Shown here: in pieces, positions 1 through 64,000 of the stretch
Layout of the letters: every line of letters begins with the position of its first letter
Position numbering within the stretch: the first letter of the stretch is position 1
Source: a virus
Lineage: Duplodnaviria > Caudoviricetes
Length of the DNA: 64,000 nucleotides
IMG/VR virus record: IMGVR_UViG_3300031998_000004
Direction: 5' to 3' (one strand)
Notes under the pieces: generated by a model
What the model was told of the DNA's origin: nothing
The model's input: the letters and a program-made list of their open reading frames with translations, nothing else
The model's database searches: none
Program-made: the position numbers and the translations under genes

Positions 1-1185
1 GTTTGCTCGAATGTCATTTCCGAGTAGGTCAAGCAAGAGTTCCCACTGCTGGTCTTCAAACTGTGCATCGCCGAGATTCATCTCGTATTCTCTCAGTTGC
101 TGTTCAATCTTATCTATCTCACCATTGTTTACCTTTGCTCGTTTGGCTTGTTCCTGGAGACGCACAAGCAGGGCTTTATTCCTTTCGAGTTCTTCACGGA
201 TAGGTCCAACTTCTTTTTCATACTTATCACGAATCTGCCCAGGTACGAGTTTTTCTTTCTCAAGTCGTTCGTTGATGGTCACATATTGCTTTCTCAAGAC
301 ATCTCTTTCCTTCTCCTTTACAGGGAGCATACTCTGGTCTATAGGAGCGCCACAAGTAGGACAGGTACCCTTCTGGATAAATGCAATTTCCTTTGCCTTG
401 TTAACTCCAAGGGCTTTCACACTAGCGAGTTCTGCACTGGATTCTTCAATAACTTTCCTTGCATCTCGGACAGTTTTTTCATATATGTCCTTTTGTTCCT
501 GAACCTTTTTATTATAGGTGTCTATATCTTTCTTGACAACATCTATATTTCCGTCAATTACTTCAATGTTGGTCAGCTCATTGATCTTTCTGATCTGTGC
601 GTTACACTGATCAATAAGAGACTGTAACCTATTGATATTCACAGTGTTCTCTGATCTCAAGACCTTACCGGCATCAACATACTTGGTAAGAGCAGCAAAC
701 CCAAGGACATTATCCAGGAACTTTCTACTGTCCTGAGTATTCAGAGACGCCAGACTCTTAAAATTATTAAATGATATAACACAAAGGAGTTCAACTGTGG
801 TTCTCGAGATATCGTAATACTCGTTTTCAAGCTGACTTTGAATATCTCGTTTATCAGTATAAATAAGGTCCTCTCCATCAATCTTTACGGATATTGGAGA
901 TTGCCCATAAGAGTTGATTTCACGATTGATATAAATGTGTTTGCCTTTGCTTTCACACCAGAGTTCAACCGTTGTGTGTTTTTCTCCCCAAGAAATTAAG
1001 GAGTCATTATTCTTGTTTTTAACATTACCAAAAAGTCCGAAGATAATTGATTCACCAATAGTAGTCTTGCCAACACCAACGGGGCCAACTATCTTCCACA
1101 TTCCTTTAATATCTTTTTCAAAATCCATCTCAAAATCACCATAGATGGATTTAAAGTTGTTTAGTTTTATCTTCTGAATCTTCAC
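1..1185 (-). CDS. SbcC/Rad50-like recombination ATPase (T4 gp46-like), 3'-truncated by window edge
   Basis: Manual translation from GTG at 1185 gives MKIQKIKLNNFKSIYG..., Walker A GPVGVGKTT, and zinc-hook GTCPTCG near 345-370. It is missing from the ORF track because it runs off the window. Confidence 0.88.
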   Translation of the reverse strand, partial: MKIQKIKLNNFKSIYGDFEMDFEKDIKGMWKIVGPVGVGKTTIGESIIFGLFGNVKNKNNDSLISWGEKHTTVELWCESKGKHIYINREINSYGQSPISVKIDGEDLIYTDKRDIQSQLENEYYDISRTTVELLCVISFNNFKSLASLNTQDSRKFLDNVLGFAALTKYVDAGKVLRSENTVNINRLQSLIDQCNAQIRKINELTNIEVIDGNIDVVKKDIDTYNKKVQEQKDIYEKTVRDARKVIEESSAELASVKALGVNKAKEIAFIQKGTCPTCGAPIDQSMLPVKEKERDVLRKQYVTINERLEKEKLVPGQIRDKYEKEVGPIREELERNKALLVRLQEQAKRAKVNNGEIDKIEQQLREYEMNLGDAQFEDQQWELLLDLLGNDIRAN

Positions 1186-1199
1186 GTATTTAATATATA

Positions 1200-1229
1200 T
1201 AAAAAAAGGAATCAATTAAGATTCCTTCT
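1200..1229 (-). terminator. Rho-independent terminator
   Basis: Stem AAGGAATC/GATTCCTT with an A-tract on + (U-tract on -), overlapping the stop of 1216..1797. Confidence 0.6.
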
Positions 1230-1797
1230 TGGTTGATTTTTTAGTTGTTGTTTTCTTTGTCTTTGGTTTCGGTTCCTCCGCTAGAGCTTCAGACTCTGTA
1301 GTTGGCTGTTCCTTTTCCGGCTCTGGTTCAGTTACTGGTTCCTCTGTAGGTGTCTCAGGAGCAGGTTCTTCAGCAGGACCACTCTCTGTTACAGGTTCGT
1401 TATCTGCTTCGGTAAATCCAGCACCATCAAACTCAGGAGCATTCTCGGGCTCTGGTTCAGTTACTGTTTCAGGAGCGGGTTCAGGATCAGTTGTTGTGGT
1501 TTCAGTTTCGGTTTCCTTTTCAGTTCTAGGATCAATAACAGGCTCTTCAGTTGTTGTAGTTACAGTTTCTACGGGTGTCTCAACCACATCTTCATCCTTC
1601 GTCGGACCAACTGCTGGTGTACCATCCTCAACAAATACCATTTTTGCCATCCGAAGTGCTTCTGGGTCATTCACAAAACCAGCATTTGTTAAGTCTTCAA
1701 CTGTCCGATAACACTTCAAAATATCTTCATCGGGTGCAGTAACAGTCATAAAACCATGATATTTAAACAACCTGATGATTTCTTTGGTTAATTTCAT
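1216..1797 (-). CDS. Putative virion decoration protein: N-terminal module, Pro/Glu/Thr-rich stalk, Lys-rich tail
   Basis: Low-complexity EPEPE/PVTE repeats and KPKTKKTTTKK end; N-terminus similar to 1879..2328 and 59510..60574. Confidence 0.5.
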   Translation of the reverse strand: MKLTKEIIRLFKYHGFMTVTAPDEDILKCYRTVEDLTNAGFVNDPEALRMAKMVFVEDGTPAVGPTKDEDVVETPVETVTTTTEEPVIDPRTEKETETETTTTDPEPAPETVTEPEPENAPEFDGAGFTEADNEPVTESGPAEEPAPETPTEEPVTEPEPEKEQPTTESEALAEEPKPKTKKTTTKKSTKKES

Positions 1798-1825
1798 ACG
1801 CGTATAAAAATTTATTTGTACTATA

Positions 1826-1853
1826 TAAAATAAAAAGAACCCGAAGGTTCTTT
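1826..1853 (-). terminator. Rho-independent terminator with UUCG tetraloop
   Basis: Minus strand reads AAAGAACC-TTCG-GGTTCTTTTTATTTT. Confidence 0.8.
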
Positions 1854-1878
1854 ATATTAGTGTTATGTGATCATTAAA

Positions 1879-2328
1879 TTATTCTGGACCATAAACTGTG
1901 ATCTCACATGTTGCTGATTTATCACTTACGGTTGCAGTGATAGTTGCATTACCTTCGGTGTGGGGTTCATAATCACAGGTATGATTGTCTCCAGATTCTC
2001 CGCCTGGATAAATGTGTACTACATTTGGATCAGAGCATGTCCATGTGACGGTCTGGTCTGTTGCATTTTCGGGGAGGATAGTTGCCAATAAAGTATCAAA
2101 GTCGCCAGTTTGACACTCAATTTGGGTTTCATTTAATGTTATACTCTCAACCGGAATTTCGTGAGTGACATCAGCTTCGATATCTGTACTAGGGTCTGTA
2201 ACTGTTATATATTCTTCAATTTTGAGCCCGTCTACTGTTTTAGAAGCGAGGTCATCTGAAGGAACTACCTGTGTAATAAATCCTTTCTCTTTAAGTTCAT
2301 CTATCTGTGCTTTCGTAAGATTTGCCAT
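1879..2328 (-). CDS. Ig-like (Big_2) domain protein, Hoc-like display protein
   Basis: PVESITLN...LLATILPENATDQTVTWTCSDP...GNATITAT...ATCEITV is a typical Big_2 domain. Confidence 0.75.
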   Translation of the reverse strand: MANLTKAQIDELKEKGFITQVVPSDDLASKTVDGLKIEEYITVTDPSTDIEADVTHEIPVESITLNETQIECQTGDFDTLLATILPENATDQTVTWTCSDPNVVHIYPGGESGDNHTCDYEPHTEGNATITATVSDKSATCEITVYGPE

Positions 2329-2355
2329 GATTATAATGTTTAATTAATTATATAA

Positions 2356-3702
2356 TCAAACATTTCTACCATCCTCGTAAACAACCTTCAGAATGGGAAA
2401 CCTGAGACTGTATTCTCCTGTCTTCTTATCTCGGGTTTCCTCAAAGTACTGAACAGTGATTGTCTTACCAATGATCTCTTCTGGATGATCAAACCACCTC
2501 AATCTCTGTTCCTTACTCAGGCCACTACCTACATAGACCTTATTTCCTTTATGAGTGATAACAAGAGATGATGCAGCATCGTATTCTTTCGCTCCACCTT
2601 CGTTATAGGTAACCTTACCCATTACCACGTCTTCCACAACGTATTCTGCGTCCTGGAACTTCTTGACTTTAAGGAGGTCTTTACTCCTGCCGCTCTTATA
2701 AGGAACATCCTTCCTGAGCATAAATCCTTCCCATCCGTTCTTTTTAACCAAGCTTGTCCAGTCTTCAAAATCATACCAGTTCTCACATCTGTACTGTTGA
2801 AGCACCTGTACTTCTGCGGGTCTGCTGGAGTGATAGTAATAGTCAAGCATTATATTATATCTACTACAAAAATCAGGACTCTGCTTTCTGCCTTCGAACT
2901 CGTCAAGAGTGAGAATGTCGAACCACATAAACTTCGGATGCTCTATAGTGTGGTTCTTCCTTGTGACCTCAGACATTAGACCCAAGAAATTCTCGTTTCC
3001 CTGTTCATCTACTATACAGACCTCACCATCGAGCACAACCGGTTCTTCAACACTATGGAGAATATCAATAATGGGTTCAATGAGATTGTCGAGTGTCCAG
3101 AACTTCTTACCTTGTCGAGAAATAAAATCAAGTGTTCCGAGTTCCGGATTATAATGAATAGTGCAACGAACGCCATCTAACTTCCTGGAAATCAAATACT
3201 TACCACTCATCACCACTTCGTTCTGTTTCTCGGGTTTAAGATCGAAGAACTTATCTGCGAGAGCCACCTCGTACTTCTGAACAGCTGCACGACCAACCGC
3301 ATCGTTATAGTTGTCAAGAGAGACACCAACCTTAAGGTTTCTCTGGAGCACTCCGTCGAGAATCCATCTCTCACTCGGGTCAAAGTAACCAATCACTTCT
3401 CCTACTCTCTCACAAGCAGCATTACCGGTAAGTCTCCTGGAAGCGAGTTCTTCAAGAACTCCGCGGAAGACACGGTAGTTATTGTCTATGTGATAGTACT
3501 GAAGATGAGGACCAAAAAGAGACTGGCTGTCTAGGACTTTATCCCATACAGTATACTTCTTAACATTGTATTTTACAGAGGTATCATAGGTATCCTTAAA
3601 GATTTGTTCAAGGAGGTCCGAGTGATTTTCTTTTATAATATTCTTTTTGTCTAGGGTGCCAGGAGTCTCCCGGAGGAGAGTAAGTGTTTCTACTATGTTC
3701 AT
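2356..3702 (-). CDS. lig: ATP-dependent DNA ligase (T4 gp30-like)
   Basis: Motif I KLDGVR, LDGEV, FDIL, EGFML, LLKVK and a C-terminal OB fold ending SLRFP. Confidence 0.93.
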   Translation of the reverse strand: MNIVETLTLLRETPGTLDKKNIIKENHSDLLEQIFKDTYDTSVKYNVKKYTVWDKVLDSQSLFGPHLQYYHIDNNYRVFRGVLEELASRRLTGNAACERVGEVIGYFDPSERWILDGVLQRNLKVGVSLDNYNDAVGRAAVQKYEVALADKFFDLKPEKQNEVVMSGKYLISRKLDGVRCTIHYNPELGTLDFISRQGKKFWTLDNLIEPIIDILHSVEEPVVLDGEVCIVDEQGNENFLGLMSEVTRKNHTIEHPKFMWFDILTLDEFEGRKQSPDFCSRYNIMLDYYYHSSRPAEVQVLQQYRCENWYDFEDWTSLVKKNGWEGFMLRKDVPYKSGRSKDLLKVKKFQDAEYVVEDVVMGKVTYNEGGAKEYDAASSLVITHKGNKVYVGSGLSKEQRLRWFDHPEEIIGKTITVQYFEETRDKKTGEYSLRFPILKVVYEDGRNV

Positions 3703-3703
3703 A

Positions 3704-3892
3704 TTAAATCAAATTTTCAATCTCGAAAATTGCTTTTCGAATTTTTCTCACCATATATTTTTCCCTACTCAGTTTCTTCCTGTCAAATTCGGTTAACGAT
3801 TCCTTATTATGCAAACGCTCTACAATTCTTTCGTGACGATGCAAGGATTTGCTTTTCTTGTTTATTACTAACGATTTTTCCTGTTCATCCAT
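3704..3892 (-). CDS. hypothetical protein
   Basis: Short ORF tightly packed in the operon. Confidence 0.5.
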   Translation of the reverse strand: MDEQEKSLVINKKSKSLHRHERIVERLHNKESLTEFDRKKLSREKYMVRKIRKAIFEIENLI

Positions 3893-3894
3893 AT

Positions 3895-4266
3895 CTAAAT
3901 CAAATTTTCAAGACAATACTTTACTGCTGCTTCACAGGCTTGTTCGTGGGTGGTATAAGAAACATCCTTTGAGTTGGCTGAGAAATACAAACTGTTGTTT
4001 ACGCTCCTATGAATACTCCATCCAAATTGGAGTTTTTCATTTATCGAAACCTCAACATAAATGTTGTGAACTTCTCTCAGCCACTTCATAGTCATTTGGA
4101 GGGTTGGGCATATTATATATGTGCTGCCACTATCCATATTTTGTTTAGTGATTATTGTATATAACAATTCGCCATATTTATCATAATAATAATGGACAAA
4201 AGCAGAAAATCCTTTTTCTTTAAGGAGTTTTGCCGTTTCAAAACTAACGTAATCTTCGGTAATCAT
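3895..4266 (-). CDS. conserved phage hypothetical protein (YVSFETAKLLKEKGF family)
   Basis: The N-terminal motif and C-terminal YxTxEQACEAA resemble a recurrent family in Bacteroidota phages. Confidence 0.65.
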   Translation of the reverse strand: MITEDYVSFETAKLLKEKGFSAFVHYYYDKYGELLYTIITKQNMDSGSTYIICPTLQMTMKWLREVHNIYVEVSINEKLQFGWSIHRSVNNSLYFSANSKDVSYTTHEQACEAAVKYCLENLI

Positions 4267-4526
4267 AACGTATCCTTATATGTGTTATACACTTCTTCTT
4301 TTTCTTTAAGCGACAGCCTATCCCAATGCCTTCTGCAATAAAACTGCAACTGCTGCACTTCACAGCCATACCATGCAACATCACCCCTGTAGTCCCCCCA
4401 CTGTTCGCGGAATATCTTTTTAAGGTTTTCCGAATCCCTTTGTACTTGATTATACCAATCGTCAACCTTGTATTTCCGCCAAAACTTGTTAAGTTTGCCT
4501 TCCGGTATGATATTATATTGTTTCAT
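4263..4526 (-). CDS. hypothetical protein
   Basis: ATGA overlap with the downstream gene. Confidence 0.55.
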   Translation of the reverse strand: MKQYNIIPEGKLNKFWRKYKVDDWYNQVQRDSENLKKIFREQWGDYRGDVAWYGCEVQQLQFYCRRHWDRLSLKEKEEVYNTYKDTL

Positions 4527-4546
4527 ATTGTATAAGTATATTCATA

Positions 4547-4699
4547 TTATTCTTCTACAAACCATTCTTCATCAATTTCTTCATCATCATAATCACAAGA
4601 GTTATCCTGTGCTCGCTCAATTACCTCCTCTTCGGATTCTGCCTCAATTGTATAAGTATGTGTAATGGTAGTTTTGGCAATTACTTGATAGGTCTTCAT
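4547..4699 (-). CDS. small acidic hypothetical protein (likely start MKTYQV)
   Basis: IEAESEEE motif typical of small phage proteins; ATGA overlap with the upstream ORF. Confidence 0.5.
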   Translation of the reverse strand: MKTYQVIAKTTITHTYTIEAESEEEVIERAQDNSCDYDDEEIDEEWFVEE

Positions 4700-4869
4700 A
4701 ATTTTTCTATTGAAATGCTTGGCATACACGCATTGGTGCGTTGGTTGTTGAGTTCTGTAAAAATTTGTTTAATAACAGGAACCACATCGGAAGGGATATC
4801 TGCTTCTATGGTAGTGTTGTTGAGGACTGAGTAGTTATTACTCTTGTTGACTATACGTACCTTGCACAT
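4696..4869 (-). CDS. small hypothetical protein (MCKVRIVNK..., 57 aa)
   Basis: Manual translation; fills the gap and overlaps the next start by ATGA. Confidence 0.4.
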   Translation of the reverse strand: MCKVRIVNKSNNYSVLNNTTIEADIPSDVVPVIKQIFTELNNQRTNACMPSISIEKL

Positions 4870-4894
4870 ATTGTATCTATTTGTATATAATTAT

Positions 4895-4923
4895 AAAAAA
4901 AGACAGACTTATTTAGTCTGTCT
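4895..4923 (-). terminator. Rho-independent terminator
   Basis: Stem AGACAGACT/AGTCTGTCT with an A-tract on +. Confidence 0.7.
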
Positions 4924-4933
4924 ATGTGATTTT

Positions 4934-5962
4934 TTAGAATTGTTCCGGTTCAAAAAGCACTACCCAACCGTCCTTGGTCTGGCATTTCTTTACCATATCC
5001 ACCAGTTCATCAATAGGCGTGTCTTTAAAGAGTTTCATATTGTTCATACGAATGAATCTTGCTTGCCTCATAATAGCTCCGTTGTTATTGGGTTTAACAA
5101 ACGTCATCCTTACATTATTACTTCTCATAGTAACAGTTTCAATATTCTTAAATCCACTCAAATCAAGAAGATCACTGAGTTTTCCTTCTGGAATGACTTC
5201 TGTAGGAATAAGAGAACCATACTTACGTATGTTATTAACTATAGCAACAATGTTACGAGTGCTCTTGGTTTTAGTTATTCCAGCAGCGATTACAGTCCCT
5301 TTACCAAAGAACTTATCAAGTTTACTTTTAATTCCGTCACAATTAAAAAAACTACAATCATATATACTTATGGTTTTTGCATTTGATTTGATATATTTAA
5401 GATTTGGAAAGTCTGTAACACTTACAAGAGATAACACCGGATAAACATTTCCTTCGAAATTAAATTCAGCATCAAAGTAATCTAAATCGGAAGCCCATCC
5501 AATTTTGACCATACCAGTCATTCTGCATTTGTTCGGATTTATATTAAATTTGAATCCTTCCAACTTCTCACACATACCATCAATTGTTACACCAGTGCAA
5601 TTAATCTCTTTGAATCCACCACCATTAGCAATAGGATCTGGATGTGGGCCATTGAATCTTGGACTTCCTATATGGAAGTTATTACAGTATAGAGTATATC
5701 TGTTCAAAAAAGGATTATCAGACGAGTCAATACCAACATTAGCGTCAAGATGAATTTTCTCTTTATCTATATCTATCTCTTTCGCGAGACCATCCAATCC
5801 CCATGTGATAACATCAGTGTCTCCTGCGTTGTATACCTTCATATACTTCCACCAATCACTATCCATGTCATTAAACATGTTCTTTTCAATTTCGTGAGTA
5901 TCTGAGATGTTCTTGTCTACATTAAATAGACCTTCGTATATGTATTGTGATAATGATTTCAT
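4934..5962 (-). CDS. hypothetical protein with MKSL..YE-GLFN leader (putative internal head protein)
   Basis: N-terminus MKSLSQYIYEGLFNVD. Confidence 0.6.
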   Translation of the reverse strand: MKSLSQYIYEGLFNVDKNISDTHEIEKNMFNDMDSDWWKYMKVYNAGDTDVITWGLDGLAKEIDIDKEKIHLDANVGIDSSDNPFLNRYTLYCNNFHIGSPRFNGPHPDPIANGGGFKEINCTGVTIDGMCEKLEGFKFNINPNKCRMTGMVKIGWASDLDYFDAEFNFEGNVYPVLSLVSVTDFPNLKYIKSNAKTISIYDCSFFNCDGIKSKLDKFFGKGTVIAAGITKTKSTRNIVAIVNNIRKYGSLIPTEVIPEGKLSDLLDLSGFKNIETVTMRSNNVRMTFVKPNNNGAIMRQARFIRMNNMKLFKDTPIDELVDMVKKCQTKDGWVVLFEPEQF

Positions 5963-6567
5963 GAATCTTTAATAAGTTTTTTCATTATAGCTTGATCTAT
6001 AGCTACACCAGGAACATGTTTATTTATATTTATAAATTTATCAAATTCACTTTGAATAAGATTCACATACTTTTCGGATGTTATGTTGTCTATCATTGAC
6101 TTCATAAGTTTTATGATAGACCGAACTGTGTCTGTTGTACATTCAAAATGCAAATCAAAGCTTTGTCTATCAAAACGCTTATCACTATAACCTTCCACAA
6201 AATTGAAGTGTTTGGGATCTTTCTTAGTCAACCAACGTCTAACTGCATTTCCATCAGAGAAATTCAAATCCCAAGCACCGTATTGGTGATTAAACACCAA
6301 TTGTGGACACTGAGGATACCCACACAGTCCATTATTAAACTGTAATTTCACAATAACTTTAAGATCTAATTTCTCTGTGCCGTAAAACGCCTTATATACT
6401 TTTAATCCATCATTATTCAAATCCATCAACCATCCTCTGTCTATACATTTATTGCGCAACTTACAATAAGCATCCTTAAAAATCATATCCCAAAAAACCT
6501 CTGGTTCTACGGGAGATGACTTTCCCATCAGGTCTTTATCAAATAAACTTTCATAAAGTGATTTCAT
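5959..6567 (-). CDS. hypothetical protein with MKSLYE-SLFD leader (putative internal head protein)
   Basis: N-terminus MKSLYESLFDKDL; preceded by the ATTATTTA motif. Confidence 0.6.
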   Translation of the reverse strand: MKSLYESLFDKDLMGKSSPVEPEVFWDMIFKDAYCKLRNKCIDRGWLMDLNNDGLKVYKAFYGTEKLDLKVIVKLQFNNGLCGYPQCPQLVFNHQYGAWDLNFSDGNAVRRWLTKKDPKHFNFVEGYSDKRFDRQSFDLHFECTTDTVRSIIKLMKSMIDNITSEKYVNLIQSEFDKFININKHVPGVAIDQAIMKKLIKDS

Positions 6568-6570
6568 ATA

Positions 6571-6613
6571 TAAATAATAGATTTCCGTGATACTATAGTA
6601 TCATATAAATAAT
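6571..6613 (-). promoter_or_regulatory. Two putative late-promoter motifs (ATTATTTA) flanking a 16-bp perfect palindrome
   Basis: TAAATAAT on + at 6571-6578 and 6606-6613; TGATACTATAGTATCA at 6588-6603. Confidence 0.4.
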
Positions 6614-6615
6614 AA

Positions 6616-7173
6616 TTATTTACTACTCACCATCACTAGCGGAATAAACCAATGAACAGTCATATCAACAACAGTACAACTATCTGAATGAAATTTAATA
6701 TGTAAGTATCCAATATTGTCTGGAGACGGATCATATCCACGTTGACCTATTTTATGTCGGAGTACATACCCCTTGTATACATTAGAGAAGTATTCGGAAA
6801 GATTATTGTTAAATGATATAAAGAGTGGATCAGACTCAATCTCTAACTTGGATGACGATGGAAGATACCCGCGGAGAACATCGGCTATCTGAGTAGGGAT
6901 AGATTTAGTACAGTTTGTATTAACTTGAAGGTTCCCATAATTTTCATTAAACCTCTCAACCACATCTTTCACATCATCATACCATAGACATGATGTCTCA
7001 AAATTAGACTTCAACACATCCACTATAGGTTCCTCATTTAGAGTTGTTTTCTTTGCCTCCAGAAACCAAATACTACTATCACCGAAGACAAATAACATAT
7101 CATCATTGATAGGTTGAAGGAGGTATTTTAACTGTATTCCTTCTATATTTTGTGTAGAATCAAACAAACTCAT
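6616..7173 (-). CDS. hypothetical protein starting MSLFD
   Basis: 185-aa ORF carrying the leaderless version of the SLFD tag. Confidence 0.6.
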   Translation of the reverse strand: MSLFDSTQNIEGIQLKYLLQPINDDMLFVFGDSSIWFLEAKKTTLNEEPIVDVLKSNFETSCLWYDDVKDVVERFNENYGNLQVNTNCTKSIPTQIADVLRGYLPSSSKLEIESDPLFISFNNNLSEYFSNVYKGYVLRHKIGQRGYDPSPDNIGYLHIKFHSDSCTVVDMTVHWFIPLVMVSSK

Positions 7174-7248
7174 GTATAAAAATATTAGTTTTGTTTGAAA
7201 AATTTGTGTTTTGTTAATATTTTTTAATAGTAAATAAATGCATTTATA

Positions 7249-8304
7249 ATGAGTAAGAAAAACGATTACAGTAGTTTAGAAGGTCAAATTGGTGATCTTG
7301 GTGCAGAAGTTACACCGGTAGCATCAACAACATCACAAGATCTTGGGAAAATAAACAGACCTGAAATTTTTGGTGGAAAACCAGAATTAACACCAGAAGA
7401 AAAAGAAGAACTCAATAAATTTATAGAAAGGAATCGTAATAAATCAAAAGTAGAAGAATCAAATATCTTTGAAGGATGGATTCCTCTTGATCGAGAAGAA
7501 TTAGGTAAACGTTCAATATTCTATCCAGAAGACTGGGAGTTCTCTATTCGACCTGCAACGGTTCAAGCAATCAAGAATTGGACATCGGTTGATGAAGAGA
7601 ATCCTGAAGAACTCAATAAGGTATTTAATGAGATTATTCGTCTTTGTGTAAGAATAGTTGATGGCAAAGGAACTGTTCATACATGGCAGGAAGTAAATTC
7701 TTGGGATAGGTTCTGGCTTATTCTTAAAGTTCGCGAGTATACTTTTGTACACGGTGAAAGTAAAATTGAATACACTGATCAGTGTGAGAATTGTGATGAA
7801 GAATTAACATTTATTCTTGATTCTGCATCACTCACATATGAATTTCCTGATGATGATCTTATGAAATACTGGGATGGAAACAAATGGGTTATTGACCCAC
7901 GCGAGTATGACGTAGACGCGGATCCTATTACTCTTTGGACACCAAAACTTGGTAAGGACCAGGCAATTATTGATTGGGCTATTGCACGTGCAAGACAAGG
8001 AAAACGCGATATTGACGAGAACTTTATTAAGTTCTTGGTTTGGATGATCAGTAAGCCGTCACGCGATGCTGCTAACTTTGACTCTCAGGTTCGTCAGGCA
8101 CAGAATATTTATAAGGGTTGGAGTATTGATATGAATTCATTTATGAATGATGTTGTAAGAAATATCACTATCAATCCTTCGGAGAAACTCTCTGCCAAAT
8201 GTCCTCATTGTGGTGCCGAGGTCACCAGCCAGGTTCAGTTTCCAAACGGCGTTAGAGCTCTCTTCAAGACTGAATCGAAAGTTAAGAAGTTTGGATCCAG
8301 ATAA
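7249..8304 (+). CDS. Baseplate hub assembly protein, T4 gp26-like
   Basis: IRP...E, D..W..LK.RE, CENC and C-terminal CPHCG motifs; immediately followed by a gp51-like ORF. Confidence 0.6.
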   Translation: MSKKNDYSSLEGQIGDLGAEVTPVASTTSQDLGKINRPEIFGGKPELTPEEKEELNKFIERNRNKSKVEESNIFEGWIPLDREELGKRSIFYPEDWEFSIRPATVQAIKNWTSVDEENPEELNKVFNEIIRLCVRIVDGKGTVHTWQEVNSWDRFWLILKVREYTFVHGESKIEYTDQCENCDEELTFILDSASLTYEFPDDDLMKYWDGNKWVIDPREYDVDADPITLWTPKLGKDQAIIDWAIARARQGKRDIDENFIKFLVWMISKPSRDAANFDSQVRQAQNIYKGWSIDMNSFMNDVVRNITINPSEKLSAKCPHCGAEVTSQVQFPNGVRALFKTESKVKKFGSR

Positions 8305-8647
8305 TCACGAAGATCCCTTTAGATTATCTCCGGCATATTTTGAATATGACGTATTTGCATTATTCAAGATAAATATAGTTGGGTTGATTCAAATCAAAGC
8401 ATCACTTGCAAAAAACTTCCATATACAACCATCGGAAATAGATAATATGCCGATGTGGGAATATGAGATGTTTATTGATGAATTAAATAAGCAAGTCAAG
8501 GATGAGAATAAACGCCAGCAAGAAGAGATGGATAAATATCATGTAAATGATTACATGAAAAATATGAAAAATATGAATCCTTCTAATATGGCGAAGATGT
8601 CTCAACCAAAACTACCGGATCTTTCGAAAGGATTTAAAATGAAATGA
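8291..8647 (+). CDS. Baseplate hub assembly chaperone, T4 gp51-like (start uncertain: TTG at 8291 or frameshift)
   Basis: LAKNFHIQPSEIDNMPMWEYEMFIDEL matches the gp51 pattern (EIxxMxxWExxxY/F); no ATG upstream of the conserved core. Confidence 0.65.
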   Translation: MDPDNHEDPFRLSPAYFEYDVFALFKINIVGLIQIKASLAKNFHIQPSEIDNMPMWEYEMFIDELNKQVKDENKRQQEEMDKYHVNDYMKNMKNMNPSNMAKMSQPKLPDLSKGFKMK

Positions 8648-8648
8648 T

Positions 8649-8675
8649 AAAGGAACTCACAAGAGTTCCTTTTTT
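8649..8675 (+). terminator. Rho-independent terminator
   Basis: AAAGGAACTC-ACAA-GAGTTCCTTTTTT. Confidence 0.8.
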
Positions 8676-8707
8676 ATATTTATTGACTAGTATATGATTA
8701 TATATAT

Positions 8708-9523
8708 ATGAATACTGCCGGAAAACAGGGATGGACAACCACCCTAGAAGACGAAATAGATTATCAATTCATTCAGAGAGTTATTGGTGAGGTGACTCAG
8801 TCATGTGCCCTGCCTTTTGCATTACCTGCGGAACGTGTGACAGCTAACATCCTACTTGCTGCACAGTACTTCTGGTTAAATAGTGACTTCGCTGCAGAAG
8901 AGAGATACTATATGATTAAAAACTCGGACATATGTCGAGGTAATATGTTTAATAAGATAGTTCAACTCCCTGCACAAATCATTGGTGTGCATGGGTGTTA
9001 TAGGATTGATGACGGACTAAGATATGGTGTCATGGGAGACTTTTCTCTTGAGAGAATGATGCTTTCTACTTACTCTATGTTTGGTGGAGTAGGAACTGTG
9101 GGTGGGGGATTTGTTAATGGTACCACGCAGGGATACACTCTTTCTGATGTGGTTATGAGTATGTATGAAGTGGATACTTTTGAACAGAATCTTAATCCAA
9201 CTCTGACATATAACTACAATCAATTCTCACATAAACTCGTTCTTCTTGGCGATATTGGGTATAGTAATATTTTGATTTGTTGTAGTGTGAGATGTAGAAT
9301 CCAAGACCTCTATAACGACCCTTATTTCTTTAAGTATGTTGTTGCGCTATGTAAGAGAAATCTCAATACCATTTATGGAACATATGAATTTAAGTTGCCT
9401 GGTGGTGTTACAATCAACTATGACAAACTCAATGATCAGGCAGATAACGAGATTGAAGAAGTAAAAGAATACTTTGAGAATAACCGCGCGGTAGACTATT
9501 TCTTTATGCCAAATACGCTATAA
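8708..9523 (+). CDS. Neck/head-tail connector protein, T4 gp13-like
   Basis: C-terminal KLPGGVTINYD...A..EIEE; YNYNQFSHKL. Confidence 0.7.
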   Translation: MNTAGKQGWTTTLEDEIDYQFIQRVIGEVTQSCALPFALPAERVTANILLAAQYFWLNSDFAAEERYYMIKNSDICRGNMFNKIVQLPAQIIGVHGCYRIDDGLRYGVMGDFSLERMMLSTYSMFGGVGTVGGGFVNGTTQGYTLSDVVMSMYEVDTFEQNLNPTLTYNYNQFSHKLVLLGDIGYSNILICCSVRCRIQDLYNDPYFFKYVVALCKRNLNTIYGTYEFKLPGGVTINYDKLNDQADNEIEEVKEYFENNRAVDYFFMPNTL

Positions 9524-9553
9524 AAAGGAACTCAAACGAGTTCCTTTCTTTTT
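9522..9553. terminator. Bidirectional terminator between convergent genes
   Basis: AAAAAGGAACTC-AAAC-GAGTTCCTTTCTTTTT. Confidence 0.75.
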
Positions 9554-10014
9554 AATGTTATCTCTATCCTCTGTGGTATGAATGTGTTGACGTGAATAAT
9601 TATAAAGGTGTATGATTTATCTCGAAGTTTAACATTAACCGTCACATCCCCACCTTCTCGAATCTTCGTTTGTTTGAGACAAGAAGTAAATGTTTTTGAT
9701 AAGTTTTCTTCATTAAGAGACGGCACTACAAGACACATAAGGATGATATACTTGTAGATGTCATTAAGATTATAGATAGATCTTTGATTTAGAACATTAT
9801 TTATCTCGTCAAAATCTTTTTGAGATATCTTCATCGATCCATCATCGTTACATAGTAATCCCCGAAGAGTATCAACTATCTTTGTTTTAGAGAAGTTGAT
9901 TTTGAAGGCATCTCGCCAAGAGATATGTTTATGATTTGGATTGGTACAGTCCCAGAACTTGTACACCATCCCCACCCATGGGTCTTCGATTATATTTTCA
10001 GAGAACAAACTCAT
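9532..10014 (-). CDS. hypothetical protein starting MSLFS
   Basis: 160-aa ORF with an SLF tag. Confidence 0.55.
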   Translation of the reverse strand: MSLFSENIIEDPWVGMVYKFWDCTNPNHKHISWRDAFKINFSKTKIVDTLRGLLCNDDGSMKISQKDFDEINNVLNQRSIYNLNDIYKYIILMCLVVPSLNEENLSKTFTSCLKQTKIREGGDVTVNVKLRDKSYTFIIIHVNTFIPQRIEITLKRKELV

Positions 10015-10195
10015 CCTTCAACTCATCCTCCATCTCGTCTTGAGTACGCTCGAGTTCGCGTAGTGTTCTATATAATCTATTTTCCTGGCACCAAGTGCAG
10101 GTTCCGTGGTTCCGACAACTACAGTCTACCAGTTTTGCACCTTTGTACTGCCTACGCTTCTCCTTACCGGCTTCTATTGCTTTGTATAGTCCCAT
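9998..10195 (-). CDS. small basic Cys/His (Zn-binding) phage protein
   Basis: DxSCRNHGxCxWC motif. Confidence 0.6.
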   Translation of the reverse strand: MGLYKAIEAGKEKRRQYKGAKLVDCSCRNHGTCTWCQENRLYRTLRELERTQDEMEDELKDEFVL

Positions 10196-10225
10196 GTATA
10201 TAATTATTAAATTAGAAGGGAATCT

Positions 10226-10648
10226 TTAGAAATAGATTCCCCTCTCAATCTGTAGTCTCTCCAGGGAGTCACTACTGTGTATCCCATTTCTCATCTCGCT
10301 CTCACCAATTTCCTTCCGGATATGATCTTTGATCTTATCTGTCTCGGCAAACATCTTTGAAGACATCGATCCGTCTTTGACAAATAAGATAGCAGTGCTG
10401 GGGGCACTAGACATATACTTACATAGGTCCTTAAAGAAATCCTCTTTTTTATGTGGTTCGTAGAGTCGTTTGGCTTCCTCAGGGAGGAGTTGTTTAGTTC
10501 TTATCCGATCAACACGCCATCCTCGTTTAGCAAATTCATCTATGACGAAAGCCGTGTCTTCAAGGAATCCGGGTTTCACAATAACAAATATATTCTGTCT
10601 ATTGTCATCAACAAGTGATGGTCCAAGTGATTCGATTAATGATTTCAT
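10226..10648 (-). CDS. ndk: Nucleoside diphosphate kinase with MKSLIE-SL leader
   Basis: FVIVKP, YEPHKKEDFFKDL..YMSS.P, RNGIHSSDS (catalytic His), ERGIYF. Confidence 0.88.
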   Translation of the reverse strand: MKSLIESLGPSLVDDNRQNIFVIVKPGFLEDTAFVIDEFAKRGWRVDRIRTKQLLPEEAKRLYEPHKKEDFFKDLCKYMSSAPSTAILFVKDGSMSSKMFAETDKIKDHIRKEIGESEMRNGIHSSDSLERLQIERGIYF

Positions 10649-12549
10649 GAGTTTTTGATTGATTTTAATCTGTTTAATCCAACAGTATTTGGTTTTAAAT
10701 TAGATTGATTTCCAGTTTTATCATTTAGGTTTCCTAAATCAATTGATGTGTTTGATTCTTTAGATTCTCCTTTATCTAACGAACCCAAATCCGAAGAAGT
10801 ACTATTGGTTTTATTAGGGGTTTTCGAAATTGTACCAAGATCTGCGGATTGAGTAAACTCATCTAATTTTTGAGGAATAATTTTTCCCAAAAAATCTAAA
10901 TTTATATTTCCCAATGTGTGTTCTAATAACTTTTCAGCAACATTGTTTTTAGTTAATGACCTAGAGTTTATATCTTCAGCAAGTTTCCCAGCGGCTTCGA
11001 GTTTCCCGGCTATATTACCCAATGATGGTAACATAGGGAGGGTTGTTTTTATAAAATCTTCTGTAAGACTCGCATAATTTTTTTGTAGAGATTTATAATG
11101 ATTCATTGCCGCTAATATATCATCTTCAGATTCTCCAACCTTTCCTTCATCTACTAATGCCATTACACTATTTCTTAAATCCTCATCAGACAACGTATCC
11201 CATTGTCCATATGTAATAAGGTTAGCTATTCCATCATATAAAGAATTTGCATTCCATTTAATTAAATTATTTAATTTTTGCTGACCTATATCCGTTAATG
11301 TTTGCGCTTGTTGGCCATTTTTTTGCAATTCTTTAGCGACTTCGCTCATGCTAGGGAATGCATTGGTAACTTCACCACGGGCATTTCTCGATGCTGTCCA
11401 CGCATCTGCTATAAACAAATCACCAAATCCTCTTAATAGTTGAGGATTATATTCATGTTCATAAATATCATCAAAATAAATATCAATAGTAAATGTTTGT
11501 TCAAATCCCGTTTCATTATTTACTGCAGCATATCCGGATTTAAGTGAGTCAATATTTATCTCGCAATTATGAAATTCTAAATATTTACATATTGAAGAAT
11601 TACTAATAGAATCATAATTTCCCTGCGGATCGATATTTTTCCAATTCTGTGTGATTAATTTAGATGTGGCTTTAACTGCATTGAGACCATCCCCAAGAGC
11701 CCCTCCGAGGACATCAACTGTATTTCCGATCATACTGTCAAGTCCGTTTGGAGAACCAAGCATCTTATTAAGAGTGTCCTGATCGGAATATGCATTATAA
11801 AGATTTTTTATATTATTTGCCTGCTCCTCAAATCCACTCAATTCATTTCCTACAAGATGCCCAAATGCAGCTCCTTTCTTCACCAAATCTGTGACTTTTA
11901 ATCTAGACAAATCTCGATTAGTTGTTGTATAAGTATGTGTCAATCCGTAAGTTAATCCAGAAAATACAAACAACCCCATATCAAATTTCCTAAGATTTGA
12001 AGGCACCACTTCGCATTTCCTGGTGTGCGACCATACTATACTTCTATACATTGAAAGAAGGGATTCTATGCGATGGTCCGCTGGATCGTTCATGCATACT
12101 ATTGATATTTTTTTCCTTTCTTCAGGAACAGTCCATTTTTCGCGAACTAATGCTTCATCGAGACCAGTTATTTCTTTAAAATACCAAGGGGATTCTGATG
12201 ATATCTGTGACAGCAGCGTTATGAAATCCCTAAGAACCAATGCGCGTTCATATTCACAGTTATTAATTAAATAAGCATATGCTGTGTTTTGATGTAGGTA
12301 CTCGTATTTATCTGTTCCGTTCGATGTAAGCCACGTGGGCGCCAGTAATCCATGAGTACCATTATAATATCCACCATTATAAGATGGGTCGTTATCGTAA
12401 AAATAAAAAAGAAGCTTAAAGAATCGCACATCGGGATTATCGTATTGGTTAAACCCGTTACGATCTACTCTTTTGAATCTATGGTAATCTCCGATTACGT
12501 TATCTCCTGGTAATAAACCAAGACTATATAAATTTTTATATGTAAACAT
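10645..12549 (-). CDS. putative tail tube/baseplate-associated structural protein
   Basis: 634-aa ORF in an operon with baseplate genes; PWYF..I.GL and VP.NLRKFDM motifs. Confidence 0.4.
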   Translation of the reverse strand: MFTYKNLYSLGLLPGDNVIGDYHRFKRVDRNGFNQYDNPDVRFFKLLFYFYDNDPSYNGGYYNGTHGLLAPTWLTSNGTDKYEYLHQNTAYAYLINNCEYERALVLRDFITLLSQISSESPWYFKEITGLDEALVREKWTVPEERKKISIVCMNDPADHRIESLLSMYRSIVWSHTRKCEVVPSNLRKFDMGLFVFSGLTYGLTHTYTTTNRDLSRLKVTDLVKKGAAFGHLVGNELSGFEEQANNIKNLYNAYSDQDTLNKMLGSPNGLDSMIGNTVDVLGGALGDGLNAVKATSKLITQNWKNIDPQGNYDSISNSSICKYLEFHNCEINIDSLKSGYAAVNNETGFEQTFTIDIYFDDIYEHEYNPQLLRGFGDLFIADAWTASRNARGEVTNAFPSMSEVAKELQKNGQQAQTLTDIGQQKLNNLIKWNANSLYDGIANLITYGQWDTLSDEDLRNSVMALVDEGKVGESEDDILAAMNHYKSLQKNYASLTEDFIKTTLPMLPSLGNIAGKLEAAGKLAEDINSRSLTKNNVAEKLLEHTLGNINLDFLGKIIPQKLDEFTQSADLGTISKTPNKTNSTSSDLGSLDKGESKESNTSIDLGNLNDKTGNQSNLKPNTVGLNRLKSIKNS

Positions 12550-13946
12550 TATTCTTCTTTAAGTATTTTTGGTATTTGAGTTGCTGGTCGAGCAAGTGTT
12601 AACGTAAATGTCCATTGATTATTGGAAAACTTGTATGTCTCTCCAGTAATAAGGTATTGTCCCGATACTGATTTATCCAATTTAAAAGTTCCTGATGTCC
12701 CTGGTTCTCCTATTTGCTCTAGGGGTACTTCCGTTTCCGGATCATTAATCAAATCATTCTCTGCGAGATTATCCATTAAAAAACTTAATCTATCATCATT
12801 AATATAATATGAGACGTTCACCCGCATTCCGCGTTTTAATCCTAATAGTGGTTGTTGTAAATCCACTTCAATAAGATTACCCATTATTTTTGATTTAAAT
12901 GGTCTTATCAATTGCCCTGCTGCTATATAATCATAATCCCCATACACTTCTCCCAAATATTCATAATTATAATATGAGTCGTCATTTGGATTATCATTAT
13001 ATAAATAAACATTATTATATTCTCCTGTATTCATAGAATACGTTGAATAAACCATATCAGTTCCAGCAGAATTTACGCCCGGCGAATTTTTTATTCTCAG
13101 GTCCTTTATATATAACTGAGTGTTATCCAATCCATATAGATTTGATAGTTCGGCTTTAACTAAATGAGGTTCTATTTCAACCCCTTCAGTAATATCGGAT
13201 ATTTGTTCAGCAATCCATATCTTTGTTTTATCATCATCCAATTCATCAATAGAATTGTATCTTTCGTATACGTTTACTAAATTTAAGTAATTCCACGGAT
13301 CAATCCACCAGTCATATACAGTAGTATCATTTCCTGATTTTAATGTTTCGTCATTTAAGATAGATAAATATGATTTATAAGGACAATAAACATATCTATA
13401 GTCATCTCCATCTTCAATATTTGTCGCAAAGCCCAATTTAGATTCACTAGCTATCTTATCAAATAATTCATATAATGTTATTTCCCCAAAGGCTGCGAAT
13501 TGAGTAGATGTTAAAATAGGGGATTTATAACTGCCAAAAATACGAATTACTCCATTGGGCATAGTGTTAAAATTAACAATATAAAATGTAAGATTTATCT
13601 TCTTATATGCATCATCGAATGGTGGTAGAATTTGTATTCTTAATTCATTATTGTTTCCTGGAGTATCCAAACACCTAATAATACTATTTCTATCACGTAC
13701 AGTTAATGATACCGACGGAAGGTTTGATATATTCATTAATTCAAACGACAATATATCTTCAAATGCAACAACAGTATTATTAATACCAATAATGGGACAA
13801 TGAATACCATATATGGCCGTTTGTTGTAGAGCAACCATATTTTTCTGATATTCATCTCCCGATTCTTCTGGTGATGAATTAACCAATCTAATTATTACAT
13901 CGGATTGTTCTATTGAAGGATCATATTTTACTGTAATTAATTCCAT
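12549..13946 (-). CDS. putative baseplate hub protein (gp27/gp44-like)
   Basis: LGFATN, WIDPWNYLN and SGQYLI...L.L.R pattern of hub proteins; next to a gp53-like gene. Confidence 0.55.
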   Translation of the reverse strand: MELITVKYDPSIEQSDVIIRLVNSSPEESGDEYQKNMVALQQTAIYGIHCPIIGINNTVVAFEDILSFELMNISNLPSVSLTVRDRNSIIRCLDTPGNNNELRIQILPPFDDAYKKINLTFYIVNFNTMPNGVIRIFGSYKSPILTSTQFAAFGEITLYELFDKIASESKLGFATNIEDGDDYRYVYCPYKSYLSILNDETLKSGNDTTVYDWWIDPWNYLNLVNVYERYNSIDELDDDKTKIWIAEQISDITEGVEIEPHLVKAELSNLYGLDNTQLYIKDLRIKNSPGVNSAGTDMVYSTYSMNTGEYNNVYLYNDNPNDDSYYNYEYLGEVYGDYDYIAAGQLIRPFKSKIMGNLIEVDLQQPLLGLKRGMRVNVSYYINDDRLSFLMDNLAENDLINDPETEVPLEQIGEPGTSGTFKLDKSVSGQYLITGETYKFSNNQWTFTLTLARPATQIPKILKEE

Positions 13947-13949
13947 ATA

Positions 13950-14399
13950 TTAATATACAACAATTCCTTTAGTGGCATCAATTTTAAATCTCTTATCGCC
14001 AATCACTGCGTCATTTGCTTGTCTACGATCGGTTTTTTGTTTTGGTTTTGGTGTTGTGCTTATTACATTCTCATTTTCAATATCATTTACATCAGGAGTA
14101 TGTGCAAAATTAGGAATATCAAGAGCCGATGGTACTATTAATGTCATTCCTACATTCAATTCAAATGGGTTAGATATTCCATTGAGTTTACATATTATAT
14201 CAGCAAACATTGAATCTCCATAAAGATCAAAAGATACAAGATCTGGACGAGCTATATACTTTTTATTTGTCACTTCAAATACACCATAATCAAACGTACT
14301 TGGTAATGAGTAGGTATTATCAAGTAAGTTCCATATATTATCATCTAAAAAATCCGAATGGATTTGTGTCTTATTAGCTAATATTGTAGATTGATACAT
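13950..14399 (-). CDS. Baseplate wedge protein, T4 gp53-like (LysM-like)
   Basis: ARPDLVSFDLYG...IICKLNGISNPFEL..G..L.VP. Confidence 0.8.
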   Translation of the reverse strand: MYQSTILANKTQIHSDFLDDNIWNLLDNTYSLPSTFDYGVFEVTNKKYIARPDLVSFDLYGDSMFADIICKLNGISNPFELNVGMTLIVPSALDIPNFAHTPDVNDIENENVISTTPKPKQKTDRRQANDAVIGDKRFKIDATKGIVVY

Positions 14400-14436
14400 G
14401 AATAAATAATCAACATTCGTTTAAACTTGATCAAAC

Positions 14437-14467
14437 AAAAAAGAGACATCCAAATGAATGTCTCTTT
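14437..14467 (-). terminator. Rho-independent terminator
   Basis: AAAGAGACAT...ATGTCTCTTT with an A-tract on +. Confidence 0.65.
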
Positions 14468-14487
14468 AAATTAACAGGAAGAACTTT

Positions 14488-15966
14488 TTACTTTATACTT
14501 CTCCATGCACGGAACTGTGCGCGGATTGCACGCTCGCGTTCGTCAGCAATCTGTTCAAGGCCTTCGTAGATGTTCTTCACCTGAGGAACTACATTGAAAT
14601 CGATTGACTCCCAGAATCTCTGAATAGCACCTTCGTTATTGAAGTTATAGAGTTTTGCGCGTCTGTTGATTGATTCCTTCATTTCATCACTTGCGGACTC
14701 ATAAAGAGGACGTACTGCCTCGGGCATCTCCTGGATGAACTTAGGAGCGTCTTCGTTAACTGACTTTGCTGATTTAAAGATAGGTTTGCTCACTTCAATT
14801 CCTTCAAGAAGTTTGAGTGTATCTTCAATTGAAGAAAGACTGTTCTTCTTGGACTCGGTAACTGCATTAGCGATCTGTTCCTCTACCTTAGGTGCATAGT
14901 GCTCATTGAGCCATGCCTGTGATGCAGGAGCGTACTCTTCAACGATCCAGCTCTGGATACCCTGAGCGAACTCTGTGGTTGCCCAACGCTCAACCTCACC
15001 ACCGAACTCTTCAACGACCCATGTCTGGATCTTAGGTGCGGCTTCGTTAAGGAGATAGTCTTTGAATGCATCCATTGCTTCATCAACCATTTCTCCCTTA
15101 TACTCAGGAGCAAACTCTTCGGTGACCCAACCAGCAATCTTAGGAGCGAACTCATTGACACACCAGTTCTGGATTCCTTCACATAATTGTTCTAAATCAA
15201 ATTTAGGAGCCTTCTCGAGGGCCTCGTTAAGTTTCTTATTTTCATCCTCGAGGGTCTGTACTCTTTCCTCGAGTTTTTCTAACTTTTCAAGTTTCTCGAG
15301 AATCTCATTCATTTCCATATTGTTTTCTTCGGGTTTATTTTCTATATTTGTTTCTTGTTCTTTTTCTGTTACGTAGAAGATGTTTGATTCGGGGATCTGT
15401 GTATAGACATCATCACCGACCTCAGCACGACCCTCAGCACTCATCTTGTTCTCAAAATCAACCATCTGACTCTCGTTAAGGTGAAGTCTTGCCTGAGAAA
15501 AACCAGGAGTCCCCACAAGGTCATATGTAGATATTCTTTCAAGAGTGACTGCACCAGTCTTAGGATCTACATTACCCATAGCGCGGCTAGAGATAAACAA
15601 TGGAAGTCCACCTTCAACGATTGACTGAGCAATCTTTCCCTTAGGAGTATTGAGAAGTGTGATTGTGCCACTCACTACACCATTCTCGTCAATATTAATA
15701 TCAGTAATTTTGTGTGAGATGTTTTCAAGTGTGATGTTCATATACTGAGGATGCTCGAGCTCGCCAGGGATTCCACCATCCTGTCTGATTCTCCCTTGCA
15801 TCTCTTCAACCATCTTCTTATAGTTAGAAGTCTCGTATACACGGGAATTATTATTGCGTACACCACAAACACCGAATGTACCACTCAATGTCATCAAACC
15901 ATTTTCTTTAGAAATGGTCATTGACTTGGCGTCATTTAAGGTTTCATAAATGTAACTTTGTTTCAT
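14488..15966 (-). CDS. Prohead protease (T4 gp21-like) fused to a scaffold-like C-terminal region
   Basis: N.N.RVY, GELEHP, TPKGKI, ISSRAMG and YDLVGTPGF motifs; then coiled coil and repeated IQxWxxEEF/Y units. Confidence 0.88.
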   Translation of the reverse strand: MKQSYIYETLNDAKSMTISKENGLMTLSGTFGVCGVRNNNSRVYETSNYKKMVEEMQGRIRQDGGIPGELEHPQYMNITLENISHKITDINIDENGVVSGTITLLNTPKGKIAQSIVEGGLPLFISSRAMGNVDPKTGAVTLERISTYDLVGTPGFSQARLHLNESQMVDFENKMSAEGRAEVGDDVYTQIPESNIFYVTEKEQETNIENKPEENNMEMNEILEKLEKLEKLEERVQTLEDENKKLNEALEKAPKFDLEQLCEGIQNWCVNEFAPKIAGWVTEEFAPEYKGEMVDEAMDAFKDYLLNEAAPKIQTWVVEEFGGEVERWATTEFAQGIQSWIVEEYAPASQAWLNEHYAPKVEEQIANAVTESKKNSLSSIEDTLKLLEGIEVSKPIFKSAKSVNEDAPKFIQEMPEAVRPLYESASDEMKESINRRAKLYNFNNEGAIQRFWESIDFNVVPQVKNIYEGLEQIADERERAIRAQFRAWRSIK

Positions 15967-16032
15967 GTATAGTTTTACTTAATTTAATCCAATAATAACT
16001 TTTTAAAATTTTGTCCTTAAAAAAATCGCAGG

Positions 16033-17343
16033 TTATTCGAAAATTGTCTTCATATAACTAATTAAATCAACAAACGATTCGTTTTTTGGCGGTTCCCCAT
16101 TAATCCATTCTTTGGACCAGCTGCCATCTTTTGGTTTAACCTTATAATACTTGCCACCTCGGGGTCCCGTCATCTTTTTATATTGTTTACCGTCAGATCC
16201 TGTTTCTGTCTTAACAAGAAATGAATCTTCATCTTTACCAGCGGCTTTTGCTGCTTGTTTGAGTTTATCTTCTAGTTCCTTAATTTTATCTTTATCCTTT
16301 TCATCATCAAGTTCACCAATCTCATTTTGGATTTTTTCAATATCTTCGTTTGAAAGTTTATTTGTTTCAGTTTTTTCTTCTTTATTATCTTTTATAATTC
16401 TTTCAAGTTCATCATCTATTTCTTTAATTTTCTTATCATATTCTTCTTGAGATTGTTTCAATTGTTTGTCTTTTTCTTCTTCACCAATTTCTTTTTTACT
16501 AGCTTTATCATTTATTTCTTTATCGCGTTTTTCTTTTTCATTCAATGCATTTTCTTTATCTTCATTGGCTTTATCAGTCGCATTAGCAATGTTAACAATT
16601 TTTTTAATATCATTTACTATACTATCAGGGGCCCCTGATGCCTTATAAAAATTAACAATTGGTGAATCGTTTGGATTTTCTTTATGTGCTTTGGCTATAT
16701 CTTTGTGTATTTGAATGGCTGATTTTTTATTATCTTCTTTTTGTTTTTCAATTTCTTTTGAAGTGATTTTACTAAAATCCAATTGATCCTTAAAAGAACT
16801 GTTTTGTTCTTTTGAAAGATTTTTAGCGATTTTGTCAAAGTCATTTTTAAATATTTCGGATACGTCATTTCCGCCATTCATTTCTTCGGCAAATTTTTTC
16901 CTATCCTCTGGAGATCTTAAATTACCATTTTCGTCATATAAACAAGCATTTGTCTGATTTAATAACATTTTTGCATGATCAACCTCAGGGCCTTCTTTTC
17001 CTTCCATCATCTTCTTCATCAAAACCTGTGTTTTGACTATTTCATCTACTTGTTTGTCCTCCGATAGTTCACTAATCGGTTTAACTTCTTTAACTTCTTT
17101 TCCATCATCTTTTTTTGAACTTTTTGAACCACCAAATAAAGAAGCAGTATCCCCGAGATCATCTCTTTTATCACCAAGCTTGTCTTTTATATCATCATCC
17201 CATTCTTTTCTTTTGTTTTTACTAAACCAACCAAATAATCTAGCGATCCCGCTAAAAAGACCAACCGTTAAAATGGGTAATAAAAACATTTCATTGACTG
17301 TTGCTTGTTGATGTTGATCTATTAAGTATTCTTTAAGATCCAT
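16033..17343 (-). CDS. Charged coiled-coil putative head/internal protein
   Basis: MDLKEYL...VNE leader, hydrophobic segment, K/E/D-rich body, TGPRGGKYY motif. Confidence 0.5.
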   Translation of the reverse strand: MDLKEYLIDQHQQATVNEMFLLPILTVGLFSGIARLFGWFSKNKRKEWDDDIKDKLGDKRDDLGDTASLFGGSKSSKKDDGKEVKEVKPISELSEDKQVDEIVKTQVLMKKMMEGKEGPEVDHAKMLLNQTNACLYDENGNLRSPEDRKKFAEEMNGGNDVSEIFKNDFDKIAKNLSKEQNSSFKDQLDFSKITSKEIEKQKEDNKKSAIQIHKDIAKAHKENPNDSPIVNFYKASGAPDSIVNDIKKIVNIANATDKANEDKENALNEKEKRDKEINDKASKKEIGEEEKDKQLKQSQEEYDKKIKEIDDELERIIKDNKEEKTETNKLSNEDIEKIQNEIGELDDEKDKDKIKELEDKLKQAAKAAGKDEDSFLVKTETGSDGKQYKKMTGPRGGKYYKVKPKDGSWSKEWINGEPPKNESFVDLISYMKTIFE

Positions 17344-17353
17344 TTTTATATGA

Positions 17354-17914
17354 TTAATTTACTTGTAAAATCTTTTCTCTTAAAATATTATACACTTTAT
17401 TGGGTTCTTTAATATAAGAACTTAGTGTATTATAAGGAGTTAACTTATTAAAGGTTTTAATGTCTCCATCAAGTAGGGCCTGACGTACTCGAGTAGCAGA
17501 GATGTCTTCATTGGTTCTCTTAATTTCAATCATTTGGAAGTCATCTGAAAGGCCTGCTTCGTCTTTATATTTGGTAGACATTTTTGTATATGAGTCAATC
17601 CGATCGGTTCCACACGACCAGGACACTATCTCGTATTTATTCTCAAGAGCTTTTCCAATTTTAACAATATCCGCATTATCAACTATAACAATATCATTGA
17701 TATTCTTAAATGTAGATTTTAAGTCATTATATATAGGTGCAAGTACAGATGTGGGGAAAGGGTGTCTTTTATCAACTTTATTATCCGGGGTGTCAACGAG
17801 ACATATAACAGTACCCACACCAAGTTTCTTCCAAGCCTCGTCAATACACTTCATATGACCATCGGTCAATGGTTGGAACCTTCCTATTATGATATTCGTT
17901 CTGATTTTATCCAT
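17354..17914 (-). CDS. HxGH-superfamily nucleotidyltransferase (cytidylyltransferase-like)
   Basis: GRFQPLTDGH, HPF, GTDR and ISATRVR motifs. Confidence 0.8.
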   Translation of the reverse strand: MDKIRTNIIIGRFQPLTDGHMKCIDEAWKKLGVGTVICLVDTPDNKVDKRHPFPTSVLAPIYNDLKSTFKNINDIVIVDNADIVKIGKALENKYEIVSWSCGTDRIDSYTKMSTKYKDEAGLSDDFQMIEIKRTNEDISATRVRQALLDGDIKTFNKLTPYNTLSSYIKEPNKVYNILREKILQVN

Positions 17915-17917
17915 GAA

Positions 17918-17955
17918 TAAATAATAAGAATTGTTGTTATGTAAATTATTATTTA
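17918..17955. promoter_or_regulatory. Back-to-back putative late promoters (ATTATTTA)
   Basis: TAAATAAT at 17918-17925 (serves the - gene) and ATTATTTA at 17948-17955 (serves the + gene). Confidence 0.45.
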
Positions 17956-17958
17956 TGT

Positions 17959-20250
17959 ATGGATAACTTTCAGTTAAATAACACTAGTGTATACCTTGGA
18001 GGACAGTGTAAGTGGGATATTGTTGTAAAAAAGGAAAATGGAAAGCTTGTTGTCGACGGGTTTCAACTTACTCCCGTATCGGATGCAGTTCCTTTTAATA
18101 AAAACAAAAACATCCAATTCCTCAATGAATATCACCAGGATTCGATTAAATATCTGTACAATGATATTAAAGAAAATTTCTGGGACGTAACACCTAGTCT
18201 CAATATATATAAAAGTAATGATGAAAGTGTCATAGTATCGCATGATCATTCATACGTTGCTGGTGTTAAACGATTAAAAACATATCAACTTTATAAAAAA
18301 CAATATAGTCTATTTCAACCATGTTGGTTGGAGTATATACCAGAAGATGCATATTTAAGATTTAATATATACGTTACGGATGAATCTGGTACACAGAAAT
18401 TTGGTGGAAATATATTAGATTTAAATCTTAAAAAAGACAATTCGTTTCATGATAGGTTTGTAAATTATTTTACAAACTGGCTCACATATCTTAATATAAT
18501 GCCAAATCCTGATAGATATCATAGTGATAACTATGAAAATCTTGGAAATGACAGGGTAATGTATGTTGATTTAAAAAACAAAGAAGCGTTTATAAACGGC
18601 GTGTCCGTCATATCAGGACAGCAGATAAATAATATAGTATGCAATCACGCTACATATAATCTGCTTATCAATGAACGCCCAAATATAGATTCGGATTCTA
18701 TATTAACAACATTATTCAAACTAAATAATATGGTGACAGCTCAGCTGTTTAATTTCAATATATGTTTTAATTTAGAAGATATACTATCTAATTACATTTT
18801 GAGAAAGTTGGTCGGTAAGAAAGTGAATGTTTATTGTGATGTGGGTGTGATTTATAAAAACAAAATGACAAACCTGGGGAGACGTACGCTGTTCACTAAT
18901 TATGAATATATTCCCAGAGAACAATTCAATCCATTTGTTTTTATCAATAAGTATAGTGAGTCCACAGCAACATCATATCATAGTGGGGTCGATATCGATA
19001 TAACAAACCAATATTCAGCAAACGTATTAGATTACTTAAAAGACTATTTAAACATCAATTTCAAGAACAAAAATAAAATTCCACAGTTCATAAATCACTG
19101 GGGATATCTTTCTCATACTAATACGACATTTAATCTATATGACGGATATCGATATTTATATAATGTATTTGACGATGATATAATATGTATTGATAATCCA
19201 ACCGATCGTACCATTACATATAAAGGAACAATCAAAGAGATTTCTGGGACAAACGGAATTGCTATACCGATTTTATATAAGTCATATAATAATACTGGTG
19301 GTGAATTGACATGGCTCGCTCCGGGTCATATATTAAGGATTGGAGATGATATAGGAATTAATGTACCTGGAAGAGATATTGATATTAAGAATATAATTAA
19401 CAGTCTTTATGAGACAGGTCCACAAGGATTCATAAACAAAAACCGTATAACAGAAAACAAATCTAAACAGATGTGGTTGAATGAAAGTATTCAATCAAAC
19501 TCATATGATATTGGGTTAACATGTATTTATGTGAAAACCAATAATTTATCCGGAGTAATGCCGGAAAATTATACGAAACTATTTGAATCCAATAATGTTT
19601 ATATATCAATCGACGATAATAATTACGTATTATTCACTAACGATTTCGATGTATTGATATTGGACAAGATGATAGATGTTGTCCAACAATCGGGTATTTC
19701 TGATTTATATACATTACTTTCTAATATAAAAGAATATATAACAAAAGGAAACGAAGGAATTTTTTATAGATTCTATAAAGAAATTGGAATAGGATATGAT
19801 GGTGAAGGAAATGAGGTTTATTACAAAACAGATACTCATTTGAATAACATTTACAGAACTGACGGCAAATTATCTCCTTCGATGATTGAAGATGATAATA
19901 AAGACGTAAATTTTGAATATGTGTTGGATATTAAAACCGATAACATAATCAATCTCGATACTGTTTACAATCAATTAAATATTCCCGAAATATCCACTAT
20001 TAAAGATAATTGGATTTTGAATTTATTCAGCTCGATTGAGTTCGTCGTAGAGAAGTCTATTGATGATCCTACTCCCTTAAAAACATATATTAGAGAATAT
20101 ATAAATGGGATATACTCATGTAATAACGATCAAATACTAATTGATTATATATATAAATTGTATAGTTCTTCGTTTGATTCGGAATACATATACGACGACG
20201 AAACACTAAATCATAAAATGAATTATAAAATAAAACTTACATTAAGATAA
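17959..20250 (+). CDS. putative structural protein
   Basis: 763-aa Asn/Ile/Tyr-rich ORF upstream of the tail fibre. Confidence 0.5.
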   Translation: MDNFQLNNTSVYLGGQCKWDIVVKKENGKLVVDGFQLTPVSDAVPFNKNKNIQFLNEYHQDSIKYLYNDIKENFWDVTPSLNIYKSNDESVIVSHDHSYVAGVKRLKTYQLYKKQYSLFQPCWLEYIPEDAYLRFNIYVTDESGTQKFGGNILDLNLKKDNSFHDRFVNYFTNWLTYLNIMPNPDRYHSDNYENLGNDRVMYVDLKNKEAFINGVSVISGQQINNIVCNHATYNLLINERPNIDSDSILTTLFKLNNMVTAQLFNFNICFNLEDILSNYILRKLVGKKVNVYCDVGVIYKNKMTNLGRRTLFTNYEYIPREQFNPFVFINKYSESTATSYHSGVDIDITNQYSANVLDYLKDYLNINFKNKNKIPQFINHWGYLSHTNTTFNLYDGYRYLYNVFDDDIICIDNPTDRTITYKGTIKEISGTNGIAIPILYKSYNNTGGELTWLAPGHILRIGDDIGINVPGRDIDIKNIINSLYETGPQGFINKNRITENKSKQMWLNESIQSNSYDIGLTCIYVKTNNLSGVMPENYTKLFESNNVYISIDDNNYVLFTNDFDVLILDKMIDVVQQSGISDLYTLLSNIKEYITKGNEGIFYRFYKEIGIGYDGEGNEVYYKTDTHLNNIYRTDGKLSPSMIEDDNKDVNFEYVLDIKTDNIINLDTVYNQLNIPEISTIKDNWILNLFSSIEFVVEKSIDDPTPLKTYIREYINGIYSCNNDQILIDYIYKLYSSSFDSEYIYDDETLNHKMNYKIKLTLR

Positions 20251-20251
20251 G

Positions 20252-23200
20252 ATGAGTGAAACCCTTCTAAAAAGAATCACAACTCCTGCATTAGGCCCTT
20301 CCTTTGGTCATGATGTAAATGAGTCATTTAAAAACATCGATGATAACTTTGGTACGTTATCCAATCATGAATTATATCGCGGACAACCTGGTGAGTCGTT
20401 GATTTCATTAAATGTTCCTTTTTCCGAATTATTAGACGATGATTCTACATTTAATTGGCCCGAAAGTGGACAAATAACATATGTTATTGCTGGTCAGAAG
20501 ACAAATTTCATCAATATGTTTAAAGATGTAAAAGAGTCTTTGGGAGGAACGGTCGTTGACGCTAATTCTGATGTAGATATATTAAGGTCAATAGATAAAC
20601 TAAAAAATTCTGATGGAACCGTATTGATATGCTTCAACGAGCCGGAAGATATCAATAACCCAGTTGATATAGTATCAATCATACCTTATGTATTTGTTGA
20701 TGATACTTTTTGGACTACAGAATTTTCCGATAGTGGCGTATATGATTTATCAGGGACAATAACATATAATATCGAATTAACTAATCCATGGAAATGTACA
20801 CAAAATTTTCCTACATTATATTATGATGCTGAAGAAGAAAAGTTATGTTGGATTATTAATGGAACTCAAACTCATATCCCTGCAAGCGGCCCTCAGGGAA
20901 TAACTGGCAAATCGGGAATGACTTACGTCGCTCTTACTGATACTCCTCCAACCGATTGGCCAACGGGCGGAAGCAATACAACGTTAAATATATCTTATCT
21001 ATTAGATTGGAATCCGATGAGGCAAATTCCTTGGATAGCGGTATCTGATTTAACTCTAGATCAAATCCCGGATGATGGCTCTCCTGTTATAGTAATTCCA
21101 AATATTGATCCTAGTTGGCAATACACTCAAGATTATACCGAAGATGTAGTAAAACACGTATATTTCATTTCTTCTATAATTAATGAAAACGGCACACTAT
21201 ATGCTCTTGTTGATGAGAAGTGTATAATCTATGCAAAAATGAATGACACTACCTTATGGGATTCAATGCATCATATCAAAGAAGTTGATTTAGATGTAAC
21301 ACCACAAAATGATCCTCAATCTCCTTTGAGTGGATATATTATTAAAGATGCTACAGAAGGAAATACCGGATATGTGTTACACGCAACCAAAGAAGTACAG
21401 TCATCATATGTCATCAAAAAAGTAATACTTGATAGGGTTAATAATCTCGATGGCGATCCAAATAGTCCGTTAAACCTAGATAATACCCAATATCGTCTTA
21501 AAATATCAGGAAATAATTCTGTTGAGATTGGAGACCAGACAACCGCTTCAGGTGCTCATTCACACGCTGAAGGTAGACAAACAATTGCTTCAGGTGCTCA
21601 TTCACACGCAGAGGGGTATGGAACAATAGCATCTACGACGGGATCCCACGCTGAAGGCACCGGTACACAGGCAAATAATACATATTCTCACGCAGAAGGA
21701 CAAATGACCAGGGCTTTAGGAGATGCATCCCATGCGGAGGGATTTGATACAGAAGCAAATAAAAGCTATGCCCATGCTGAAGGTAATGGTACAACGGCAT
21801 CAGGAAATGCATCTCATGCGGAGGGAAATGATGGTACAATGGCATCAGGAAATGCATCCCATGCTGAAGGTACGAGCACAATAGCGAGGGGGGATGCATC
21901 CCATACGGAAGGAAATGAAACAGAAACCGGTATAAATGCTGCTGAAGCTCATGCTGAAGGAAATAGTACTCATGCCAATGGAAGAGGTTCTCATGCTGAG
22001 GGAAGTAGTACTTATGCAGAAGGAAATTATTCTCATGCTGAAGGTGTAGGTTCAGAAGCTAAGGATATTGGTGCACATGCTGCAGGTTATAACACTGAAG
22101 CAAAAGGACGATATTCTCACACAGAAGGCAGTATTACAAAAGCCATGGGATATGCATCTCATGCAGAAGGTGATGGTACAATGGCATCAGGAAATGCTTC
22201 ACATGCAGAAGGTGCTGATACAATTACAAATGAAAATTATTCTCACGCAGAGGGAAATAATACGATAGCTGTAGGAGAAGCATCTCATACAGAAGGAAAA
22301 TTTACAATCGCAGGTGCAACGGTCTTGGATTATGATGATTATACTAAAGGATGTAAAACTTTTTATGATTCCTCTATTTCAAATACAACACCTACATTAA
22401 CAAGCGTATCACTTTTCGAATTTACTTTTTGTATTGAAATTCCAGAACCAGTAAATTCAGCAAGTGATATACTCATACCAGAAAATGATTGTACAGCAAT
22501 AAGACTTTCCAGAACAATTTTTACTAATCAATGGTGGGATTGTAGCGACATATCAGTGATTTCCGTAGGATCCTATAATGGAAATTATTATGCAAAAATA
22601 AAACTAACCTCAAGTGACTCAAATCTTTATACAAAATGGCAATCTGCAATAAATAATATACTCCATCCAGGAACTGTTGGTTTTGGATATTATATATGTT
22701 TTCCGAGTATTACTATAAACGAAACTATATATTCTGGTGGCCCCCAATATATGACTTTTAATAATTCAAATTATACTCATACAGAAGGAATATATACCTG
22801 CTCGGATGGTATAGGAGCTCATGCTGAAGGATTTGGAAATATATCGGATCCGATAATAGCAATTGGAAACGGGGCACATGTCGAAGGTGTTGGTACCAAA
22901 GCAATTGGTCAAGGAGCTCACGCCGAAGGATATCATACAGAAGCATATGGGGATGGAGCACACGCTAGTGGTTATTCTACAAAAACCTTAAATAATGGGG
23001 AAATTGCGTTGGGTCGATATAATGCTCCTGGTTATCTTAGTGTACATACTCCTTCCGGGGTATATTGCATTACAAAAACAGGATCAGATGATAAAAGAAT
23101 TATATTTAGTATAGGTTGCGGAAATTCGGCTAACGAAACCGGAACAGCGGGTACAACAGATCATAGAACCAATGCCATGTTTATAACAGCAGAAGGGACG

Positions 23201-23299
23201 ACATATGTTAAATTTACACCAGGAAATTATTCTTATTGGGACGGTGATAATAATCACTTACCTGATTTATATGGGGATATTTATTCAATTCATAATTAA
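20252..23299 (+). CDS. Tail fibre/adhesin with YadA-head-like SHAEG repeats
   Basis: Short collagen-like GPQGITGKSG; roughly 18 plus 6 repeats of about 14 aa (A.G..SHAEG..T.); C-terminal FSIG.G...R.NA motif. Confidence 0.8.
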   Translation: MSETLLKRITTPALGPSFGHDVNESFKNIDDNFGTLSNHELYRGQPGESLISLNVPFSELLDDDSTFNWPESGQITYVIAGQKTNFINMFKDVKESLGGTVVDANSDVDILRSIDKLKNSDGTVLICFNEPEDINNPVDIVSIIPYVFVDDTFWTTEFSDSGVYDLSGTITYNIELTNPWKCTQNFPTLYYDAEEEKLCWIINGTQTHIPASGPQGITGKSGMTYVALTDTPPTDWPTGGSNTTLNISYLLDWNPMRQIPWIAVSDLTLDQIPDDGSPVIVIPNIDPSWQYTQDYTEDVVKHVYFISSIINENGTLYALVDEKCIIYAKMNDTTLWDSMHHIKEVDLDVTPQNDPQSPLSGYIIKDATEGNTGYVLHATKEVQSSYVIKKVILDRVNNLDGDPNSPLNLDNTQYRLKISGNNSVEIGDQTTASGAHSHAEGRQTIASGAHSHAEGYGTIASTTGSHAEGTGTQANNTYSHAEGQMTRALGDASHAEGFDTEANKSYAHAEGNGTTASGNASHAEGNDGTMASGNASHAEGTSTIARGDASHTEGNETETGINAAEAHAEGNSTHANGRGSHAEGSSTYAEGNYSHAEGVGSEAKDIGAHAAGYNTEAKGRYSHTEGSITKAMGYASHAEGDGTMASGNASHAEGADTITNENYSHAEGNNTIAVGEASHTEGKFTIAGATVLDYDDYTKGCKTFYDSSISNTTPTLTSVSLFEFTFCIEIPEPVNSASDILIPENDCTAIRLSRTIFTNQWWDCSDISVISVGSYNGNYYAKIKLTSSDSNLYTKWQSAINNILHPGTVGFGYYICFPSITINETIYSGGPQYMTFNNSNYTHTEGIYTCSDGIGAHAEGFGNISDPIIAIGNGAHVEGVGTKAIGQGAHAEGYHTEAYGDGAHASGYSTKTLNNGEIALGRYNAPGYLSVHTPSGVYCITKTGSDDKRIIFSIGCGNSANETGTAGTTDHRTNAMFITAEGTTYVKFTPGNYSYWDGDNNHLPDLYGDIYSIHN
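21541..22310 (+). repeat. Coding tandem repeat (about 42 nt, SHAEG units)
   Basis: Recurring TC.CA[CT]GC.GA[AG]GG; near-duplicate GATGGTACAATGGCATCAGGAAATGC at about 21830 and 22172. Confidence 0.8.
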
Positions 23300-23336
23300 A
23301 AAAAAAGGAAGACCTACTCGTCTTCCTTTTCTTCTT
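23298..23336. terminator. Bidirectional terminator
   Basis: A-tract, AAAAGGAAGAC...GTCTTCCTTTT, between convergent genes. Confidence 0.7.
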
Positions 23337-23538
23337 TTTCATACAACCACCTACTCTCCTTATATATATCCCCACACGTATTCACAAACGAAGGGTCTAC
23401 GTAGGTATGTGTAACCATCAGTCCACGGAGGGCTTGTAGGATGTCGTTTACATCATGATCTGTATATGGGCTCTCCCATACAGCCTTCTCACCATCGATC
23501 TCGAGAGCGAGTCTTGTTCCCTTAAATTCTTTTTCCAT
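23314..23538 (-). CDS. hypothetical protein
   Basis: 74-aa ATG ORF. Confidence 0.55.
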   Translation of the reverse strand: MEKEFKGTRLALEIDGEKAVWESPYTDHDVNDILQALRGLMVTHTYVDPSFVNTCGDIYKESRWLYEKEEKEDE

Positions 23539-23557
23539 GATTTAATATATTTATAAC

Positions 23558-24130
23558 ATGAGCATATTTAATACATCACCCACACAAGGACTCAAGGTAA
23601 GAGAAATATATGAGATAGACGCAAAAGAATCTCGAGCATTGGTTTCTCAAACAACCACATCGGTATTATATAATTACTTCGAACCAACATATGAAAGAGC
23701 ATTTAATTTGTGCTGGGTGACAAACGCTGGATATCATTTCTGGGGTGAATACAAAAATCAACATTGGGAAGGACTTGGATATAATGAATTTCTGAGTAAA
23801 GCTTTGAGAGCATTCGGTGAGTGTGAGATTGGAGGACTATCTAACCTCAATTCTCAACTTGAGTCTCTCTGTGACGAACCGGTGTTCCGAGTTGATATAA
23901 TACATGATTTTATGAAGTCTACATCGTCGGGACAAATAATAAATTATCCAATGAAGGGATCGAAGAAGCACCCCATCATACTCACCTTCCCTTGGATAGA
24001 TAGTAATCTTGTTGAACGACACCCATGGGCAATACTTTACGTGTATAACAACCAAAAAGAAACGATACACGTTGCTGCAGTTCCACTCATTCCAAAAAAG
24101 GGCATGGAGGATGTGTTTAACGCGCTATAA
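23558..24130 (+). CDS. hypothetical protein starting MSIFN
   Basis: 190-aa ORF preceded by ATATTTAT. Confidence 0.6.
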   Translation: MSIFNTSPTQGLKVREIYEIDAKESRALVSQTTTSVLYNYFEPTYERAFNLCWVTNAGYHFWGEYKNQHWEGLGYNEFLSKALRAFGECEIGGLSNLNSQLESLCDEPVFRVDIIHDFMKSTSSGQIINYPMKGSKKHPIILTFPWIDSNLVERHPWAILYVYNNQKETIHVAAVPLIPKKGMEDVFNAL

Positions 24131-24153
24131 ACTCTTGTATAATCGAGATAAAA

Positions 24154-24179
24154 TAAAAGGATGACCATTAGTCATCCTT
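24154..24179 (-). terminator. Rho-independent terminator
   Basis: AAGGATGAC-CATTA-GTCATCCTT. Confidence 0.7.
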
Positions 24180-24207
24180 AAATTTTTCATTCAAATATGA
24201 AGAGTTA

Positions 24208-24981
24208 TTAGTCTCCTACGTACTCACCACTCCGTTTGCTAGCATAGTATCCTGCTATTCCTCGGCTGGTTGCTTCGTGACTGCTTGCGAAGTTCTGTAA
24301 TCTCTTGTCTGTCTGTAAATAAGAAAGAAAATCTTTAAGTTTCTTTTTATCGTACTTTGCAATGAGTCTTATCGTGAAACTCGGAACCGGAACACCAGCA
24401 CCTCTTCCCTCGTACTCAACCACCTCACATCCGGTTCCCGACATACAATCCCAAAGTTTACGACGAAGTACTGTCATGTCTTCTGCAGGGAGGTTATTGT
24501 ATCCGTTGCCGTATTGAGAATCCTTAAAGTACACCCCTATCATACTAGGAGAGACAGTGTAGTTATAGTTATCTTCACGGAACTGTTTTGCAGTACCGGT
24601 TGTAAGCTTGAGTTTGGTTGTTCCAACTCGCACAGCACCACCAAGGCCGGATTCCTTATCACATCCACTTATCCACTCCCCATTGACCCCGATCCTACTG
24701 AGTTCAGCAAGGACTGCTTCGAGTAACTTATTGTCATTCTTTTCGATGTACAACACCATTTCTATCATAGAAGAACAAACAATATTTCTTCTCTTGGGGT
24801 TGTCTTTGAACCAGTCATCGACCATTTTTAAGATGTTCTCTTTAGCGACCCCGTTGGCGAGTTCGGACATAATACTTTCCAGTTTACTATCACCAACCGA
24901 TAGAGGGGCTGATTTAAGATCGTACTCAGGGACAATCACTTTGACTTCCCGAGGATTGACATATTCGTATAATGGTCTCAT
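24208..24981 (-). CDS. hypothetical protein with MRPLYE leader
   Basis: 257-aa ORF ending YVGD. Confidence 0.6.
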   Translation of the reverse strand: MRPLYEYVNPREVKVIVPEYDLKSAPLSVGDSKLESIMSELANGVAKENILKMVDDWFKDNPKRRNIVCSSMIEMVLYIEKNDNKLLEAVLAELSRIGVNGEWISGCDKESGLGGAVRVGTTKLKLTTGTAKQFREDNYNYTVSPSMIGVYFKDSQYGNGYNNLPAEDMTVLRRKLWDCMSGTGCEVVEYEGRGAGVPVPSFTIRLIAKYDKKKLKDFLSYLQTDKRLQNFASSHEATSRGIAGYYASKRSGEYVGD

Positions 24982-25011
24982 GATTTTAATTATTAAATTT
25001 TCCCTGAATCT

Positions 25012-26655
25012 TTAGAATCCAAAATTCTTTAATTTTTTATCTGCAGTCTCTATAGCATCTTTAAGTCTCTTTGTTGCGCCTTCGAGATTTCTGTAATCAT
25101 AATCCTCTGGTTTTGTTTTATAACTATTTCCAAAGCATGATAAGTAGGCATCCATAAAACATTTGAAAATATACATCAATCCGTTATCTCCATAGTATGC
25201 GGGGCCACTATCGTGTTTCCATGATTTATAGCTGGGATTACTCCTCTTTTCATCTCTTAACCATGTAAAGAATCTTTCAACATCATACTTATTAAATGCT
25301 TTGGGGTCTTTGGTAATAGCACGAGTGAATTTGAATACTCTTGTATTGATTTGTTCGTATTCATCAATGACCTTATCGTATCCTTCAGCTTCGTCATTCT
25401 TTTTTCTCTCAAGACGGATTTGAGCAACCATGTCCTTATATCTCTTCATGTTTGCAGCAGCAATAGCTTTATACTGTTCGACATCACCAGGATTAATAAC
25501 ACCAGCTTGAGCATCCGCCCTATTTTTTCTGATATTCCAACGCTCGTCGTTACCAGTACCGGTGTCCTTACCAGTATTTAATACTACAACAGTATAGCCA
25601 CTTCCGTAATTAAGAATCCGGTCGCGAGCTTCAGACTTACCATAGTAGCGTGTATCTATCTTATTTGAATAACTTCCCTTATGGGGAATATTTACCCAAA
25701 CAATCGACCAACCACTTCCACGAAGTTTAGCCTGTTCACCAAATCCACCAATAAACTCACCAAGGTCTTCGTTATAAACCAAGAATATATCGCCACCATC
25801 AGCGTCTCCGGAACTGTATGCGCTATAGAATGCCTTACCAAGAGTCTTTTTATCTTTCTCATCACTCATGTCATAAACATCAATATCATCATTAGTGATT
25901 TTGTCAAGAAGTCTTCCCGAGCCCGAGAAACCACTGGATCTAGAGTGATTTCTGATTAAGTTATCTAATTTATTATACTTCTGTTTGGAATCATCTTCCC
26001 ATGACCATTCCTTATAAGGGTACTTCTTAAGCTGTGCAGCAAGACGTTGCAACCACTGATTGTTAAGTGTTTCATTTACAACACCTTCAACCACATCAGC
26101 CTCGATTTCGTCCTCTCCACAGAAGACTTTCTTTATAACATGGACCTTTTCTTTCAACTGGTCTACTGTATACTTCTTTCCGTTTCCGCTCCAATATATA
26201 TTACCAAACACAGTATCTATCCCTTTACAATCCTTCAACTTCTTACAGTTAGTTACAGAGAGGTCTCCTTTTATGAGTTCGGGAATACCAACAAGGGAAA
26301 CGAGAGCCGGACATTGATTGATAGTGAGACTCCCATCGAATATAGCGAATTTCTCAAGGAAAGAACCTTCAAATCCTGTGAGTTTTGGACAGTTCTCAAT
26401 AATCAACTTACCATGGAAGTCTTTAATATTGATATTAAGAGTTTCTGATTGTACCCCACTTATAATCAACTTTCCATTAACTCTACAGCTACCATCTTTG
26501 AAGAACACAGTATTAAAGGAACCCTTACATGTATCCAAGAACATCTTTGTTGTGTCCTTTGCAATTCCTTTCTCGAGTCTATCTCCGCCTTCAAAATCAA
26601 ACATCCCTTCGGCAAGAGCTACTATATTTCGCGATATTTCTTTTAACGATCTCAT
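25012..26655 (-). CDS. Two-domain protein with MRSLKE...AE-GMFD leader and LRR-like repeats
   Basis: L.I.NCPKL, L.I.QCPAL.SL.G.P and L.V.NCKKL repeats; internal VVNE linker. Confidence 0.6.
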   Translation of the reverse strand: MRSLKEISRNIVALAEGMFDFEGGDRLEKGIAKDTTKMFLDTCKGSFNTVFFKDGSCRVNGKLIISGVQSETLNINIKDFHGKLIIENCPKLTGFEGSFLEKFAIFDGSLTINQCPALVSLVGIPELIKGDLSVTNCKKLKDCKGIDTVFGNIYWSGNGKKYTVDQLKEKVHVIKKVFCGEDEIEADVVEGVVNETLNNQWLQRLAAQLKKYPYKEWSWEDDSKQKYNKLDNLIRNHSRSSGFSGSGRLLDKITNDDIDVYDMSDEKDKKTLGKAFYSAYSSGDADGGDIFLVYNEDLGEFIGGFGEQAKLRGSGWSIVWVNIPHKGSYSNKIDTRYYGKSEARDRILNYGSGYTVVVLNTGKDTGTGNDERWNIRKNRADAQAGVINPGDVEQYKAIAAANMKRYKDMVAQIRLERKKNDEAEGYDKVIDEYEQINTRVFKFTRAITKDPKAFNKYDVERFFTWLRDEKRSNPSYKSWKHDSGPAYYGDNGLMYIFKCFMDAYLSCFGNSYKTKPEDYDYRNLEGATKRLKDAIETADKKLKNFGF

Positions 26656-26664
26656 ATCTTAAGT

Positions 26665-26907
26665 TTATCTATTTTTCCAATGTATATCTTTAAAGTGTTT
26701 TAATTCATCTATATATTTGAGTAAGAATACAATAGAAGATTCGTAAAATTTGAGTACAAATTGGAGGACGGGATTATCTGTCTCTGCGAGCGGCTTTGAT
26801 ATTATATGTCCAACCAACCCTTCTCTTTCGTAATCATAAGGTGGTTGTTTGATTATCTCCCAAAGCTTATAATCTTTAAATGCTTCTCCGTTTGGTTGTT
26901 GCGTCAT
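26665..26907 (-). CDS. hypothetical protein (possibly baseplate-associated)
   Basis: 80-aa ORF downstream of the gp5-like gene. Confidence 0.5.
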   Translation of the reverse strand: MTQQPNGEAFKDYKLWEIIKQPPYDYEREGLVGHIISKPLAETDNPVLQFVLKFYESSIVFLLKYIDELKHFKDIHWKNR

Positions 26908-26911
26908 ACTC

Positions 26912-27655
26912 TTAATTAGATGTTATACTTACATGCTCCGATTTCACAGGGTCTATTTTTGGTTGTAGGTTAGTAGCCATTGCTTGAAACGCGGGTACCA
27001 GGTTTGCCGTATATGGATTTGCAGATGCTGCATTAGTAAGCGTGGTTTTGATTTGATTTAATAATTCATCAGCCCACTCTTTCCACTTACTAAATAACAT
27101 CGCATTATCTTCGGCTTGCCCTTCTGTTCCCAACGCAATACTATCCTCACATATATCAATAATACGCTTATCAAAGTTAGTTTTAAGAAGAATACTACCG
27201 TCAGCTCTAATATTGATTAATCCATCTTCATCCTTCTTCATCATCCAGCCATCATCGTTATCGAAGTATAGAATAGCCCATTTGGAATCCTCAAACTCGC
27301 GATTAACAACTACTTCAAGATTTTGGGTCTCATCCGTAAGCGGGAGGCCTTGCATGTTTTCTGGTAGAGATTCTTCTGCAATCCAATCATCTTTTCTTAC
27401 CCAATACAGTTGCATAGAGTTGTCCTCAAATGACATCACCCAAATCTGTTCATCAACCTTCGGACAAGAATAACTATTTGAATGATGACCAAACGGCCAA
27501 GGGTAAATAGGTGGAAGAAGAGTAGTGTCTATTGGGTTTCCTTCGGAGTCGACATCAGGAAAAAGACCGGGTGCGGAGACTTTAATAGTTCCGTTTCCAT
27601 CTTCTACTATTTCTAAAACCTTTGCGGGTCTGATAGTGGCTGACATCAATTTCAT
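26912..27655 (-). CDS. Baseplate central spike, gp5/gpV-like OB-fold protein
   Basis: V..D..G.IKV..PG...LP..YP...S.PKV.EQIWV.F pattern followed by beta-rich repeats. Confidence 0.65.
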   Translation of the reverse strand: MKLMSATIRPAKVLEIVEDGNGTIKVSAPGLFPDVDSEGNPIDTTLLPPIYPWPFGHHSNSYSCPKVDEQIWVMSFEDNSMQLYWVRKDDWIAEESLPENMQGLPLTDETQNLEVVVNREFEDSKWAILYFDNDDGWMMKKDEDGLINIRADGSILLKTNFDKRIIDICEDSIALGTEGQAEDNAMLFSKWKEWADELLNQIKTTLTNAASANPYTANLVPAFQAMATNLQPKIDPVKSEHVSITSN

Positions 27656-27666
27656 ATTACGCTAAA

Positions 27667-28455
27667 TTATATTTTAACACCAGATACAATCATATCGCCA
27701 GAGACATTTGCTTGATAAGCTGGATTGGTTGGATCAGTAGAATCAATGTCTTTAACCCCATCATATGCGAGATTTGCGATTACATCATTAGTCGATACAA
27801 TTGTTCTTGGTTCCCACACGGGAAAATTAGTTTCTACCTCAAGGGAAATCTCTGTTGTTCTTAATTTATTGTCTTGTGTAGTTCCGTCGAGTTCTGCTGT
27901 GTACTCATCATCAATTGACGTGGGTATAGTATAGGAACAACGAATAGCTTGTCCCATATAAGACACAACATATGTTTGGACAAATGCTAATTTAGATATG
28001 ATGTTCTGAGAAAGACTCATCAAATCACCCCAACTATCAACATAGTATTTGCACGTTACTGATATTTTAATAGGTATTCTTCTAAACTCACCAGATAATG
28101 TATATATAGCGTCATCGGATTCATATTGTAGTTGTCCTTGTGTATATGGGCTGGTTAACTGGTCTGGTTCTATGTTTAGACCTTTAATAGTAACAAGGCA
28201 CCGAGGCACCGAGTTATATACATAATCTTCATTAGATATCTCAAGTGGCTCAATCTTTGCATTTTGTCCTTTAACACTTAAGTACATCGTATCGTCACCG
28301 GTGTGAATTATGAAATGAGGAATTTTACCATTACGAACTGCAAGTTGCTCGTTGAGCTTTAATAGAAGTCCTTTTATGACTATAGGGAAAAAGAGAGATT
28401 GATTGTTTATATCAATCTCCCCTCTTCTGATACTATTTACGATTTCATTTGGCAT
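27667..28455 (-). CDS. Tail completion/terminator protein (T4 gp15-like)
   Basis: IP.FI, VPR..V, RIPI.IS, SLEVET.FP pattern. Confidence 0.5.
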   Translation of the reverse strand: MPNEIVNSIRRGEIDINNQSLFFPIVIKGLLLKLNEQLAVRNGKIPHFIIHTGDDTMYLSVKGQNAKIEPLEISNEDYVYNSVPRCLVTIKGLNIEPDQLTSPYTQGQLQYESDDAIYTLSGEFRRIPIKISVTCKYYVDSWGDLMSLSQNIISKLAFVQTYVVSYMGQAIRCSYTIPTSIDDEYTAELDGTTQDNKLRTTEISLEVETNFPVWEPRTIVSTNDVIANLAYDGVKDIDSTDPTNPAYQANVSGDMIVSGVKI

Positions 28456-28468
28456 TTGTTTTTAACGA

Positions 28469-31400
28469 TTATCCGATTATCGGATTATATTTATCTGCAT
28501 TTACTCCAACAGAAGATATAAGTTTATCAACAACAGTAGCTTCGTATTTTGTAGTAATATTAAGAGTATAATTAATAGGATCCGAATATAATGAGTTTCT
28601 TATATCAAACGATATTGTTTTTGTAACGGAATCACTAGCATCGTCGTATATATATTCAACCATGACTGGAATTATGTATTCTTCCCCTGGATTTATAATC
28701 ATATATTTATTTGCATCCTTAGTGGTCATCTTCAATCCGTTTGTTTTTGTAGAAACCGGATAAACCCACATTCCTGGATCCGGAGAATCCTCAGCTGAAT
28801 GCATATTATCTTCATCAAGAGATAATTTAGAGGTCATCAATTGTACTCCACTCGCATAATATTCGGAATGATTATATGGATTATTAATTCTGAATGTTAT
28901 AATCTGATTAGCTGTTTGTAAAACGTATTCTCCATCGGAATTGAGATAATAAATACCTTTTGCAACATCTTCAGGATCGTCATCACCAGCAGAATAATTT
29001 TTTACATCAAATGCGGTAGGAGATAATCTATTTATTATCTCATCATTAGATGCTGGGAATAACGAGAATATCTTTAATGCGTGTGATGTTTTGTTGGTTA
29101 ATCTTATACCACATAAGATACTAACCAGACCATCACTATCAATATTATAGTTTCCAGAAACACCAGGGGTTCCGGTTGGTAATTCTGAATATCCCTTTAA
29201 TGTAACGTTTCCTGGTTCGAATGGAGATAAGGCAACAGAAGACTCATCAAAATCAAAATTAACACCAAGAGATTCAGCAAACGTACCTTCAACTTCGTCT
29301 TTAAGCAAGGTAAGTATATTATCCATCTCTTTTAGTTTATCTTCAAGTGGTATAATACGTCTTTCTGCCGTGTAGAAGCCGCTAGCTATATTCTTCGGTT
29401 TATGGAAGTACACCACGTCCTGGTCTTGAATAAAGTCATCCACGTGAGATGTTATACCATTATCTCGTAATATTCCTTCGAAGCGATTTGTTTCGATATC
29501 GTTATTGTTTTCTTTTATGATATCAACTACTGAAATATTTTGTAAGAACTCTATCGGAAATTCAAATGTAACCACATCGGACCAATCCGAAGTTATTTGG
29601 ATAAACGGATATCCAAAATCATATATAACCTTTAATTTCACATCAACATCTTCGCCTTGTGTGATAGGGATATCTATCTGGTTAAATGAAGGGGTGTTGG
29701 AATTCGAGTTATTATCTTCTGCAATATACTCACCATCTTTATATACTCGTGGGCGAAGAGGGGTATATAACTGGTTCCAACTAGAAAATACATAAGATTC
29801 GTCGGATTGAGTTCCCGGAATGTTGTTGCTTTCCTTTTTAAAATATGTTACTGCATTTGAGTTCTCTAATTGAGGATTCCTATATTGATATTGTACACAT
29901 ATTCCTTTAATATTCTTTTCGGAAACCCCAACACTCTCAGCGAAACTTACGAAATCGAAGAATCCGCGGATTCTATATTTTTCTTCTTCTATAGGAATAA
30001 TAGAATCGTTTGCAATTAATGCGATTTGGTTGGATGTTTTTAATAGAGAATCAATTATGCTATTTTTTTGCTTGATGTAATTATTTATTTGATTTTCTAT
30101 TTCATCACGGATTCCTGTTGTATCTTGGAAATCGATCGTAGCCAATTGTTTTTGTAGAGATACTAATGAAGTTTGTATTTCTGTCAATTTAGCATTTTCT
30201 TCATTCTTCTGACTATATAGAGAACGGATATTTTTAATGGTATCTGAATCATTTAGATGCTTGTTTATATGAACTACTTTGATAATATCAGGATCGATGA
30301 CTGGTTTGGCGGACATGTATCCATTTATCTCATCTTTTGTATGATCCGAAATAGTATTATCCTTCATTACTATAGATATCTCGTTTAATATATCACCGAT
30401 ATTTCTACAGTTCTTATAGTATGCCTGGAACGAATCGTCTTCTCCTACTTCAGCATCATTTCTTTTTAATTTATATACATCAACCAATACACCACTTCCC
30501 CAAGCGGCTCTAATATTCATCCTATCATTCATTGGTGCTATGGCTATATATACATACTGATCTTCTTCAAGAGGAACCTTCACCGTATTATTAAGACTAT
30601 ATGCATCCATCGATGTGAAGAATTTCATTACTGAAGATTCCTCAATGGTTCCCGATCCTGGATAAGCAGATAGATTTATATAGTTACCATACATTATTCT
30701 TAATTTAATAAGATTAGTATTGGTATTGATTTCCTCAATTTGGAATTTTGTACATCCATCTCCCGAAACCAGATAATTACCAACAGCAAGGGGTTTTTCT
30801 ATAGTCTGGTCAAATAGTAAATATGATAGATTCTTTTGATATCCGTCAATATTATTTGCAAAAACCAATTCAACATGTTGATCGAGATTTTCGTCAGTAT
30901 AGTCGTCCTTAATCTCTTTAATTACATACTTACCTTCTCCCACTCCGTTTTTGATAGGGAGCTTTGATGTAGTATCGTATAATACATAATCTTCATCTTC
31001 TATCATTCCATCCAGTAACTTATAGACATCTCCCCAAGATATGGTTTTTGATACATTATCTCCCAATAAAGTAGAGAATTTGTTTTTCATATTATCAGAA
31101 AGCGCAGCTACTTTACGAGTAACTGTTGATGTTATATCATTAGGTAAATTATTAAGATTAAATGATACGTATGGTATAGGGGTTAAGAAATCTTTGAGAA
31201 CATCATTATTTTCATGTTCAAATGTCAATGGACTATCCAATGAAACCGAAAGCGGGGGTTGTTCAAATTTTCTGACTTCAATAGTTCTACTATCCCCATC
31301 AAATACAAATGCAGCCTCTCCGGTTTCCGGTGAGTTAACTAAATTATCAAAATTGCTCTGAAGGGCATCTATTTTATTCTCTAATGATACAAACGAAGGA

Positions 31401-31537
31401 ATAGTGAATGATCCCTCATTAGTATCCACCACCACATAATCTTTATCCGCATAAAATGATTCGTTTAATGCTTTTAATAATTTAATATTAGCTGTTGTTA
31501 GTTCTGTAATTTGTTTTAAATAATCGGATATGCCCAT
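28469..31537 (-). CDS. Large putative virion structural protein
   Basis: 1022-aa ORF with a central coiled coil, in an operon with gp15/gp5-like genes. Confidence 0.55.
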   Translation of the reverse strand: MGISDYLKQITELTTANIKLLKALNESFYADKDYVVVDTNEGSFTIPSFVSLENKIDALQSNFDNLVNSPETGEAAFVFDGDSRTIEVRKFEQPPLSVSLDSPLTFEHENNDVLKDFLTPIPYVSFNLNNLPNDITSTVTRKVAALSDNMKNKFSTLLGDNVSKTISWGDVYKLLDGMIEDEDYVLYDTTSKLPIKNGVGEGKYVIKEIKDDYTDENLDQHVELVFANNIDGYQKNLSYLLFDQTIEKPLAVGNYLVSGDGCTKFQIEEINTNTNLIKLRIMYGNYINLSAYPGSGTIEESSVMKFFTSMDAYSLNNTVKVPLEEDQYVYIAIAPMNDRMNIRAAWGSGVLVDVYKLKRNDAEVGEDDSFQAYYKNCRNIGDILNEISIVMKDNTISDHTKDEINGYMSAKPVIDPDIIKVVHINKHLNDSDTIKNIRSLYSQKNEENAKLTEIQTSLVSLQKQLATIDFQDTTGIRDEIENQINNYIKQKNSIIDSLLKTSNQIALIANDSIIPIEEEKYRIRGFFDFVSFAESVGVSEKNIKGICVQYQYRNPQLENSNAVTYFKKESNNIPGTQSDESYVFSSWNQLYTPLRPRVYKDGEYIAEDNNSNSNTPSFNQIDIPITQGEDVDVKLKVIYDFGYPFIQITSDWSDVVTFEFPIEFLQNISVVDIIKENNNDIETNRFEGILRDNGITSHVDDFIQDQDVVYFHKPKNIASGFYTAERRIIPLEDKLKEMDNILTLLKDEVEGTFAESLGVNFDFDESSVALSPFEPGNVTLKGYSELPTGTPGVSGNYNIDSDGLVSILCGIRLTNKTSHALKIFSLFPASNDEIINRLSPTAFDVKNYSAGDDDPEDVAKGIYYLNSDGEYVLQTANQIITFRINNPYNHSEYYASGVQLMTSKLSLDEDNMHSAEDSPDPGMWVYPVSTKTNGLKMTTKDANKYMIINPGEEYIIPVMVEYIYDDASDSVTKTISFDIRNSLYSDPINYTLNITTKYEATVVDKLISSVGVNADKYNPIIG

Positions 31538-31612
31538 ATTTAAAGAGATTTAATTTGCTTAAATAATAATTATAATTCAAATACTTTTATGGTATAACAT
31601 TATTATTTTTGC

Positions 31613-33727
31613 ATGGATATAGATATAAATAGTATCAAAAATTTAATAGACAATTCCAAACAGGGCGTCAGAATTAAATCTAATAGAGAGTATGTATTGG
31701 ATAAGCATGCTGCCAAGGATTTAAATTCTTATTTGTTTTTTGATCCGTTCTACGCATTTGCTGATTTATTTTCTGAAGAAAGTAATCCCCTTTTAGAGCC
31801 AAGCGAAGAGGATGAGCGAAAAAACGATGATAAGTATAAGGTTGGTAGAAAAGGAGTAAGATCCATATTTAATAAGTCTGGTGCGGTTCTCTTGGGTGGC
31901 GACAACACCGCCCCTAGTGTATTAGATGCATCTGAATGGAGAATATCTAATAATGTTCCTTTAATAGATACTGCAAGAAATAGGGCGCGTATCCGAGAAA
32001 ATACGGGGTGTACAATTAAAGAACTTGTTGAGGCATCAGAATCCGGGATGCTTGGAAGAGCTACTTATGCATATTCTGACTTTATGTATTGCAAACATCT
32101 CGGGCAAATACCGAATAACTACCTTGTTACATTAAGGCGTTTTCCCACACCGGTGGATGATTACATATCGTCTGCGGGTACCCGCCCTGGTACAAGAAGA
32201 GAAGTTGAATCATCTAACCCGGTACAAATGGGATGTATGGTTACTTGGATGAATACTCCCGGTAATAATCTCGAAGAGATATTGACCTATTCAGTTAATA
32301 TGCCATACGAACAAAAACAGGCTCAATGGGAACAAGCTAATACAAGTGCAGATAATGGAAGCGGAATACTTAATGGGGCGGCTGCTTTATTTGATAGTAC
32401 ATATAGAAGACAGTATCAAGCGGGATTTTCTGGTGGAGCCATTAATCCATATGTAGAAAAATTGTTTGGTGGTAAAAATCTTGGAATTAATCCTCCATAT
32501 AGTGGAATGTTTGGATTTAGAGATCAAAATAAAGTATATGGTCCAGTAGATGCTGTTAAGAAAATTTATTATCGTGGACAAGATGGTATCAATTTTGATC
32601 AAAATATCAAACTAACATTTGAATACGAATTAAGATCTTATGATGGCATTAACGGAAAACAGGCTATGCTTGATTTAATAGCCAATATTCTTAATGTTAC
32701 ATATACCACAGGTACGTTCTGGGGGGGTGGATATTATGGTGGTGGCGCACATCAGAACAACGTATTTGCCAATCTTAATATTTTTAAAGCAAATGGTGGA
32801 TTTACAAGTTTTGTTGATGCATTTTCAAAAGACCTGAGTAATTTTCGAAATTCCGCAACGGGGAGCACGCTACTCGGGGCATGGAGAGGTAATGCAGATA
32901 GCATACAAGAAGTAATAGCGTTGATTAAAGGATTTTTAAACGATCTTGGTGGTATGTTGATTGGTGGTATGTTGAATAAGTTGGGTAGACCTCAAAAAGC
33001 AATGGTTAACTCACTCCTATCTCCAGCACCTACCGGCCTATGGCATCTCACCATTGGAAATCCATTTCATCCCATTATGTCTATGGGAAATATGATTTTA
33101 AAAAACACAACAATCACCCATACCGGTCCGCTCGGACTCGATGATTTTCCAACGGGACTCAAAGTTGTATGTGATTTAGAAAGAGGAAAACCTAGAGATA
33201 TACGAGAAATCGAATATATGTATATGAATGGAAATGATAGAATATATCATACCATGGGTCCAAAAATTTTGGATATGTATACACATGCGGAAACATATAA
33301 AGGAGAAGGGTTAACAAGTTTTTTAACACCCGACTCATTCTCATCTGTAATTAGTGCAATAGAAAAAAGAAACTCACCAACCGATGGCAATGATAAATCA
33401 AATGATGGATTAACCGCAGTCGAAGTTTCATCGGAAACGGTTTGGGATGAAAAAACTGGTGGTGTCAAAACCGCAGGAAAAACAACAATAAAACCTGGTT
33501 ATATTACATATGATGCAAATGGTAATAGAACAGTGAATGAGAACCTTGCTAGTACTTTAGGATTAAGTTATGGATCAATTCGAGGAGAAGGAGCAGGATA
33601 CAATTCATTAAATCTCATGAAATACTTTGGTACTGACGACGCATATCCGATTTACGTACAAGCTTGTGAGCAAGGGTATGGCGCTTGGAAGAAACAAGAA
33701 GGTACTACTGATAATAGTCTTCAATAA
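31613..33727 (+). CDS. putative baseplate/tail-tube-cap-like structural protein
   Basis: 704 aa; NNYLVTLRRFP, L.FEYELRS, WHLTIGNP.HP, LG.DDFP motifs. Confidence 0.45.
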   Translation: MDIDINSIKNLIDNSKQGVRIKSNREYVLDKHAAKDLNSYLFFDPFYAFADLFSEESNPLLEPSEEDERKNDDKYKVGRKGVRSIFNKSGAVLLGGDNTAPSVLDASEWRISNNVPLIDTARNRARIRENTGCTIKELVEASESGMLGRATYAYSDFMYCKHLGQIPNNYLVTLRRFPTPVDDYISSAGTRPGTRREVESSNPVQMGCMVTWMNTPGNNLEEILTYSVNMPYEQKQAQWEQANTSADNGSGILNGAAALFDSTYRRQYQAGFSGGAINPYVEKLFGGKNLGINPPYSGMFGFRDQNKVYGPVDAVKKIYYRGQDGINFDQNIKLTFEYELRSYDGINGKQAMLDLIANILNVTYTTGTFWGGGYYGGGAHQNNVFANLNIFKANGGFTSFVDAFSKDLSNFRNSATGSTLLGAWRGNADSIQEVIALIKGFLNDLGGMLIGGMLNKLGRPQKAMVNSLLSPAPTGLWHLTIGNPFHPIMSMGNMILKNTTITHTGPLGLDDFPTGLKVVCDLERGKPRDIREIEYMYMNGNDRIYHTMGPKILDMYTHAETYKGEGLTSFLTPDSFSSVISAIEKRNSPTDGNDKSNDGLTAVEVSSETVWDEKTGGVKTAGKTTIKPGYITYDANGNRTVNENLASTLGLSYGSIRGEGAGYNSLNLMKYFGTDDAYPIYVQACEQGYGAWKKQEGTTDNSLQ

Positions 33728-33730
33728 TTT

Positions 33731-34180
33731 ATGGATATTAAAAACTTTAAGCCATCAAAGTCTTCTCGTTACAGTCAAGGTTATATCAATGCAGGATCTT
33801 GCAAAAAGATCTTCCCCCAATTTGAACATGATAAAGTGATATACCGATCATCGTACGAGAAGACTTTTATTTATTGGTGCGAACGAAGTCCACGAATCAA
33901 ACACTGGGCCTCGGAGTGTATTTCTGTCCCCTATCTCGACCCAGAAGGCAACTGGCATCATTATTATCCCGATTTCTTTGTAGAGTATGCTGATGGAAAG
34001 TATGCTGTGGTAGAAATAAAACCATCCTCTCAAACAAAGCAACCTGTTAACGAAAACAGTTGGTTTGCGAAAGAATGGCGTAAAAATTTCTGTAAGTGGA
34101 AATCCACTAAAGAGTTCTGTGATAGTAAAGGTTGGGACTTTAAGATCCTAACCGAGAAGACTATTGCAATGATGGGTTAA
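33731..34180 (+). CDS. Head completion nuclease (T4 gp4-like, TnsA N-terminal fold)
   Basis: YRSSYE, WASE...VPY, YYPDF, EIKP..QT, KW...F.ILTE. Confidence 0.85.
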   Translation: MDIKNFKPSKSSRYSQGYINAGSCKKIFPQFEHDKVIYRSSYEKTFIYWCERSPRIKHWASECISVPYLDPEGNWHHYYPDFFVEYADGKYAVVEIKPSSQTKQPVNENSWFAKEWRKNFCKWKSTKEFCDSKGWDFKILTEKTIAMMG

Positions 34181-34397
34181 TACTTCTCCAATCACCAGCA
34201 AGAAAATTCCCAAGATCTTCAGGTTTCCACCCACAACAATCAATCACATATGATGCACAAATTTCTATAGCTCGTTTAGTATCTTGACTTAGATACTGCA
34301 TATTACTATCTGTTTCCTTACACCTCTCATAATATTCGATTCCGCCTCGCTTGTAAGCAAAGAGCAAATTTTCGAAATAATGTTCTTCGTTACTCAT
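34161..34397 (-). CDS. hypothetical protein
   Basis: 78-aa ORF in the operon. Confidence 0.5.
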   Translation of the reverse strand: MSNEEHYFENLLFAYKRGGIEYYERCKETDSNMQYLSQDTKRAIEICASYVIDCCGWKPEDLGNFLAGDWRSINPSLQ

Positions 34398-34399
34398 AA

Positions 34400-34666
34400 T
34401 TATTCAGCGGGTTCGTAAGTCTCTTCAAATATATCCGGTTTGCAAGGATAGAACTCACCACGGACTCCTTTAATAATCCAATCACCTTGACTGGCATGCA
34501 TAGGACCTTCAAGTGTGTGAATATGAATCTCTGATTTCATTTCCCCATCTCTCATATGGTTGGTTATACGGATATCAGCTCGATTAACAAATTCGAGCAC
34601 TTCATTGACATTTTCTCCTGTCCACTGCAGGGCTTCAATGACTACTGGTTTCTTTCTGTATTTCAT
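34400..34666 (-). CDS. Conserved small phage protein (RKKPVVIEA...GDWIIKG..GEFYPCKPDIF family), candidate nucleotide-signal sponge
   Basis: Highly recognisable widespread phage family motif. Confidence 0.7.
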   Translation of the reverse strand: MKYRKKPVVIEALQWTGENVNEVLEFVNRADIRITNHMRDGEMKSEIHIHTLEGPMHASQGDWIIKGVRGEFYPCKPDIFEETYEPAE

Positions 34667-34676
34667 ATTTTTTTAT

Positions 34677-34883
34677 TTAATTTTTAGGTTTTTCTGGTAA
34701 AGGCATCCAATACTCCACCTCCAAAGCATCACATTCGTGGTCGTCACCATCAAATGTATCCCAACTCTTGTAGTAAGCGTTCCAATAAAGGATAGTTACT
34801 TCTCCGCGATACCATACAAGACAAGGAGTATCCTCTGTATATGGTGGTCTTAATATTTCTGTTTTAATCCATTCCATATTCAT
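34677..34883 (-). CDS. DUF551-like protein
   Basis: MEWI....P ... V.YWMPLPE.P. Confidence 0.7.
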   Translation of the reverse strand: MNMEWIKTEILRPPYTEDTPCLVWYRGEVTILYWNAYYKSWDTFDGDDHECDALEVEYWMPLPEKPKN

Positions 34884-35293
34884 AAATTAAATTTTAATTC
34901 TTCTTGCAATTCCTTTCTTTTATCTTCGAGTTGTTTTACTTGCATTATTTGTTGTATATTTACCTTTACGGCACCACTCGTGTTAGTTTGATTGGATATA
35001 CCATAAATATCTCGAATTTGTGATTCAATATCGCGTATTGATGCAAGTATTTCTTTACACCGATTTTTCTTCTTTTCAATCTCCTCTTTATCCGATGAGG
35101 TCATAACACGATCTTTTATACCTCTTAACCAATCAATTTGTTTATATTTGAATTCAATACCCTTTTTGGTATTTTCTTTTTCCTCGATGGTTGAATGTGG
35201 ATCTTCGAATGTAAACTCGTAAGCATCTATTAATGTTAAAAGTTCTATCTCTATAGAACTCAATATTTTATCATCATCCTCGGTCCAATTCAT
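34880..35293 (-). CDS. hypothetical coiled-coil protein (likely start MNWTEDD)
   Basis: WTEDD..I....IDWL motif of Bacteroidota phage proteins. Confidence 0.5.
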   Translation of the reverse strand: MNWTEDDDKILSSIEIELLTLIDAYEFTFEDPHSTIEEKENTKKGIEFKYKQIDWLRGIKDRVMTSSDKEEIEKKKNRCKEILASIRDIESQIRDIYGISNQTNTSGAVKVNIQQIMQVKQLEDKRKELQEELKFNL

Positions 35294-35294
35294 A

Positions 35295-35798
35295 TTACTT
35301 ATTAACTCTTTGTTTATCGCCCTGCCACTGACCATCATACATATGAGATTCTCCTACTGGATAACTCTCAAACACGAGGGCCTGAGCCATCCTGGCACCT
35401 TTGTCAATACTGATAGGGAGAATGACATGAAGGAAACAACCAACGTTATCTGTATGGAACCCCGCGTCGAACTGTCCCGAATGACATATTGCTCCGCACC
35501 TTACAAGACTCGACCTGGTCTTGATTTGGAGAGTTGCATTGTTAGGAATATTACATCCTTCCTCAAATTCTACTTCATAGTATCCCGGACTAAGGACATA
35601 TGTCTTGTCATCAAAAGGACGCATTGATACTGACGGTGGAGTAATGGTTTTTCCGGTTTCTGGTACGTGCCCACTAGCCTTTTCATTTACAATTTTAATA
35701 TCCTTAACCCGCAGGTCTATACCCTGTTGCTGCATACCAGCAACTACTGATTTAGTAATAATACCTCTTTCAACAATCTGTGCTCCTGTTAACTGCAT
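35295..35798 (-). CDS. Trimeric dUTPase/dCTP deaminase family protein
   Basis: GIDLR, RSSLVRCG, FDAGF, ARMAQ and YDGQWQG motifs. Confidence 0.85.
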   Translation of the reverse strand: MQLTGAQIVERGIITKSVVAGMQQQGIDLRVKDIKIVNEKASGHVPETGKTITPPSVSMRPFDDKTYVLSPGYYEVEFEEGCNIPNNATLQIKTRSSLVRCGAICHSGQFDAGFHTDNVGCFLHVILPISIDKGARMAQALVFESYPVGESHMYDGQWQGDKQRVNK

Positions 35799-36546
35799 AC
35801 TCTTTGTTTATGTTTAGTTTATTGTAATCTCTATCAAACATTTTAATATCTAAAAGAAACTCATTAAATAAAGTCTTCCAAGGAATACAGATACACACCC
35901 CGTACCACTCCTTATCTCCAACTCTCGTCCAAGACTTTAAGAGTTCTGCATTATGTCCCCAAATCTTACAAGGATATACACCATTACAACTATGGTCTCT
36001 ACCTTGTTTCTTTTCCTCCGCCTGGATAAACCTATCAATAGTATCCCAATCCCATTCAGTTGAGACTTTTTTCACCATATCATAGAAGTAACGATTTGCA
36101 CATACTTCGTAGAAATGTTTAGGTGTTACGTAGAGATAGTAATCAGGACCTTCTCCCGTGTTGGTTGGTTTAACTGCCCAACCTTGTTTCTTTCCTTCGA
36201 AGTCACTCCAGAGTTCAATACACATATCCCCAGTATCCCATTGACGGAACTTTTCAGAGAAGTTCAACCAGAACACATCAAGGGATTTTGCATACAATTG
36301 TATAGAACAGTCTACATCCAGATCTTGAAGAAACCGTTGACTGGGGTTTTTATAATCATATCTACGAATCTGTGTTGCGTGTAGATATCTCGTGTAAAAT
36401 TCATCTGCAATGGGTTGTCCGATCTTTTCCACGTAGAGACAATCTCGAAAGCTCTCACCCGTGGAAGTATAATCTTCCCATCGACCAGTTAAAGAGTTTT
36501 CACAACGCAAGTTTTTTGGGTTTTCCCATAATATATCATTACTCAT
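35770..36546 (-). CDS. putative PD-(D/E)xK nuclease-like protein
   Basis: Q..DVD...SEK.R...D..IE.WS...GW pattern. Confidence 0.45.
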   Translation of the reverse strand: MSNDILWENPKNLRCENSLTGRWEDYTSTGESFRDCLYVEKIGQPIADEFYTRYLHATQIRRYDYKNPSQRFLQDLDVDCSIQLYAKSLDVFWLNFSEKFRQWDTGDMCIELWSDFEGKKQGWAVKPTNTGEGPDYYLYVTPKHFYEVCANRYFYDMVKKVSTEWDWDTIDRFIQAEEKKQGRDHSCNGVYPCKIWGHNAELLKSWTRVGDKEWYGVCICIPWKTLFNEFLLDIKMFDRDYNKLNINKEYAVNRSTDC

Positions 36547-36558
36547 GTCATAAAATAT

Positions 36559-36587
36559 AAAAAAGAGCTATTTAATATAGCTCTCTT
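36559..36587 (-). terminator. Rho-independent terminator
   Basis: AGAGCTAT...ATAGCTCT with an A-tract on +. Confidence 0.6.
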
Positions 36588-37415
36588 CTAATTAGTCTTC
36601 TTTGAAAACACTGCTTTTATGTGAGTAAAATCTGTATCTCCCAACGTAATAGAGAAATCTTCTTCAATCTTGTCTTTTATGAAAGGAACAATGAATCGAA
36701 TGAAATAATCAAGATTGTAAGAATCTTTGAACATGTCTAAAAAATCTTCAATATCGATAGGGAAATAGTTTTCGTTGACTTCTCTATTCCAATTAATCTG
36801 CCAACGATACTTGAGAAGATAATGAAGAGCGTTATGTTTGTTTTCAATAGGCCCCCACTTTTCACAGAACTGTTCCCTCCTTTCCTTAGGTACGTTGCCC
36901 TTTGCGTCCCATTTGATATTGTTTATCCATTCAACCGGAGTGGGAGTAGCGAGGGTGTCCCAGGGAACCATCATATCACGAACACATATATAATCGAATC
37001 CTGTGTCGAGCACTCTCTTCCAGAATGTATCAATGTCTTCGCGACTCTTGGCATAGGAGTAAACTTCGTGAACCACTGAAGAGAGAATGAGCACTTTCTT
37101 TTTATCATTGCCCAAAAGTTCATACCGAACATCGTTCCAATCGGAAGTGAAAAGTACGTTCTTGGGAGATTCTGAAATCTTCGTACGCGCGATATCAATC
37201 ATCTGTTCGGAAATGTCAAATCCAATGTACTGATTATAAGGATTCAAGGAATGATAGAGTGCATCGATAAGAGAGCCATCAGCACAGCCGAAATCTACAA
37301 AGACATATCCGAACTCATTAGGAAGGTGCTCGAGAAAGAACATTTTATCCTCGAGACCTTTCGCCATGTTCTGATTGTAAACCTTCAGGTTTTCGAATTT
37401 CTTACCTACTTCCAT
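36588..37415 (-). CDS. Class I SAM-dependent methyltransferase
   Basis: VDFGCADG, GFDIS..M, LSSVVHEVYSY. Confidence 0.8.
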   Translation of the reverse strand: MEVGKKFENLKVYNQNMAKGLEDKMFFLEHLPNEFGYVFVDFGCADGSLIDALYHSLNPYNQYIGFDISEQMIDIARTKISESPKNVLFTSDWNDVRYELLGNDKKKVLILSSVVHEVYSYAKSREDIDTFWKRVLDTGFDYICVRDMMVPWDTLATPTPVEWINNIKWDAKGNVPKERREQFCEKWGPIENKHNALHYLLKYRWQINWNREVNENYFPIDIEDFLDMFKDSYNLDYFIRFIVPFIKDKIEEDFSITLGDTDFTHIKAVFSKKTN

Positions 37416-37418
37416 ACC

Positions 37419-37658
37419 TTAGTTGAATTTAGGGAGAACGAGATAAGCATCATGAAGATGCTTGAGGAGATTATCGACTGTGATATGATCGGTGTGCCAA
37501 CCATTAATTATGATACGATCCGGAAAGATTTCAAACTCGTCATTATGAGTTACTCGACCACTGGTATAGCCTTTCTCTTTAAGAACTATTCTGATGTCGC
37601 TTACAATCTCCTCATGTAACCGCCAAAATGCATTTTCGTTTTTTACGTAAAGATCCAT
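37419..37658 (-). CDS. hypothetical protein
   Basis: 79-aa ORF in the operon. Confidence 0.5.
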   Translation of the reverse strand: MDLYVKNENAFWRLHEEIVSDIRIVLKEKGYTSGRVTHNDEFEIFPDRIIINGWHTDHITVDNLLKHLHDAYLVLPKFN

Positions 37659-37708
37659 AGTACAATTATTTTATGAATTTAATTAACAAACCCACTTCCA
37701 ATCTTTAA

Positions 37709-38620
37709 TTAGAAATCAAACAAACTCATCTCAATACTTCCATCAGGGTTAAGTGTTTGATAACCAATAGCTTCCAAGATTCGATTGAACGGATCAATCA
37801 TATATTGACGGAACATCTCATCACGAGAAACAGGCGCATACTGATCAGCCCACTTCGGATACTTGCCTCTCTGGAATGCAAAGTATTGAACATCGCTTTT
37901 CGGACTAGCTCCTAGTGGCCTGTACATATAAATCTTAAACTTACTCCCACCATACATTGGTTCACCAGGAAGATTGTATTTCTGTCTTAACCAGTTATAT
38001 GTGCCAAGAGCTCGTGGGCCGGGTGGGCATTTGGGATTCACTTTCAATCCGCTAGGGTCAGAGTCATTCGCTATATATTTGGTGTATCCATTGACTCCAA
38101 TACTTGCACAGATATCCTCTAGAGGAGCTTCGAAAAATTTCTTCTTCTCTTCCTGCATCTTGATGTTAAGTTTTTGAGTCATGAATTGTTCGTCTTCCTC
38201 TTCAAGCAAATAACGAACCATCCGCTTCAGACCTTCGCGAGCTGCCTTAGGAACACTAGATTTGATCATTTCGAGACCTTTGACTTTCAGTGGAAGATTA
38301 TCTGTGTCGAAGGCCTTGCCGTCTTTCCAGAGAAGGAGTTGCGCGTAACGTTTCTTTGTATCTAATCTAACTTCTTGATAATTAAGGGTTTCCAGTTCAA
38401 AATTTTGAACGCTTTTTGCATGCCGCCCTTTATAATATTCGTTCATGAACTCTCTATTATGAGCATCAAGAAATTCTGTATTAAGGCGAACAAGAAAATC
38501 TCTTATTTGTTCAATAGACCATTTTTCAACTCCTTCAATTGTTTGAATAAGATTATTATAACACAAGTATGCGCTATCTGTGTCACCTCCAGTTATAGTA
38601 ACTAATTGTTTTTCTTGCAT
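37709..38620 (-). CDS. DNA polymerase family B, C-terminal part (palm motif C and thumb)
   Basis: GGDTDSAY, FELE, KKRYA, KGLE; ends with the clamp-binding-like SLFDF. Confidence 0.9.
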   Translation of the reverse strand: MQEKQLVTITGGDTDSAYLCYNNLIQTIEGVEKWSIEQIRDFLVRLNTEFLDAHNREFMNEYYKGRHAKSVQNFELETLNYQEVRLDTKKRYAQLLLWKDGKAFDTDNLPLKVKGLEMIKSSVPKAAREGLKRMVRYLLEEEDEQFMTQKLNIKMQEEKKKFFEAPLEDICASIGVNGYTKYIANDSDPSGLKVNPKCPPGPRALGTYNWLRQKYNLPGEPMYGGSKFKIYMYRPLGASPKSDVQYFAFQRGKYPKWADQYAPVSRDEMFRQYMIDPFNRILEAIGYQTLNPDGSIEMSLFDF

Positions 38621-38632
38621 GTTAAAATATAT

Positions 38633-39763
38633 TTAAATATCAAGATTAATTTTTAATGTATTTTTTATGAAATCTTTAATATTAATTCCGTTTTTATAAT
38701 CAATTTCCCATACAATAATTGTATTAATATTTCTGAGTTCCTTTAATTTTTTTATTTTATACTCATCATTATCCCATATCTCTTTGGCGGTAATTTTTAA
38801 ATTAAATGGATTTGGATGATCTTCTTTTTTATAAACCCGAGGATCTGCGTGAAATGTAGTTCCGTTGAATTCTATGCATAAATTTAATTCATCAATAAAG
38901 TAATCTAAAAATACATATTTATCTTTTAAATTAATACCAAATTCTCTATTTTTTGTTGCATAATATGTTGTGTATTTTGGAGATAAATATTTATCTAATT
39001 CATTAAAAAATATTTGTGAAATTTCTGAATAATATTGAGGCGCTTTGTTAATTTTCTCCATATACATGTTCATTCCGACTTCTTCTCCATACCTTTTAAT
39101 ATAAGCTTCAATCGTTTGTGATTTTGCTTTGTTAATACTATTCGCTTTTTCTTCTCCATAAGTTTTCACCATATATTCCCAAGATTTTGTTTCTGATTGC
39201 CTTTCACAATACTTATTCCACATTTTTCTTCCTTCTTCCTCTCCATGACGATTAATAAGATTTTTTAATGTAACAGCCCGCGATTTATTGTATTCTTTGA
39301 ACTGCTTTTCTGTCCACCCATATTTTTCTTTTTTATATTCAAATGTATTGGTTTTAGATTGTTTTTTACAATATTCATCCCAAATTTTATTTCCTTTTTC
39401 TTCTCCATACTTTTCAATCATATGTTTCTGAGTCATCGCATATTTTTCACGAGTTCTTAAATATACATCTTCTGGAATATCAAATGCATATTTTGTAGAT
39501 TCACACATTGTACAAAATGAACGTATCGGAATTTTTATATTTGGGAATTTTTTAAGTAGGCATTTTTGACATATTTGTAATGGATATGTGATGTCTTCTA
39601 CAATTTTAGAAGTTAAATAACTTTTACCTTTAATATGTAATTTATTATACTTATCAACATATACACATGTATTATCATATATTATATCTTGACCACAACA
39701 TTTGCATTTACTCCTTACAATATTATTATCATTTAATATTTTTGTGTATTCCTGTATCTCCAT
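38633..39763 (-). mobile_element. Free-standing homing-endonuclease-like gene (Vsr/DUF559-type nuclease with KYGEE helical repeats) inserted in polB
   Basis: N-terminal CxxC pairs, repeated KYGEEKG..W..YC.KQ, C-terminal LDYF...IEFNG..FH.DP...W..D..K...IVWE; very AT-rich. Confidence 0.8.
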
Positions 39764-39852
39764 AAATCAATATATTATTTAAGTTAATAATAATTAATTC
39801 GTAGATGAATATTTAAATATTTTTATTTTTGTATTAAACCAGTATCTCCATA

Positions 39853-41826
39853 TCATGACATTTTCTTAACAGTTATTCCTAATTTTTTATGTAACTCTTT
39901 AGCGTCGTACCAGTTATTTTGAAACCATTGTGGTATATGATCCATCATAATATGTATGATATTTCTAGCTTCTGCTGTTATACAATTTGCGAGATTCATA
40001 TGGAACCAGAAAAAAGCAATATGAGAGCTGCCCCCGTAAAGTGAGTTCATAATGTACTTCACTGCTTGTTCATATGAACTTAAATATTCTATCTCATCAT
40101 GTAGTTTAATAGAAAACTCTTTTAATTCATCGCACATCTTCAAAAGATCTCCAGTGTTCTCAATATGGTACCCAATCTCATCAACTCCTTTCACTACGTC
40201 ATCTGGATACTTCTTATTATCGACTACTTTACCATCAAGAATATGTTTAGTGTCATTCATCACAGTAGCATCCATCTTCTTATATAGATACTTTGCTCGG
40301 TTTCTGTTTTGAGCAAGCTGAGTTTGAATAATCCTAAAAGCGTAATCCTTATCGTTCTTAAACACACATCCCGTTACACTGACAAAGTAATTAGGATCTT
40401 TCCGATATAGATCGAGTTTCTCGTCATTTAAAAACTTTCCGATATAATCTCCCAACTCAGGTTTCTCAAGAGAACCTTTATTTTTATATACTTCTGGACC
40501 AACAACAATATATTTTACCGGATCGGCTCGATACGGATCTAGTTTGGCATCATCCCAATATGCACCTACGTAGTTTTCCACACTGATATTAGTTGTACGG
40601 ATGGTTGATGGATATAGAGAAGCAAAGTCATTACAACAAACAAACTTATGTTTACCTGGTGTTGGTATCCGGACATAAGCCCCTAACAATCTCCCTCTAT
40701 CTACCTGTTTCTCCTCAGGAACCACTTTAATACCGTTTTTATAGAAATAATCCCAGAACATTGCTTCAGACAACGCAATCTTACTAAAACACTTACCTAT
40801 CATCTCGTTACAGTAAAGCGCCTGAGCATAGATGTTTTGCATCGTCTTAAACTTCTTATCAAGTAACTGTACAAGAAGACTATCAATACCATTATAGAAT
40901 ACATATCGGTCATAGTCTCCTCTATATAAGTCATCCAAAGAACCGTCATACTCAATCTTATGAGAATGAATCATCTCCCCAGCGACAAAATCCAAACTCA
41001 TGCTTTCTTTAATCGGCATCACCACATAGTCGAAGTTTTCTATAACATCCATCATATCGAGCACAAGTGTATGACATGGTATAGATAGTCTCACCTTCTC
41101 CTGTCTCTGATCGGTGTAGTTCTTCGATGTCAATGTCTTATTCATCGAACACATCCCAAACCAGATATTAGGAAAATAGAACTTACAACGGTTCTGTATA
41201 TACTGCCAGTCAAAGAGAATTGAGTTCCATCCAGCAAGGACTGGAACAATAGCAACAATCTTTTCTAGGAAATACCTAAGCATTGACTCTTCACTAGGAA
41301 AGACCACATACTTAATCTTTGGCATCGGAAGTCCCAGTTCGTGGAAGTATTCAAGGTTATTTATATACTCTTCAAACCTACTCTGAAGGAGAGCATCCCC
41401 TCCGGGACCAAGGGGACGAGTTCCAAGGATCATCACATTACATTCAGGAGACACAATAGAAATGGTTGTGATGGGGAACTTCGCTTGTGTGGGATCAGGG
41501 AACTCTTCTACATCATCTGGAGAGAGCCTAGTGAGTGTCTCAATATCAAATGTATACAGTTTTGGATTAGTTTTTCCACGCAAGAGCTTCTGGTATTGCT
41601 CTGGTAGTTCGGTTATGTAATTGCGAATATCAAACCTGTGCGGACGTTCGGTCCAACGGACATCACATTTGCTTCCGTCCCAATTAGTGAACTTGCCTGT
41701 TGGTGTTTTGTAATAGGATTTGAATCTTTCAACGTTGAAATTAAGAACTTGTTTTGCGCCGTTTTCCTTGATATAGGAGATGGAAAGATTCTTTTTGTTA
41801 GAATTATAGTTGTAGTCGAGTATCAT
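39853..41826 (-). CDS. DNA polymerase family B, N-terminal part (3'-5' exonuclease, motifs A and B)
   Basis: FDIET, GWNS..FD, YN..D, DFASLYPS, KYIMNSLYG. Confidence 0.92.
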   Translation of the reverse strand: MILDYNYNSNKKNLSISYIKENGAKQVLNFNVERFKSYYKTPTGKFTNWDGSKCDVRWTERPHRFDIRNYITELPEQYQKLLRGKTNPKLYTFDIETLTRLSPDDVEEFPDPTQAKFPITTISIVSPECNVMILGTRPLGPGGDALLQSRFEEYINNLEYFHELGLPMPKIKYVVFPSEESMLRYFLEKIVAIVPVLAGWNSILFDWQYIQNRCKFYFPNIWFGMCSMNKTLTSKNYTDQRQEKVRLSIPCHTLVLDMMDVIENFDYVVMPIKESMSLDFVAGEMIHSHKIEYDGSLDDLYRGDYDRYVFYNGIDSLLVQLLDKKFKTMQNIYAQALYCNEMIGKCFSKIALSEAMFWDYFYKNGIKVVPEEKQVDRGRLLGAYVRIPTPGKHKFVCCNDFASLYPSTIRTTNISVENYVGAYWDDAKLDPYRADPVKYIVVGPEVYKNKGSLEKPELGDYIGKFLNDEKLDLYRKDPNYFVSVTGCVFKNDKDYAFRIIQTQLAQNRNRAKYLYKKMDATVMNDTKHILDGKVVDNKKYPDDVVKGVDEIGYHIENTGDLLKMCDELKEFSIKLHDEIEYLSSYEQAVKYIMNSLYGGSSHIAFFWFHMNLANCITAEARNIIHIMMDHIPQWFQNNWYDAKELHKKLGITVKKMS

Positions 41827-41913
41827 AATTGCTCAATGTAATTTACTTGTTAGATTCAAATAAATATATGTATCTTACCTTTATTATTTAAATGAGATTT
41901 TAACGCATATGAT

Positions 41914-43440
41914 ATGAAATTACTTACGAACATAGTTTTATATAGTAACACCAGGATTACCCAACCGTATATGATTGAGTTATTTCCTGGTGATTCATCG
42001 ATATCATTAAAGGATGAATTTTACTTTAAAATAAATGGTTCTAAAGATTACTACGATAGTGAATCTTATTTAATGCTTTCTAGTAATTTTCCTCAATATA
42101 TTAAAAAGGAAAATGAATGGTATAAACCCAATCAAACACCAAAAGAAACCTATCAGTTAACACCCGCTACGTTAAAAGTGTATTTTCCACAATATTCTGT
42201 TGATACCTTTAAAAAGGATACGACATATATGTTAACTGCTTATACATATATTCATGGCAAAAAAATTCAATTAGGGTGTTTTGAGTTTAAAAGAAAGGAT
42301 TGTTTAGCTTGTCCTCCTATTAAATTTGGTGGGATGAATGAATATTACGAATATATGGATTTCAAAATAGCGGATCCTTTTTCTATTCATTTTGAAGATG
42401 AATCCGTTGATATTAGAAGACAATTAGGAGAACCAGATAGAACTAATAATACAGGATCAATATTATATTTATGTATTGATGTTGTTGATTATGTTGATGA
42501 TCATTATATTAAAAACGAAGAATGGAATAACTGTCAAAACGGAATACAAATAACCGATTCCGATATACTTCGATTAGAAACAAAATATGACCCGGATACT
42601 AATTTTTTGAATATGAATATATTCTATAACAAAACATACGGGAATGATTTTGTTGATTACATATATGAAACATACGGTGTTTCAAATACAGCACTTGTAT
42701 GGGAGTATGTTATTATGGATAATAATGATATATATTATGAAGAAAATTCGGTTACTTATATGAGTAAAAATAATGAATATTCGTTTCATTATGATTTTGA
42801 TATGAGTTTTGAATCGGGTGCATATGATTCTGATGAAGGTGCTGTTCCGCTTGGTGGAGTTTTTAAATCGTTTGATGATTGGAAACCCGGTATGTATATA
42901 AACAGCTCCGTATCTTTTTATGAACGAAAAGAATTTGATGGCACCGATAATTCTATTCCGTTTATAACATTACTTTCAAATAGAATCCCTATAACACAGG
43001 AAATGTTTGCTGAAATAATTCGTGATTATTCATTTCCTTCGAAAATAGACCTAACAAATTTAAATATGGATAATATAACAATTAATACATTTAATCAAAT
43101 ATCTCAAGAGACCATAATTGTTCCAAAACCAAATGATTCCACAAAAAATCATATTATGCAACCTATATTTTATCAGACCAGATCATTGAATGAGACAATT
43201 ATTCATCCCGCGGTTTCTGAAAATATTTGTATCAATTTGGATTCTTATAAGTCTTTAGTAAAAAGGTTTATATTACAAGTAGAAGGCGTGACCTTTAAAG
43301 AAGCAGGCCGAACTAATAAAGGAGTTATATTTAAGGTAATTGGTAGTTCGCTTCCAAAAAATTCAAACGAAGGAACTTTATACGTATTAGATCAAGACTT
43401 GAATTTAGTGACTTCTGGGAAATACACTTATGCTTATTAA
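41914..43440 (+). CDS. putative structural protein
   Basis: 508-aa ORF leading the baseplate operon; ATTATTTA at 41883-41890. Confidence 0.5.
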   Translation: MKLLTNIVLYSNTRITQPYMIELFPGDSSISLKDEFYFKINGSKDYYDSESYLMLSSNFPQYIKKENEWYKPNQTPKETYQLTPATLKVYFPQYSVDTFKKDTTYMLTAYTYIHGKKIQLGCFEFKRKDCLACPPIKFGGMNEYYEYMDFKIADPFSIHFEDESVDIRRQLGEPDRTNNTGSILYLCIDVVDYVDDHYIKNEEWNNCQNGIQITDSDILRLETKYDPDTNFLNMNIFYNKTYGNDFVDYIYETYGVSNTALVWEYVIMDNNDIYYEENSVTYMSKNNEYSFHYDFDMSFESGAYDSDEGAVPLGGVFKSFDDWKPGMYINSSVSFYERKEFDGTDNSIPFITLLSNRIPITQEMFAEIIRDYSFPSKIDLTNLNMDNITINTFNQISQETIIVPKPNDSTKNHIMQPIFYQTRSLNETIIHPAVSENICINLDSYKSLVKRFILQVEGVTFKEAGRTNKGVIFKVIGSSLPKNSNEGTLYVLDQDLNLVTSGKYTYAY

Positions 43441-43784
43441 TGATTGATTTCAGTTTGTATAAAAAAACAGGCACTGCCACTATCAACGACGAAATCGATT
43501 TGCTTCTTCAGCAGGTCGATATGATATTTAATACGACACCTACAGAAGTATTAGGAGATAATGAGTTTGGTACCGAATATGATAGGTACCTATATGATTT
43601 AAAAATGTCCGCCGAGAATATAAAACATGTTGTTGAAGGCGATTTATCTAACATAAATACTATGGGTTGGACTTATAATGTTGATACATATTTATTACAC
43701 GGCACAGAACAAGATATTCTTGTTATAGATATAGCTTTTATAAAAGGATCAGAGGTGGTTAAAAAAACATACAAAATATCTTAA
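43440..43784 (+). CDS. Baseplate wedge protein gp25-like
   Basis: IFNT.P.EVLG..EFG....YLY pattern; upstream of the gp6-like gene. Confidence 0.75.
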   Translation: MIDFSLYKKTGTATINDEIDLLLQQVDMIFNTTPTEVLGDNEFGTEYDRYLYDLKMSAENIKHVVEGDLSNINTMGWTYNVDTYLLHGTEQDILVIDIAFIKGSEVVKKTYKIS

Positions 43785-43785
43785 T

Positions 43786-45462
43786 ATGAAAATATTTTCA
43801 TTATTGGAAACTCAATACGGCAAATTCATAACTTCCGTCAAAGACTATTTATCAAAATCACTTTCTAGTATTGGTGAATATTATGGAAGTTCAACAATAT
43901 TTGGGCAACTCATAAATGTACTACAAGGAGTTGTTCAAAATATTATGTTGTATATAGAAGACGCGATGACAGAACAAAACAAATGGTCTGCACAAAGAAA
44001 GAAATCTATATATGGGTTAGCAGCTCAATCCGGATATGAACCATATCTTGGTAAGGCCGCTGGTGTACAATTAAAAATAACATACGTAGCGTCGAACTCA
44101 CAGAGTACGGATATAATTTTGAGAAACCACGAAGAATTAACATGTACTCAAAATGGGTTACAATATAATATTATATTACCTCAAGAAGCAATCGTACTGA
44201 ATATTCAAAAAGATAATTCATCCAAGTATTTATATGCGGTTCAGGGTAGATTCGAATCACAGACTTTTATCAGTACTGGTGGTAAGTATTGGACCAAGAA
44301 TTTCCAATTTGTTGGAAATATAGATACTGATTATATATCACTATCTGTCAATAATGAACCTTGGGAATACGAAGCATCCCTTTATGATATGGCTCCCGAT
44401 TCAAAAACATTTACTTATAAAGTGGGTTATAATGGTGGTATAGATTTGATATTTGGAGATAATACCCATGGAAGATCATTAAAGAAAAACGATGTTATAA
44501 AAGTAACATATCTTATTCATGAAGGTGAGGGTGGAAACCTGGATCCTTCTCAAGAGACTTATTTTGTATTTAATAACAATTTAGGCACTATAGCCGGAGA
44601 TAATGTTGATGGGAACTCAATATTTAATATATCTTTTGCAACATTAGATGGTATTACAAGCGGATCTGATACAGAAGCGTTGGAATCAATTAGAACTAAT
44701 ATAGGATATAATAGCAGGTCTCTTGTACTAGCTAGTCCAGAAAACTATAAAAATTACTTATCTAAATTCTCATTTGTAGGATATAATCGTTCCTGGTCCG
44801 AACAGGGGTCATTAATTATTAACACTCTTGCAATGAAGAATTATAAACTTAACATATCTAAAGGATTAGATTATTTCAATCTTAAAGAGTCCGATTTCTT
44901 CTTATCCGATTCACAAAAAGAATCTATCATAAATTCTATAACTCAAAGTGGAAGACAATTGGCTGGATCTACATATAATATCATTAATCCCGAATTATGT
45001 AAGTATTTCCTTACTATATATATTAAACCAAAATCCAAACATTACGATAAAACATATTTGGAATCAAAGATTAGAAATTTGATTGGTGAGTTCTTTACGA
45101 ATATAGAGTCGGATCAATATATTCCTAAATCGGATATTGAAAAATACATTCTTGATAATGTTTCAGAAGTTGATGGAGTTAATTGTTATTTCTTATCGGA
45201 GAAAAATGAAACGGCATTACAAACACTTCGATATGATGAAACAAAATATGTATGGGATCCGATAGCTGAAAAATATGATATAGTAATAGAAAAGCACTAT
45301 TTAACCCCCGGTGAGAATCCAGGAATTGGTCTCGATGCTCATGGTAATATCGAATTACATTCGGATCATGAATTTCCTGTATTGATGGGTGGATGGGATT
45401 GGCTAAATGATAACAAACAAGAAGTTCCTGTGGTTGATCCACTAAATATAATATTCGAATAA
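43786..45462 (+). CDS. Baseplate wedge protein gp6-like
   Basis: AQRKKSIYGLA...GY, LIFGD..HG, V.YL...G..GN, G.D.E.LESIR, V....Y. Confidence 0.8.
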   Translation: MKIFSLLETQYGKFITSVKDYLSKSLSSIGEYYGSSTIFGQLINVLQGVVQNIMLYIEDAMTEQNKWSAQRKKSIYGLAAQSGYEPYLGKAAGVQLKITYVASNSQSTDIILRNHEELTCTQNGLQYNIILPQEAIVLNIQKDNSSKYLYAVQGRFESQTFISTGGKYWTKNFQFVGNIDTDYISLSVNNEPWEYEASLYDMAPDSKTFTYKVGYNGGIDLIFGDNTHGRSLKKNDVIKVTYLIHEGEGGNLDPSQETYFVFNNNLGTIAGDNVDGNSIFNISFATLDGITSGSDTEALESIRTNIGYNSRSLVLASPENYKNYLSKFSFVGYNRSWSEQGSLIINTLAMKNYKLNISKGLDYFNLKESDFFLSDSQKESIINSITQSGRQLAGSTYNIINPELCKYFLTIYIKPKSKHYDKTYLESKIRNLIGEFFTNIESDQYIPKSDIEKYILDNVSEVDGVNCYFLSEKNETALQTLRYDETKYVWDPIAEKYDIVIEKHYLTPGENPGIGLDAHGNIELHSDHEFPVLMGGWDWLNDNKQEVPVVDPLNIIFE

Positions 45463-45466
45463 TCTT

Positions 45467-47767
45467 ATGATAAAATTCTTTAATGAGGAAGGTAACGTAT
45501 TTGAAGGAAAATCTCCATATATCCATTGGTTGAATAATGGACAGTCTATTGGATTGTGGTATAATCTTAAGTTATTTGTTATAACAGATTATAAACCAAC
45601 GACCCCGGAGACTCCTCAATTATCATATTATGGATTGAAAGATGATAGTATATTCAGATTTATCAACAAAAACCTTCTAGGAACTACAACAGATATTAAT
45701 GAGCTTACTTGTTTGGATTTCGTTGATGCAGGTGGAGTAGAGTATATAGATTCTAATTCCGGCAAATCATATACGGTATATCAAATACTTATAGTATGTA
45801 CCTCGGATATTTCTGGACAGTTTACGGATTCGTTTATTCTTTCCGATGGAGAATCTACAATAGATGTTAATATTGGGGCTGACTTCTATATGGAAAACGA
45901 GATGTTATCTATTAATCTTGGAAATAAGGGAATGGATATTTCCCCACTCATAAATAAAGCATTTTATGAGAATGATTATAGGGAAAATAATATAGATAAC
46001 ATATTGATTAACAGAAAGTTTAAAGAACTACTCGCAAATTATATTGATATAATTGATTGTAAAGGTTCTTATCGTTCTCTTTATAATTCTCTTGAATGGT
46101 TTGGGTGGAAAGATAAGGTTTCTTTATATGAAATATGGAAATCAAATGATACTTATTTTGAAAAAAAGTTAGAAGTAACGTTATCTGAATTTTATAAAGA
46201 ACTCATATATACACATTCTAAAACAACCCACATTTCTCTCGTAACATTATTTCAAACTACCGAACCAGGCGACAGTTTTGATATTGAGAAAAACCCCATT
46301 GTTGCTGAAATAGAAAGACAGTGGACTAATGAAGAACTAATGGTGAAGATATCTCTTCTTGGAGCATTCTTTGCAAAATACTTTATGCCTATTCATTTGG
46401 ATCTTTATAGAGCTTCATTAGAATATCTTGTATTTACTCCACAAGTAAAAGCATCTTATGGGTCCTCAAATAATTCATATAATTTCTTCGAAGATACCGG
46501 TGTGGTTGATATCAAAATGGATAATATAGTAACTATAGGAAATATCGAACCCGTTGCTGTCGGTCCTGATACTATGTTTGGGAGAACTTGGGAAAATGAG
46601 CAAAATAATTTTGTTCCGATTGGTGTTGATTTTATTAATGATATTGACAGTGTTTCTAATACTGATTTAACATCATTTTATAGCCAATTATATAACGGCA
46701 TTGGGGTTGTGATCCCAGTAACGGTTACGGTTCCATTATCTGATGTATATGATGGTGTAAGTGTAGAAACTATTTATTTATATAAGAACGGTATCGAATC
46801 TAATCCTATTGTATTAACCGATAGAAAATTATTTATGTCTGATGGTGAAAAGGCAGAATTTACATTTAATCTCCTTTCAACTAAAGAAGAAAAGGTGTCT
46901 TTCTCGTTGGAACTTCACTCATTATCCGGCCATACTTGGACAGCGTGTGCGAGTTATAAAGCCGTTGATCCTACAGGCAGTTATTTGAAAGTGTGCAGGG
47001 TGAGTCCTAAACAAACACTCACTGGTGATTTTGTTGACAATATGAATGGGAATCCATGGGGAACTCAATATAATACTATTCAAGTTGAACCATACTCGGG
47101 TACAACAATCGATCCTTCCAAGTATACTGCACAGTATCTTGTTCAATATCTTCCAAATAGTAATACAGCTAAAGTACAACAATTGTACCATGAAATAATT
47201 ATTGGAGAAAATGAAGATACTGGTAGTGATTATGCGGAGAGGGAAGTGAGCGGAATGAATTATGATAACTATTGGAGAATTGGGATTGGTCCGTTATATA
47301 ACGACGACTCAACCAAAAACCATAAATACACGTTATATGTCAATAAGATTGCGGGCTCTTGGGGTAGTCAGGATTCTCAAGATATAATTAATGAGTATTC
47401 AAACGCGTTAGTTAGACATGATAAAACTCATCTTCCACAACTATATGACTTTAATGATATAGAAGAGAGTAATCCACAAACCTTGAATAGTTATACATTT
47501 TCGGGCGATGATCTTTTCTGTATTATTCCACAGTTTAGTCAGACTCTCGGAAGAAATATTGATTTAGAAACCATTCGTTGGGAGTTCAAGAATATGTCCA
47601 CTCTACAAACCATATCATATAACATTCCTATGACTCAACCAATTCTTACAAATAATGAATACAAAGAACTCGATCCCGGTTATTGGAGTATTACTATGTA
47701 TTATAGATTGGTTGGTTCGGGAGCAGAACATGTATTAACCAAAAACTCCGCGTTTAGGATAAAATAA
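45467..47767 (+). CDS. Baseplate wedge protein (gp7-like/tail protein I region)
   Basis: KGSYRSL...L.WFG motif; follows the gp6-like gene. Confidence 0.55.
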   Translation: MIKFFNEEGNVFEGKSPYIHWLNNGQSIGLWYNLKLFVITDYKPTTPETPQLSYYGLKDDSIFRFINKNLLGTTTDINELTCLDFVDAGGVEYIDSNSGKSYTVYQILIVCTSDISGQFTDSFILSDGESTIDVNIGADFYMENEMLSINLGNKGMDISPLINKAFYENDYRENNIDNILINRKFKELLANYIDIIDCKGSYRSLYNSLEWFGWKDKVSLYEIWKSNDTYFEKKLEVTLSEFYKELIYTHSKTTHISLVTLFQTTEPGDSFDIEKNPIVAEIERQWTNEELMVKISLLGAFFAKYFMPIHLDLYRASLEYLVFTPQVKASYGSSNNSYNFFEDTGVVDIKMDNIVTIGNIEPVAVGPDTMFGRTWENEQNNFVPIGVDFINDIDSVSNTDLTSFYSQLYNGIGVVIPVTVTVPLSDVYDGVSVETIYLYKNGIESNPIVLTDRKLFMSDGEKAEFTFNLLSTKEEKVSFSLELHSLSGHTWTACASYKAVDPTGSYLKVCRVSPKQTLTGDFVDNMNGNPWGTQYNTIQVEPYSGTTIDPSKYTAQYLVQYLPNSNTAKVQQLYHEIIIGENEDTGSDYAEREVSGMNYDNYWRIGIGPLYNDDSTKNHKYTLYVNKIAGSWGSQDSQDIINEYSNALVRHDKTHLPQLYDFNDIEESNPQTLNSYTFSGDDLFCIIPQFSQTLGRNIDLETIRWEFKNMSTLQTISYNIPMTQPILTNNEYKELDPGYWSITMYYRLVGSGAEHVLTKNSAFRIK

Positions 47768-47793
47768 AAAAGATGACCGTTTGGTCATCTTTT
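47766..47793. terminator. Bidirectional terminator
   Basis: AAAAAAGATGACC-GTTT-GGTCATCTTTT. Confidence 0.8.
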
Positions 47794-47815
47794 ATTGTAA
47801 TTATGAAATAGTGAA

Positions 47816-48133
47816 CTATTCGGTTTCTGCTTGAGACCCTTCCTCCTCATCTACTTGCCTCATCATCTGATTGGCTATATTTTCAATAATGTATTCGCAT
47901 ACATCATGCCGCCTATCCGTGAAAACCAGCTGTTTGGTGTCTTTATTGATAATAGCATATCCGACCACATGTGCTTCTTTATCTGCCCCTTCCCATAGCT
48001 GGACTACAAAACAAGGCACCCTTAATTCTGCACAATATTCGGTAAGCCCCCTATGAATACACATTTCTTGTCCATCATGAAATCCGGGCGAAGTCTCGGT
48101 TGGTTTAAATTTGTATTGTATATTTTCAATCAT
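47816..48133 (-). CDS. hypothetical protein
   Basis: 105-aa ORF. Confidence 0.55.
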   Translation of the reverse strand: MIENIQYKFKPTETSPGFHDGQEMCIHRGLTEYCAELRVPCFVVQLWEGADKEAHVVGYAIINKDTKQLVFTDRRHDVCEYIIENIANQMMRQVDEEEGSQAETE

Positions 48134-48150
48134 ATTCTTTTCATTTATAT

Positions 48151-48612
48151 TTATCGTCTTCCTCCACCAGAATGATGATGTCCTGAAGGCGGCCCACCGT
48201 GTCTCCCACCGGAGTACCTAGGAGTGTTTCTATGGTGTCCGTTGCCACGTGGAGTGGTGTAACGATAATGGAAGTAATAAGTTGGTCTTGGTGTTGAATA
48301 ATACTGATGATGTGGTCTGCGATAGTCATAGTAATAAACATCATTCCGTTGGTTGACAACTGTACTAACTAGAATAGTCTTCCCACATACAACATAAAGA
48401 TGTCCGTTTATATCAACAAACGAAACAGTGGCTGTTGTACCAGTTACTTCATAACTCTTAACATAAACATGCGGATAATAAGCGCGTTGCCCACTTCCGT
48501 CATCAAGTACGGTTACATTGTTGTATGTATCTTGATAGTATCGGGTTGTTCCACAGGATATCGCAAGTAATGAAATAAGAATTGTAAGAAAAATTGCCTT
48601 AAGTGTCTTCAT
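48151..48612 (-). CDS. Lipoprotein with His/Arg/Gly-rich tail
   Basis: Signal peptide with lipobox LAISC. Confidence 0.7.
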   Translation of the reverse strand: MKTLKAIFLTILISLLAISCGTTRYYQDTYNNVTVLDDGSGQRAYYPHVYVKSYEVTGTTATVSFVDINGHLYVVCGKTILVSTVVNQRNDVYYYDYRRPHHQYYSTPRPTYYFHYRYTTPRGNGHHRNTPRYSGGRHGGPPSGHHHSGGGRR

Positions 48613-48623
48613 AATATTGTTAT

Positions 48624-49163
48624 TTAATCATCATCTCGACCATTAATTCTTGCAGACTCTTCCTCAAGCCATGCAGCAAATAAAACAGAGTCCCAATCCT
48701 TGATGAATCCGTCCTTTTGGATAGTGATTTTAATATAATCTCCATATCCACTATCGTCAATCGCAAGGAAATTAGGGACATAATCATTCTCCACAGAAAG
48801 AATCGCTTCATCATACCAGTTATCCGGATTTGGTCCATTATGGACGCGCCTGGTTATCTCCCATGAGCACTCATCGCAGACTTTGAAGTGCATGCGGATT
48901 TCTTTTCCACAGGTATAGTCATAGTTCTCCACCTTACCAGTTTCAGGATTGATAACGAGCCTGAGCAGATCTCCGTCTACCAGACCAATCTTATATTCCT
49001 TGTTGTATCGACCAAGAAGGTCTTTAATAGTATCCGGGTCGGTGTCTTCTTCGAACTCCTGTCCATCGATTTCACAGTCCTCCCAGTATCGTACATTTGC
49101 ATAAACAATCACCTTGTTAATGGTAACAGGACCAGGCTTGAAAGTAAAATTCTTGATAATCAT
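48624..49163 (-). CDS. conserved phage hypothetical protein
   Basis: VRYWED, MHFKVCDE, DYVP...YGDYI...I..DG.I..W motifs. Confidence 0.65.
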   Translation of the reverse strand: MIIKNFTFKPGPVTINKVIVYANVRYWEDCEIDGQEFEEDTDPDTIKDLLGRYNKEYKIGLVDGDLLRLVINPETGKVENYDYTCGKEIRMHFKVCDECSWEITRRVHNGPNPDNWYDEAILSVENDYVPNFLAIDDSGYGDYIKITIQKDGFIKDWDSVLFAAWLEEESARINGRDDD

Positions 49164-49194
49164 AGTTATGTCTGTTTGAATTTAATTAACAAAT

Positions 49195-49581
49195 CTATTT
49201 AACATATTTAGTATATATTTGGTCAAACGTCTTCCATGTACAATACATATTTGGGGTTATCTTAAAAATATCTGATTCCCTTTTGATTGTGCACTTGCGA
49301 TGCAGCATCGTTATAAACTCTTCGGGGGTGTAATGATAAATTTCTTGTATTGCGGGTACCGTATCTCTAACAACAGTACCATCCCAAGTTAATTGTCGTT
49401 CCCGTATGTTTTTCTTGGTGAATAATATATTTGCTTCATCCCAAGAGACATCACAATCCATATAATAGAGTTCGGTGTCTCCAACGGAGCACTCATCATA
49501 GAAATGACCGGGTGTCAACGGACCGGTCTTCGAACAAGCTATCAAAAGAACACATATGAGTATCCACAAGCGCTTCATCAA
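49195..49581 (-). CDS. Lipoprotein
   Basis: MKRLWILICVLLIA-C lipobox. Confidence 0.6.
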   Translation of the reverse strand: MMKRLWILICVLLIACSKTGPLTPGHFYDECSVGDTELYYMDCDVSWDEANILFTKKNIRERQLTWDGTVVRDTVPAIQEIYHYTPEEFITMLHRKCTIKRESDIFKITPNMYCTWKTFDQIYTKYVK

Positions 49582-50021
49582 TAGTCCTCCTCAGCTACTG
49601 GCGTACCATCGGGATAGACCGCTTCTATCCAATCCCCTTCCGCGTATGCGTGATCCCATATAGGAGTCTTATCGCGCATGTCCTTTGGGAGAGTTATTGT
49701 TTTTTCTTCCCCATCTACCTTCATGTGAAACTTATCCCACATCTCAAGAAGAACCCCATATTTATAAAGATCGACGTATGCTACTTTAAGATCGTGTTTA
49801 ATTGCTTCCAATCGTTCATCAATCCACTCCTCTGGGGATCCTTCATAGTCCGGGTCCATAAACTTCTGTGGCTCGGTCATATACGCGAGTTTATAAAGAG
49901 CATTCTCTGCTTCTTCCATACCTTTCTTTGTTTCATCAATCGCGTCTTCAAGCTCTCCGCGAGTCTTAAATGACTCACCATAAAAACTATAAGGAGCTAG
50001 TACGTGCATCTCTATACTCAT
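49578..50021 (-). CDS. hypothetical protein
   Basis: ATGA-coupled ORF. Confidence 0.6.
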   Translation of the reverse strand: MSIEMHVLAPYSFYGESFKTRGELEDAIDETKKGMEEAENALYKLAYMTEPQKFMDPDYEGSPEEWIDERLEAIKHDLKVAYVDLYKYGVLLEMWDKFHMKVDGEEKTITLPKDMRDKTPIWDHAYAEGDWIEAVYPDGTPVAEEDY

Positions 50022-50404
50022 AATCCGAAAAATTTATTTAATATAATATTGAATAGATTCTGGTCATCGTAGTACATACAAAAAGTAGAGCCGATATCTT
50101 CGCGTACCCCATCCTTCTCTTGCCAAAAATCTACTTCGATAAACGGATCTTCCATCTCCGTCTTAACATCTTTCATCACCCCTTCACCGTACACCTCTAC
50201 ACAAGAGATAACATGGATGGTCTGTCCCGGTTCATCATGTCTTTGTCCGTTAACTACTACAACACTACCCGGAGTGTGAACTTCTCTTTCTACTCGCCAG
50301 GCAAGTTTCTCCGCATCTTTGACAAAATCGTCTTCTGCCAGTCTCCCTTCTATAAATTTAAGGAAGTCTTCTTTTGTTGGTCTTACTGTTACTTGTTCAT
50401 CCAT
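50018..50404 (-). CDS. hypothetical protein
   Basis: Coupled ORF. Confidence 0.6.
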   Translation of the reverse strand: MDEQVTVRPTKEDFLKFIEGRLAEDDFVKDAEKLAWRVEREVHTPGSVVVVNGQRHDEPGQTIHVISCVEVYGEGVMKDVKTEMEDPFIEVDFWQEKDGVREDIGSTFCMYYDDQNLFNIILNKFFGL

Positions 50405-50405
50405 A

Positions 50406-50708
50406 TTACTTCGGGAAATATTGTTTATATTCGAGTTTCATATGTCCGTAGACCTTATCGGAAAACTCCTTTCTCCACTCACTATCTCCTATCTTATCAA
50501 AGAATCTCTGGCTGTAATCAATATAACTCTCTACCATAGCATAGAACCTGCTATTGTGTAAAGCTTCTGTTGCTTCCTCTATACTATCAAATACTGATCT
50601 ACCATTATCACTTACAAAGAGTTTGTCATCAATAAATACCCTCCAAATGGTTGGAGTCCAATAACTTGTTGTGTTGCCATCTCTGGCCTGTTTCATGTTA
50701 AATTCCAT
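50406..50708 (-). CDS. hypothetical protein
   Basis: 100-aa ORF. Confidence 0.55.
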   Translation of the reverse strand: MEFNMKQARDGNTTSYWTPTIWRVFIDDKLFVSDNGRSVFDSIEEATEALHNSRFYAMVESYIDYSQRFFDKIGDSEWRKEFSDKVYGHMKLEYKQYFPK

Positions 50709-50720
50709 GATATTATATAT

Positions 50721-51116
50721 TTAAGATTCATCTAATGTTAATCCTTTCTCTTCCATCTTCTCCACAAGGAGATAAAATAGATTGTAATCAATTCGGTTGA
50801 TATGAGCGCAGCTACCACACGTCTCACAGATATCACGACAGGTGAGTTCGTTCTCGGGTTTTCCAAGAGCTTCCGAGATTGCTTCCTTACCATATGCTAT
50901 ATGGTCTCCTTCACTATCTAGACAGAGTCCGTCTAGGTGTCTCCAAAAATTCCTACTACACCCACATCGCTGACTCTCAATAAGTACATCCCAGAACTGA
51001 GCTATCGTCTTGATACCCAACTTCTTACACATCTCAAGAAGGGTCTTCTTACATGTCTTATAAGAAGGACCTTTCTCAATATTACTTTTTATTACTTCTG
51101 TGAGATTGATATCCAT
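50721..51116 (-). CDS. Cys-rich hypothetical protein
   Basis: CGC, CRDICETCGSC. Confidence 0.55.
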   Translation of the reverse strand: MDINLTEVIKSNIEKGPSYKTCKKTLLEMCKKLGIKTIAQFWDVLIESQRCGCSRNFWRHLDGLCLDSEGDHIAYGKEAISEALGKPENELTCRDICETCGSCAHINRIDYNLFYLLVEKMEEKGLTLDES

Positions 51117-51151
51117 GATATTATATATTGAAACCTACAGGGTTTATTAAG

Positions 51152-51775
51152 CTACCATCTCTCTGCGAGAATTTTCTCTAGTTCTTTTCCTTCTTTTTTA
51201 GCGTACTGGTCTTCAATGTTTTCGTATTCATCTCGTTCGAATTCATTGTACATATTGGTTGCCTTTTCAACCCGAGGTTTTCTTGGTTCCTCTACATATC
51301 CAATAGCATTCTTACCATCGCCCCACCTAAACTGCAACCATCCTTCGTATTCTCCGTCATCCCATTTATAATCCTCAGGTATCTCGTCGGGACCACGAAA
51401 GAGCATGTCTTTGAGGATTAATTTATTGGTGCGGTTATCGTAGTTATAAAGTTTTTCCTCGCCCCACACCCAGGTCATGGTTTCACGATCTGCAAGCAGC
51501 CATCCCCAAGCCCTTTGTGTGGGTGTTTCAAAGACGTAGTTGGAGTCATAGTGCTTCTCCATCCACTTGAAGTGATCACGACGAGGAGCTTTATCAAAAG
51601 TACCACAGTATTCCTCGAAGAGCTCAATATGTGTTCGAGCTTCATCAGCGGTATCAAACTCTACCCTTTCTTCGTCACATACAACACTGTTTCTGGTCGG
51701 ATCCTTATAGTTCCAACCATAAATCTTATCTGCTTTCCTACCCCAGATGTTAGTTATTAGTATGTATCTTTTCAT
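51152..51775 (-). CDS. hypothetical protein
   Basis: 207-aa Trp-rich ORF. Confidence 0.6.
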   Translation of the reverse strand: MKRYILITNIWGRKADKIYGWNYKDPTRNSVVCDEERVEFDTADEARTHIELFEEYCGTFDKAPRRDHFKWMEKHYDSNYVFETPTQRAWGWLLADRETMTWVWGEEKLYNYDNRTNKLILKDMLFRGPDEIPEDYKWDDGEYEGWLQFRWGDGKNAIGYVEEPRKPRVEKATNMYNEFERDEYENIEDQYAKKEGKELEKILAERW

Positions 51776-52458
51776 TTGGATTCTTTATCTTTTCTAAAAC
51801 TAGTCTTCGGATCAAACCCATGAGAAAGTATCTTTTGCTCATCTGTCATCACTCGCAATCCATTTTTGTTGCCGTACAGATATCCATAAACATCATTTTT
51901 AACGTTGGATATTGACATTCCTGATTCTTTCCAATATCTGTATCCTTCCTCCCAGTAATTTTTATCGGACCTGGTTGCTTGTTTAACAAATTTAATTTTA
52001 TACTGTTCCATGAGGTCAAAAAAGTTTCCGACCTGAGATTGTAAAGATTTGAGCATAGTGTCACTTAATGCATGATCACCTTCTGCAATCTCCCACGGCC
52101 TAAGACTGTCTTCATTTTGATAAACTATATTCTCCCCGTATCTTATCAAGAACTTGAGAATGTAGTAAACGCCATTGTGATGAAAAGTCACAGTATACCA
52201 ATGCCTTTCGGTTGGTTTCTTACCAGTACTTTCATCAATCTTCTCTATAACCTTTTTGGTGTAATAAAATCCCAGAGGAGACTCTTTTCGAATTTCCTTT
52301 TCTACTGTTTTGATCTTGTTATTGTTCATCTCCTGTCCAGTGACATAGTTTCCAAGGACCGCAGTTCCTTCAGGACAGTGAGCAACAATAGACTTTTCGA
52401 TCTTCTCGATAGTTATGTTGTTTGCATTAAATAAACGCGTTACTTTTTCTTTCCACAT
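51772..52458 (-). CDS. hypothetical protein
   Basis: 228-aa ORF ending GFDPKTSFRK. Confidence 0.6.
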   Translation of the reverse strand: MWKEKVTRLFNANNITIEKIEKSIVAHCPEGTAVLGNYVTGQEMNNNKIKTVEKEIRKESPLGFYYTKKVIEKIDESTGKKPTERHWYTVTFHHNGVYYILKFLIRYGENIVYQNEDSLRPWEIAEGDHALSDTMLKSLQSQVGNFFDLMEQYKIKFVKQATRSDKNYWEEGYRYWKESGMSISNVKNDVYGYLYGNKNGLRVMTDEQKILSHGFDPKTSFRKDKESK

Positions 52459-52527
52459 ATTATGGCTATTTGAAATAGTTACTATTTTGGCAATTTGAAA
52501 TATTCAGACTCAGGTTGTTCGGTATGA

Positions 52528-52770
52528 TTATATTTCTATTTTTCTACCACATTTAGGGCAAATGATAATTTTTGCCATGTATGTTTCACCCACATAGGAT
52601 ATAACCCCATAGCATCTCTCTTCTGTCTTGATATCTGATTCATTATATTTAACATATGAACCACAATCATAACATTTCACAACATTGTTAATTACCTTTG
52701 CCATAACTAAATCGAAATAATTATTTAAACCAATTATAGGAGCGCTTGGCGTCAATCGGCCATATTTCAT
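52528..52770 (-). CDS. small zinc-ribbon protein (true start probably at the internal MAKVI)
   Basis: CYDCG...CPKCG. Confidence 0.55.
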   Translation of the reverse strand: MKYGRLTPSAPIIGLNNYFDLVMAKVINNVVKCYDCGSYVKYNESDIKTEERCYGVISYVGETYMAKIIICPKCGRKIEI

Positions 52771-53293
52771 CCAATATGTTTTTAAACAACGGAATATACT
52801 TTAATTTAGCACCATCAATAAAACGCCTTTCACCAATAGCAACTTCGCGAGCAACTGATGGCCATAAGCGATAAAATTTTTCCCATTCTTTGTTAGAACG
52901 TTTCATAGATGGTACACGAATGCGTTGGTGCCTATCATTTCTATCAAATTTGGAGTCATCCATAGCTAACTTTTCTCTGATTGAAGGGTAATCTCCTTCT
53001 TGAATGTCATAATCGGCAACCTTTTTGTATTCATGCTCGTAGCTGGGGGAATTTGGATTGATTACTTCAAGACAATATGGGTTATTCCACAATTCAAACT
53101 CTTCCTTAATGACTTTTTTTATTTCGTCCTCAAGAGTTTCTTGTGATTTCCGCATAAATTCTTCGTTATCGTCGTATTTAGTGAAAAAATTATCAGGTCT
53201 AAAAGACCTTTCTGCGGTTTTCATATAATTGTAATCAACCCCTTTATGATAAGGGTTGATTCTTCTTTGTGGGCGATATTTACTTCCTTGCAT
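52721..53293 (-). CDS. hypothetical protein
   Basis: 190-aa ORF; IRVPS.KRS...W..FY.LWP motif. Confidence 0.55.
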   Translation of the reverse strand: MQGSKYRPQRRINPYHKGVDYNYMKTAERSFRPDNFFTKYDDNEEFMRKSQETLEDEIKKVIKEEFELWNNPYCLEVINPNSPSYEHEYKKVADYDIQEGDYPSIREKLAMDDSKFDRNDRHQRIRVPSMKRSNKEWEKFYRLWPSVAREVAIGERRFIDGAKLKYIPLFKNILDEIWPIDAKRSYNWFK

Positions 53294-53326
53294 AAGGCAA
53301 ACGAGCGTAAAGATTATATACTCTTA

Positions 53327-54163
53327 TTATAACGTTCCGTTAAATTCTTTCTCCGCAGTCTTCTTTTCGAGCAGAGCCTTTCGCTCTTCAGCACTCTCCA
53401 GTGCACGGAAGTCACAAGTCTTGATCTTCGTCATGATCCTACCACCGTTCCTCTTCAGTAATCCAAGAGGCATCTTGAGAACCAAACCTTCAGCATCATA
53501 GTCTTTGTTCTGTGCGATGGTAGACTTGAAGCCTTTTTTGACATACTCGATGGCTTCGTCAATGGTGAAGTAACCGATCACGGGCACAATATCCATACCA
53601 AGTCGCCCCGCAATATCTTCAAGAGACTCACGCTCAAGCCAGAACTTACCGATCTGGATATCGAAGAGTCGGAAGTCTACATCGTCCTTGATATAGTTTC
53701 CACCCTTCTGAATACCAGCACCATAACCTTCACCATAGAGAATGATAGTGTCAGTAGGACCTACACCATCGCGAGTGAAGACCTCAACGAGCTTCTCGAC
53801 CGGCCACTTCTCATAGATATTCTTCAAGAGCTTGTCATTGAGTTGTGCTTTAGTGGTCTTACCGTGGACCTCCATTTTATATTCATATTTAGGAGAACCA
53901 CCATTAGGATCAACTGGACCTATTTCAGGAATAATATAGATACTCATATTCGTACCATCTACTTTTTCGGTACACTCAAACTTGATTCCGGTCTTCCTTG
54001 CCCAGTCGAATACCGGATCAACAAGGGATTCATCAGGACGGATACAGTTGTAGTAAGGGGAGGTTTTGTCCATCTCCCTCTTAAAACAAGTGTCAATATG
54101 TGGATAAGTCCTGTGAAGTGCTTCAGATACTGTGTTATTCATCTTCTTTACAAATTTTTTCAT
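53327..54163 (-). CDS. RNA ligase (Rnl2 family)
   Basis: Motifs EKVDGTN, LYGE, LFDI, EGLV and KIK. Confidence 0.82.
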   Translation of the reverse strand: MKKFVKKMNNTVSEALHRTYPHIDTCFKREMDKTSPYYNCIRPDESLVDPVFDWARKTGIKFECTEKVDGTNMSIYIIPEIGPVDPNGGSPKYEYKMEVHGKTTKAQLNDKLLKNIYEKWPVEKLVEVFTRDGVGPTDTIILYGEGYGAGIQKGGNYIKDDVDFRLFDIQIGKFWLERESLEDIAGRLGMDIVPVIGYFTIDEAIEYVKKGFKSTIAQNKDYDAEGLVLKMPLGLLKRNGGRIMTKIKTCDFRALESAEERKALLEKKTAEKEFNGTL

Positions 54164-54368
54164 ACATTCGCTTTGACTGTTCTATAGCATCTGTCATTGT
54201 TCGAACAGTATCGCAATTTGACCAAATTAAAATAGCTCCAAAAAATATGAGGTCTTTTTCTGTTAGCATAGCTCCTATTTTTAGTTTATATTTAATTATC
54301 AAATTTCTTCGTAATCTTTAATCTTCGAATTCTGGAGGAAAAGATTCATTTATCATATTAAATATTTT

Positions 54369-54962
54369 TTATTTATCTTTTGAATCATCCAATACATATA
54401 TCTTATTCAGGTTTCTTCCTAGGCCATCATAGTCAAGTCCATAACCAACCACAAAATCATCGTCTATAACTATACCGATCATCCAGTGATCGAAATAATC
54501 TCCACGTAAGAAACCCCAGTGAGAAAAATCCGGATGTCTTTCTTTATATACTTCAATCTTAAAGAGAAGGGCTGCTGTGACTACATCTGCAGCACCGTAA
54601 CTACGGAAATAATTATTCAAGTAATCAATAGTGGCTCCTGTATCTATGATATCTTCTACTATAACTACCTTTCGTCCTCGTACTGTGTTGTCTGGATGCT
54701 TCTCAAACTTAATCTCTTCGCGTTCTGTTCCGTTATATGATTTAATCTTCACAGTATCAAAGAGAACGGGGAACTTGAGTTTGGTGAGCAGTGAAGCAGC
54801 GAACGGAACAGCACCGTTCAGGACAGTTACAAAAAGCACTGGTTCGGTTTCGTGTTTGAATTTTTCATTAAGTGCAGCTGCCACATTCCTTGTTGCTTCT
54901 TCAATATGTGGGGTGGAAATAAGAGCTTTGAATGTCTTGTCTTTAAGTGTTACTCGTTTCAT
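54369..54962 (-). CDS. hpt: Hypoxanthine/guanine phosphoribosyltransferase
   Basis: VLNGA..F, SY.G, PRPP loop IVEDIIDTGAT, FVVGYGLDY...RNL. Confidence 0.9.
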   Translation of the reverse strand: MKRVTLKDKTFKALISTPHIEEATRNVAAALNEKFKHETEPVLFVTVLNGAVPFAASLLTKLKFPVLFDTVKIKSYNGTEREEIKFEKHPDNTVRGRKVVIVEDIIDTGATIDYLNNYFRSYGAADVVTAALLFKIEVYKERHPDFSHWGFLRGDYFDHWMIGIVIDDDFVVGYGLDYDGLGRNLNKIYVLDDSKDK

Positions 54963-55330
54963 GCCTGTCCCTCCTCGTTAAGCCAATCGTATAATTCTTG
55001 ACTTTCGTATATGGTGTCAAGATCATTATCTGAAAGTATAGTACTTAATAGATTCTCGTGTGTTGACTTATGTGTCATAATCAAGTCTTTTAGTTCGTTA
55101 AGTCCATCCTTAGAAATGGGTTCAAACCAACTCCCGTCCTTGAGTCTCACACCATAACGATAACTAGAATTGGAACGATCCCAAATCATGATAATATCGT
55201 TAACGTTAATAACTAATGTACTATCCTGTCCTCCGAGTCCATCAAACCCATCTTCTATCTCGACCCAAGGCCAATTTACTCTTTTGATATACTTCTTTCT
55301 CATATAATATAGTTTATTCTGTGTCTCCAA
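54959..55330 (-). CDS. hypothetical protein
   Basis: 123-aa ORF in the operon. Confidence 0.5.
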   Translation of the reverse strand: METQNKLYYMRKKYIKRVNWPWVEIEDGFDGLGGQDSTLVINVNDIIMIWDRSNSSYRYGVRLKDGSWFEPISKDGLNELKDLIMTHKSTHENLLSTILSDNDLDTIYESQELYDWLNEEGQA

Positions 55331-55928
55331 TTATCAATTCATGTGCGTATGGAAGCCCTTCAATCCATCTCAAGAACTCTCCCCAGTCCTCTTTCAACTT
55401 ATGTCCACGTCTCTGAAAGTATATAGTCTGAAGTTGTTTGTAGTTAGTTGAGCACCTCTCCCACATCTCAAGTCCGGCAGGACAGTTACTTACAACTCTC
55501 ATCCATGCTTCGTACTGATCTTCTGGAGTTCCTGAATCACAAACGATATTATAATCTGTAATTAGTTTTTTCATTTGGAGAACAGATACTGCAGTGACAT
55601 ACTTATTACAACATTTGGTGAAATCCATCTTGGTCAAGCGATGCATCTTCGACATGGAAGTGACTATATCCAAAAAGTGATAACGCTGCAATTCTGGAGA
55701 GATATACTGCGGATACTTGAGGTCAAATGAGACTCGGATTCCTGTTAGGAAATTATCGTGGCATTTCACAATACCATTTTTGCTTGCCTGGACTAATTTC
55801 TTTGCTCTTTCGAATGACTTCTGAAAATCTTCTTCGGAATAGTCAGAGAGCTCAAGTCGCATAGCATTACGGCACGCTATAATCGATTCTTTGAGGTCAT
55901 AAACTTTCGTATTTCGAATTTCTAGCAT
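55314..55928 (-). CDS. ThyX-like (flavin-dependent thymidylate synthase fold) protein
   Basis: H..FL..I.V.F, ELQRYH.....S.S, NY..L..I..QR..H...EW layout; non-canonical RHRxxS motif. Confidence 0.5.
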   Translation of the reverse strand: MLEIRNTKVYDLKESIIACRNAMRLELSDYSEEDFQKSFERAKKLVQASKNGIVKCHDNFLTGIRVSFDLKYPQYISPELQRYHFLDIVTSMSKMHRLTKMDFTKCCNKYVTAVSVLQMKKLITDYNIVCDSGTPEDQYEAWMRVVSNCPAGLEMWERCSTNYKQLQTIYFQRRGHKLKEDWGEFLRWIEGLPYAHELIIGDTE

Positions 55929-55977
55929 AGGCCTATATAATTTATCATATTTTGGATTACTTGTGATTTAAACGAAT

Positions 55978-56781
55978 TTAAACGCATTTCTTGTCGTTCC
56001 AAATCCTGATATGGATTCGGTCGGAATATGACCATCCGTTGGCGAGTGCTGCTTCTGCTGTCTCAAGACACCTACCGGCTATCTGTTCCTGTGTAACTCC
56101 TTCAGGCATCAACCAAGTGTTTTTGTTGGGATTGTTTCTCTGCCAATATTTAATTTCGTTGGTATCACCAAGATTAACAAATTTAGATATTTTGGAGTAT
56201 ATATCCTGTATCTCATCAATACACTCAGGACCACTATAGACAAACTTAAACTGATAAGGAACGCCGCTTGTAATTACATTAAAGAGGTTCTTATAATTGA
56301 TTCTCAATTCATCATGTCTCTTTGCTTGTTCTTCTGTAAGGAATTTATGTGCTGTGTCCACACTGGTTGCGAGTTTTGGAGATACACTATAAAGAGAAAT
56401 CTTAAACCCTTTTGTCAGTGGACCAAAAACAGGGAATGTTCCGTTTGTCTCAATAGTTACGATCCAATCATTTTTAATCTGGAATATATCGGTCAAAAAA
56501 TCCTTTAATCCCTCTCTCTGTAGAAACGGCTCACCACCAGTAATAACAATATGTGTGGTGCGGGGATGTTCTTTTGAAATCTTTATAAAAGCATCAATCA
56601 AGTCTTGCTCGTTTGAGTAAATTGGTTTCTCTGGGTGGAAAGAACTGTACGCGGTATCACAAATAGAATCCTTAAATACACATCTAAGATTACAGCCTGT
56701 GGTTCTTACGAAGATTGAAGGTACTCCCATGTACCTTCCTTCACCCTGAATTGAATGAAATAACTCTATGATATTCAACAT
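55978..56781 (-). CDS. queE: 7-carboxy-7-deazaguanine synthase (radical SAM)
   Basis: E.F.SIQGEG...G.PS.FVR..GCNLRC...CDT, ITGGEP, IETNG, SVSPK, R.H..IW. Confidence 0.9.
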   Translation of the reverse strand: MLNIIELFHSIQGEGRYMGVPSIFVRTTGCNLRCVFKDSICDTAYSSFHPEKPIYSNEQDLIDAFIKISKEHPRTTHIVITGGEPFLQREGLKDFLTDIFQIKNDWIVTIETNGTFPVFGPLTKGFKISLYSVSPKLATSVDTAHKFLTEEQAKRHDELRINYKNLFNVITSGVPYQFKFVYSGPECIDEIQDIYSKISKFVNLGDTNEIKYWQRNNPNKNTWLMPEGVTQEQIAGRCLETAEAALANGWSYSDRIHIRIWNDKKCV

Positions 56782-56782
56782 A

Positions 56783-57376
56783 TTACTTAAGTTTAATTTG
56801 CTGTTTAACGGAAGGATTAGTAATGTATTTGCCAGTACTAATAAAATCCCTCAATGTCTGCGACCAATCTCTCTTAACTCCCTCCGAGAATACTATTTCG
56901 TCTTCCCACTGGTCTAACCAGTTAATATCTTCATCAAACTGATCACACCTGGCCATACCAGTGACCGTCTCGTTATACTCTACTCCGATACAACGAATTG
57001 CACCCTCACCATTCTCAAACTGAGTATTGTCAAGAATCCTATTAATGTAATGCATGATGAAGATACTTAACATCTCTGCACTAGGGTTAAATGGAATAAG
57101 GATGTACCTGTCGTTGAACTTTTTGAAGAACTCAACATACTCAGGATCGTCCTTTGTACAAATCAGGGCGCAGTGGTCCATAGAATCTATCCAAGAGCCA
57201 ATAGTATTTTTCATTAATCCAAAGTCCATCAACATCTGTGCATTATCAAGCTGACGACCTTCAAAGAACACATCAATCACGGCACTATGACCATGATGTG
57301 AATGAGAACAGCGATAAGAACTACATGATCTAACAATATGAGAACTTTCACAACGGTAACGTTTTCTGATTATCAT
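56783..57376 (-). CDS. queD: 6-carboxy-5,6,7,8-tetrahydropterin synthase
   Basis: H.V...C...HGHS, MDFG.MK, DH, NPSAE, ET motifs. Confidence 0.88.
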   Translation of the reverse strand: MIIRKRYRCESSHIVRSCSSYRCSHSHHGHSAVIDVFFEGRQLDNAQMLMDFGLMKNTIGSWIDSMDHCALICTKDDPEYVEFFKKFNDRYILIPFNPSAEMLSIFIMHYINRILDNTQFENGEGAIRCIGVEYNETVTGMARCDQFDEDINWLDQWEDEIVFSEGVKRDWSQTLRDFISTGKYITNPSVKQQIKLK

Positions 57377-57402
57377 AACATAAATATATTTGTAAAAATA
57401 TA

Positions 57403-57610
57403 TTAAATAATGTCTTTAACTTTATTTATCAATATATCTATGTCACAAGTAAATACTTCCATCCAATTGAGATTATGATCTTTGGCCCATTGTCTTTTTA
57501 TGGGATCTCTTTCAGTCCATGTTTTTATTTTATCATGATAATTTTTCTTATATAAACGAATTTGCACTAAATTGACCACGTTTAAGAGTTTTTATATCAG
57601 GTATAATCAT
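57403..57610 (-). pseudogene. Degraded homing endonuclease remnant
   Basis: Short start fragment MIIPDIKTLKRGQFSANSFI*, then an out-of-frame YKKNYHDKIKTWTERDPIKRQWAKDHNLNWMEVF..., typical of the C-terminus of Vsr/DUF559-type endonucleases. Confidence 0.6.
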
Positions 57611-57714
57611 ATAAATAAAAAATGTAACGTTCAATGTATCAATTGGTTATATTAAAATAATAATTTAAAATTTAGTGTCTTAAAATATTTGAAGTCCTTT
57701 TGTTATTTATATTC

Positions 57715-58152
57715 ATGAGTATATTTGATAATGACATAATAGAAAGACCCCTCCACGTAAGAGACGGATTTGACATTCGTATAGAGGAGTTTAATCGTCA
57801 TTGTTTTTATACATGGGTGTGGGAAAAGAAGGGAATTCATTGTTCTGGCGGTCATCCTGTTGGTGTTACATTACAGACCCTAACGGATGCCGTAACAGAC
57901 ACTTTGGGTGACCTCTCTGTGGATAACTTTGAAAAATGGATCACTGAAGCTCAGATTGGAGGACCCAAAATTGGAGCCGCAAAACACGCCATAAAATACT
58001 TCAAGAAACTCATTAAGAGAGAATATTGGAGGAGTCTGGGAGCCTTTGTAGAAAACGGAATCTTTGAATTTTACGTACGCGATGATGCGTTTGATGCCTG
58101 GGCTCTCCGGAGCGCTCTCCCTATTATGAGAATAATATTTTACAGAAAGTAA
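57715..58152 (+). CDS. hypothetical protein starting MSIFD
   Basis: ATG at 57715 preceded by TTATTTAT. Confidence 0.6.
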   Translation: MSIFDNDIIERPLHVRDGFDIRIEEFNRHCFYTWVWEKKGIHCSGGHPVGVTLQTLTDAVTDTLGDLSVDNFEKWITEAQIGGPKIGAAKHAIKYFKKLIKREYWRSLGAFVENGIFEFYVRDDAFDAWALRSALPIMRIIFYRK

Positions 58153-58583
58153 TGGGAATATTTGATGTAAAAGAAAATATCAAACGAGAGTTTACTGTTG
58201 GAGACGTGTATGATGTGGATGTGGTAGATCTCGGAATGTCAGGAACCCTCGATGATAACGCTCGTCTGGTTTTCAAAGGATATAGTCTTGATGAAGTGCT
58301 AGGCGAGATGAAACAAACCAAACTCAAGACATTTGAAAGGTTCTTTAAGAAACCCACTTGGATATGGATAAGTGATTTTAAGTTCATTACCCTAACAGGT
58401 TGGAGACTAAAACGGTGGCTAGGGAAGTGGGTGAAAAAGAGATATATCACTGATCCGGATAATCTTCGTACCGACGTTCTCGGTGCTATTAAAGGAGTAT
58501 ATGTGTATAACGGTGAGATTATAGAATGGGCCACCGAGGCTTGTTTTTGGTTTAGGTTTTGTAAAAAAGAAGCCGATTTCTAA
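58152..58583 (+). CDS. hypothetical protein starting MGIFD
   Basis: TAATG-coupled to the upstream gene. Confidence 0.6.
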   Translation: MGIFDVKENIKREFTVGDVYDVDVVDLGMSGTLDDNARLVFKGYSLDEVLGEMKQTKLKTFERFFKKPTWIWISDFKFITLTGWRLKRWLGKWVKKRYITDPDNLRTDVLGAIKGVYVYNGEIIEWATEACFWFRFCKKEADF

Positions 58584-59447
58584 TTACGAATCATCTATCC
58601 TATAAAATTTCTTATACTTCTCCTTTACCATAACAGAAGTTAGTTCTTTTATAAGTTTCCTGGCGTACTCGTCTACTTCTGGTCTTTTGTTGTTATATAT
58701 ATAGAAATAAGAAAGATTGCTATATCGACGGCAGTTTGCGTTTGGACCACCACGGAAATATTTTTGTCTAATGTATTCCCCTATTGTTTTTGTTGGATAG
58801 TGATTTATCCAAGCATTGGTATATATGGATTGATCATGAGTATCTAAACAAATAGCTTGAAAACTATTATTACACGGAACTCCACCAGCACTCACCGCAG
58901 ATAAATTTTTATTTTCATAATATCCGTGCCCAGTTACTTCTCCCCCAGTATAATCAATACTCCCCCTAATAAATGATTTTGCATAGTTCTCTTCCCTAGA
59001 TATGTGTATATCCTTAAATCTAGATACTACAGAATAATTTCCATTAATTACATCCAAATCGGTGTTTGTTGTATATATCTTCCAACACAATCTAATAACA
59101 TCGACTTTTTCGAATAGAGAGTCGTTCAAAAATTCTTTTATATTGTTATGATATTTCGGTTCTAACACAACGAACTCATCAATATCAATAAACAATAACC
59201 AATCAAAACCCTTCTTATATTTTAAGAAAGCTTCAGTATATGCTCGGGGTTGGACACTTTCAATGTTCAAATAGTCTAATATTATAACTTTATCGTTTTT
59301 TATTATATCACTCACTTTTTCTCCGGAATCGTCATCGTTGTTGTCACATATGATAATTGTATCAAATCCCAGTCCGAGATGATAATCAATCCACTCATTG
59401 ATATATAAGTTCTCTTGTCTGGCTATAGCTATTATTCCTACTTTCAT
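58584..59447 (-). CDS. Glycosyltransferase (GT-A fold, GT2/GT92-like)
   Basis: Start MKVGIIAIAR.E..YI.EWI.YH..LGF..I..DN; W..FIDIDEF (DxD); NHY..K. Confidence 0.8.
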   Translation of the reverse strand: MKVGIIAIARQENLYINEWIDYHLGLGFDTIIICDNNDDDSGEKVSDIIKNDKVIILDYLNIESVQPRAYTEAFLKYKKGFDWLLFIDIDEFVVLEPKYHNNIKEFLNDSLFEKVDVIRLCWKIYTTNTDLDVINGNYSVVSRFKDIHISREENYAKSFIRGSIDYTGGEVTGHGYYENKNLSAVSAGGVPCNNSFQAICLDTHDQSIYTNAWINHYPTKTIGEYIRQKYFRGGPNANCRRYSNLSYFYIYNNKRPEVDEYARKLIKELTSVMVKEKYKKFYRIDDS

Positions 59448-59460
59448 ACATAAAATAATA

Positions 59461-59490
59461 AAGGCCTTTCTTTCGAAAGACCTTAAAAAA
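59461..59490. terminator. Hairpin between 59510 and 58584 genes, possible terminator
   Basis: AAGG.CTTTC-TTTC-GAAAG.CCTT. Confidence 0.4.
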
Positions 59491-59509
59491 TAGAAATCAT
59501 ATTGACTAA

Positions 59510-60574
59510 TTAAGCGTTTTGAACTGTCCACCCAGCAGGAATACCGTCTACTCCTTCTGTCCAATCAGTCATAGAACTTGCTTTAACAAATGTACCGGTT
59601 GATGAAACTCCATCCACCCAGCTGGATGTGCAATACTGCGCAGAAATATCAGTTGCGAGACATTTTATATAATTAAGACTTGTGCATCCGGCAAACATAC
59701 TATGACACATCTCATATGGTAGTGTTGCTAATGAAATGACAGGAGCTGTTGTTAAATTAGTGCATCCATAAAACATTTGATTATATAATCCTTCTTTCGT
59801 AGATGCGGGAAGTATTAAATTAGCTGCAGAAATTAGATAAGTATCTTCATAAAACATACAATAAAAATCCCATCCGAACCGTACGGTGGGCTCTTTGCCT
59901 ACGAAATTGTCTCCCCATTCCAATGATAATATATTTCCATAAATTTCATAATCTGCAGTACTTCCGTCTAAAATAGATGTAGATGTACTCGACCCCATTG
60001 CCCCACTATATGTTGATCTAAATTGAATGGTGTCGTTTTCATTTACGGCAATAGTGACATTTGATTCAGGGTTAGATGGGGTCGTCCATTCCTGGTTATT
60101 GAGTTTATAATCAAAACTTGCAGAATCGTCATAATATCGTGATCCACCAAACACTATATTACCATTACCTAAAGCCTTCACCGTAAAGTACATGAGTGAA
60201 TAGTCGGGCTCTAATGTAACAGTCTCTGTATGATCCGCGTTTAGTGTATACGTTCCGGATTGAGTCGTATAACCAGTCTTACTAACTGACCAAGTTATTT
60301 CTGTTCCTGCTGCTGCGGTAAGAGATGTTCTTTCTGATCCATTAATCACTACAGTTGCATCGTTTGGAGTAGCTGTAATAGTGAAGGTAAAATCAGTAAC
60401 TAAACCAATCTCTTCGGCTATTACTTCCGTGGGAACTGATCTGGTTATCAGACCCAAGTCTTTTAAGGTATCTATATCACCAGCACTAGTAATGTATGCT
60501 AGTATATTTTCAGCAGGAACTACGTGAGTTACATACTTAAAGATTTTTAATTCGTTGATGTTGTCTGTATTCAT
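59510..60574 (-). CDS. Putative display protein: N-terminal module, PEGA/Ig-like domain, BspA-type LRR
   Basis: TP.DATV.ING...VSKTGY (PEGA-like); MFYGCTNLTTAP and MFAGCTSL repeats. Confidence 0.7.
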   Translation of the reverse strand: MNTDNINELKIFKYVTHVVPAENILAYITSAGDIDTLKDLGLITRSVPTEVIAEEIGLVTDFTFTITATPNDATVVINGSERTSLTAAAGTEITWSVSKTGYTTQSGTYTLNADHTETVTLEPDYSLMYFTVKALGNGNIVFGGSRYYDDSASFDYKLNNQEWTTPSNPESNVTIAVNENDTIQFRSTYSGAMGSSTSTSILDGSTADYEIYGNILSLEWGDNFVGKEPTVRFGWDFYCMFYEDTYLISAANLILPASTKEGLYNQMFYGCTNLTTAPVISLATLPYEMCHSMFAGCTSLNYIKCLATDISAQYCTSSWVDGVSSTGTFVKASSMTDWTEGVDGIPAGWTVQNA

Positions 60575-60607
60575 TTCGAAATATTTTATTTATAAACAAA
60601 TAATCAT

Positions 60608-60639
60608 AAAAAAAGACCCTCTCTGAAAGAGAAGGTCTT
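60608..60639 (-). terminator. Rho-independent terminator
   Basis: AAGACC.TCTC..GAGA.GGTCTT with an A-tract on +. Confidence 0.65.
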
Positions 60640-60665
60640 GTGTAGTGGAATGGTAGATACTATCT

Positions 60666-61919
60666 TTATTCAGCATCTGCGAGTTTTGCAGCGAGCTCAC
60701 TAAGGATTGCGAGCTTGGCGGGATCGTTCTTGAACTTCTCAGTCAAAGCAGCGATTCTCTCTTTGTAACCATTCTTTTCGTTTAACTTTGCTTCTTCCTC
60801 AAGTCTCTTCTTCTCTTCCTCATCAACATTTGCCATGTGAGCCTGAACAGCTTCGGTATAAACCTGACCGAGTTCTACATTGGTCTTTGATTTGATGAAT
60901 GAAAGTGTTGAGACAGCGTTCTCGTTAACCGTCCATTTCATGTTGTGATTTGACTGAAGGAGTGTTGCATAGAGGTCGGTACCACTCTCGATAACAACGA
61001 ACCTATCCCGGTTGGTTGTGTAGATAGCGGTATTGTCGAGATTTGCAATGCTCTTGTAGTTCTCAAAGGTAAGAGCGAGTGCTTCAAGCGCACTAGCGAT
61101 ACTACGATTAACACTACCAGCAACTACAAGATTGTTGTGCTCACGGAGTTCAGCGGGAGTCTCAAAGACATTCTCGATTCCGTTGATTCCAACGCGCTTG
61201 CAAGTGATCTTCTCGTCGGCTTCGCTGATTGTGTACTCACCGTTACCGATCTTTGCAGTAAGTGTGCCCTGATCAAAGGTTACCATGTTGCTCTCAAGGA
61301 GTGAAGAGACAGTCTTGAAGGTGTTTGAAACTTCATTCCATCCAGCTTCCTGGATCTTCTTGCTCTCGTCAATCTTATATACTGTACCAGCAACCTCAAA
61401 GAGGAATCCATCACCAGCATTTTCAATAAGAGAAATTGGATGAACTGCTGTGTAGTCGGCTGTTGACTCAACGATTGGAGTATCAGCGTAAACCTGTTTT
61501 GCGATATTTCTGAATGCTTCGCAGAACATAACATTCTTCAATGCACCAGCTTTGATGTACTTAACAACGGTCTCTTCGTCGGCTTCAAGAAGGTTCTCTA
61601 CCTGCTTTGCAGCATTACGGTTGAGGTAGTTGTAAGAAGCACCATTACCATTAATACTCTCACATGCGGTTGCAAGTGCCCAGCTTGTCTTGTTGCTTGA
61701 AATATAATCGGAGACCTGTTCGAGAACAGCGTTAACTCCGTTATCAAAGCGCATTGTTGCAGCTTCCTTAACAAACTGATTTACAAGTCCGCAAGTAGCA
61801 TTATTAGCCATCAAGAATGACTTGTATTTGTTTAACATATCGTTACCACTCTGAGTCTGACCGGCCGACTCATTCAAAATAGAAGCAAATTCTAATCCGG
61901 CTAATATCTTAACGTTCAT
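60666..61919 (-). CDS. putative prohead core/scaffold or abundant head protein
   Basis: Codon usage like the protease gene; many (L/I/V)xE|S/A sites (ILNE-S, LLE-A, IVE-S, LLE-S). Confidence 0.45.
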   Translation of the reverse strand: MNVKILAGLEFASILNESAGQTQSGNDMLNKYKSFLMANNATCGLVNQFVKEAATMRFDNGVNAVLEQVSDYISSNKTSWALATACESINGNGASYNYLNRNAAKQVENLLEADEETVVKYIKAGALKNVMFCEAFRNIAKQVYADTPIVESTADYTAVHPISLIENAGDGFLFEVAGTVYKIDESKKIQEAGWNEVSNTFKTVSSLLESNMVTFDQGTLTAKIGNGEYTISEADEKITCKRVGINGIENVFETPAELREHNNLVVAGSVNRSIASALEALALTFENYKSIANLDNTAIYTTNRDRFVVIESGTDLYATLLQSNHNMKWTVNENAVSTLSFIKSKTNVELGQVYTEAVQAHMANVDEEEKKRLEEEAKLNEKNGYKERIAALTEKFKNDPAKLAILSELAAKLADAE

Positions 61920-61956
61920 ATTTATTTGGTATGTTTATTTATCTAATAATAAATGT

Positions 61957-62562
61957 CTATATATCTTTTATTGACAAATCTGTCAGAAGCGTCCATATAC
62001 CATTTATGTATTTGTTAACATCAGAACGAGCAACTATACTAATTTCTATTTTATCAGTATCTAGTCCTTTCCAATTTTTATTTCCCACTTTTATGTCTTT
62101 ATGTCTCAAAGTTTCCGGGTCTAAACTATTGTCGATATATGATATATACACTTCTATTTTAGACCTTACCGGAGTATTTCCCCACTTGGTTCCTTCAGGC
62201 CATATAATTCCCGCTTCTTCCAATATATCGTTTAATGCTGTTGTATCTAACTCAGAGTCATTCGCGAGTTTCTGATGGTCTTTAAGTGTACTCGGTATTA
62301 CAATAGTGTTTTTGAGAATAATCGCAATAAACTTTTGAAGGTCCGGTGGGAATGTGGTTTTGGAAAAATTCTTATTAAATGTCGGAGACCCATCTAATAC
62401 CCACTTCTTCTTCACAGCACCTTGTGCAAAGTAATGAGTCCACCCTCCATCACGCGAATCTTTGAACTTCTTTATATGTCCACCAAATAACGCATATAAA
62501 GAAGTTATATCATCTTCTGCTAGATTCTTATCAAACAAACTTTCTCTTAAACTTTTCATCAA
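61957..62562 (-). CDS. hypothetical protein with MKSLRE-SLFD leader
   Basis: N-terminus MKSLRESLFDKNL. Confidence 0.6.
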   Translation of the reverse strand: MMKSLRESLFDKNLAEDDITSLYALFGGHIKKFKDSRDGGWTHYFAQGAVKKKWVLDGSPTFNKNFSKTTFPPDLQKFIAIILKNTIVIPSTLKDHQKLANDSELDTTALNDILEEAGIIWPEGTKWGNTPVRSKIEVYISYIDNSLDPETLRHKDIKVGNKNWKGLDTDKIEISIVARSDVNKYINGIWTLLTDLSIKDI

Positions 62563-63122
62563 CCGACTCTTAATTTCTCAAACTCCCATCTCATAAACCA
62601 ATCAGGAAGTCTTTTAAGTGATTTGCACCCATTAAACATACCATTACCCGTATCGACTACCCTTCTTACATTCCATTTAGAAAGATCGGAGTTGAATGTT
62701 TTGCAATTATAAAACATAAAATTCATAAATTCAACCCTTCTTACGTTCCATTTAGAAAGATCGGCGTTGAATGCTTCACAATTATAAAACATGCAGTTTG
62801 TATCTTGTACTTTACTTACATTCCATTTAGAAAGATCGGAGTTGAATGTTTTGCAATTATAAAACATATACCCCATATCTTCAACCTTACTTACATCCCA
62901 TTTAGATATATCTATATTTTTTATTATATTTGAAAGATGCGCAAACAAATAAGACATATCTGTTATCTTACTAATATCTATAATATTGAGATTAGCATCC
63001 GGTCCTTGAATTTTTAATTGCTCTTCTATACAATTAATTAATTCACCCTTTGTTTCAGGATGATATAATATATCATTCTTAACTATATCTTTATCAAAAA
63101 GGCTTTCTACTAGTGTCTTCAT
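62559..63122 (-). CDS. DUF285/BspA-repeat protein with MKTLVE-SLFD leader
   Basis: 25-aa repeats FN.DLSKWNVS.V.DM..MFYNC. Confidence 0.8.
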   Translation of the reverse strand: MKTLVESLFDKDIVKNDILYHPETKGELINCIEEQLKIQGPDANLNIIDISKITDMSYLFAHLSNIIKNIDISKWDVSKVEDMGYMFYNCKTFNSDLSKWNVSKVQDTNCMFYNCEAFNADLSKWNVRRVEFMNFMFYNCKTFNSDLSKWNVRRVVDTGNGMFNGCKSLKRLPDWFMRWEFEKLRVG

Positions 63123-63676
63123 TAATCATCTTTTAATTTTTCAAACTCCCATCTTAAAAGATCGGTGTTTCCATAAGGACCATAAGTCAGGCAAACTGCA
63201 ATAGTCCACTTTGAAGTAATTATATCAAAATGAAATTTCGTATTTCCGTTTATGCCTCTCTTCTCACCCTTCCATTCCGGTAGTATGTATTGGTCTAGTT
63301 TCTGGCACATCTCATCACGGAATCTACTATTAAACTCTCCAAACCTACACTCCTCAAGAAACGGGATACACATAAGAAGTCTTGCGAAGAGTTCGGTTTT
63401 CTTAGTTGACTGTACTGTTCTGATATTAGTATTACTCGCGTTAGCATAAGCATACATTCCCAAGTCTATCTTCTGACCACCAAACTCCTTTACATCTTTC
63501 ACCACTTTCTTCCAATCAATCACCCCAAGGGCATTATCTTGTTTTGGTATAGGGAATCCTGGAGCTAATCTCAATACCCACTGACCATCAAAGAACGCTA
63601 TGTCTTTGATTTGATGTACCGGTACTTTCTTTTGTACTAGGTCTGTATCAAATAGGCTTTCAACTAATGACTTCAT
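63122..63676 (-). CDS. hypothetical protein with MKSLVE-SLFD leader
   Basis: N-terminus MKSLVESLFDTDL. Confidence 0.6.
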   Translation of the reverse strand: MKSLVESLFDTDLVQKKVPVHQIKDIAFFDGQWVLRLAPGFPIPKQDNALGVIDWKKVVKDVKEFGGQKIDLGMYAYANASNTNIRTVQSTKKTELFARLLMCIPFLEECRFGEFNSRFRDEMCQKLDQYILPEWKGEKRGINGNTKFHFDIITSKWTIAVCLTYGPYGNTDLLRWEFEKLKDD

Positions 63677-64000
63677 ATCTCTTCAAATGCAATTGTACAT
63701 TGGATATCTTTTCTCCAAAAACTAAACGTAATAATATTTTCTTTTAATCCATTTGGTTCCCCAAAATAATAATTCCCTCCGCGACCAAGCATGTTATCTC
63801 CTTTCAAATTTTTGAAATATTGAGAAAGTATATTATATGCTTCTTTTATAAAACCACCAATATAAGGAAATCGATTACTTTCTTCTTTAGTACATATATA
63901 TGGTATGTTATTTATTGCCGCAATAAAATAACCTATATCATCACAAAATTTTTTTCCTGCGACTCGAGCATCGAATCGTTTTGTCATCTCATGATCAAAA
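63673..64000 (-). CDS. hypothetical protein, 5'-truncated (likely another SLFD-leader member)
   Basis: The frame stays open to the window edge and reads ...FDHEMTKRF. Confidence 0.55.
   Translation of the reverse strand, partial: FDHEMTKRFDARVAGKKFCDDIGYFIAAINNIPYICTKEESNRFPYIGGFIKEAYNILSQYFKNLKGDNMLGRGGNYYFGEPNGLKENIITFSFWRKDIQCTIAFEEI

Follow-up and report, generated by a model that had tools for sequence, protein, structure and literature searches.

Proteins that have little else in common begin with closely similar short peptides in a giant T4-like phage from cattle gut, whose host is probably a Bacteroidota bacterium. Why they do so is the question raised by a 64,000-nucleotide stretch of its genome, referred to here as the window. 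An earlier note on this DNA had quoted eight such N-termini and read them as a portable capsid-loading tag. All eight are present where the note had placed them, and each begins at the earliest start codon in its frame.

A shared N-terminal tag on unrelated proteins

The tag is found on 13 complete genes of about 78 in the window (roughly one-sixth), a count that takes in five members with no leader and one weak member. It consists of a leader followed by an acidic box. Leaders are 6, 10, or 16 residues long, have the form M-K/R-x-L-x-E or MKSLxxYIxE, and end in hydrophobic-x-Glu, with a sequence match to L/I/V/Y-x-E in every leader-bearing member. The acidic box reads S/G-L/I/M-F-D/N. Five proteins, all missed in the earlier note, start directly with the box (MSLFD type), and several of these have a hydrophobic-x-Glu at residues 8–10. 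The best-conserved part of the tag is S-L/I-F/L-D with its acidic residues, located after the presumed cut (marked ↓ below). Because the box is conserved on the far side of the cut and can also stand first, the tag is best described as two-part. The idea of a cleavable tag of about 10 residues thus holds for the leader with its (L/I)-x-E end, but is incomplete in leaving out the box and the leaderless proteins.

On the minus strand, 4934..5962 (342 aa) carries the 10-residue leader MKSLSQYIYE followed by GLFN, and its orthologue in the relative G001 begins MKHLSQYIIE↓GLFD. In the neighboring 5959..6567 (202 aa, minus), SLFDKDL comes after a 6-residue leader, MKSLYE. No known family was found for either protein, and the second has no homologue among the relatives. 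Two leaderless members follow on the same strand: 6616..7173 (185 aa), which begins MSLFD, as does its weak G001 homologue, and 9532..10014 (160 aa), which begins MSLFSENIIE and whose G001 orthologue begins MSIFDTNLVE. A nucleoside diphosphate kinase (NDK) is encoded at 10226..10648 (140 aa, minus), as the earlier note had proposed (PF00334, E 8e-19, 68.3 bits against a cut-off of 27). Residues 20–140 match profile positions 3–130, leaving a 19-residue N-terminal extension with MKSLIE↓SL at its start. A C-terminal N-G-I-H-S-S-D stretch, presumably the active-site His motif, is visible in the translation. Each of the four relatives fetched in full has an NDK orthologue at the corresponding position, and in three of them it carries a leader of the MKSLIE↓SL type.

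Further along, 23558..24130 (190 aa, plus) is a leaderless member beginning MSIFN. The weak member, 24208..24981 (257 aa, minus), begins MRPLYE with no acidic box after it; its orthologue in G001 begins MRTLFE↓SI. The longest leader, the 16-residue MRSLKE...ALAE, precedes GMFD in 25012..26655 (547 aa, minus). Two leaderless members lie on the plus strand, 57715..58152 (145 aa, MSIFDNDIIE) and 58152..58583 (143 aa, MGIFD).

Tagged genes are arranged in tandem arrays. The main array, on the minus strand, comprises 61957..62559 (200 aa, MKSLRE↓SLFDKNL), 62559..63122 (187 aa, MKTLVE↓SLFDKDI), and 63122..63676 (184 aa, MKSLVE↓SLFDTDL). The cargo of the second gene matches the BspA-type repeat family DUF285 in Pfam (E 6e-37), in agreement with the earlier call, and the third has a G001 homologue at 52% identity with the same tag. 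Stop and start codons in the array overlap, and a C-terminal RWEFEKL motif is common to two of its genes. The next gene (63673..64000, minus) is cut by the window end. Its open frame does begin ..FDHE, as had been noted, but its membership is unproven, since the start lies outside the window and an in-frame ATG follows at once. A conserved 417-residue protein is encoded at 60666–61919, with the array immediately upstream of it. The pT24 relative of this protein is joined to a DNA ligase, and the array therefore has no established late, head-gene context.

In all-against-all BLASTP comparisons, tagged proteins are alike only over their first 8–38 residues and therefore do not form a paralogous family, which bears out the claim that the tag sits on unrelated proteins. 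The tag is also strictly N-terminal. The density of E[SGA][LIM][LFI][DN] is 2.56 per 1000 residues in the first 30 residues and 0.06 inside proteins, a difference of about 40-fold. At the DNA level, M-K-[S/T]-L-x-E yields six matches where shuffled sequences predict 0.19, and five of the six are gene starts; E-S-L-F-D yields four where 0.49 are expected. A chance origin of the tag is excluded. Codon choice differs among the copies (AGY or TCN for Ser, TTR or CTN for Leu), which indicates selection on the peptide and not on the DNA.

We compared the window with four relatives from IMG/VR whose proteases share 49%–84% identity with the one encoded here. Under a broader tag definition, 17 of 83, 21 of 171, 18 of 160, and 27 of 256 of their genes are tagged (10%–20%). 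One to five proteins in each relative start directly with the box; tags in G001 are in part tandemly duplicated. The pattern M-K-[S/T]-[L/F]-x-E occurs 16 times in G005, 10 times in G004, and 9 times in G001, against 0–1 in a reversed control. The tag peptide is thus kept even where the proteases are only 49% identical. Eight of the 13 tagged genes have a homologue in the closest relative (26%–62% identity), compared with 32 of 52 untagged genes (median 60%). No M-K-[S/T]-L-x-E start was found in Tenacibaculum phage PTm1, the nearest cultured relative.

For 25012..26655, 41 homologues were found. [LI]-x-E↓[GS]-hydrophobic-F-D is kept in 35 of 36 orthologues, and the leader before it varies in length (9, 10, 15, or 16 residues). 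The cargo consists of a leucine-rich-repeat (LRR) domain (about residues 35–180), a middle part, and a C-terminal helical bundle. Residues 1–22 have pLDDT below 50 in the AlphaFold2 model and the fold starts at about residue 23, so that the model shows this N-terminal stretch as flexible and separate from the fold. Foldseek alone gave no significant match for this protein; VIA-align matched the LRR solenoid to many LRR proteins (Z 9.0–10.4, rmsd 2.6–4.0, 117–133 residues aligned).

Resemblance to T4 head signals and a gp21-type protease

The T4 internal proteins (IPs) and Alt carry propeptides of 10–20 residues that target them to the prohead core and are removed by the protease gp21 (PMC5694885). 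The N-terminus of both ipII and ipIII is MKTYQEFIAE. A matrix built from 42 ten-residue leaders was used to score 265 T4 frames. It placed gp61.1, IPII, and IPIII first, second, and third, with a gap of more than 7 bits to the next frame, and IPI, whose leader is 19 residues long, 13th. T4 Alt begins MELITE↓LFDED and gp67 begins MEGLIE↓A. A matrix of the box, applied to the whole T4 proteome, found its best match in the prohead core protein gp68 (TIVE↓NMLDDETD). In sequence, the tag therefore agrees with T4 signals that were defined by experiment.

A protease of the corresponding type is encoded at 14488..15966 (492 aa, minus), as the earlier note had recognized. Residues 1–165 form a gp21-type domain, and residues 166–492 form a scaffold-like tail of coiled coil and W..EEFAP.IQ.W repeats. 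The protein matches phrog_207 at 3e-44, Peptidase_S77 (PF03420) at 31.2 bits against a cut-off of 27, and S80 at 29.5 against 23.4; hhalign to T4 gp21 gave E 4.6e-5 over 108 columns. Its H72 and S126 align with H85 and S140 of T4 gp21 (GELEHP/GELNHP and ISSRA/VSSRG), which we take to be the catalytic residues of the T4 enzyme. The PTm1 homologue is annotated as a "prohead core scaffolding protein and protease".

Candidate cut sites of the same kind occur in the head proteins themselves. The tail of the protease has 22 [LIV]-x-E sites, among them PLYE↓SA and NIYE↓GL, and an invariant LHLNE↓S directly follows the protease domain. Genes for a gp23-type capsid protein and a gp20-type portal were not found within the window but are present in relatives G002, G004, and G005, and the capsid-protein N-terminus contains IISE↓SL, MFE↓AV, and VYE↓GL. 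The T4 head-assembly gene set is present in this phage group.

We consider it probable that the tag is an expanded, two-part version of the T4-type signal for capsid targeting and prohead proteolysis, and that the phage packages many varied proteins in its head. The T4-like reading in the earlier note accordingly stands at the sequence level, where the leader matrix picks out IPII and IPIII and a gp21-family protease is present. From these similarities we infer docking, cutting, retention in the head, injection, and a function for the cargo. Proteins would be made with a leader (M-K/R-x-L-x-E or MKSLxxYIxE) and an amphipathic acidic box (S/G-L/I-F/L-D plus D/E), and the tag would dock them on the scaffold core as the prohead grows, a role that may fall to the box. 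Cleavage by the protease would then follow the Glu of each hydrophobic-x-Glu site, in the same way as in the capsid protein and scaffold, and the trimmed proteins would remain in the head and exit with the DNA. Counted against capsid targeting are the position of the best-conserved residues beyond the presumed cut, the large share of tagged genes, the setting of the main array, the location of the capsid gene outside the window, the result for PTm1, and the five leaderless proteins; for these proteins, cutting would be either needless or located elsewhere.

Alternative readings of the tag

The strength of the box also suggests a different division of labor, which we regard as unlikely, in which the box is the working element, a docking handle at a free N-terminus read by some other phage or host machine and not by the capsid core. 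The leader would be one of two ways to expose it, the other being removal of the start Met. Across clades the box is indeed conserved more strongly than the leader (ESLFDKDLV, ESLFDSEDDLLDK, and ESILDDEED), and it stands first in the five window proteins and in one to five proteins of each relative. Methionine aminopeptidase removes Met before Ser or Gly, so both routes could give the same mature N-terminus. Against this, the box recurs in T4 Alt and gp68, which points back to the head, and no candidate reader was identified. The hydrophobic-x-Glu at residues 8–10 of several leaderless members (MSIFDNDIIE, MSLFSENIIE) may also be another form of 10-residue leader. A related proposal, which we think less likely than not, makes the box S/G-L/I-F/L-D-(D/E) a second, separate address that has been overlooked even in T4 (LFDED in Alt, MLDDE in gp68). 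It would act as a docking handle at a free N-terminus, bared in the cytoplasm when Met is removed, or in the head when the prohead protease cuts.

Two further explanations do without sorting. A signal for expression or stability, whether a favored translation-initiation region where the host lacks Shine-Dalgarno pairing or an N-terminal half-life signal, would fit the AT-rich upstream regions, which have no obvious ribosome-binding site, and the prevalence of Lys, the most frequent residue at position 2 in all these genomes. We think it improbable, as synonymous codons vary freely within the tag and the RNA sequence is not conserved, no role in initiation is known for a Glu at position 6 or 10 or for an S-L-F-D box, the window's recognized genes for replication, tail, and baseplate lack the tag, and the tag resembles T4 sorting signals. 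Still less credible is a functionless peptide left as a footprint of cassette shuffling, with gene starts and some gene ends serving as recombination arms for accessory genes. The tandem arrays with overlapping stop and start codons, the shared RWEFEKL terminus, and the duplicated tags in G001 could all be read in this way, but within the tag peptide identity is high and DNA identity low, and the tag persists at 49% protease identity, in dispersed genes, and on both strands.

Known systems and what the tag would mean

The capsid-targeting system of T4 (IPI, IPII, and IPIII) is the closest likeness to the targeting and proteolysis signal that we favor. It is a short N-terminal leader on unrelated, fast-changing small proteins encoded in arrays (Mullaney and Black 1996, cited in PMC5694885; PMC3012670, PMC12373910). 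T-even phages have polymorphic Ip gene arrays with only the leader in common (PMC12373910, PMC3012670), and the tandem arrays here, with their pattern of homologues in the closest relative, are comparable to these loci. Both leaders have an M-K-S/T start, hydrophobic residues at 4 and 7–8, a Glu at 10, and the (L/I)-x-E end that follows the gp21 rule. The systems differ in number, with three such proteins in T4 and about 10 in T-even phages together, against 13 in the window and 10%–20% of genes in the relatives. Leaders here come in 6-, 10-, and 16-residue forms, and some members have none. A conserved acidic box follows the cut site, unlike in the T4 IP signal, and the predicted cargo includes an enzyme (NDK) and repeat proteins. 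To our knowledge, a tagged share of 10%–20% of genes that includes a nucleoside diphosphate kinase is far above any documented capsid cargo set. In T4, the layout of Alt (MELITE↓LFDED) equals that of MKSLYE↓SLFDKD, a 6-residue leader followed by hydrophobic-F-D-acidic. We found no description of a function for the LFDED stretch in the literature surveyed. P1' in Alt and gp68 is Leu or Asn, as opposed to Ser or Gly here, and the gp68 motif is internal, unlike the N-terminal tag.

In the giant phages phiKZ, 201phi2-1, and SPN3US, a prohead protease of the same superfamily likewise trims many inner-head proteins after x-x-Glu, and the propeptides, which may contain several cut sites, are thought to target the prohead. 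Most of these propeptides exceed 100 residues, and they do not constitute a single portable tag shared among proteins; the cleavage motif is S/A/G-x-E rather than L/I-x-E (PMC5694885, PMC7411985).

A further comparison is with the Dar anti-restriction proteins of phage P1, accessory proteins that enter the capsid and are delivered together with the DNA. Their loading depends on a hierarchy of partner proteins (Hdf, DarA) and is not known to use a shared cleavable N-terminal tag. We know of no gp21-type system in P1.

The T4 internal proteins, all three of which block restriction enzymes (PMC12373910), are a well-studied case of a phage injecting ready-made proteins. If the tag works as in T4, each of these uncultured T4-like giant gut phages would inject dozens of proteins and not three. 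The tagged genes would then form a large, easily recognized catalogue of candidate counter-defence and host-takeover factors, and the tag would offer a small natural peptide with which foreign proteins could be brought into phage heads in Bacteroidota systems. If the box is a separate address, a single reader could receive dozens of unrelated proteins along two routes and at two different times, after fresh synthesis in the infected cell or by ready-made delivery from the capsid. Since T4 Alt and gp68 match the acidic box, the idea can be tested in T4, which is tractable.

The N-terminal tag and its turnover

The earlier note proposed that a short peptide shared by the N-termini of many proteins (MKSLxE|SLFD, with the bar marking a presumed protease cut after Glu) is a portable capsid-loading and ejection tag. 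All of the N-termini quoted are present, each encoded from the first start codon in the frame. A DNA pattern for M-K-[S/T]-L-x-E matches six times in the window against 0.19 expected, and five of the six matches are gene starts; a pattern for E-S-L-F-D matches four times (0.49 expected). The density of E[SGA][LIM][LFI][DN] in the first 30 residues is ~40 times that of protein interiors. The claim that the proteins are otherwise unrelated was upheld by all-against-all BLASTP, in which similarity is confined to the first 8–38 residues. Five additional members in the window lack the first half of the tag and open straight with the second (MSLFD, MSLFS, MSIFN, MSIFD, and MGIFD). Tagged genes in the window number 13 of ~78, plus one candidate truncated by the window end.

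The tag consists of a leader followed by an acidic box. Leaders occur as a 6-residue form (M-K/R-x-L-x-E), a 10-residue form (MKSLxxYIxE, in 46 genes across five genomes), and longer forms, and every form ends in hydrophobic-x-Glu. Conservation is higher in the acidic box than in the leader. Among relatives of the window from IMG/VR (G001–G005), it reads ESLFDKDLV in G001, as in the window, ESLFDSEDDLLDK in G002, and ESILDDEED in G004 and G005. Codons vary between copies of the tag (AGY or TCN for serine, TTR or CTN for leucine), which means that selection is on the peptide and not on the DNA. Three G001 proteins (L046:3190–3822, L048:10381–10638, and L049:6458–7024, handles within G001) carry a tandem double tag with the pattern MKSLxESLFDSKTQ(M)TESLFD(N/K)DL.

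Tagged genes account for 17 of 83, 21 of 171, 18 of 160, and 27 of 256 genes in four relatives. They form tandem arrays and show a faster turnover than neighboring genes; 8 of 13 tagged genes have a homolog in G001 (26%–62% identity), compared with 32 of 52 untagged genes (median 60%). A protein search with residues 1–40 of one tagged protein returned 10 matches, eight of them clear orthologs and two weak, too few to gauge how widely the tag is distributed. The tag was not found in the cultured relative Tenacibaculum phage PTm1. The T4 late-promoter word TATAAATA occurs at 17 sites, without a clear association with tagged genes. Array genes at 62559–63676 (minus strand) and at 50631–51212 in G001 have a common C-terminal motif, (L)RWEFEKL, directly before the next tag. 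The junction between one gene's end and the next gene's start is thus conserved and may act as a recombination arm.

Tagged proteins and neighboring genes

Pfam assigned no family to ~80 of 93 tagged proteins, about a dozen of the 93 are named by Pfam and PHROGs together, and a protein atlas search on cargo function gave no result. Two kinds of cargo named in the earlier note were recovered: a nucleoside diphosphate kinase (10226–10648), with a Pfam domain beginning at residue 20, and a BspA-type protein, represented in the window by a tagged DUF285 repeat protein (Pfam). Cargo in the relatives includes MATCAP-like peptidases and an AAA_5 ATPase close to a DUF2201 metallopeptidase/VWA protein.

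The 547-residue protein at 25012–26655 has 41 homologs in public data. The motif [LI]-x-E|[GS]-hydrophobic-F-D is kept in 35 of 36 full-length homologs, and leader length in this family is 9, 10, 15, or 16 residues. An AlphaFold2 model of the protein has a mean pLDDT of 82, with values below 50 for residues 1–22 and a fold that starts at about residue 23, so the tag is predicted to be a floppy extension. Residues 35–180 form a leucine-rich-repeat domain (Z of 9–10.4 to many LRR proteins). Foldseek, which the earlier note had suggested for the cargo domains, was applied to this protein and returned only weak papain-like hints (probability ≤0.28).

A 417-residue protein (60666–61919, minus strand) is encoded directly downstream of the tag array. 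It is kept in all relatives at 54%–87% identity, has ~154 relatives in public data, and contains many [LIV]-x-E sites. AlphaFold2 modeled it with confidence (pLDDT 92), and no solved fold or protein family was matched. BFVD lists relatives from the Tenacibaculum phages PTm1 and pT24. RNA-library contigs span the gene and their depth peaks there, although contig depth cannot rank genes. A role for this protein as a tag-binding scaffold was considered and dropped as unsupported, given that it lacks a known fold or family and that the relative in pT24 is joined to a "DNA ligase 1."

The phage and its relatives

The window has a G+C content of ~36% and belongs to a large T4-like myovirus. Megablast of 20 kb of the window against 50,697 phage records gave no DNA-level match to any deposited phage, and an exact 42-mer search of IMG/VR was also negative. 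Window DNA is present in bovine gut metagenomes from six studies, and a 240-kb contig carries one of its proteins, which makes this a jumbo phage. Encoded functions include a DNA ligase, a DNA polymerase, baseplate proteins, a head-fiber-like protein, and a prohead protease (14488–15966). Protease identity to the window is 84% in G001, 54% in G002 and G003, and 49% in G004 and G005, the last of which is a complete genome of 197.5 kb with terminal repeats. A gp23-type capsid protein is encoded in G002, G004, and G005 and a gp20-type portal in G002 and G005, indicating a T4-like head-assembly core.

The DNA polymerase is in two frames of 303 and 657 aa around a 376-residue frame (37709–38620, 38633–39763, and 39853–41826, minus strand). 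It is split in the same way in G001 and is a single gene (905–981 aa) in G002, G004, and G005; the arrangement resembles either the insertion of a mobile element or the split gene 43 known from some T4-like phages. A radical-SAM gene (PF04055) adjoins a 6-pyruvoyl-tetrahydropterin-synthase-like gene (PF01242) at 55978–57376 (minus strand). Such a QueE/QueD pair, from the 7-deazaguanine pathway, is a hint that DNA bases are modified, and modified bases would be in keeping with a need to inject anti-restriction proteins. An RNA ligase (PF09414; 53327–54163), a phosphoribosyltransferase (PF00156; 54369–54962), and a cytidylyl/nicotinamide-nucleotide adenylyltransferase-like gene (17354–17914), all on the minus strand, are an auxiliary nucleotide/NAD-type set typical of gut jumbo phages.

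Head proteins and likeness to T4 signals

The earlier note's assignment of a gp21-like protease agrees with profile matches of residues 1–165 of the 14488–15966 product to Peptidase_S77 and S80, both above cut-off. Alignment with T4 gp21 places GELEHP (H72) on GELNHP (H85) and ISSRA (S126) on VSSRG (S140). An invariant LHLNE|S directly follows the protease domain. The tail (residues 166–492) is a coiled coil with W..EEFAP.IQ.W repeats and has [LIV]-x-E at 22 sites, a density of 6.7 per 100 residues versus 1.84 across all window proteins; the tag-like PLYE|SA and NIYE|GL are among them. In PTm1, the homolog's annotation is that of a scaffold–protease fusion. A complex prediction for the protease-scaffold and residues 1–60 of the tagged 5959–6567 protein scored 0.00, which is no answer either way. 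Capsid proteins of the relatives have IISE|SL and MFE|AV or VYE|GL close to their N-termini. When the G005 capsid protein was compared with T4 gp23 by BLASTP, only the C-terminal part aligned, which does not place the predicted maturation site relative to Glu65 of T4. A 436-residue frame adjoining the protease (16033–17343, minus strand) has a homolog in none of the four fully fetched relatives and starts with MDLKEYLIDQ, a near-miss of the G002-type leader MKNIKEYINE.

The leader MKTYQEFIAE, cited in the earlier note, was read in the T4 record as the start of ipII and ipIII. The ten-residue leaders of the uncultured phages, 42 of them distinct, were compiled into a matrix, which was then run over the N-termini of 265 T4 frames. 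The top three were gp61.1, IPII, and IPIII, more than 7 bits over the fourth, and we estimate the odds of finding two of the three IPs there by chance at ~3 in 10,000. T4 Alt starts with MELITE|LFDED, its duplicated fragment Alt.-1 starts alike, and gp67 starts with MEGLIE|A. With a matrix of the box, the top hit across the entire T4 proteome is TIVE|NMLDDETD, within the prohead core protein gp68. Gene 61.1 (NC_000866, 18966–19130), whose product heads the T4 ranking by the leader matrix, ahead of IPII and IPIII, is unstudied and encodes 54 residues starting with MKTFKEFIKE; judged by its sequence, it may be an overlooked head-targeted T4 protein.

In T4, the IPs and Alt are targeted to the prohead core by propeptides of 10–20 residues, which gp21 cleaves off (PMC5694885). 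T-even phages carry polymorphic Ip gene arrays with only the leader in common, and Ip1–3 all block GmrSD restriction enzymes (PMC12373910, PMC3012670). The best reading of these sequence comparisons is that the tag is probably a T4-type signal for capsid targeting and for the prohead protease, in expanded form. An alternative, in which the acidic box is the real docking element at an N-terminus freed by Met removal or by the protease, is rather unlikely. The varied codons and the match to T4 fit poorly with a signal for expression or stability, which we consider improbable, and with the tag being purely the footprint of cassette shuffling, which is very improbable.

A T4-type targeting signal would make this a kind of system already known from T4. 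A limited full-text literature search found no paper linking a capsid targeting sequence to uncultured or giant metagenome phages. What is new is the scale, with the tag on 10%–20% of genes compared with three in T4 and about ten across the T-even phages; the layout in two parts, in which a conserved box follows the presumed cut; the leaderless form; the enzyme and repeat-protein cargo; and the host group. By analogy, the tagged cargo may have a role in anti-defense.

Follow-up and report, generated by a model that had tools for sequence, protein, structure and literature searches.

A short N-terminal peptide on unrelated small proteins of a T4-like phage is probably a portable docking handle, perhaps for a sliding clamp

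The question raised by this locus is why five small phage proteins, otherwise unrelated, share one start, Met-Ser/Gly-Leu/Ile-Phe-Asp/Asn (the tag), and what might read it. The phage is uncultured, T4-like and from the gut. In the 64,000-nucleotide stretch that was analysed (the window), the five open reading frames singled out by the sequence-only reading were all located at the coordinates, and with the starts, that it had assigned to them:

6616-7173, minus strand: leaderless tagged protein of 185 aa, starting MSLFDSTQNIE.
9532-10014, minus strand: leaderless tagged protein of 160 aa, starting MSLFSENIIE; it closes the head-gene block.
23558-24130, plus strand: leaderless tagged protein of 190 aa, starting MSIFNTSPTQ.
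57715-58152, plus strand: leaderless tagged protein of 145 aa, starting MSIFDNDIIE.
58152-58583, plus strand: leaderless tagged protein of 143 aa, starting MGIFDVKENIK.

None of the five has an in-frame leader upstream: the reading frame is either closed by a stop or offers no start codon from which a leader-like peptide would begin. The tag of 9532-10014 is hidden in the source gene call because that call begins at Met16.

The placement of the tag was analyzed in a gene call of the window comprising 78 genes and 20,278 residues, with five relatives (G001-G005, two of them about complete) as the comparison set. The four-residue motif [SG][LI]F[DNS] occurred 14 times, and ten of these sites lay inside the first 11 residues, namely five at residue 2, four at residue 7 after MK[ST]LxE and one at residue 11 after MKSLSQYIYE; the remaining sites were the end of the DNA polymerase (one) and elsewhere (three). 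The five ORFs starting with M[SG][LI]F[DNS] compare with an expectation, derived from the internal rate, of 0.017 at residue 2 (Poisson P for at least five, 1e-11), and none of 2000 shuffles of residues 2-31 reached five, so that the N-terminal motif stands far above shuffled controls. Similarly, the closest relative, G001, has five residue-2 tags (P 3e-10). The tag always lies directly after Met or after the Glu of [LIV]xE.

Tag residues are also kept in both leaderless families with homologs (30 and 18 sequences), in which conservation of the tag equals or beats that of the body. In particular, the 9532 family (30 homologs) keeps MS[LI]F[SD]xN[IL][IV]E, with M1, S2, F4 and E10 at least 90% conserved and a mean conservation of 0.79 in the tag versus 0.74 in the body. 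The 18 homologs of the 6616 family share 19-43% identity; M1 and I10 are the sole invariant columns, with conservation of 90% or more at F4 and N9. With regard to the other three proteins, 57715-58152 was a singleton among 5.8 billion proteins and matched no Pfam or PHROG family, 23558-24130 had no homologs in the five relatives or IMG/VR and no Pfam or PHROG family, and 58152-58583 had neither relatives in IMG/VR nor a Pfam or PHROG match. Both AGY and TCN codons encode Ser in the tag, and both TTR and CTN codons encode Leu; this mixture places the conservation at the protein and not the DNA level, and the tag is under selection as protein.

Judged by all-against-all BLAST, the bodies of the tagged proteins are mutually unrelated, with only the N-terminal tag in common. 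A search of 58 tagged proteins against Pfam returned one domain only (DUF285) and no recognisable DNA or nucleic-acid enzyme. AlphaFold models predict that the tag is disordered at the front of well-folded bodies, since pLDDT falls below 50 at residues 1-10 of 9532-10014 (mean 79) and at residues 1-4 of 6616-7173 (mean 90.5). Fold searches with these models gave no clear match, either for 9532-10014 or for 6616-7173 (best Z 4.0).

A separate class in the window carries the tag behind a leader, and a prohead protease is encoded as well (a slash marks the junction of leader and tag):

4934-5962, minus strand: leadered tagged protein, MKSLSQYIYE/GLFNVDKNI, with a 10-residue leader like the T4 CTS, then the tag.
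5959-6567, minus strand: leadered tagged protein, MKSLYE/SLFDKDLM.
14488-15966, minus strand: gp21-type prohead protease (Pfam Peptidase_S77, 31.2 bits, cut-off 27; PHROG 207).
25012-26655, minus strand: conserved 547-aa protein with a long leader and the tag, MRSLKEISRNIVALAE/GMFDFEGG.
61957-63676, minus strand: three tandem leadered tagged genes (62559-63122, 61957-62559 and 63122-63676), each starting MK[ST]LxE/SLFD[KT][DN][LI].

The genes at 4934-5962, 5959-6567 and 6616-7173 form one same-strand array, and such arrays mix leadered and leaderless genes. Orthologs of 25012-26655 start MKSLINVLNE/GLFD in G001 and MEKFSKILE/SLFATDD in G003. The bodies of the three tandem genes are barely alike beyond the tag, DUF285 being present in 62559-63122 only. 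The protease at 14488-15966, whose own N-terminus keeps [IV][YF]E/TL in all relatives, is presumed to be the enzyme cutting after [LIV]xE. The Ser of the tag would thus be exposed either by this cleavage or, following the methionine aminopeptidase rule, by removal of Met.

In G002, leaderless proteins are paralogous to leadered ones and the alignments begin exactly at the tag; likewise, the body of 4934-5962, which has leader and tag, is homologous to a leaderless MSILD protein of G004. Some homologs have the capsid-type leader and others lack it, which makes the leader an accessory module and the tag a separate signal. The extended spelling of the tag is lineage-specific and common to the leadered and leaderless members of each lineage. 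The sequence-only reading took SLFD for an independent signal, and this part of it was borne out by the N-terminal enrichment, by conservation in homologs and by a junction that stays the same whether or not a leader precedes it, paralogs and homologs included. The tag is probably a portable docking handle on unrelated small proteins.

The candidate partners named by the sequence-only reading were the ejection machinery and the phage sliding clamp, the latter bearing on the end of the DNA polymerase, which is encoded in two pieces:

37709-38620, minus strand: C-terminal piece of a split family B (gp43-type) DNA polymerase (PHROG 262), ending IEMSLFDF (last six codons, 37712-37729).
39853-41826, minus strand: N-terminal piece of the split DNA polymerase (PHROG 262/2062).

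The best annotated match of the C-terminal piece is the split DNA polymerase gp43B of Acinetobacter phage Ac42, and the N-terminal piece aligns with the opening portion of the undivided polymerases in G002-G005. The proposed resemblance of the MSLFDF end to T4-family gp43 tails holds as a likeness (RB69, KKASLFDMFDF; T4, EKASLDFLFG), but the Ser of the tail is not conserved and the core is instead QMxLF. This core is conserved in all five relatives, whose tails read IQMNLFDF, IQMSLF, IQMDLFDELF and QQMDLFAGLF(G), while the Ser position varies across the set (S, N, S, D, D, D). Tag and tail do not co-vary, as in G004 and G005 the N-terminal tag is SILD with the polymerase tail still DLFAGLF. 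Other C-terminal tails in the clade resemble those of clamp clients, such as ..IFEGI in a FEN-like protein, ..NKFFGL or ..KNIFGA in a 115-128-aa protein and ..VLFEAARSLD in a sigma-like protein, and the SSB ends ..DLPF, the bacterial-type ..LPF.

On sequence grounds, the N-terminal arm of gp62 appears to be a closer known match to the tag than the gp43 tail. Leu3/Phe4 of gp62 form a PIP box that is the principal clamp contact (bioRxiv 10.1101/2023.10.18.562948), and a shared pocket of gp45 has been described (PMC6212786). T4 gp62 starts MSLFKDDIQLNE, and 42 gp62 homologs begin (M)SLF[DE]DD[VI]; the likeness to the tag extends to position, residues 2-8 straight after Met. The spellings are MSLFKDDI in T4, MSLF[DE]DD[VI] in most relatives and MNLFDDDV in RB69, against MS[LI]FDxD[IL][IV] here, all with a Leu-Phe core, then acidic residues, and Ile/Val four residues past Phe. 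When a nine-residue profile built from 56 tags was scanned over 265 T4 ORFs, residue 2 of gp62 was the top N-terminal match (11.0 bits), and only about 3 of 49,833 positions scored at least as high; this match was picked post hoc, and the chance that any T4 N-terminus scores that high is about 0.016. PHROG and Pfam searches gave no match of the tag carriers to gp62.

Clamp docking is the reading of these sequences that we favour, although we hold it tentatively, at somewhat less than even probability. That the tag ([SG]-[LI]-F-[DNS]-x(1-3)-[DN]-[IL]) is a portable, intrinsically disordered docking motif, carried by many unrelated small phage proteins right at their start, is itself well supported. 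It is placed there by either of two routes, straight after the start Met (the five leaderless ORFs) or after a T4-type capsid-targeting leader ending [LIV]xE that a gp21-type prohead protease could remove. The leader would be an optional module deciding whether a protein rides in the capsid, and the tag the constant part, acting in the infected cell. Its likeliest reader may be a DNA sliding clamp, through the hydrophobic pocket, because the tag is spelled like the PIP-box arm of gp62 and the C-terminus of RB69 gp43; the phage's own polymerase carries the same letters at its end. As in clamp peptides, a Leu/Ile-Phe core with acidic flanks stands at the extreme terminus (residues 2-9 of the tags), in a flexible segment outside the fold, and the replicative polymerase of the same genome has the motif at its C-terminus.

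A phage-encoded clamp and its loader were then sought. Searches of G001-G005 with PF09116, PF02916, phrog_223, PF16790, TIGR00663 and TIGR00590 gave no match, phrog_168 gave weak P-loop matches only, and tblastn with T4 gp44, gp45 and gp62 gave nothing; neither gp45, gp44/62, DnaN nor PCNA was found in the five relatives, and no clamp was identified in the window. Given this result in the relatives, the nearness of the QM[SND]LF tail to QL[SD]LF and the ..LPF end of the SSB, it may be the beta clamp of the host that is bound. The bacterial beta-clamp motif is reportedly QL[SD]LF, to which the polymerase tail of the clade, QM[SND]LF, is nearer than LDFLF of T4. The relatives' tails fit this pattern (IQM[SND]LF), and that of the window reads IEMSLF. 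The N-terminal tags do not, as Met or x-Glu precedes [SG][LI]F; this lack of Gln, unlike the polymerase tail QMxLF, counts against clamp docking. So do the failure to find a clamp in the window or the relatives, the variable Ser of the polymerase tail, the missing co-variation of tag and tail, the share of window genes that are tagged (about 14%, many for one clamp) and the 1-3 extra residues that gp62 relatives accept ahead of the motif, which indicate that a clamp motif needs no strict abutment to Met or Glu, unlike the tag. Mature T4 Alt, which belongs to the capsid and is not known to be linked to a clamp, matches the tag too.

This last likeness leads to an account that we regard as unlikely, in which the tag, alone or with a short leader, ties proteins to the prohead core or the ejection path in the manner of Alt, the leaderless proteins also being packaged through it. 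In every leadered protein the tag directly follows [LIVMFYA]xE, the T4 gp21 cleavage rule, the phage encodes a Peptidase_S77 protease, and Alt itself sheds six residues at ITE-6 to start anew with LFDEDTT. MK[ST]LxESLFD is 10 residues long, as is the T4 CTS MKTYQEFIAE, in which an Asp at position 10 blocks cutting but leaves capsid targeting possible (PMC9026906); the leaderless starts MSLFSENIIE and MSIFDNDIIE have F4, I8 and E10 in common with the T4 CTS pattern. However, the downstream Glu is not general, being absent from the 6616 family and from 58152, and relatives have a full 10-residue CTS ahead of the tag (MKNIKEYINE/SLFD...), so that they can do without the tag as a CTS. Genomic context favours packaging, since 9532-10014 overlaps its upstream gene in the head-gene block and adjoins a CTS-bearing NDK, and leadered and leaderless genes are mixed in arrays. 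For the 6616 family, the best fold matches are weak ones to gp25/TssE-like baseplate proteins (Z at most 4.0), but they fall under the stated noise level of the tool. Moreover, a cut before the tag leaves it on the mature protein, whereas the T4 CTS is discarded, and the retained N-terminus of Alt has no known function.

Docking to another single partner, neither clamp nor capsid, is equally doubtful; the partner could be RNA polymerase, a chaperone, or a protease or adaptor of the host, in which last case the tag would be an N-terminal degron that governs how long a protein lasts. Such a partner would fit a short motif that is conserved, disordered, acidic and hydrophobic, and found on unrelated cargo. 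It would also fit the cargo itself, small proteins without known function of the kind typically encoded by accessory or anti-host genes, and the failure of the clamp search; the strict position of the tag, at the new N-terminus, would be apt for a partner that recognises N-termini. The analysis turned up no candidate for this partner, however, and Ser and Gly are not classical bacterial N-degron residues, those established for the N-end rule being Leu, Phe, Trp and Tyr. This account would also have to treat as coincidence the likeness of the tag to gp62, to the gp43 tail and to Alt. That there is no signal at all, the shared start being explained by common descent, by gene cassettes that recombine at a conserved 5' end or by a start-region element at the nucleotide level, is very improbable and already disfavoured. 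It could draw on the tandem arrays with conserved gene ends as well as starts (62559-63676), on a conserved AT-rich motif just upstream of several starts and on the shuffling through a conserved CTS proposed for T4 internal-protein loci (PMC3012670). Yet synonymous codons vary freely, including two Ser codon families, conservation peaks at the tag in families diverged to 19-43% identity, the bodies have no detectable similarity, and the lineage-specific extended spelling is common to leadered and leaderless members.

Among known systems, the leadered class resembles the T4 internal proteins, unrelated cargo with only an N-terminal leader ending [LI]xE in common; the all-against-all BLAST likewise found cargo here alike only at the N-terminus, and a gp21-type protease is present in both. 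The relatives' 10-residue leaders (MKNIKEYINE) resemble the T4 CTS, and MKSLxE/SLFDxD resembles the Alt cut and new start. The five leaderless ORFs differ in lacking any leader, the approximately 10-residue [LI]xE leader occurring only in the separate leadered class (4934, 5959, 25012 and 61957-63676). Past the cut, T4 internal proteins have nothing in common, but the proteins of this phage have a further conserved peptide there, and none of the tag carriers has an ADP-ribosyltransferase domain. Compared with clamp systems, the MSLFDF of this phage, like ASLFDMFDF of RB69 and SLDFLFG of T4, closes a gp43-type polymerase at its C-terminus, in a tail class that also counts gp33, gp55 and a T4 ligase loop; the clade's version is C-terminal, with a variable Ser and a Gln-Met core absent from the N-terminal tags. 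The carriers are unlike known clamp tool-belts, with no recognisable DNA enzyme among the 58, and gp62 is one dedicated protein of conserved fold, whereas the tag is found on dozens of proteins that are unrelated and have no known function, in some of them following a capsid leader. Encapsulin cargo-loading peptides, which are usually C-terminal, uncleaved and read by one partner of a capsid-like shell, offer an analogy only: their sequence differs, and as here a short conserved terminal peptide is carried by unrelated cargo.

Translation placed the five leaderless open reading frames, in which the tag peptide ([SG][LI]F[DNS], "SLFD") directly follows the initiator Met, where the sequence-only reading had put them, each with the start described there:

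6616-7173, minus strand, beginning MSLFDS
9532-10014, minus strand, beginning MSLFSENIIE
23558-24130, plus strand, beginning MSIFN
57715-58152, plus strand, beginning MSIFDNDIIE
58152-58583, plus strand, beginning MGIFD

Mis-called starts concealing a leader were ruled out, as the upstream frames were closed or devoid of a leader-like peptide in all five cases, and so was paralogy, the five bodies being mutually unrelated by BLAST beyond the tag. The four-residue pattern occurs 14 times in the 78 genes (20,278 residues) of the window, namely five times at residue 2, four times at residue 7 after MK[ST]LxE, once at residue 11 after MKSLSQYIYE, once at the extreme end of the polymerase (IEMSLFDF) and three times elsewhere. 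The five occurrences at residue 2 compare with 0.017 expected from the internal rate (Poisson probability of at least five, ~1e-11), and 0 of 2000 shuffled controls reached five at this position, which bore out the proposed N-terminal enrichment. Given that both codon families are used for Ser (AGY and TCN) and for Leu (TTR and CTN), it is the peptide, not the DNA, that is under selection; conservation of the tag at the DNA level was ruled out, since synonymous codons vary.

With regard to gene starts, the public gene call of 9532-10014 (minus strand) begins at Met16 (145 aa) and omits the conserved tag, so that tags are under-counted in databases by automatic annotation. The window is AT-rich (G+C ~36%) and densely coding, and almost none of its genes has a Shine-Dalgarno sequence. 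A ATTATTTAT-like motif was observed ~10 nt upstream of the ATG in the genes at 5959, 6616, 13950, 17354, 17959, 23558, 56783 and 57715, ending 2-4 nt ahead of the start codon in structural and tagged genes alike; it may act as a translation-start element, or else as a promoter from which near-leaderless mRNA is made. In homologs of the 6616 family, mis-called upstream extensions read ..IFLY/MSLFD, from which it follows that the same upstream DNA motif is conserved there. At 3704-4266 (minus strand), two successive small genes both end in ..ENLI*, and the same 16-nt stretch, TTGAAAATTTGATTTA, stands ahead of each next start codon, which makes this a repeated junction element overlapping gene ends.

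No match among cultured phages was obtained by megablast with one window gene, and there is no close cultured relative. The following genes were recognized in the window:

split gp43-type family B DNA polymerase, best annotated match gp43B of Acinetobacter phage Ac42, a split DNA polymerase
gp21-type prohead protease (Peptidase_S77; PHROG 207)
T4-type baseplate genes
DNA ligase

Through the protease gene, five related IMG/VR contigs, two of them about complete, were found and taken whole; their identity was 84% for G001, 54% for G002 and G003, and 49% for G004 and G005. The polymerase (37709-41826, minus strand) is interrupted by an ORF of 376 aa at 38633-39763 (PHROG 22677, unknown function) and occupies two genes, a split common to G001, while G002 to G005 have a one-piece polymerase. 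Directly adjoining the leaderless tagged genes at 57715-58583, we also observed a QueE-like radical SAM gene (55978-56781, minus strand) and a QueD-like gene (56783-57376, minus strand), indicative of a 7-deazaguanine (preQ0) pathway that probably serves to modify DNA.

The tag recurs in these relatives. G001 resembles the window in having leadered starts as well as five leaderless ones (P 3e-10), and G002 mostly has a full 10-residue T4-like leader, MKNIKEYINE followed by SLFDSEDDLLDK, together with four leaderless genes. The spelling is S[IL]F[SGA] in G003 and SILD, behind MK[ST]LYE, in G004 and G005, with one leaderless MSILD in G004. The extended spelling is thus lineage-specific, and leadered and leaderless members of a lineage are alike. 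Taken across the relatives, the leaderless class is real, but its expansion is mainly found in the window's own lineage.

Homolog-level conservation could be followed for two of the five proteins, those at 23558, 57715 and 58152 being orphans, and in both families the tag residues were kept, as the sequence-only reading had anticipated. In the 9532 family (30 sequences, identity down to 48%), the pattern MS[LI]F[SD]xN[IL][IV]E is retained, conservation reaches at least 90% at M1, S2, F4 and E10, and its mean is 0.79 over the tag vs 0.74 over the body. In the 6616 family (18 sequences with 19-43% identity to the window protein), M1 and I10 are the only invariant columns of the entire alignment, with conservation of at least 90% at F4 and N9. 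AlphaFold predicted well-folded bodies for both proteins (mean pLDDT of 79 for 9532 and 90.5 for 6616), with pLDDT below 50 at residues 1-10 and 1-4, respectively. Conservation combined with predicted disorder, as in this tag, is the hallmark of a short linear binding motif.

The relation between tag and leader is modular. Of the leaderless proteins of G002, the two tested (2/2) are paralogs of leadered ones, with alignments starting exactly at the tag; the product of 4934-5962 (minus strand), which has leader and tag, has a homolog in G004, the leaderless MSILD protein; and leadered and leaderless genes are mixed in same-strand arrays, as at 4934/5959/6616 in the window and at 81.6-86.3 kb in G004. 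The leader is therefore an optional add-on, and this, together with the N-terminal enrichment and the conservation in the two testable families, upheld the view of SLFD as a signal in its own right. Some tandem tagged genes (window 62559-63676, minus strand; G001 50381-50641 and 66458-67027) have in common the tag at the N-terminus and ..EFEKL[RK].. at the C-terminus, with divergent middles, and look cassette-like, and some G001 proteins carry the tag twice in succession, with xxE before each copy (MKSLVE/SLFDSKTQMTE/SLFDNDL).

As for the cargo, 57 of the 58 tagged proteins from the six genomes matched no Pfam family, the sole domain being a DUF285, and no recognisable DNA enzyme was found among them. 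Fold searches with the 9532 and 6616 models gave nothing above noise and no convincing structural neighbour, and a search of the ESM Atlas with 6616-7173 for cargo function gave nothing usable. We infer that the same N-terminus is exposed by Met removal in leaderless proteins and by gp21-type cleavage in leadered ones, and that the tag would be read by one partner.

In one account of that partner, the tag would have an Alt-like role in the capsid or in ejection, and leaderless proteins might be packaged through it. The leadered proteins resemble T4 internal proteins in having unrelated cargo behind a leader ending in [LI]xE, and the phage has a gp21-type protease that itself retains an [LI]xE-type site at its N-terminus. 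T4 Alt is cleaved at ITE-6 (PMC5694885), and its sequence past this cut begins with LFDEDTT. Within the T4 capsid targeting sequence (CTS), residues 4 and 7 steer targeting and residues 8 and 10 steer cutting, Asp10 blocking cutting but not targeting (PMC9026906); MK[ST]LxESLFD fits this description exactly, being ten residues long with Asp10, and the tag could therefore belong to the capsid address. Leaderless 9532-10014 also lies at the end of the head-gene block. Against this, a complete CTS stands in front of the tag in relatives, and a cut ahead of the tag would keep it on the mature protein. We consider such a capsid role unlikely, and equally so a reading of the tag by some other partner. 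In the same head-gene block, a nucleoside diphosphate kinase gene (NDK; 10226-10648, minus strand; PF00334, 68 bits) has a capsid-targeting-type leader (MKSLIE...); a leader is kept by its orthologs in 5/5 relatives (e.g., MKQLSAYLLE/NTKD in G005), which suggests that this enzyme is packaged into the phage head.

A sliding clamp is our best current guess for the partner, tentative and somewhat short of an even chance, because the tag looks like two T4/RB69 peptides for which clamp binding is defined by experiment, and like the end of this phage's polymerase. The likeness of the polymerase tail to gp43 tails, also proposed from the sequence alone, held in part. IEMSLFDF does resemble RB69 KKASLFDMFDF and T4 EKASLDFLFG, tails that bind the gp45 clamp (PMC6212786), whereas the tails of the relatives (IQMNLFDF, IQMSLF, IQMDLFDELF, QQMDLFAGLF(G)) demonstrate that the conserved core is QMxLF, that the Ser is incidental and that lineages with SILD as their N-terminal tag keep the tail unchanged. 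No co-variation of tag and tail was seen, in four lineages only. Also counting against a clamp, the tags are without Gln, and the tag site, strictly after Met or the Glu of [LIV]xE, is more constrained than a clamp motif would have to be; among gp62 relatives, SLF may be preceded by MAV-, MAL- or MM-.

The phage's own clamp and loader appear to be absent. No gp45, gp44, gp62, DnaN or PCNA was found in the window, nor in the five relatives by Pfam, PHROG and NCBIfam profiles and tblastn. PDB sequence searches with conserved ~250-aa proteins gave nothing clamp-like, 8708-9523 resembling neck protein gp13. When ten core proteins from the relatives, and another ten from the window, were compared with PHROG, SSB, sigma, a kinase, RNA ligase and QueD/QueE were recovered, and no clamp. 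That one of the five leaderless proteins is the phage's gp62 was not supported, as none had a PHROG or Pfam match, PF16790 was absent in the relatives, and the two models had no significant fold match in a PDB that included the gp62 structures 3U5Z and 3U60. Two further proteins of the clade are relevant for their C-termini:

50018-50404, minus strand, 128-aa protein ending ..ILNKFFGL (relatives end ..NKIFGV or ..KNIFGA)
136025-137227 of G005, phage SSB (PHROG 224), with orthologs in G002, G003 and G004, ending ..[DT][DG]LPF, of the bacterial SSB hub-tail type

Across the clade, the first of these (115-128 aa, ..NKFFGL or ..KNIFGA) compares with T4 gp33 (..TLDFLL), a sigma-like protein (..VLFEAARSLD) with T4 gp55 (..SLDFLYEAND), and a FEN-like nuclease ends clamp-client-like in ..IFEGI. 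Although no clamp gene is detectable in the clade, the gp33- and gp55-like tails hint that late transcription there may depend on a clamp, as in T4. In G005 (140917-142984), the gp33-tail-like protein comes just after the sigma-like 434-aa protein (PHROG 351), which ends ..VLFEAARSLD. The bacterial-type ..DLPF end of the SSB suggests that it may recruit host replisome partners; a tag on the SSB itself was ruled out, its N-terminus being a different conserved motif. Together with the QMxLF polymerase tail, this end suggests that the phage uses host replisome accessories, and on that presumption the host beta clamp is the obvious candidate reader.

The gp62 match, with its literature support, is new here, as are the interpretation of the polymerase tail as a QMxLF motif, the apparent lack of a phage clamp and loader, and the family-level conservation and disorder of leaderless tags. 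If the reading is true, many unrelated proteins are addressed to one hub by a peptide of ~8 residues, one address serves cell-made and capsid-shipped proteins alike, and dozens of proteins of unknown function share a testable property, one partner, as a route to function. In the broadest form, which we regard as rather doubtful, a clade of large T4-like gut phages that lost, or never possessed, a clamp and loader of its own would employ an N-terminal, gp62-like PIP peptide as its universal handle on ~1/7 of its genes, putting interchangeable small effectors, some of them capsid-preloaded and injected, on a sliding clamp, probably the host beta clamp, as soon as infection begins; as a corollary, the LFDEDTT of mature T4 Alt would also be clamp-docking. 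If so, the N-terminus that Alt retains would gain a function open to testing in an easily handled model phage.

Among known systems, the bacterial beta clamp reportedly has the binding motif QL[SD]LF, ascribed to Dalrymple et al. 2001, and the clade's polymerase tail, QM[SND]LF, is nearer to it than to T4 LDFLF. The tags themselves match T4 gp62, the clamp loader's clasp subunit, which begins MSLFKDDIQLNE and whose Leu3/Phe4 form the PIP box, the principal clamp contact (bioRxiv 10.1101/2023.10.18.562948); 42 gp62 homologs begin (M)SLF[DE]DD[VI]Q, and RB69 gp62 begins MNLFDDDV. When a nine-residue profile of 56 distinct tags was scanned over 265 T4 ORFs, gp62 ranked top among T4 N-termini with 11.0 bits, a score as high as only ~3 of 49,833 positions anywhere, the chance of any N-terminus matching it being ~0.016, and the Alt junction came third. 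Like the tags (MSIFDNDII, E/SLFDKDLV), gp62 carries the peptide directly behind Met, with a Leu-Phe core, an acidic run thereafter and Ile/Val four residues past the Phe.
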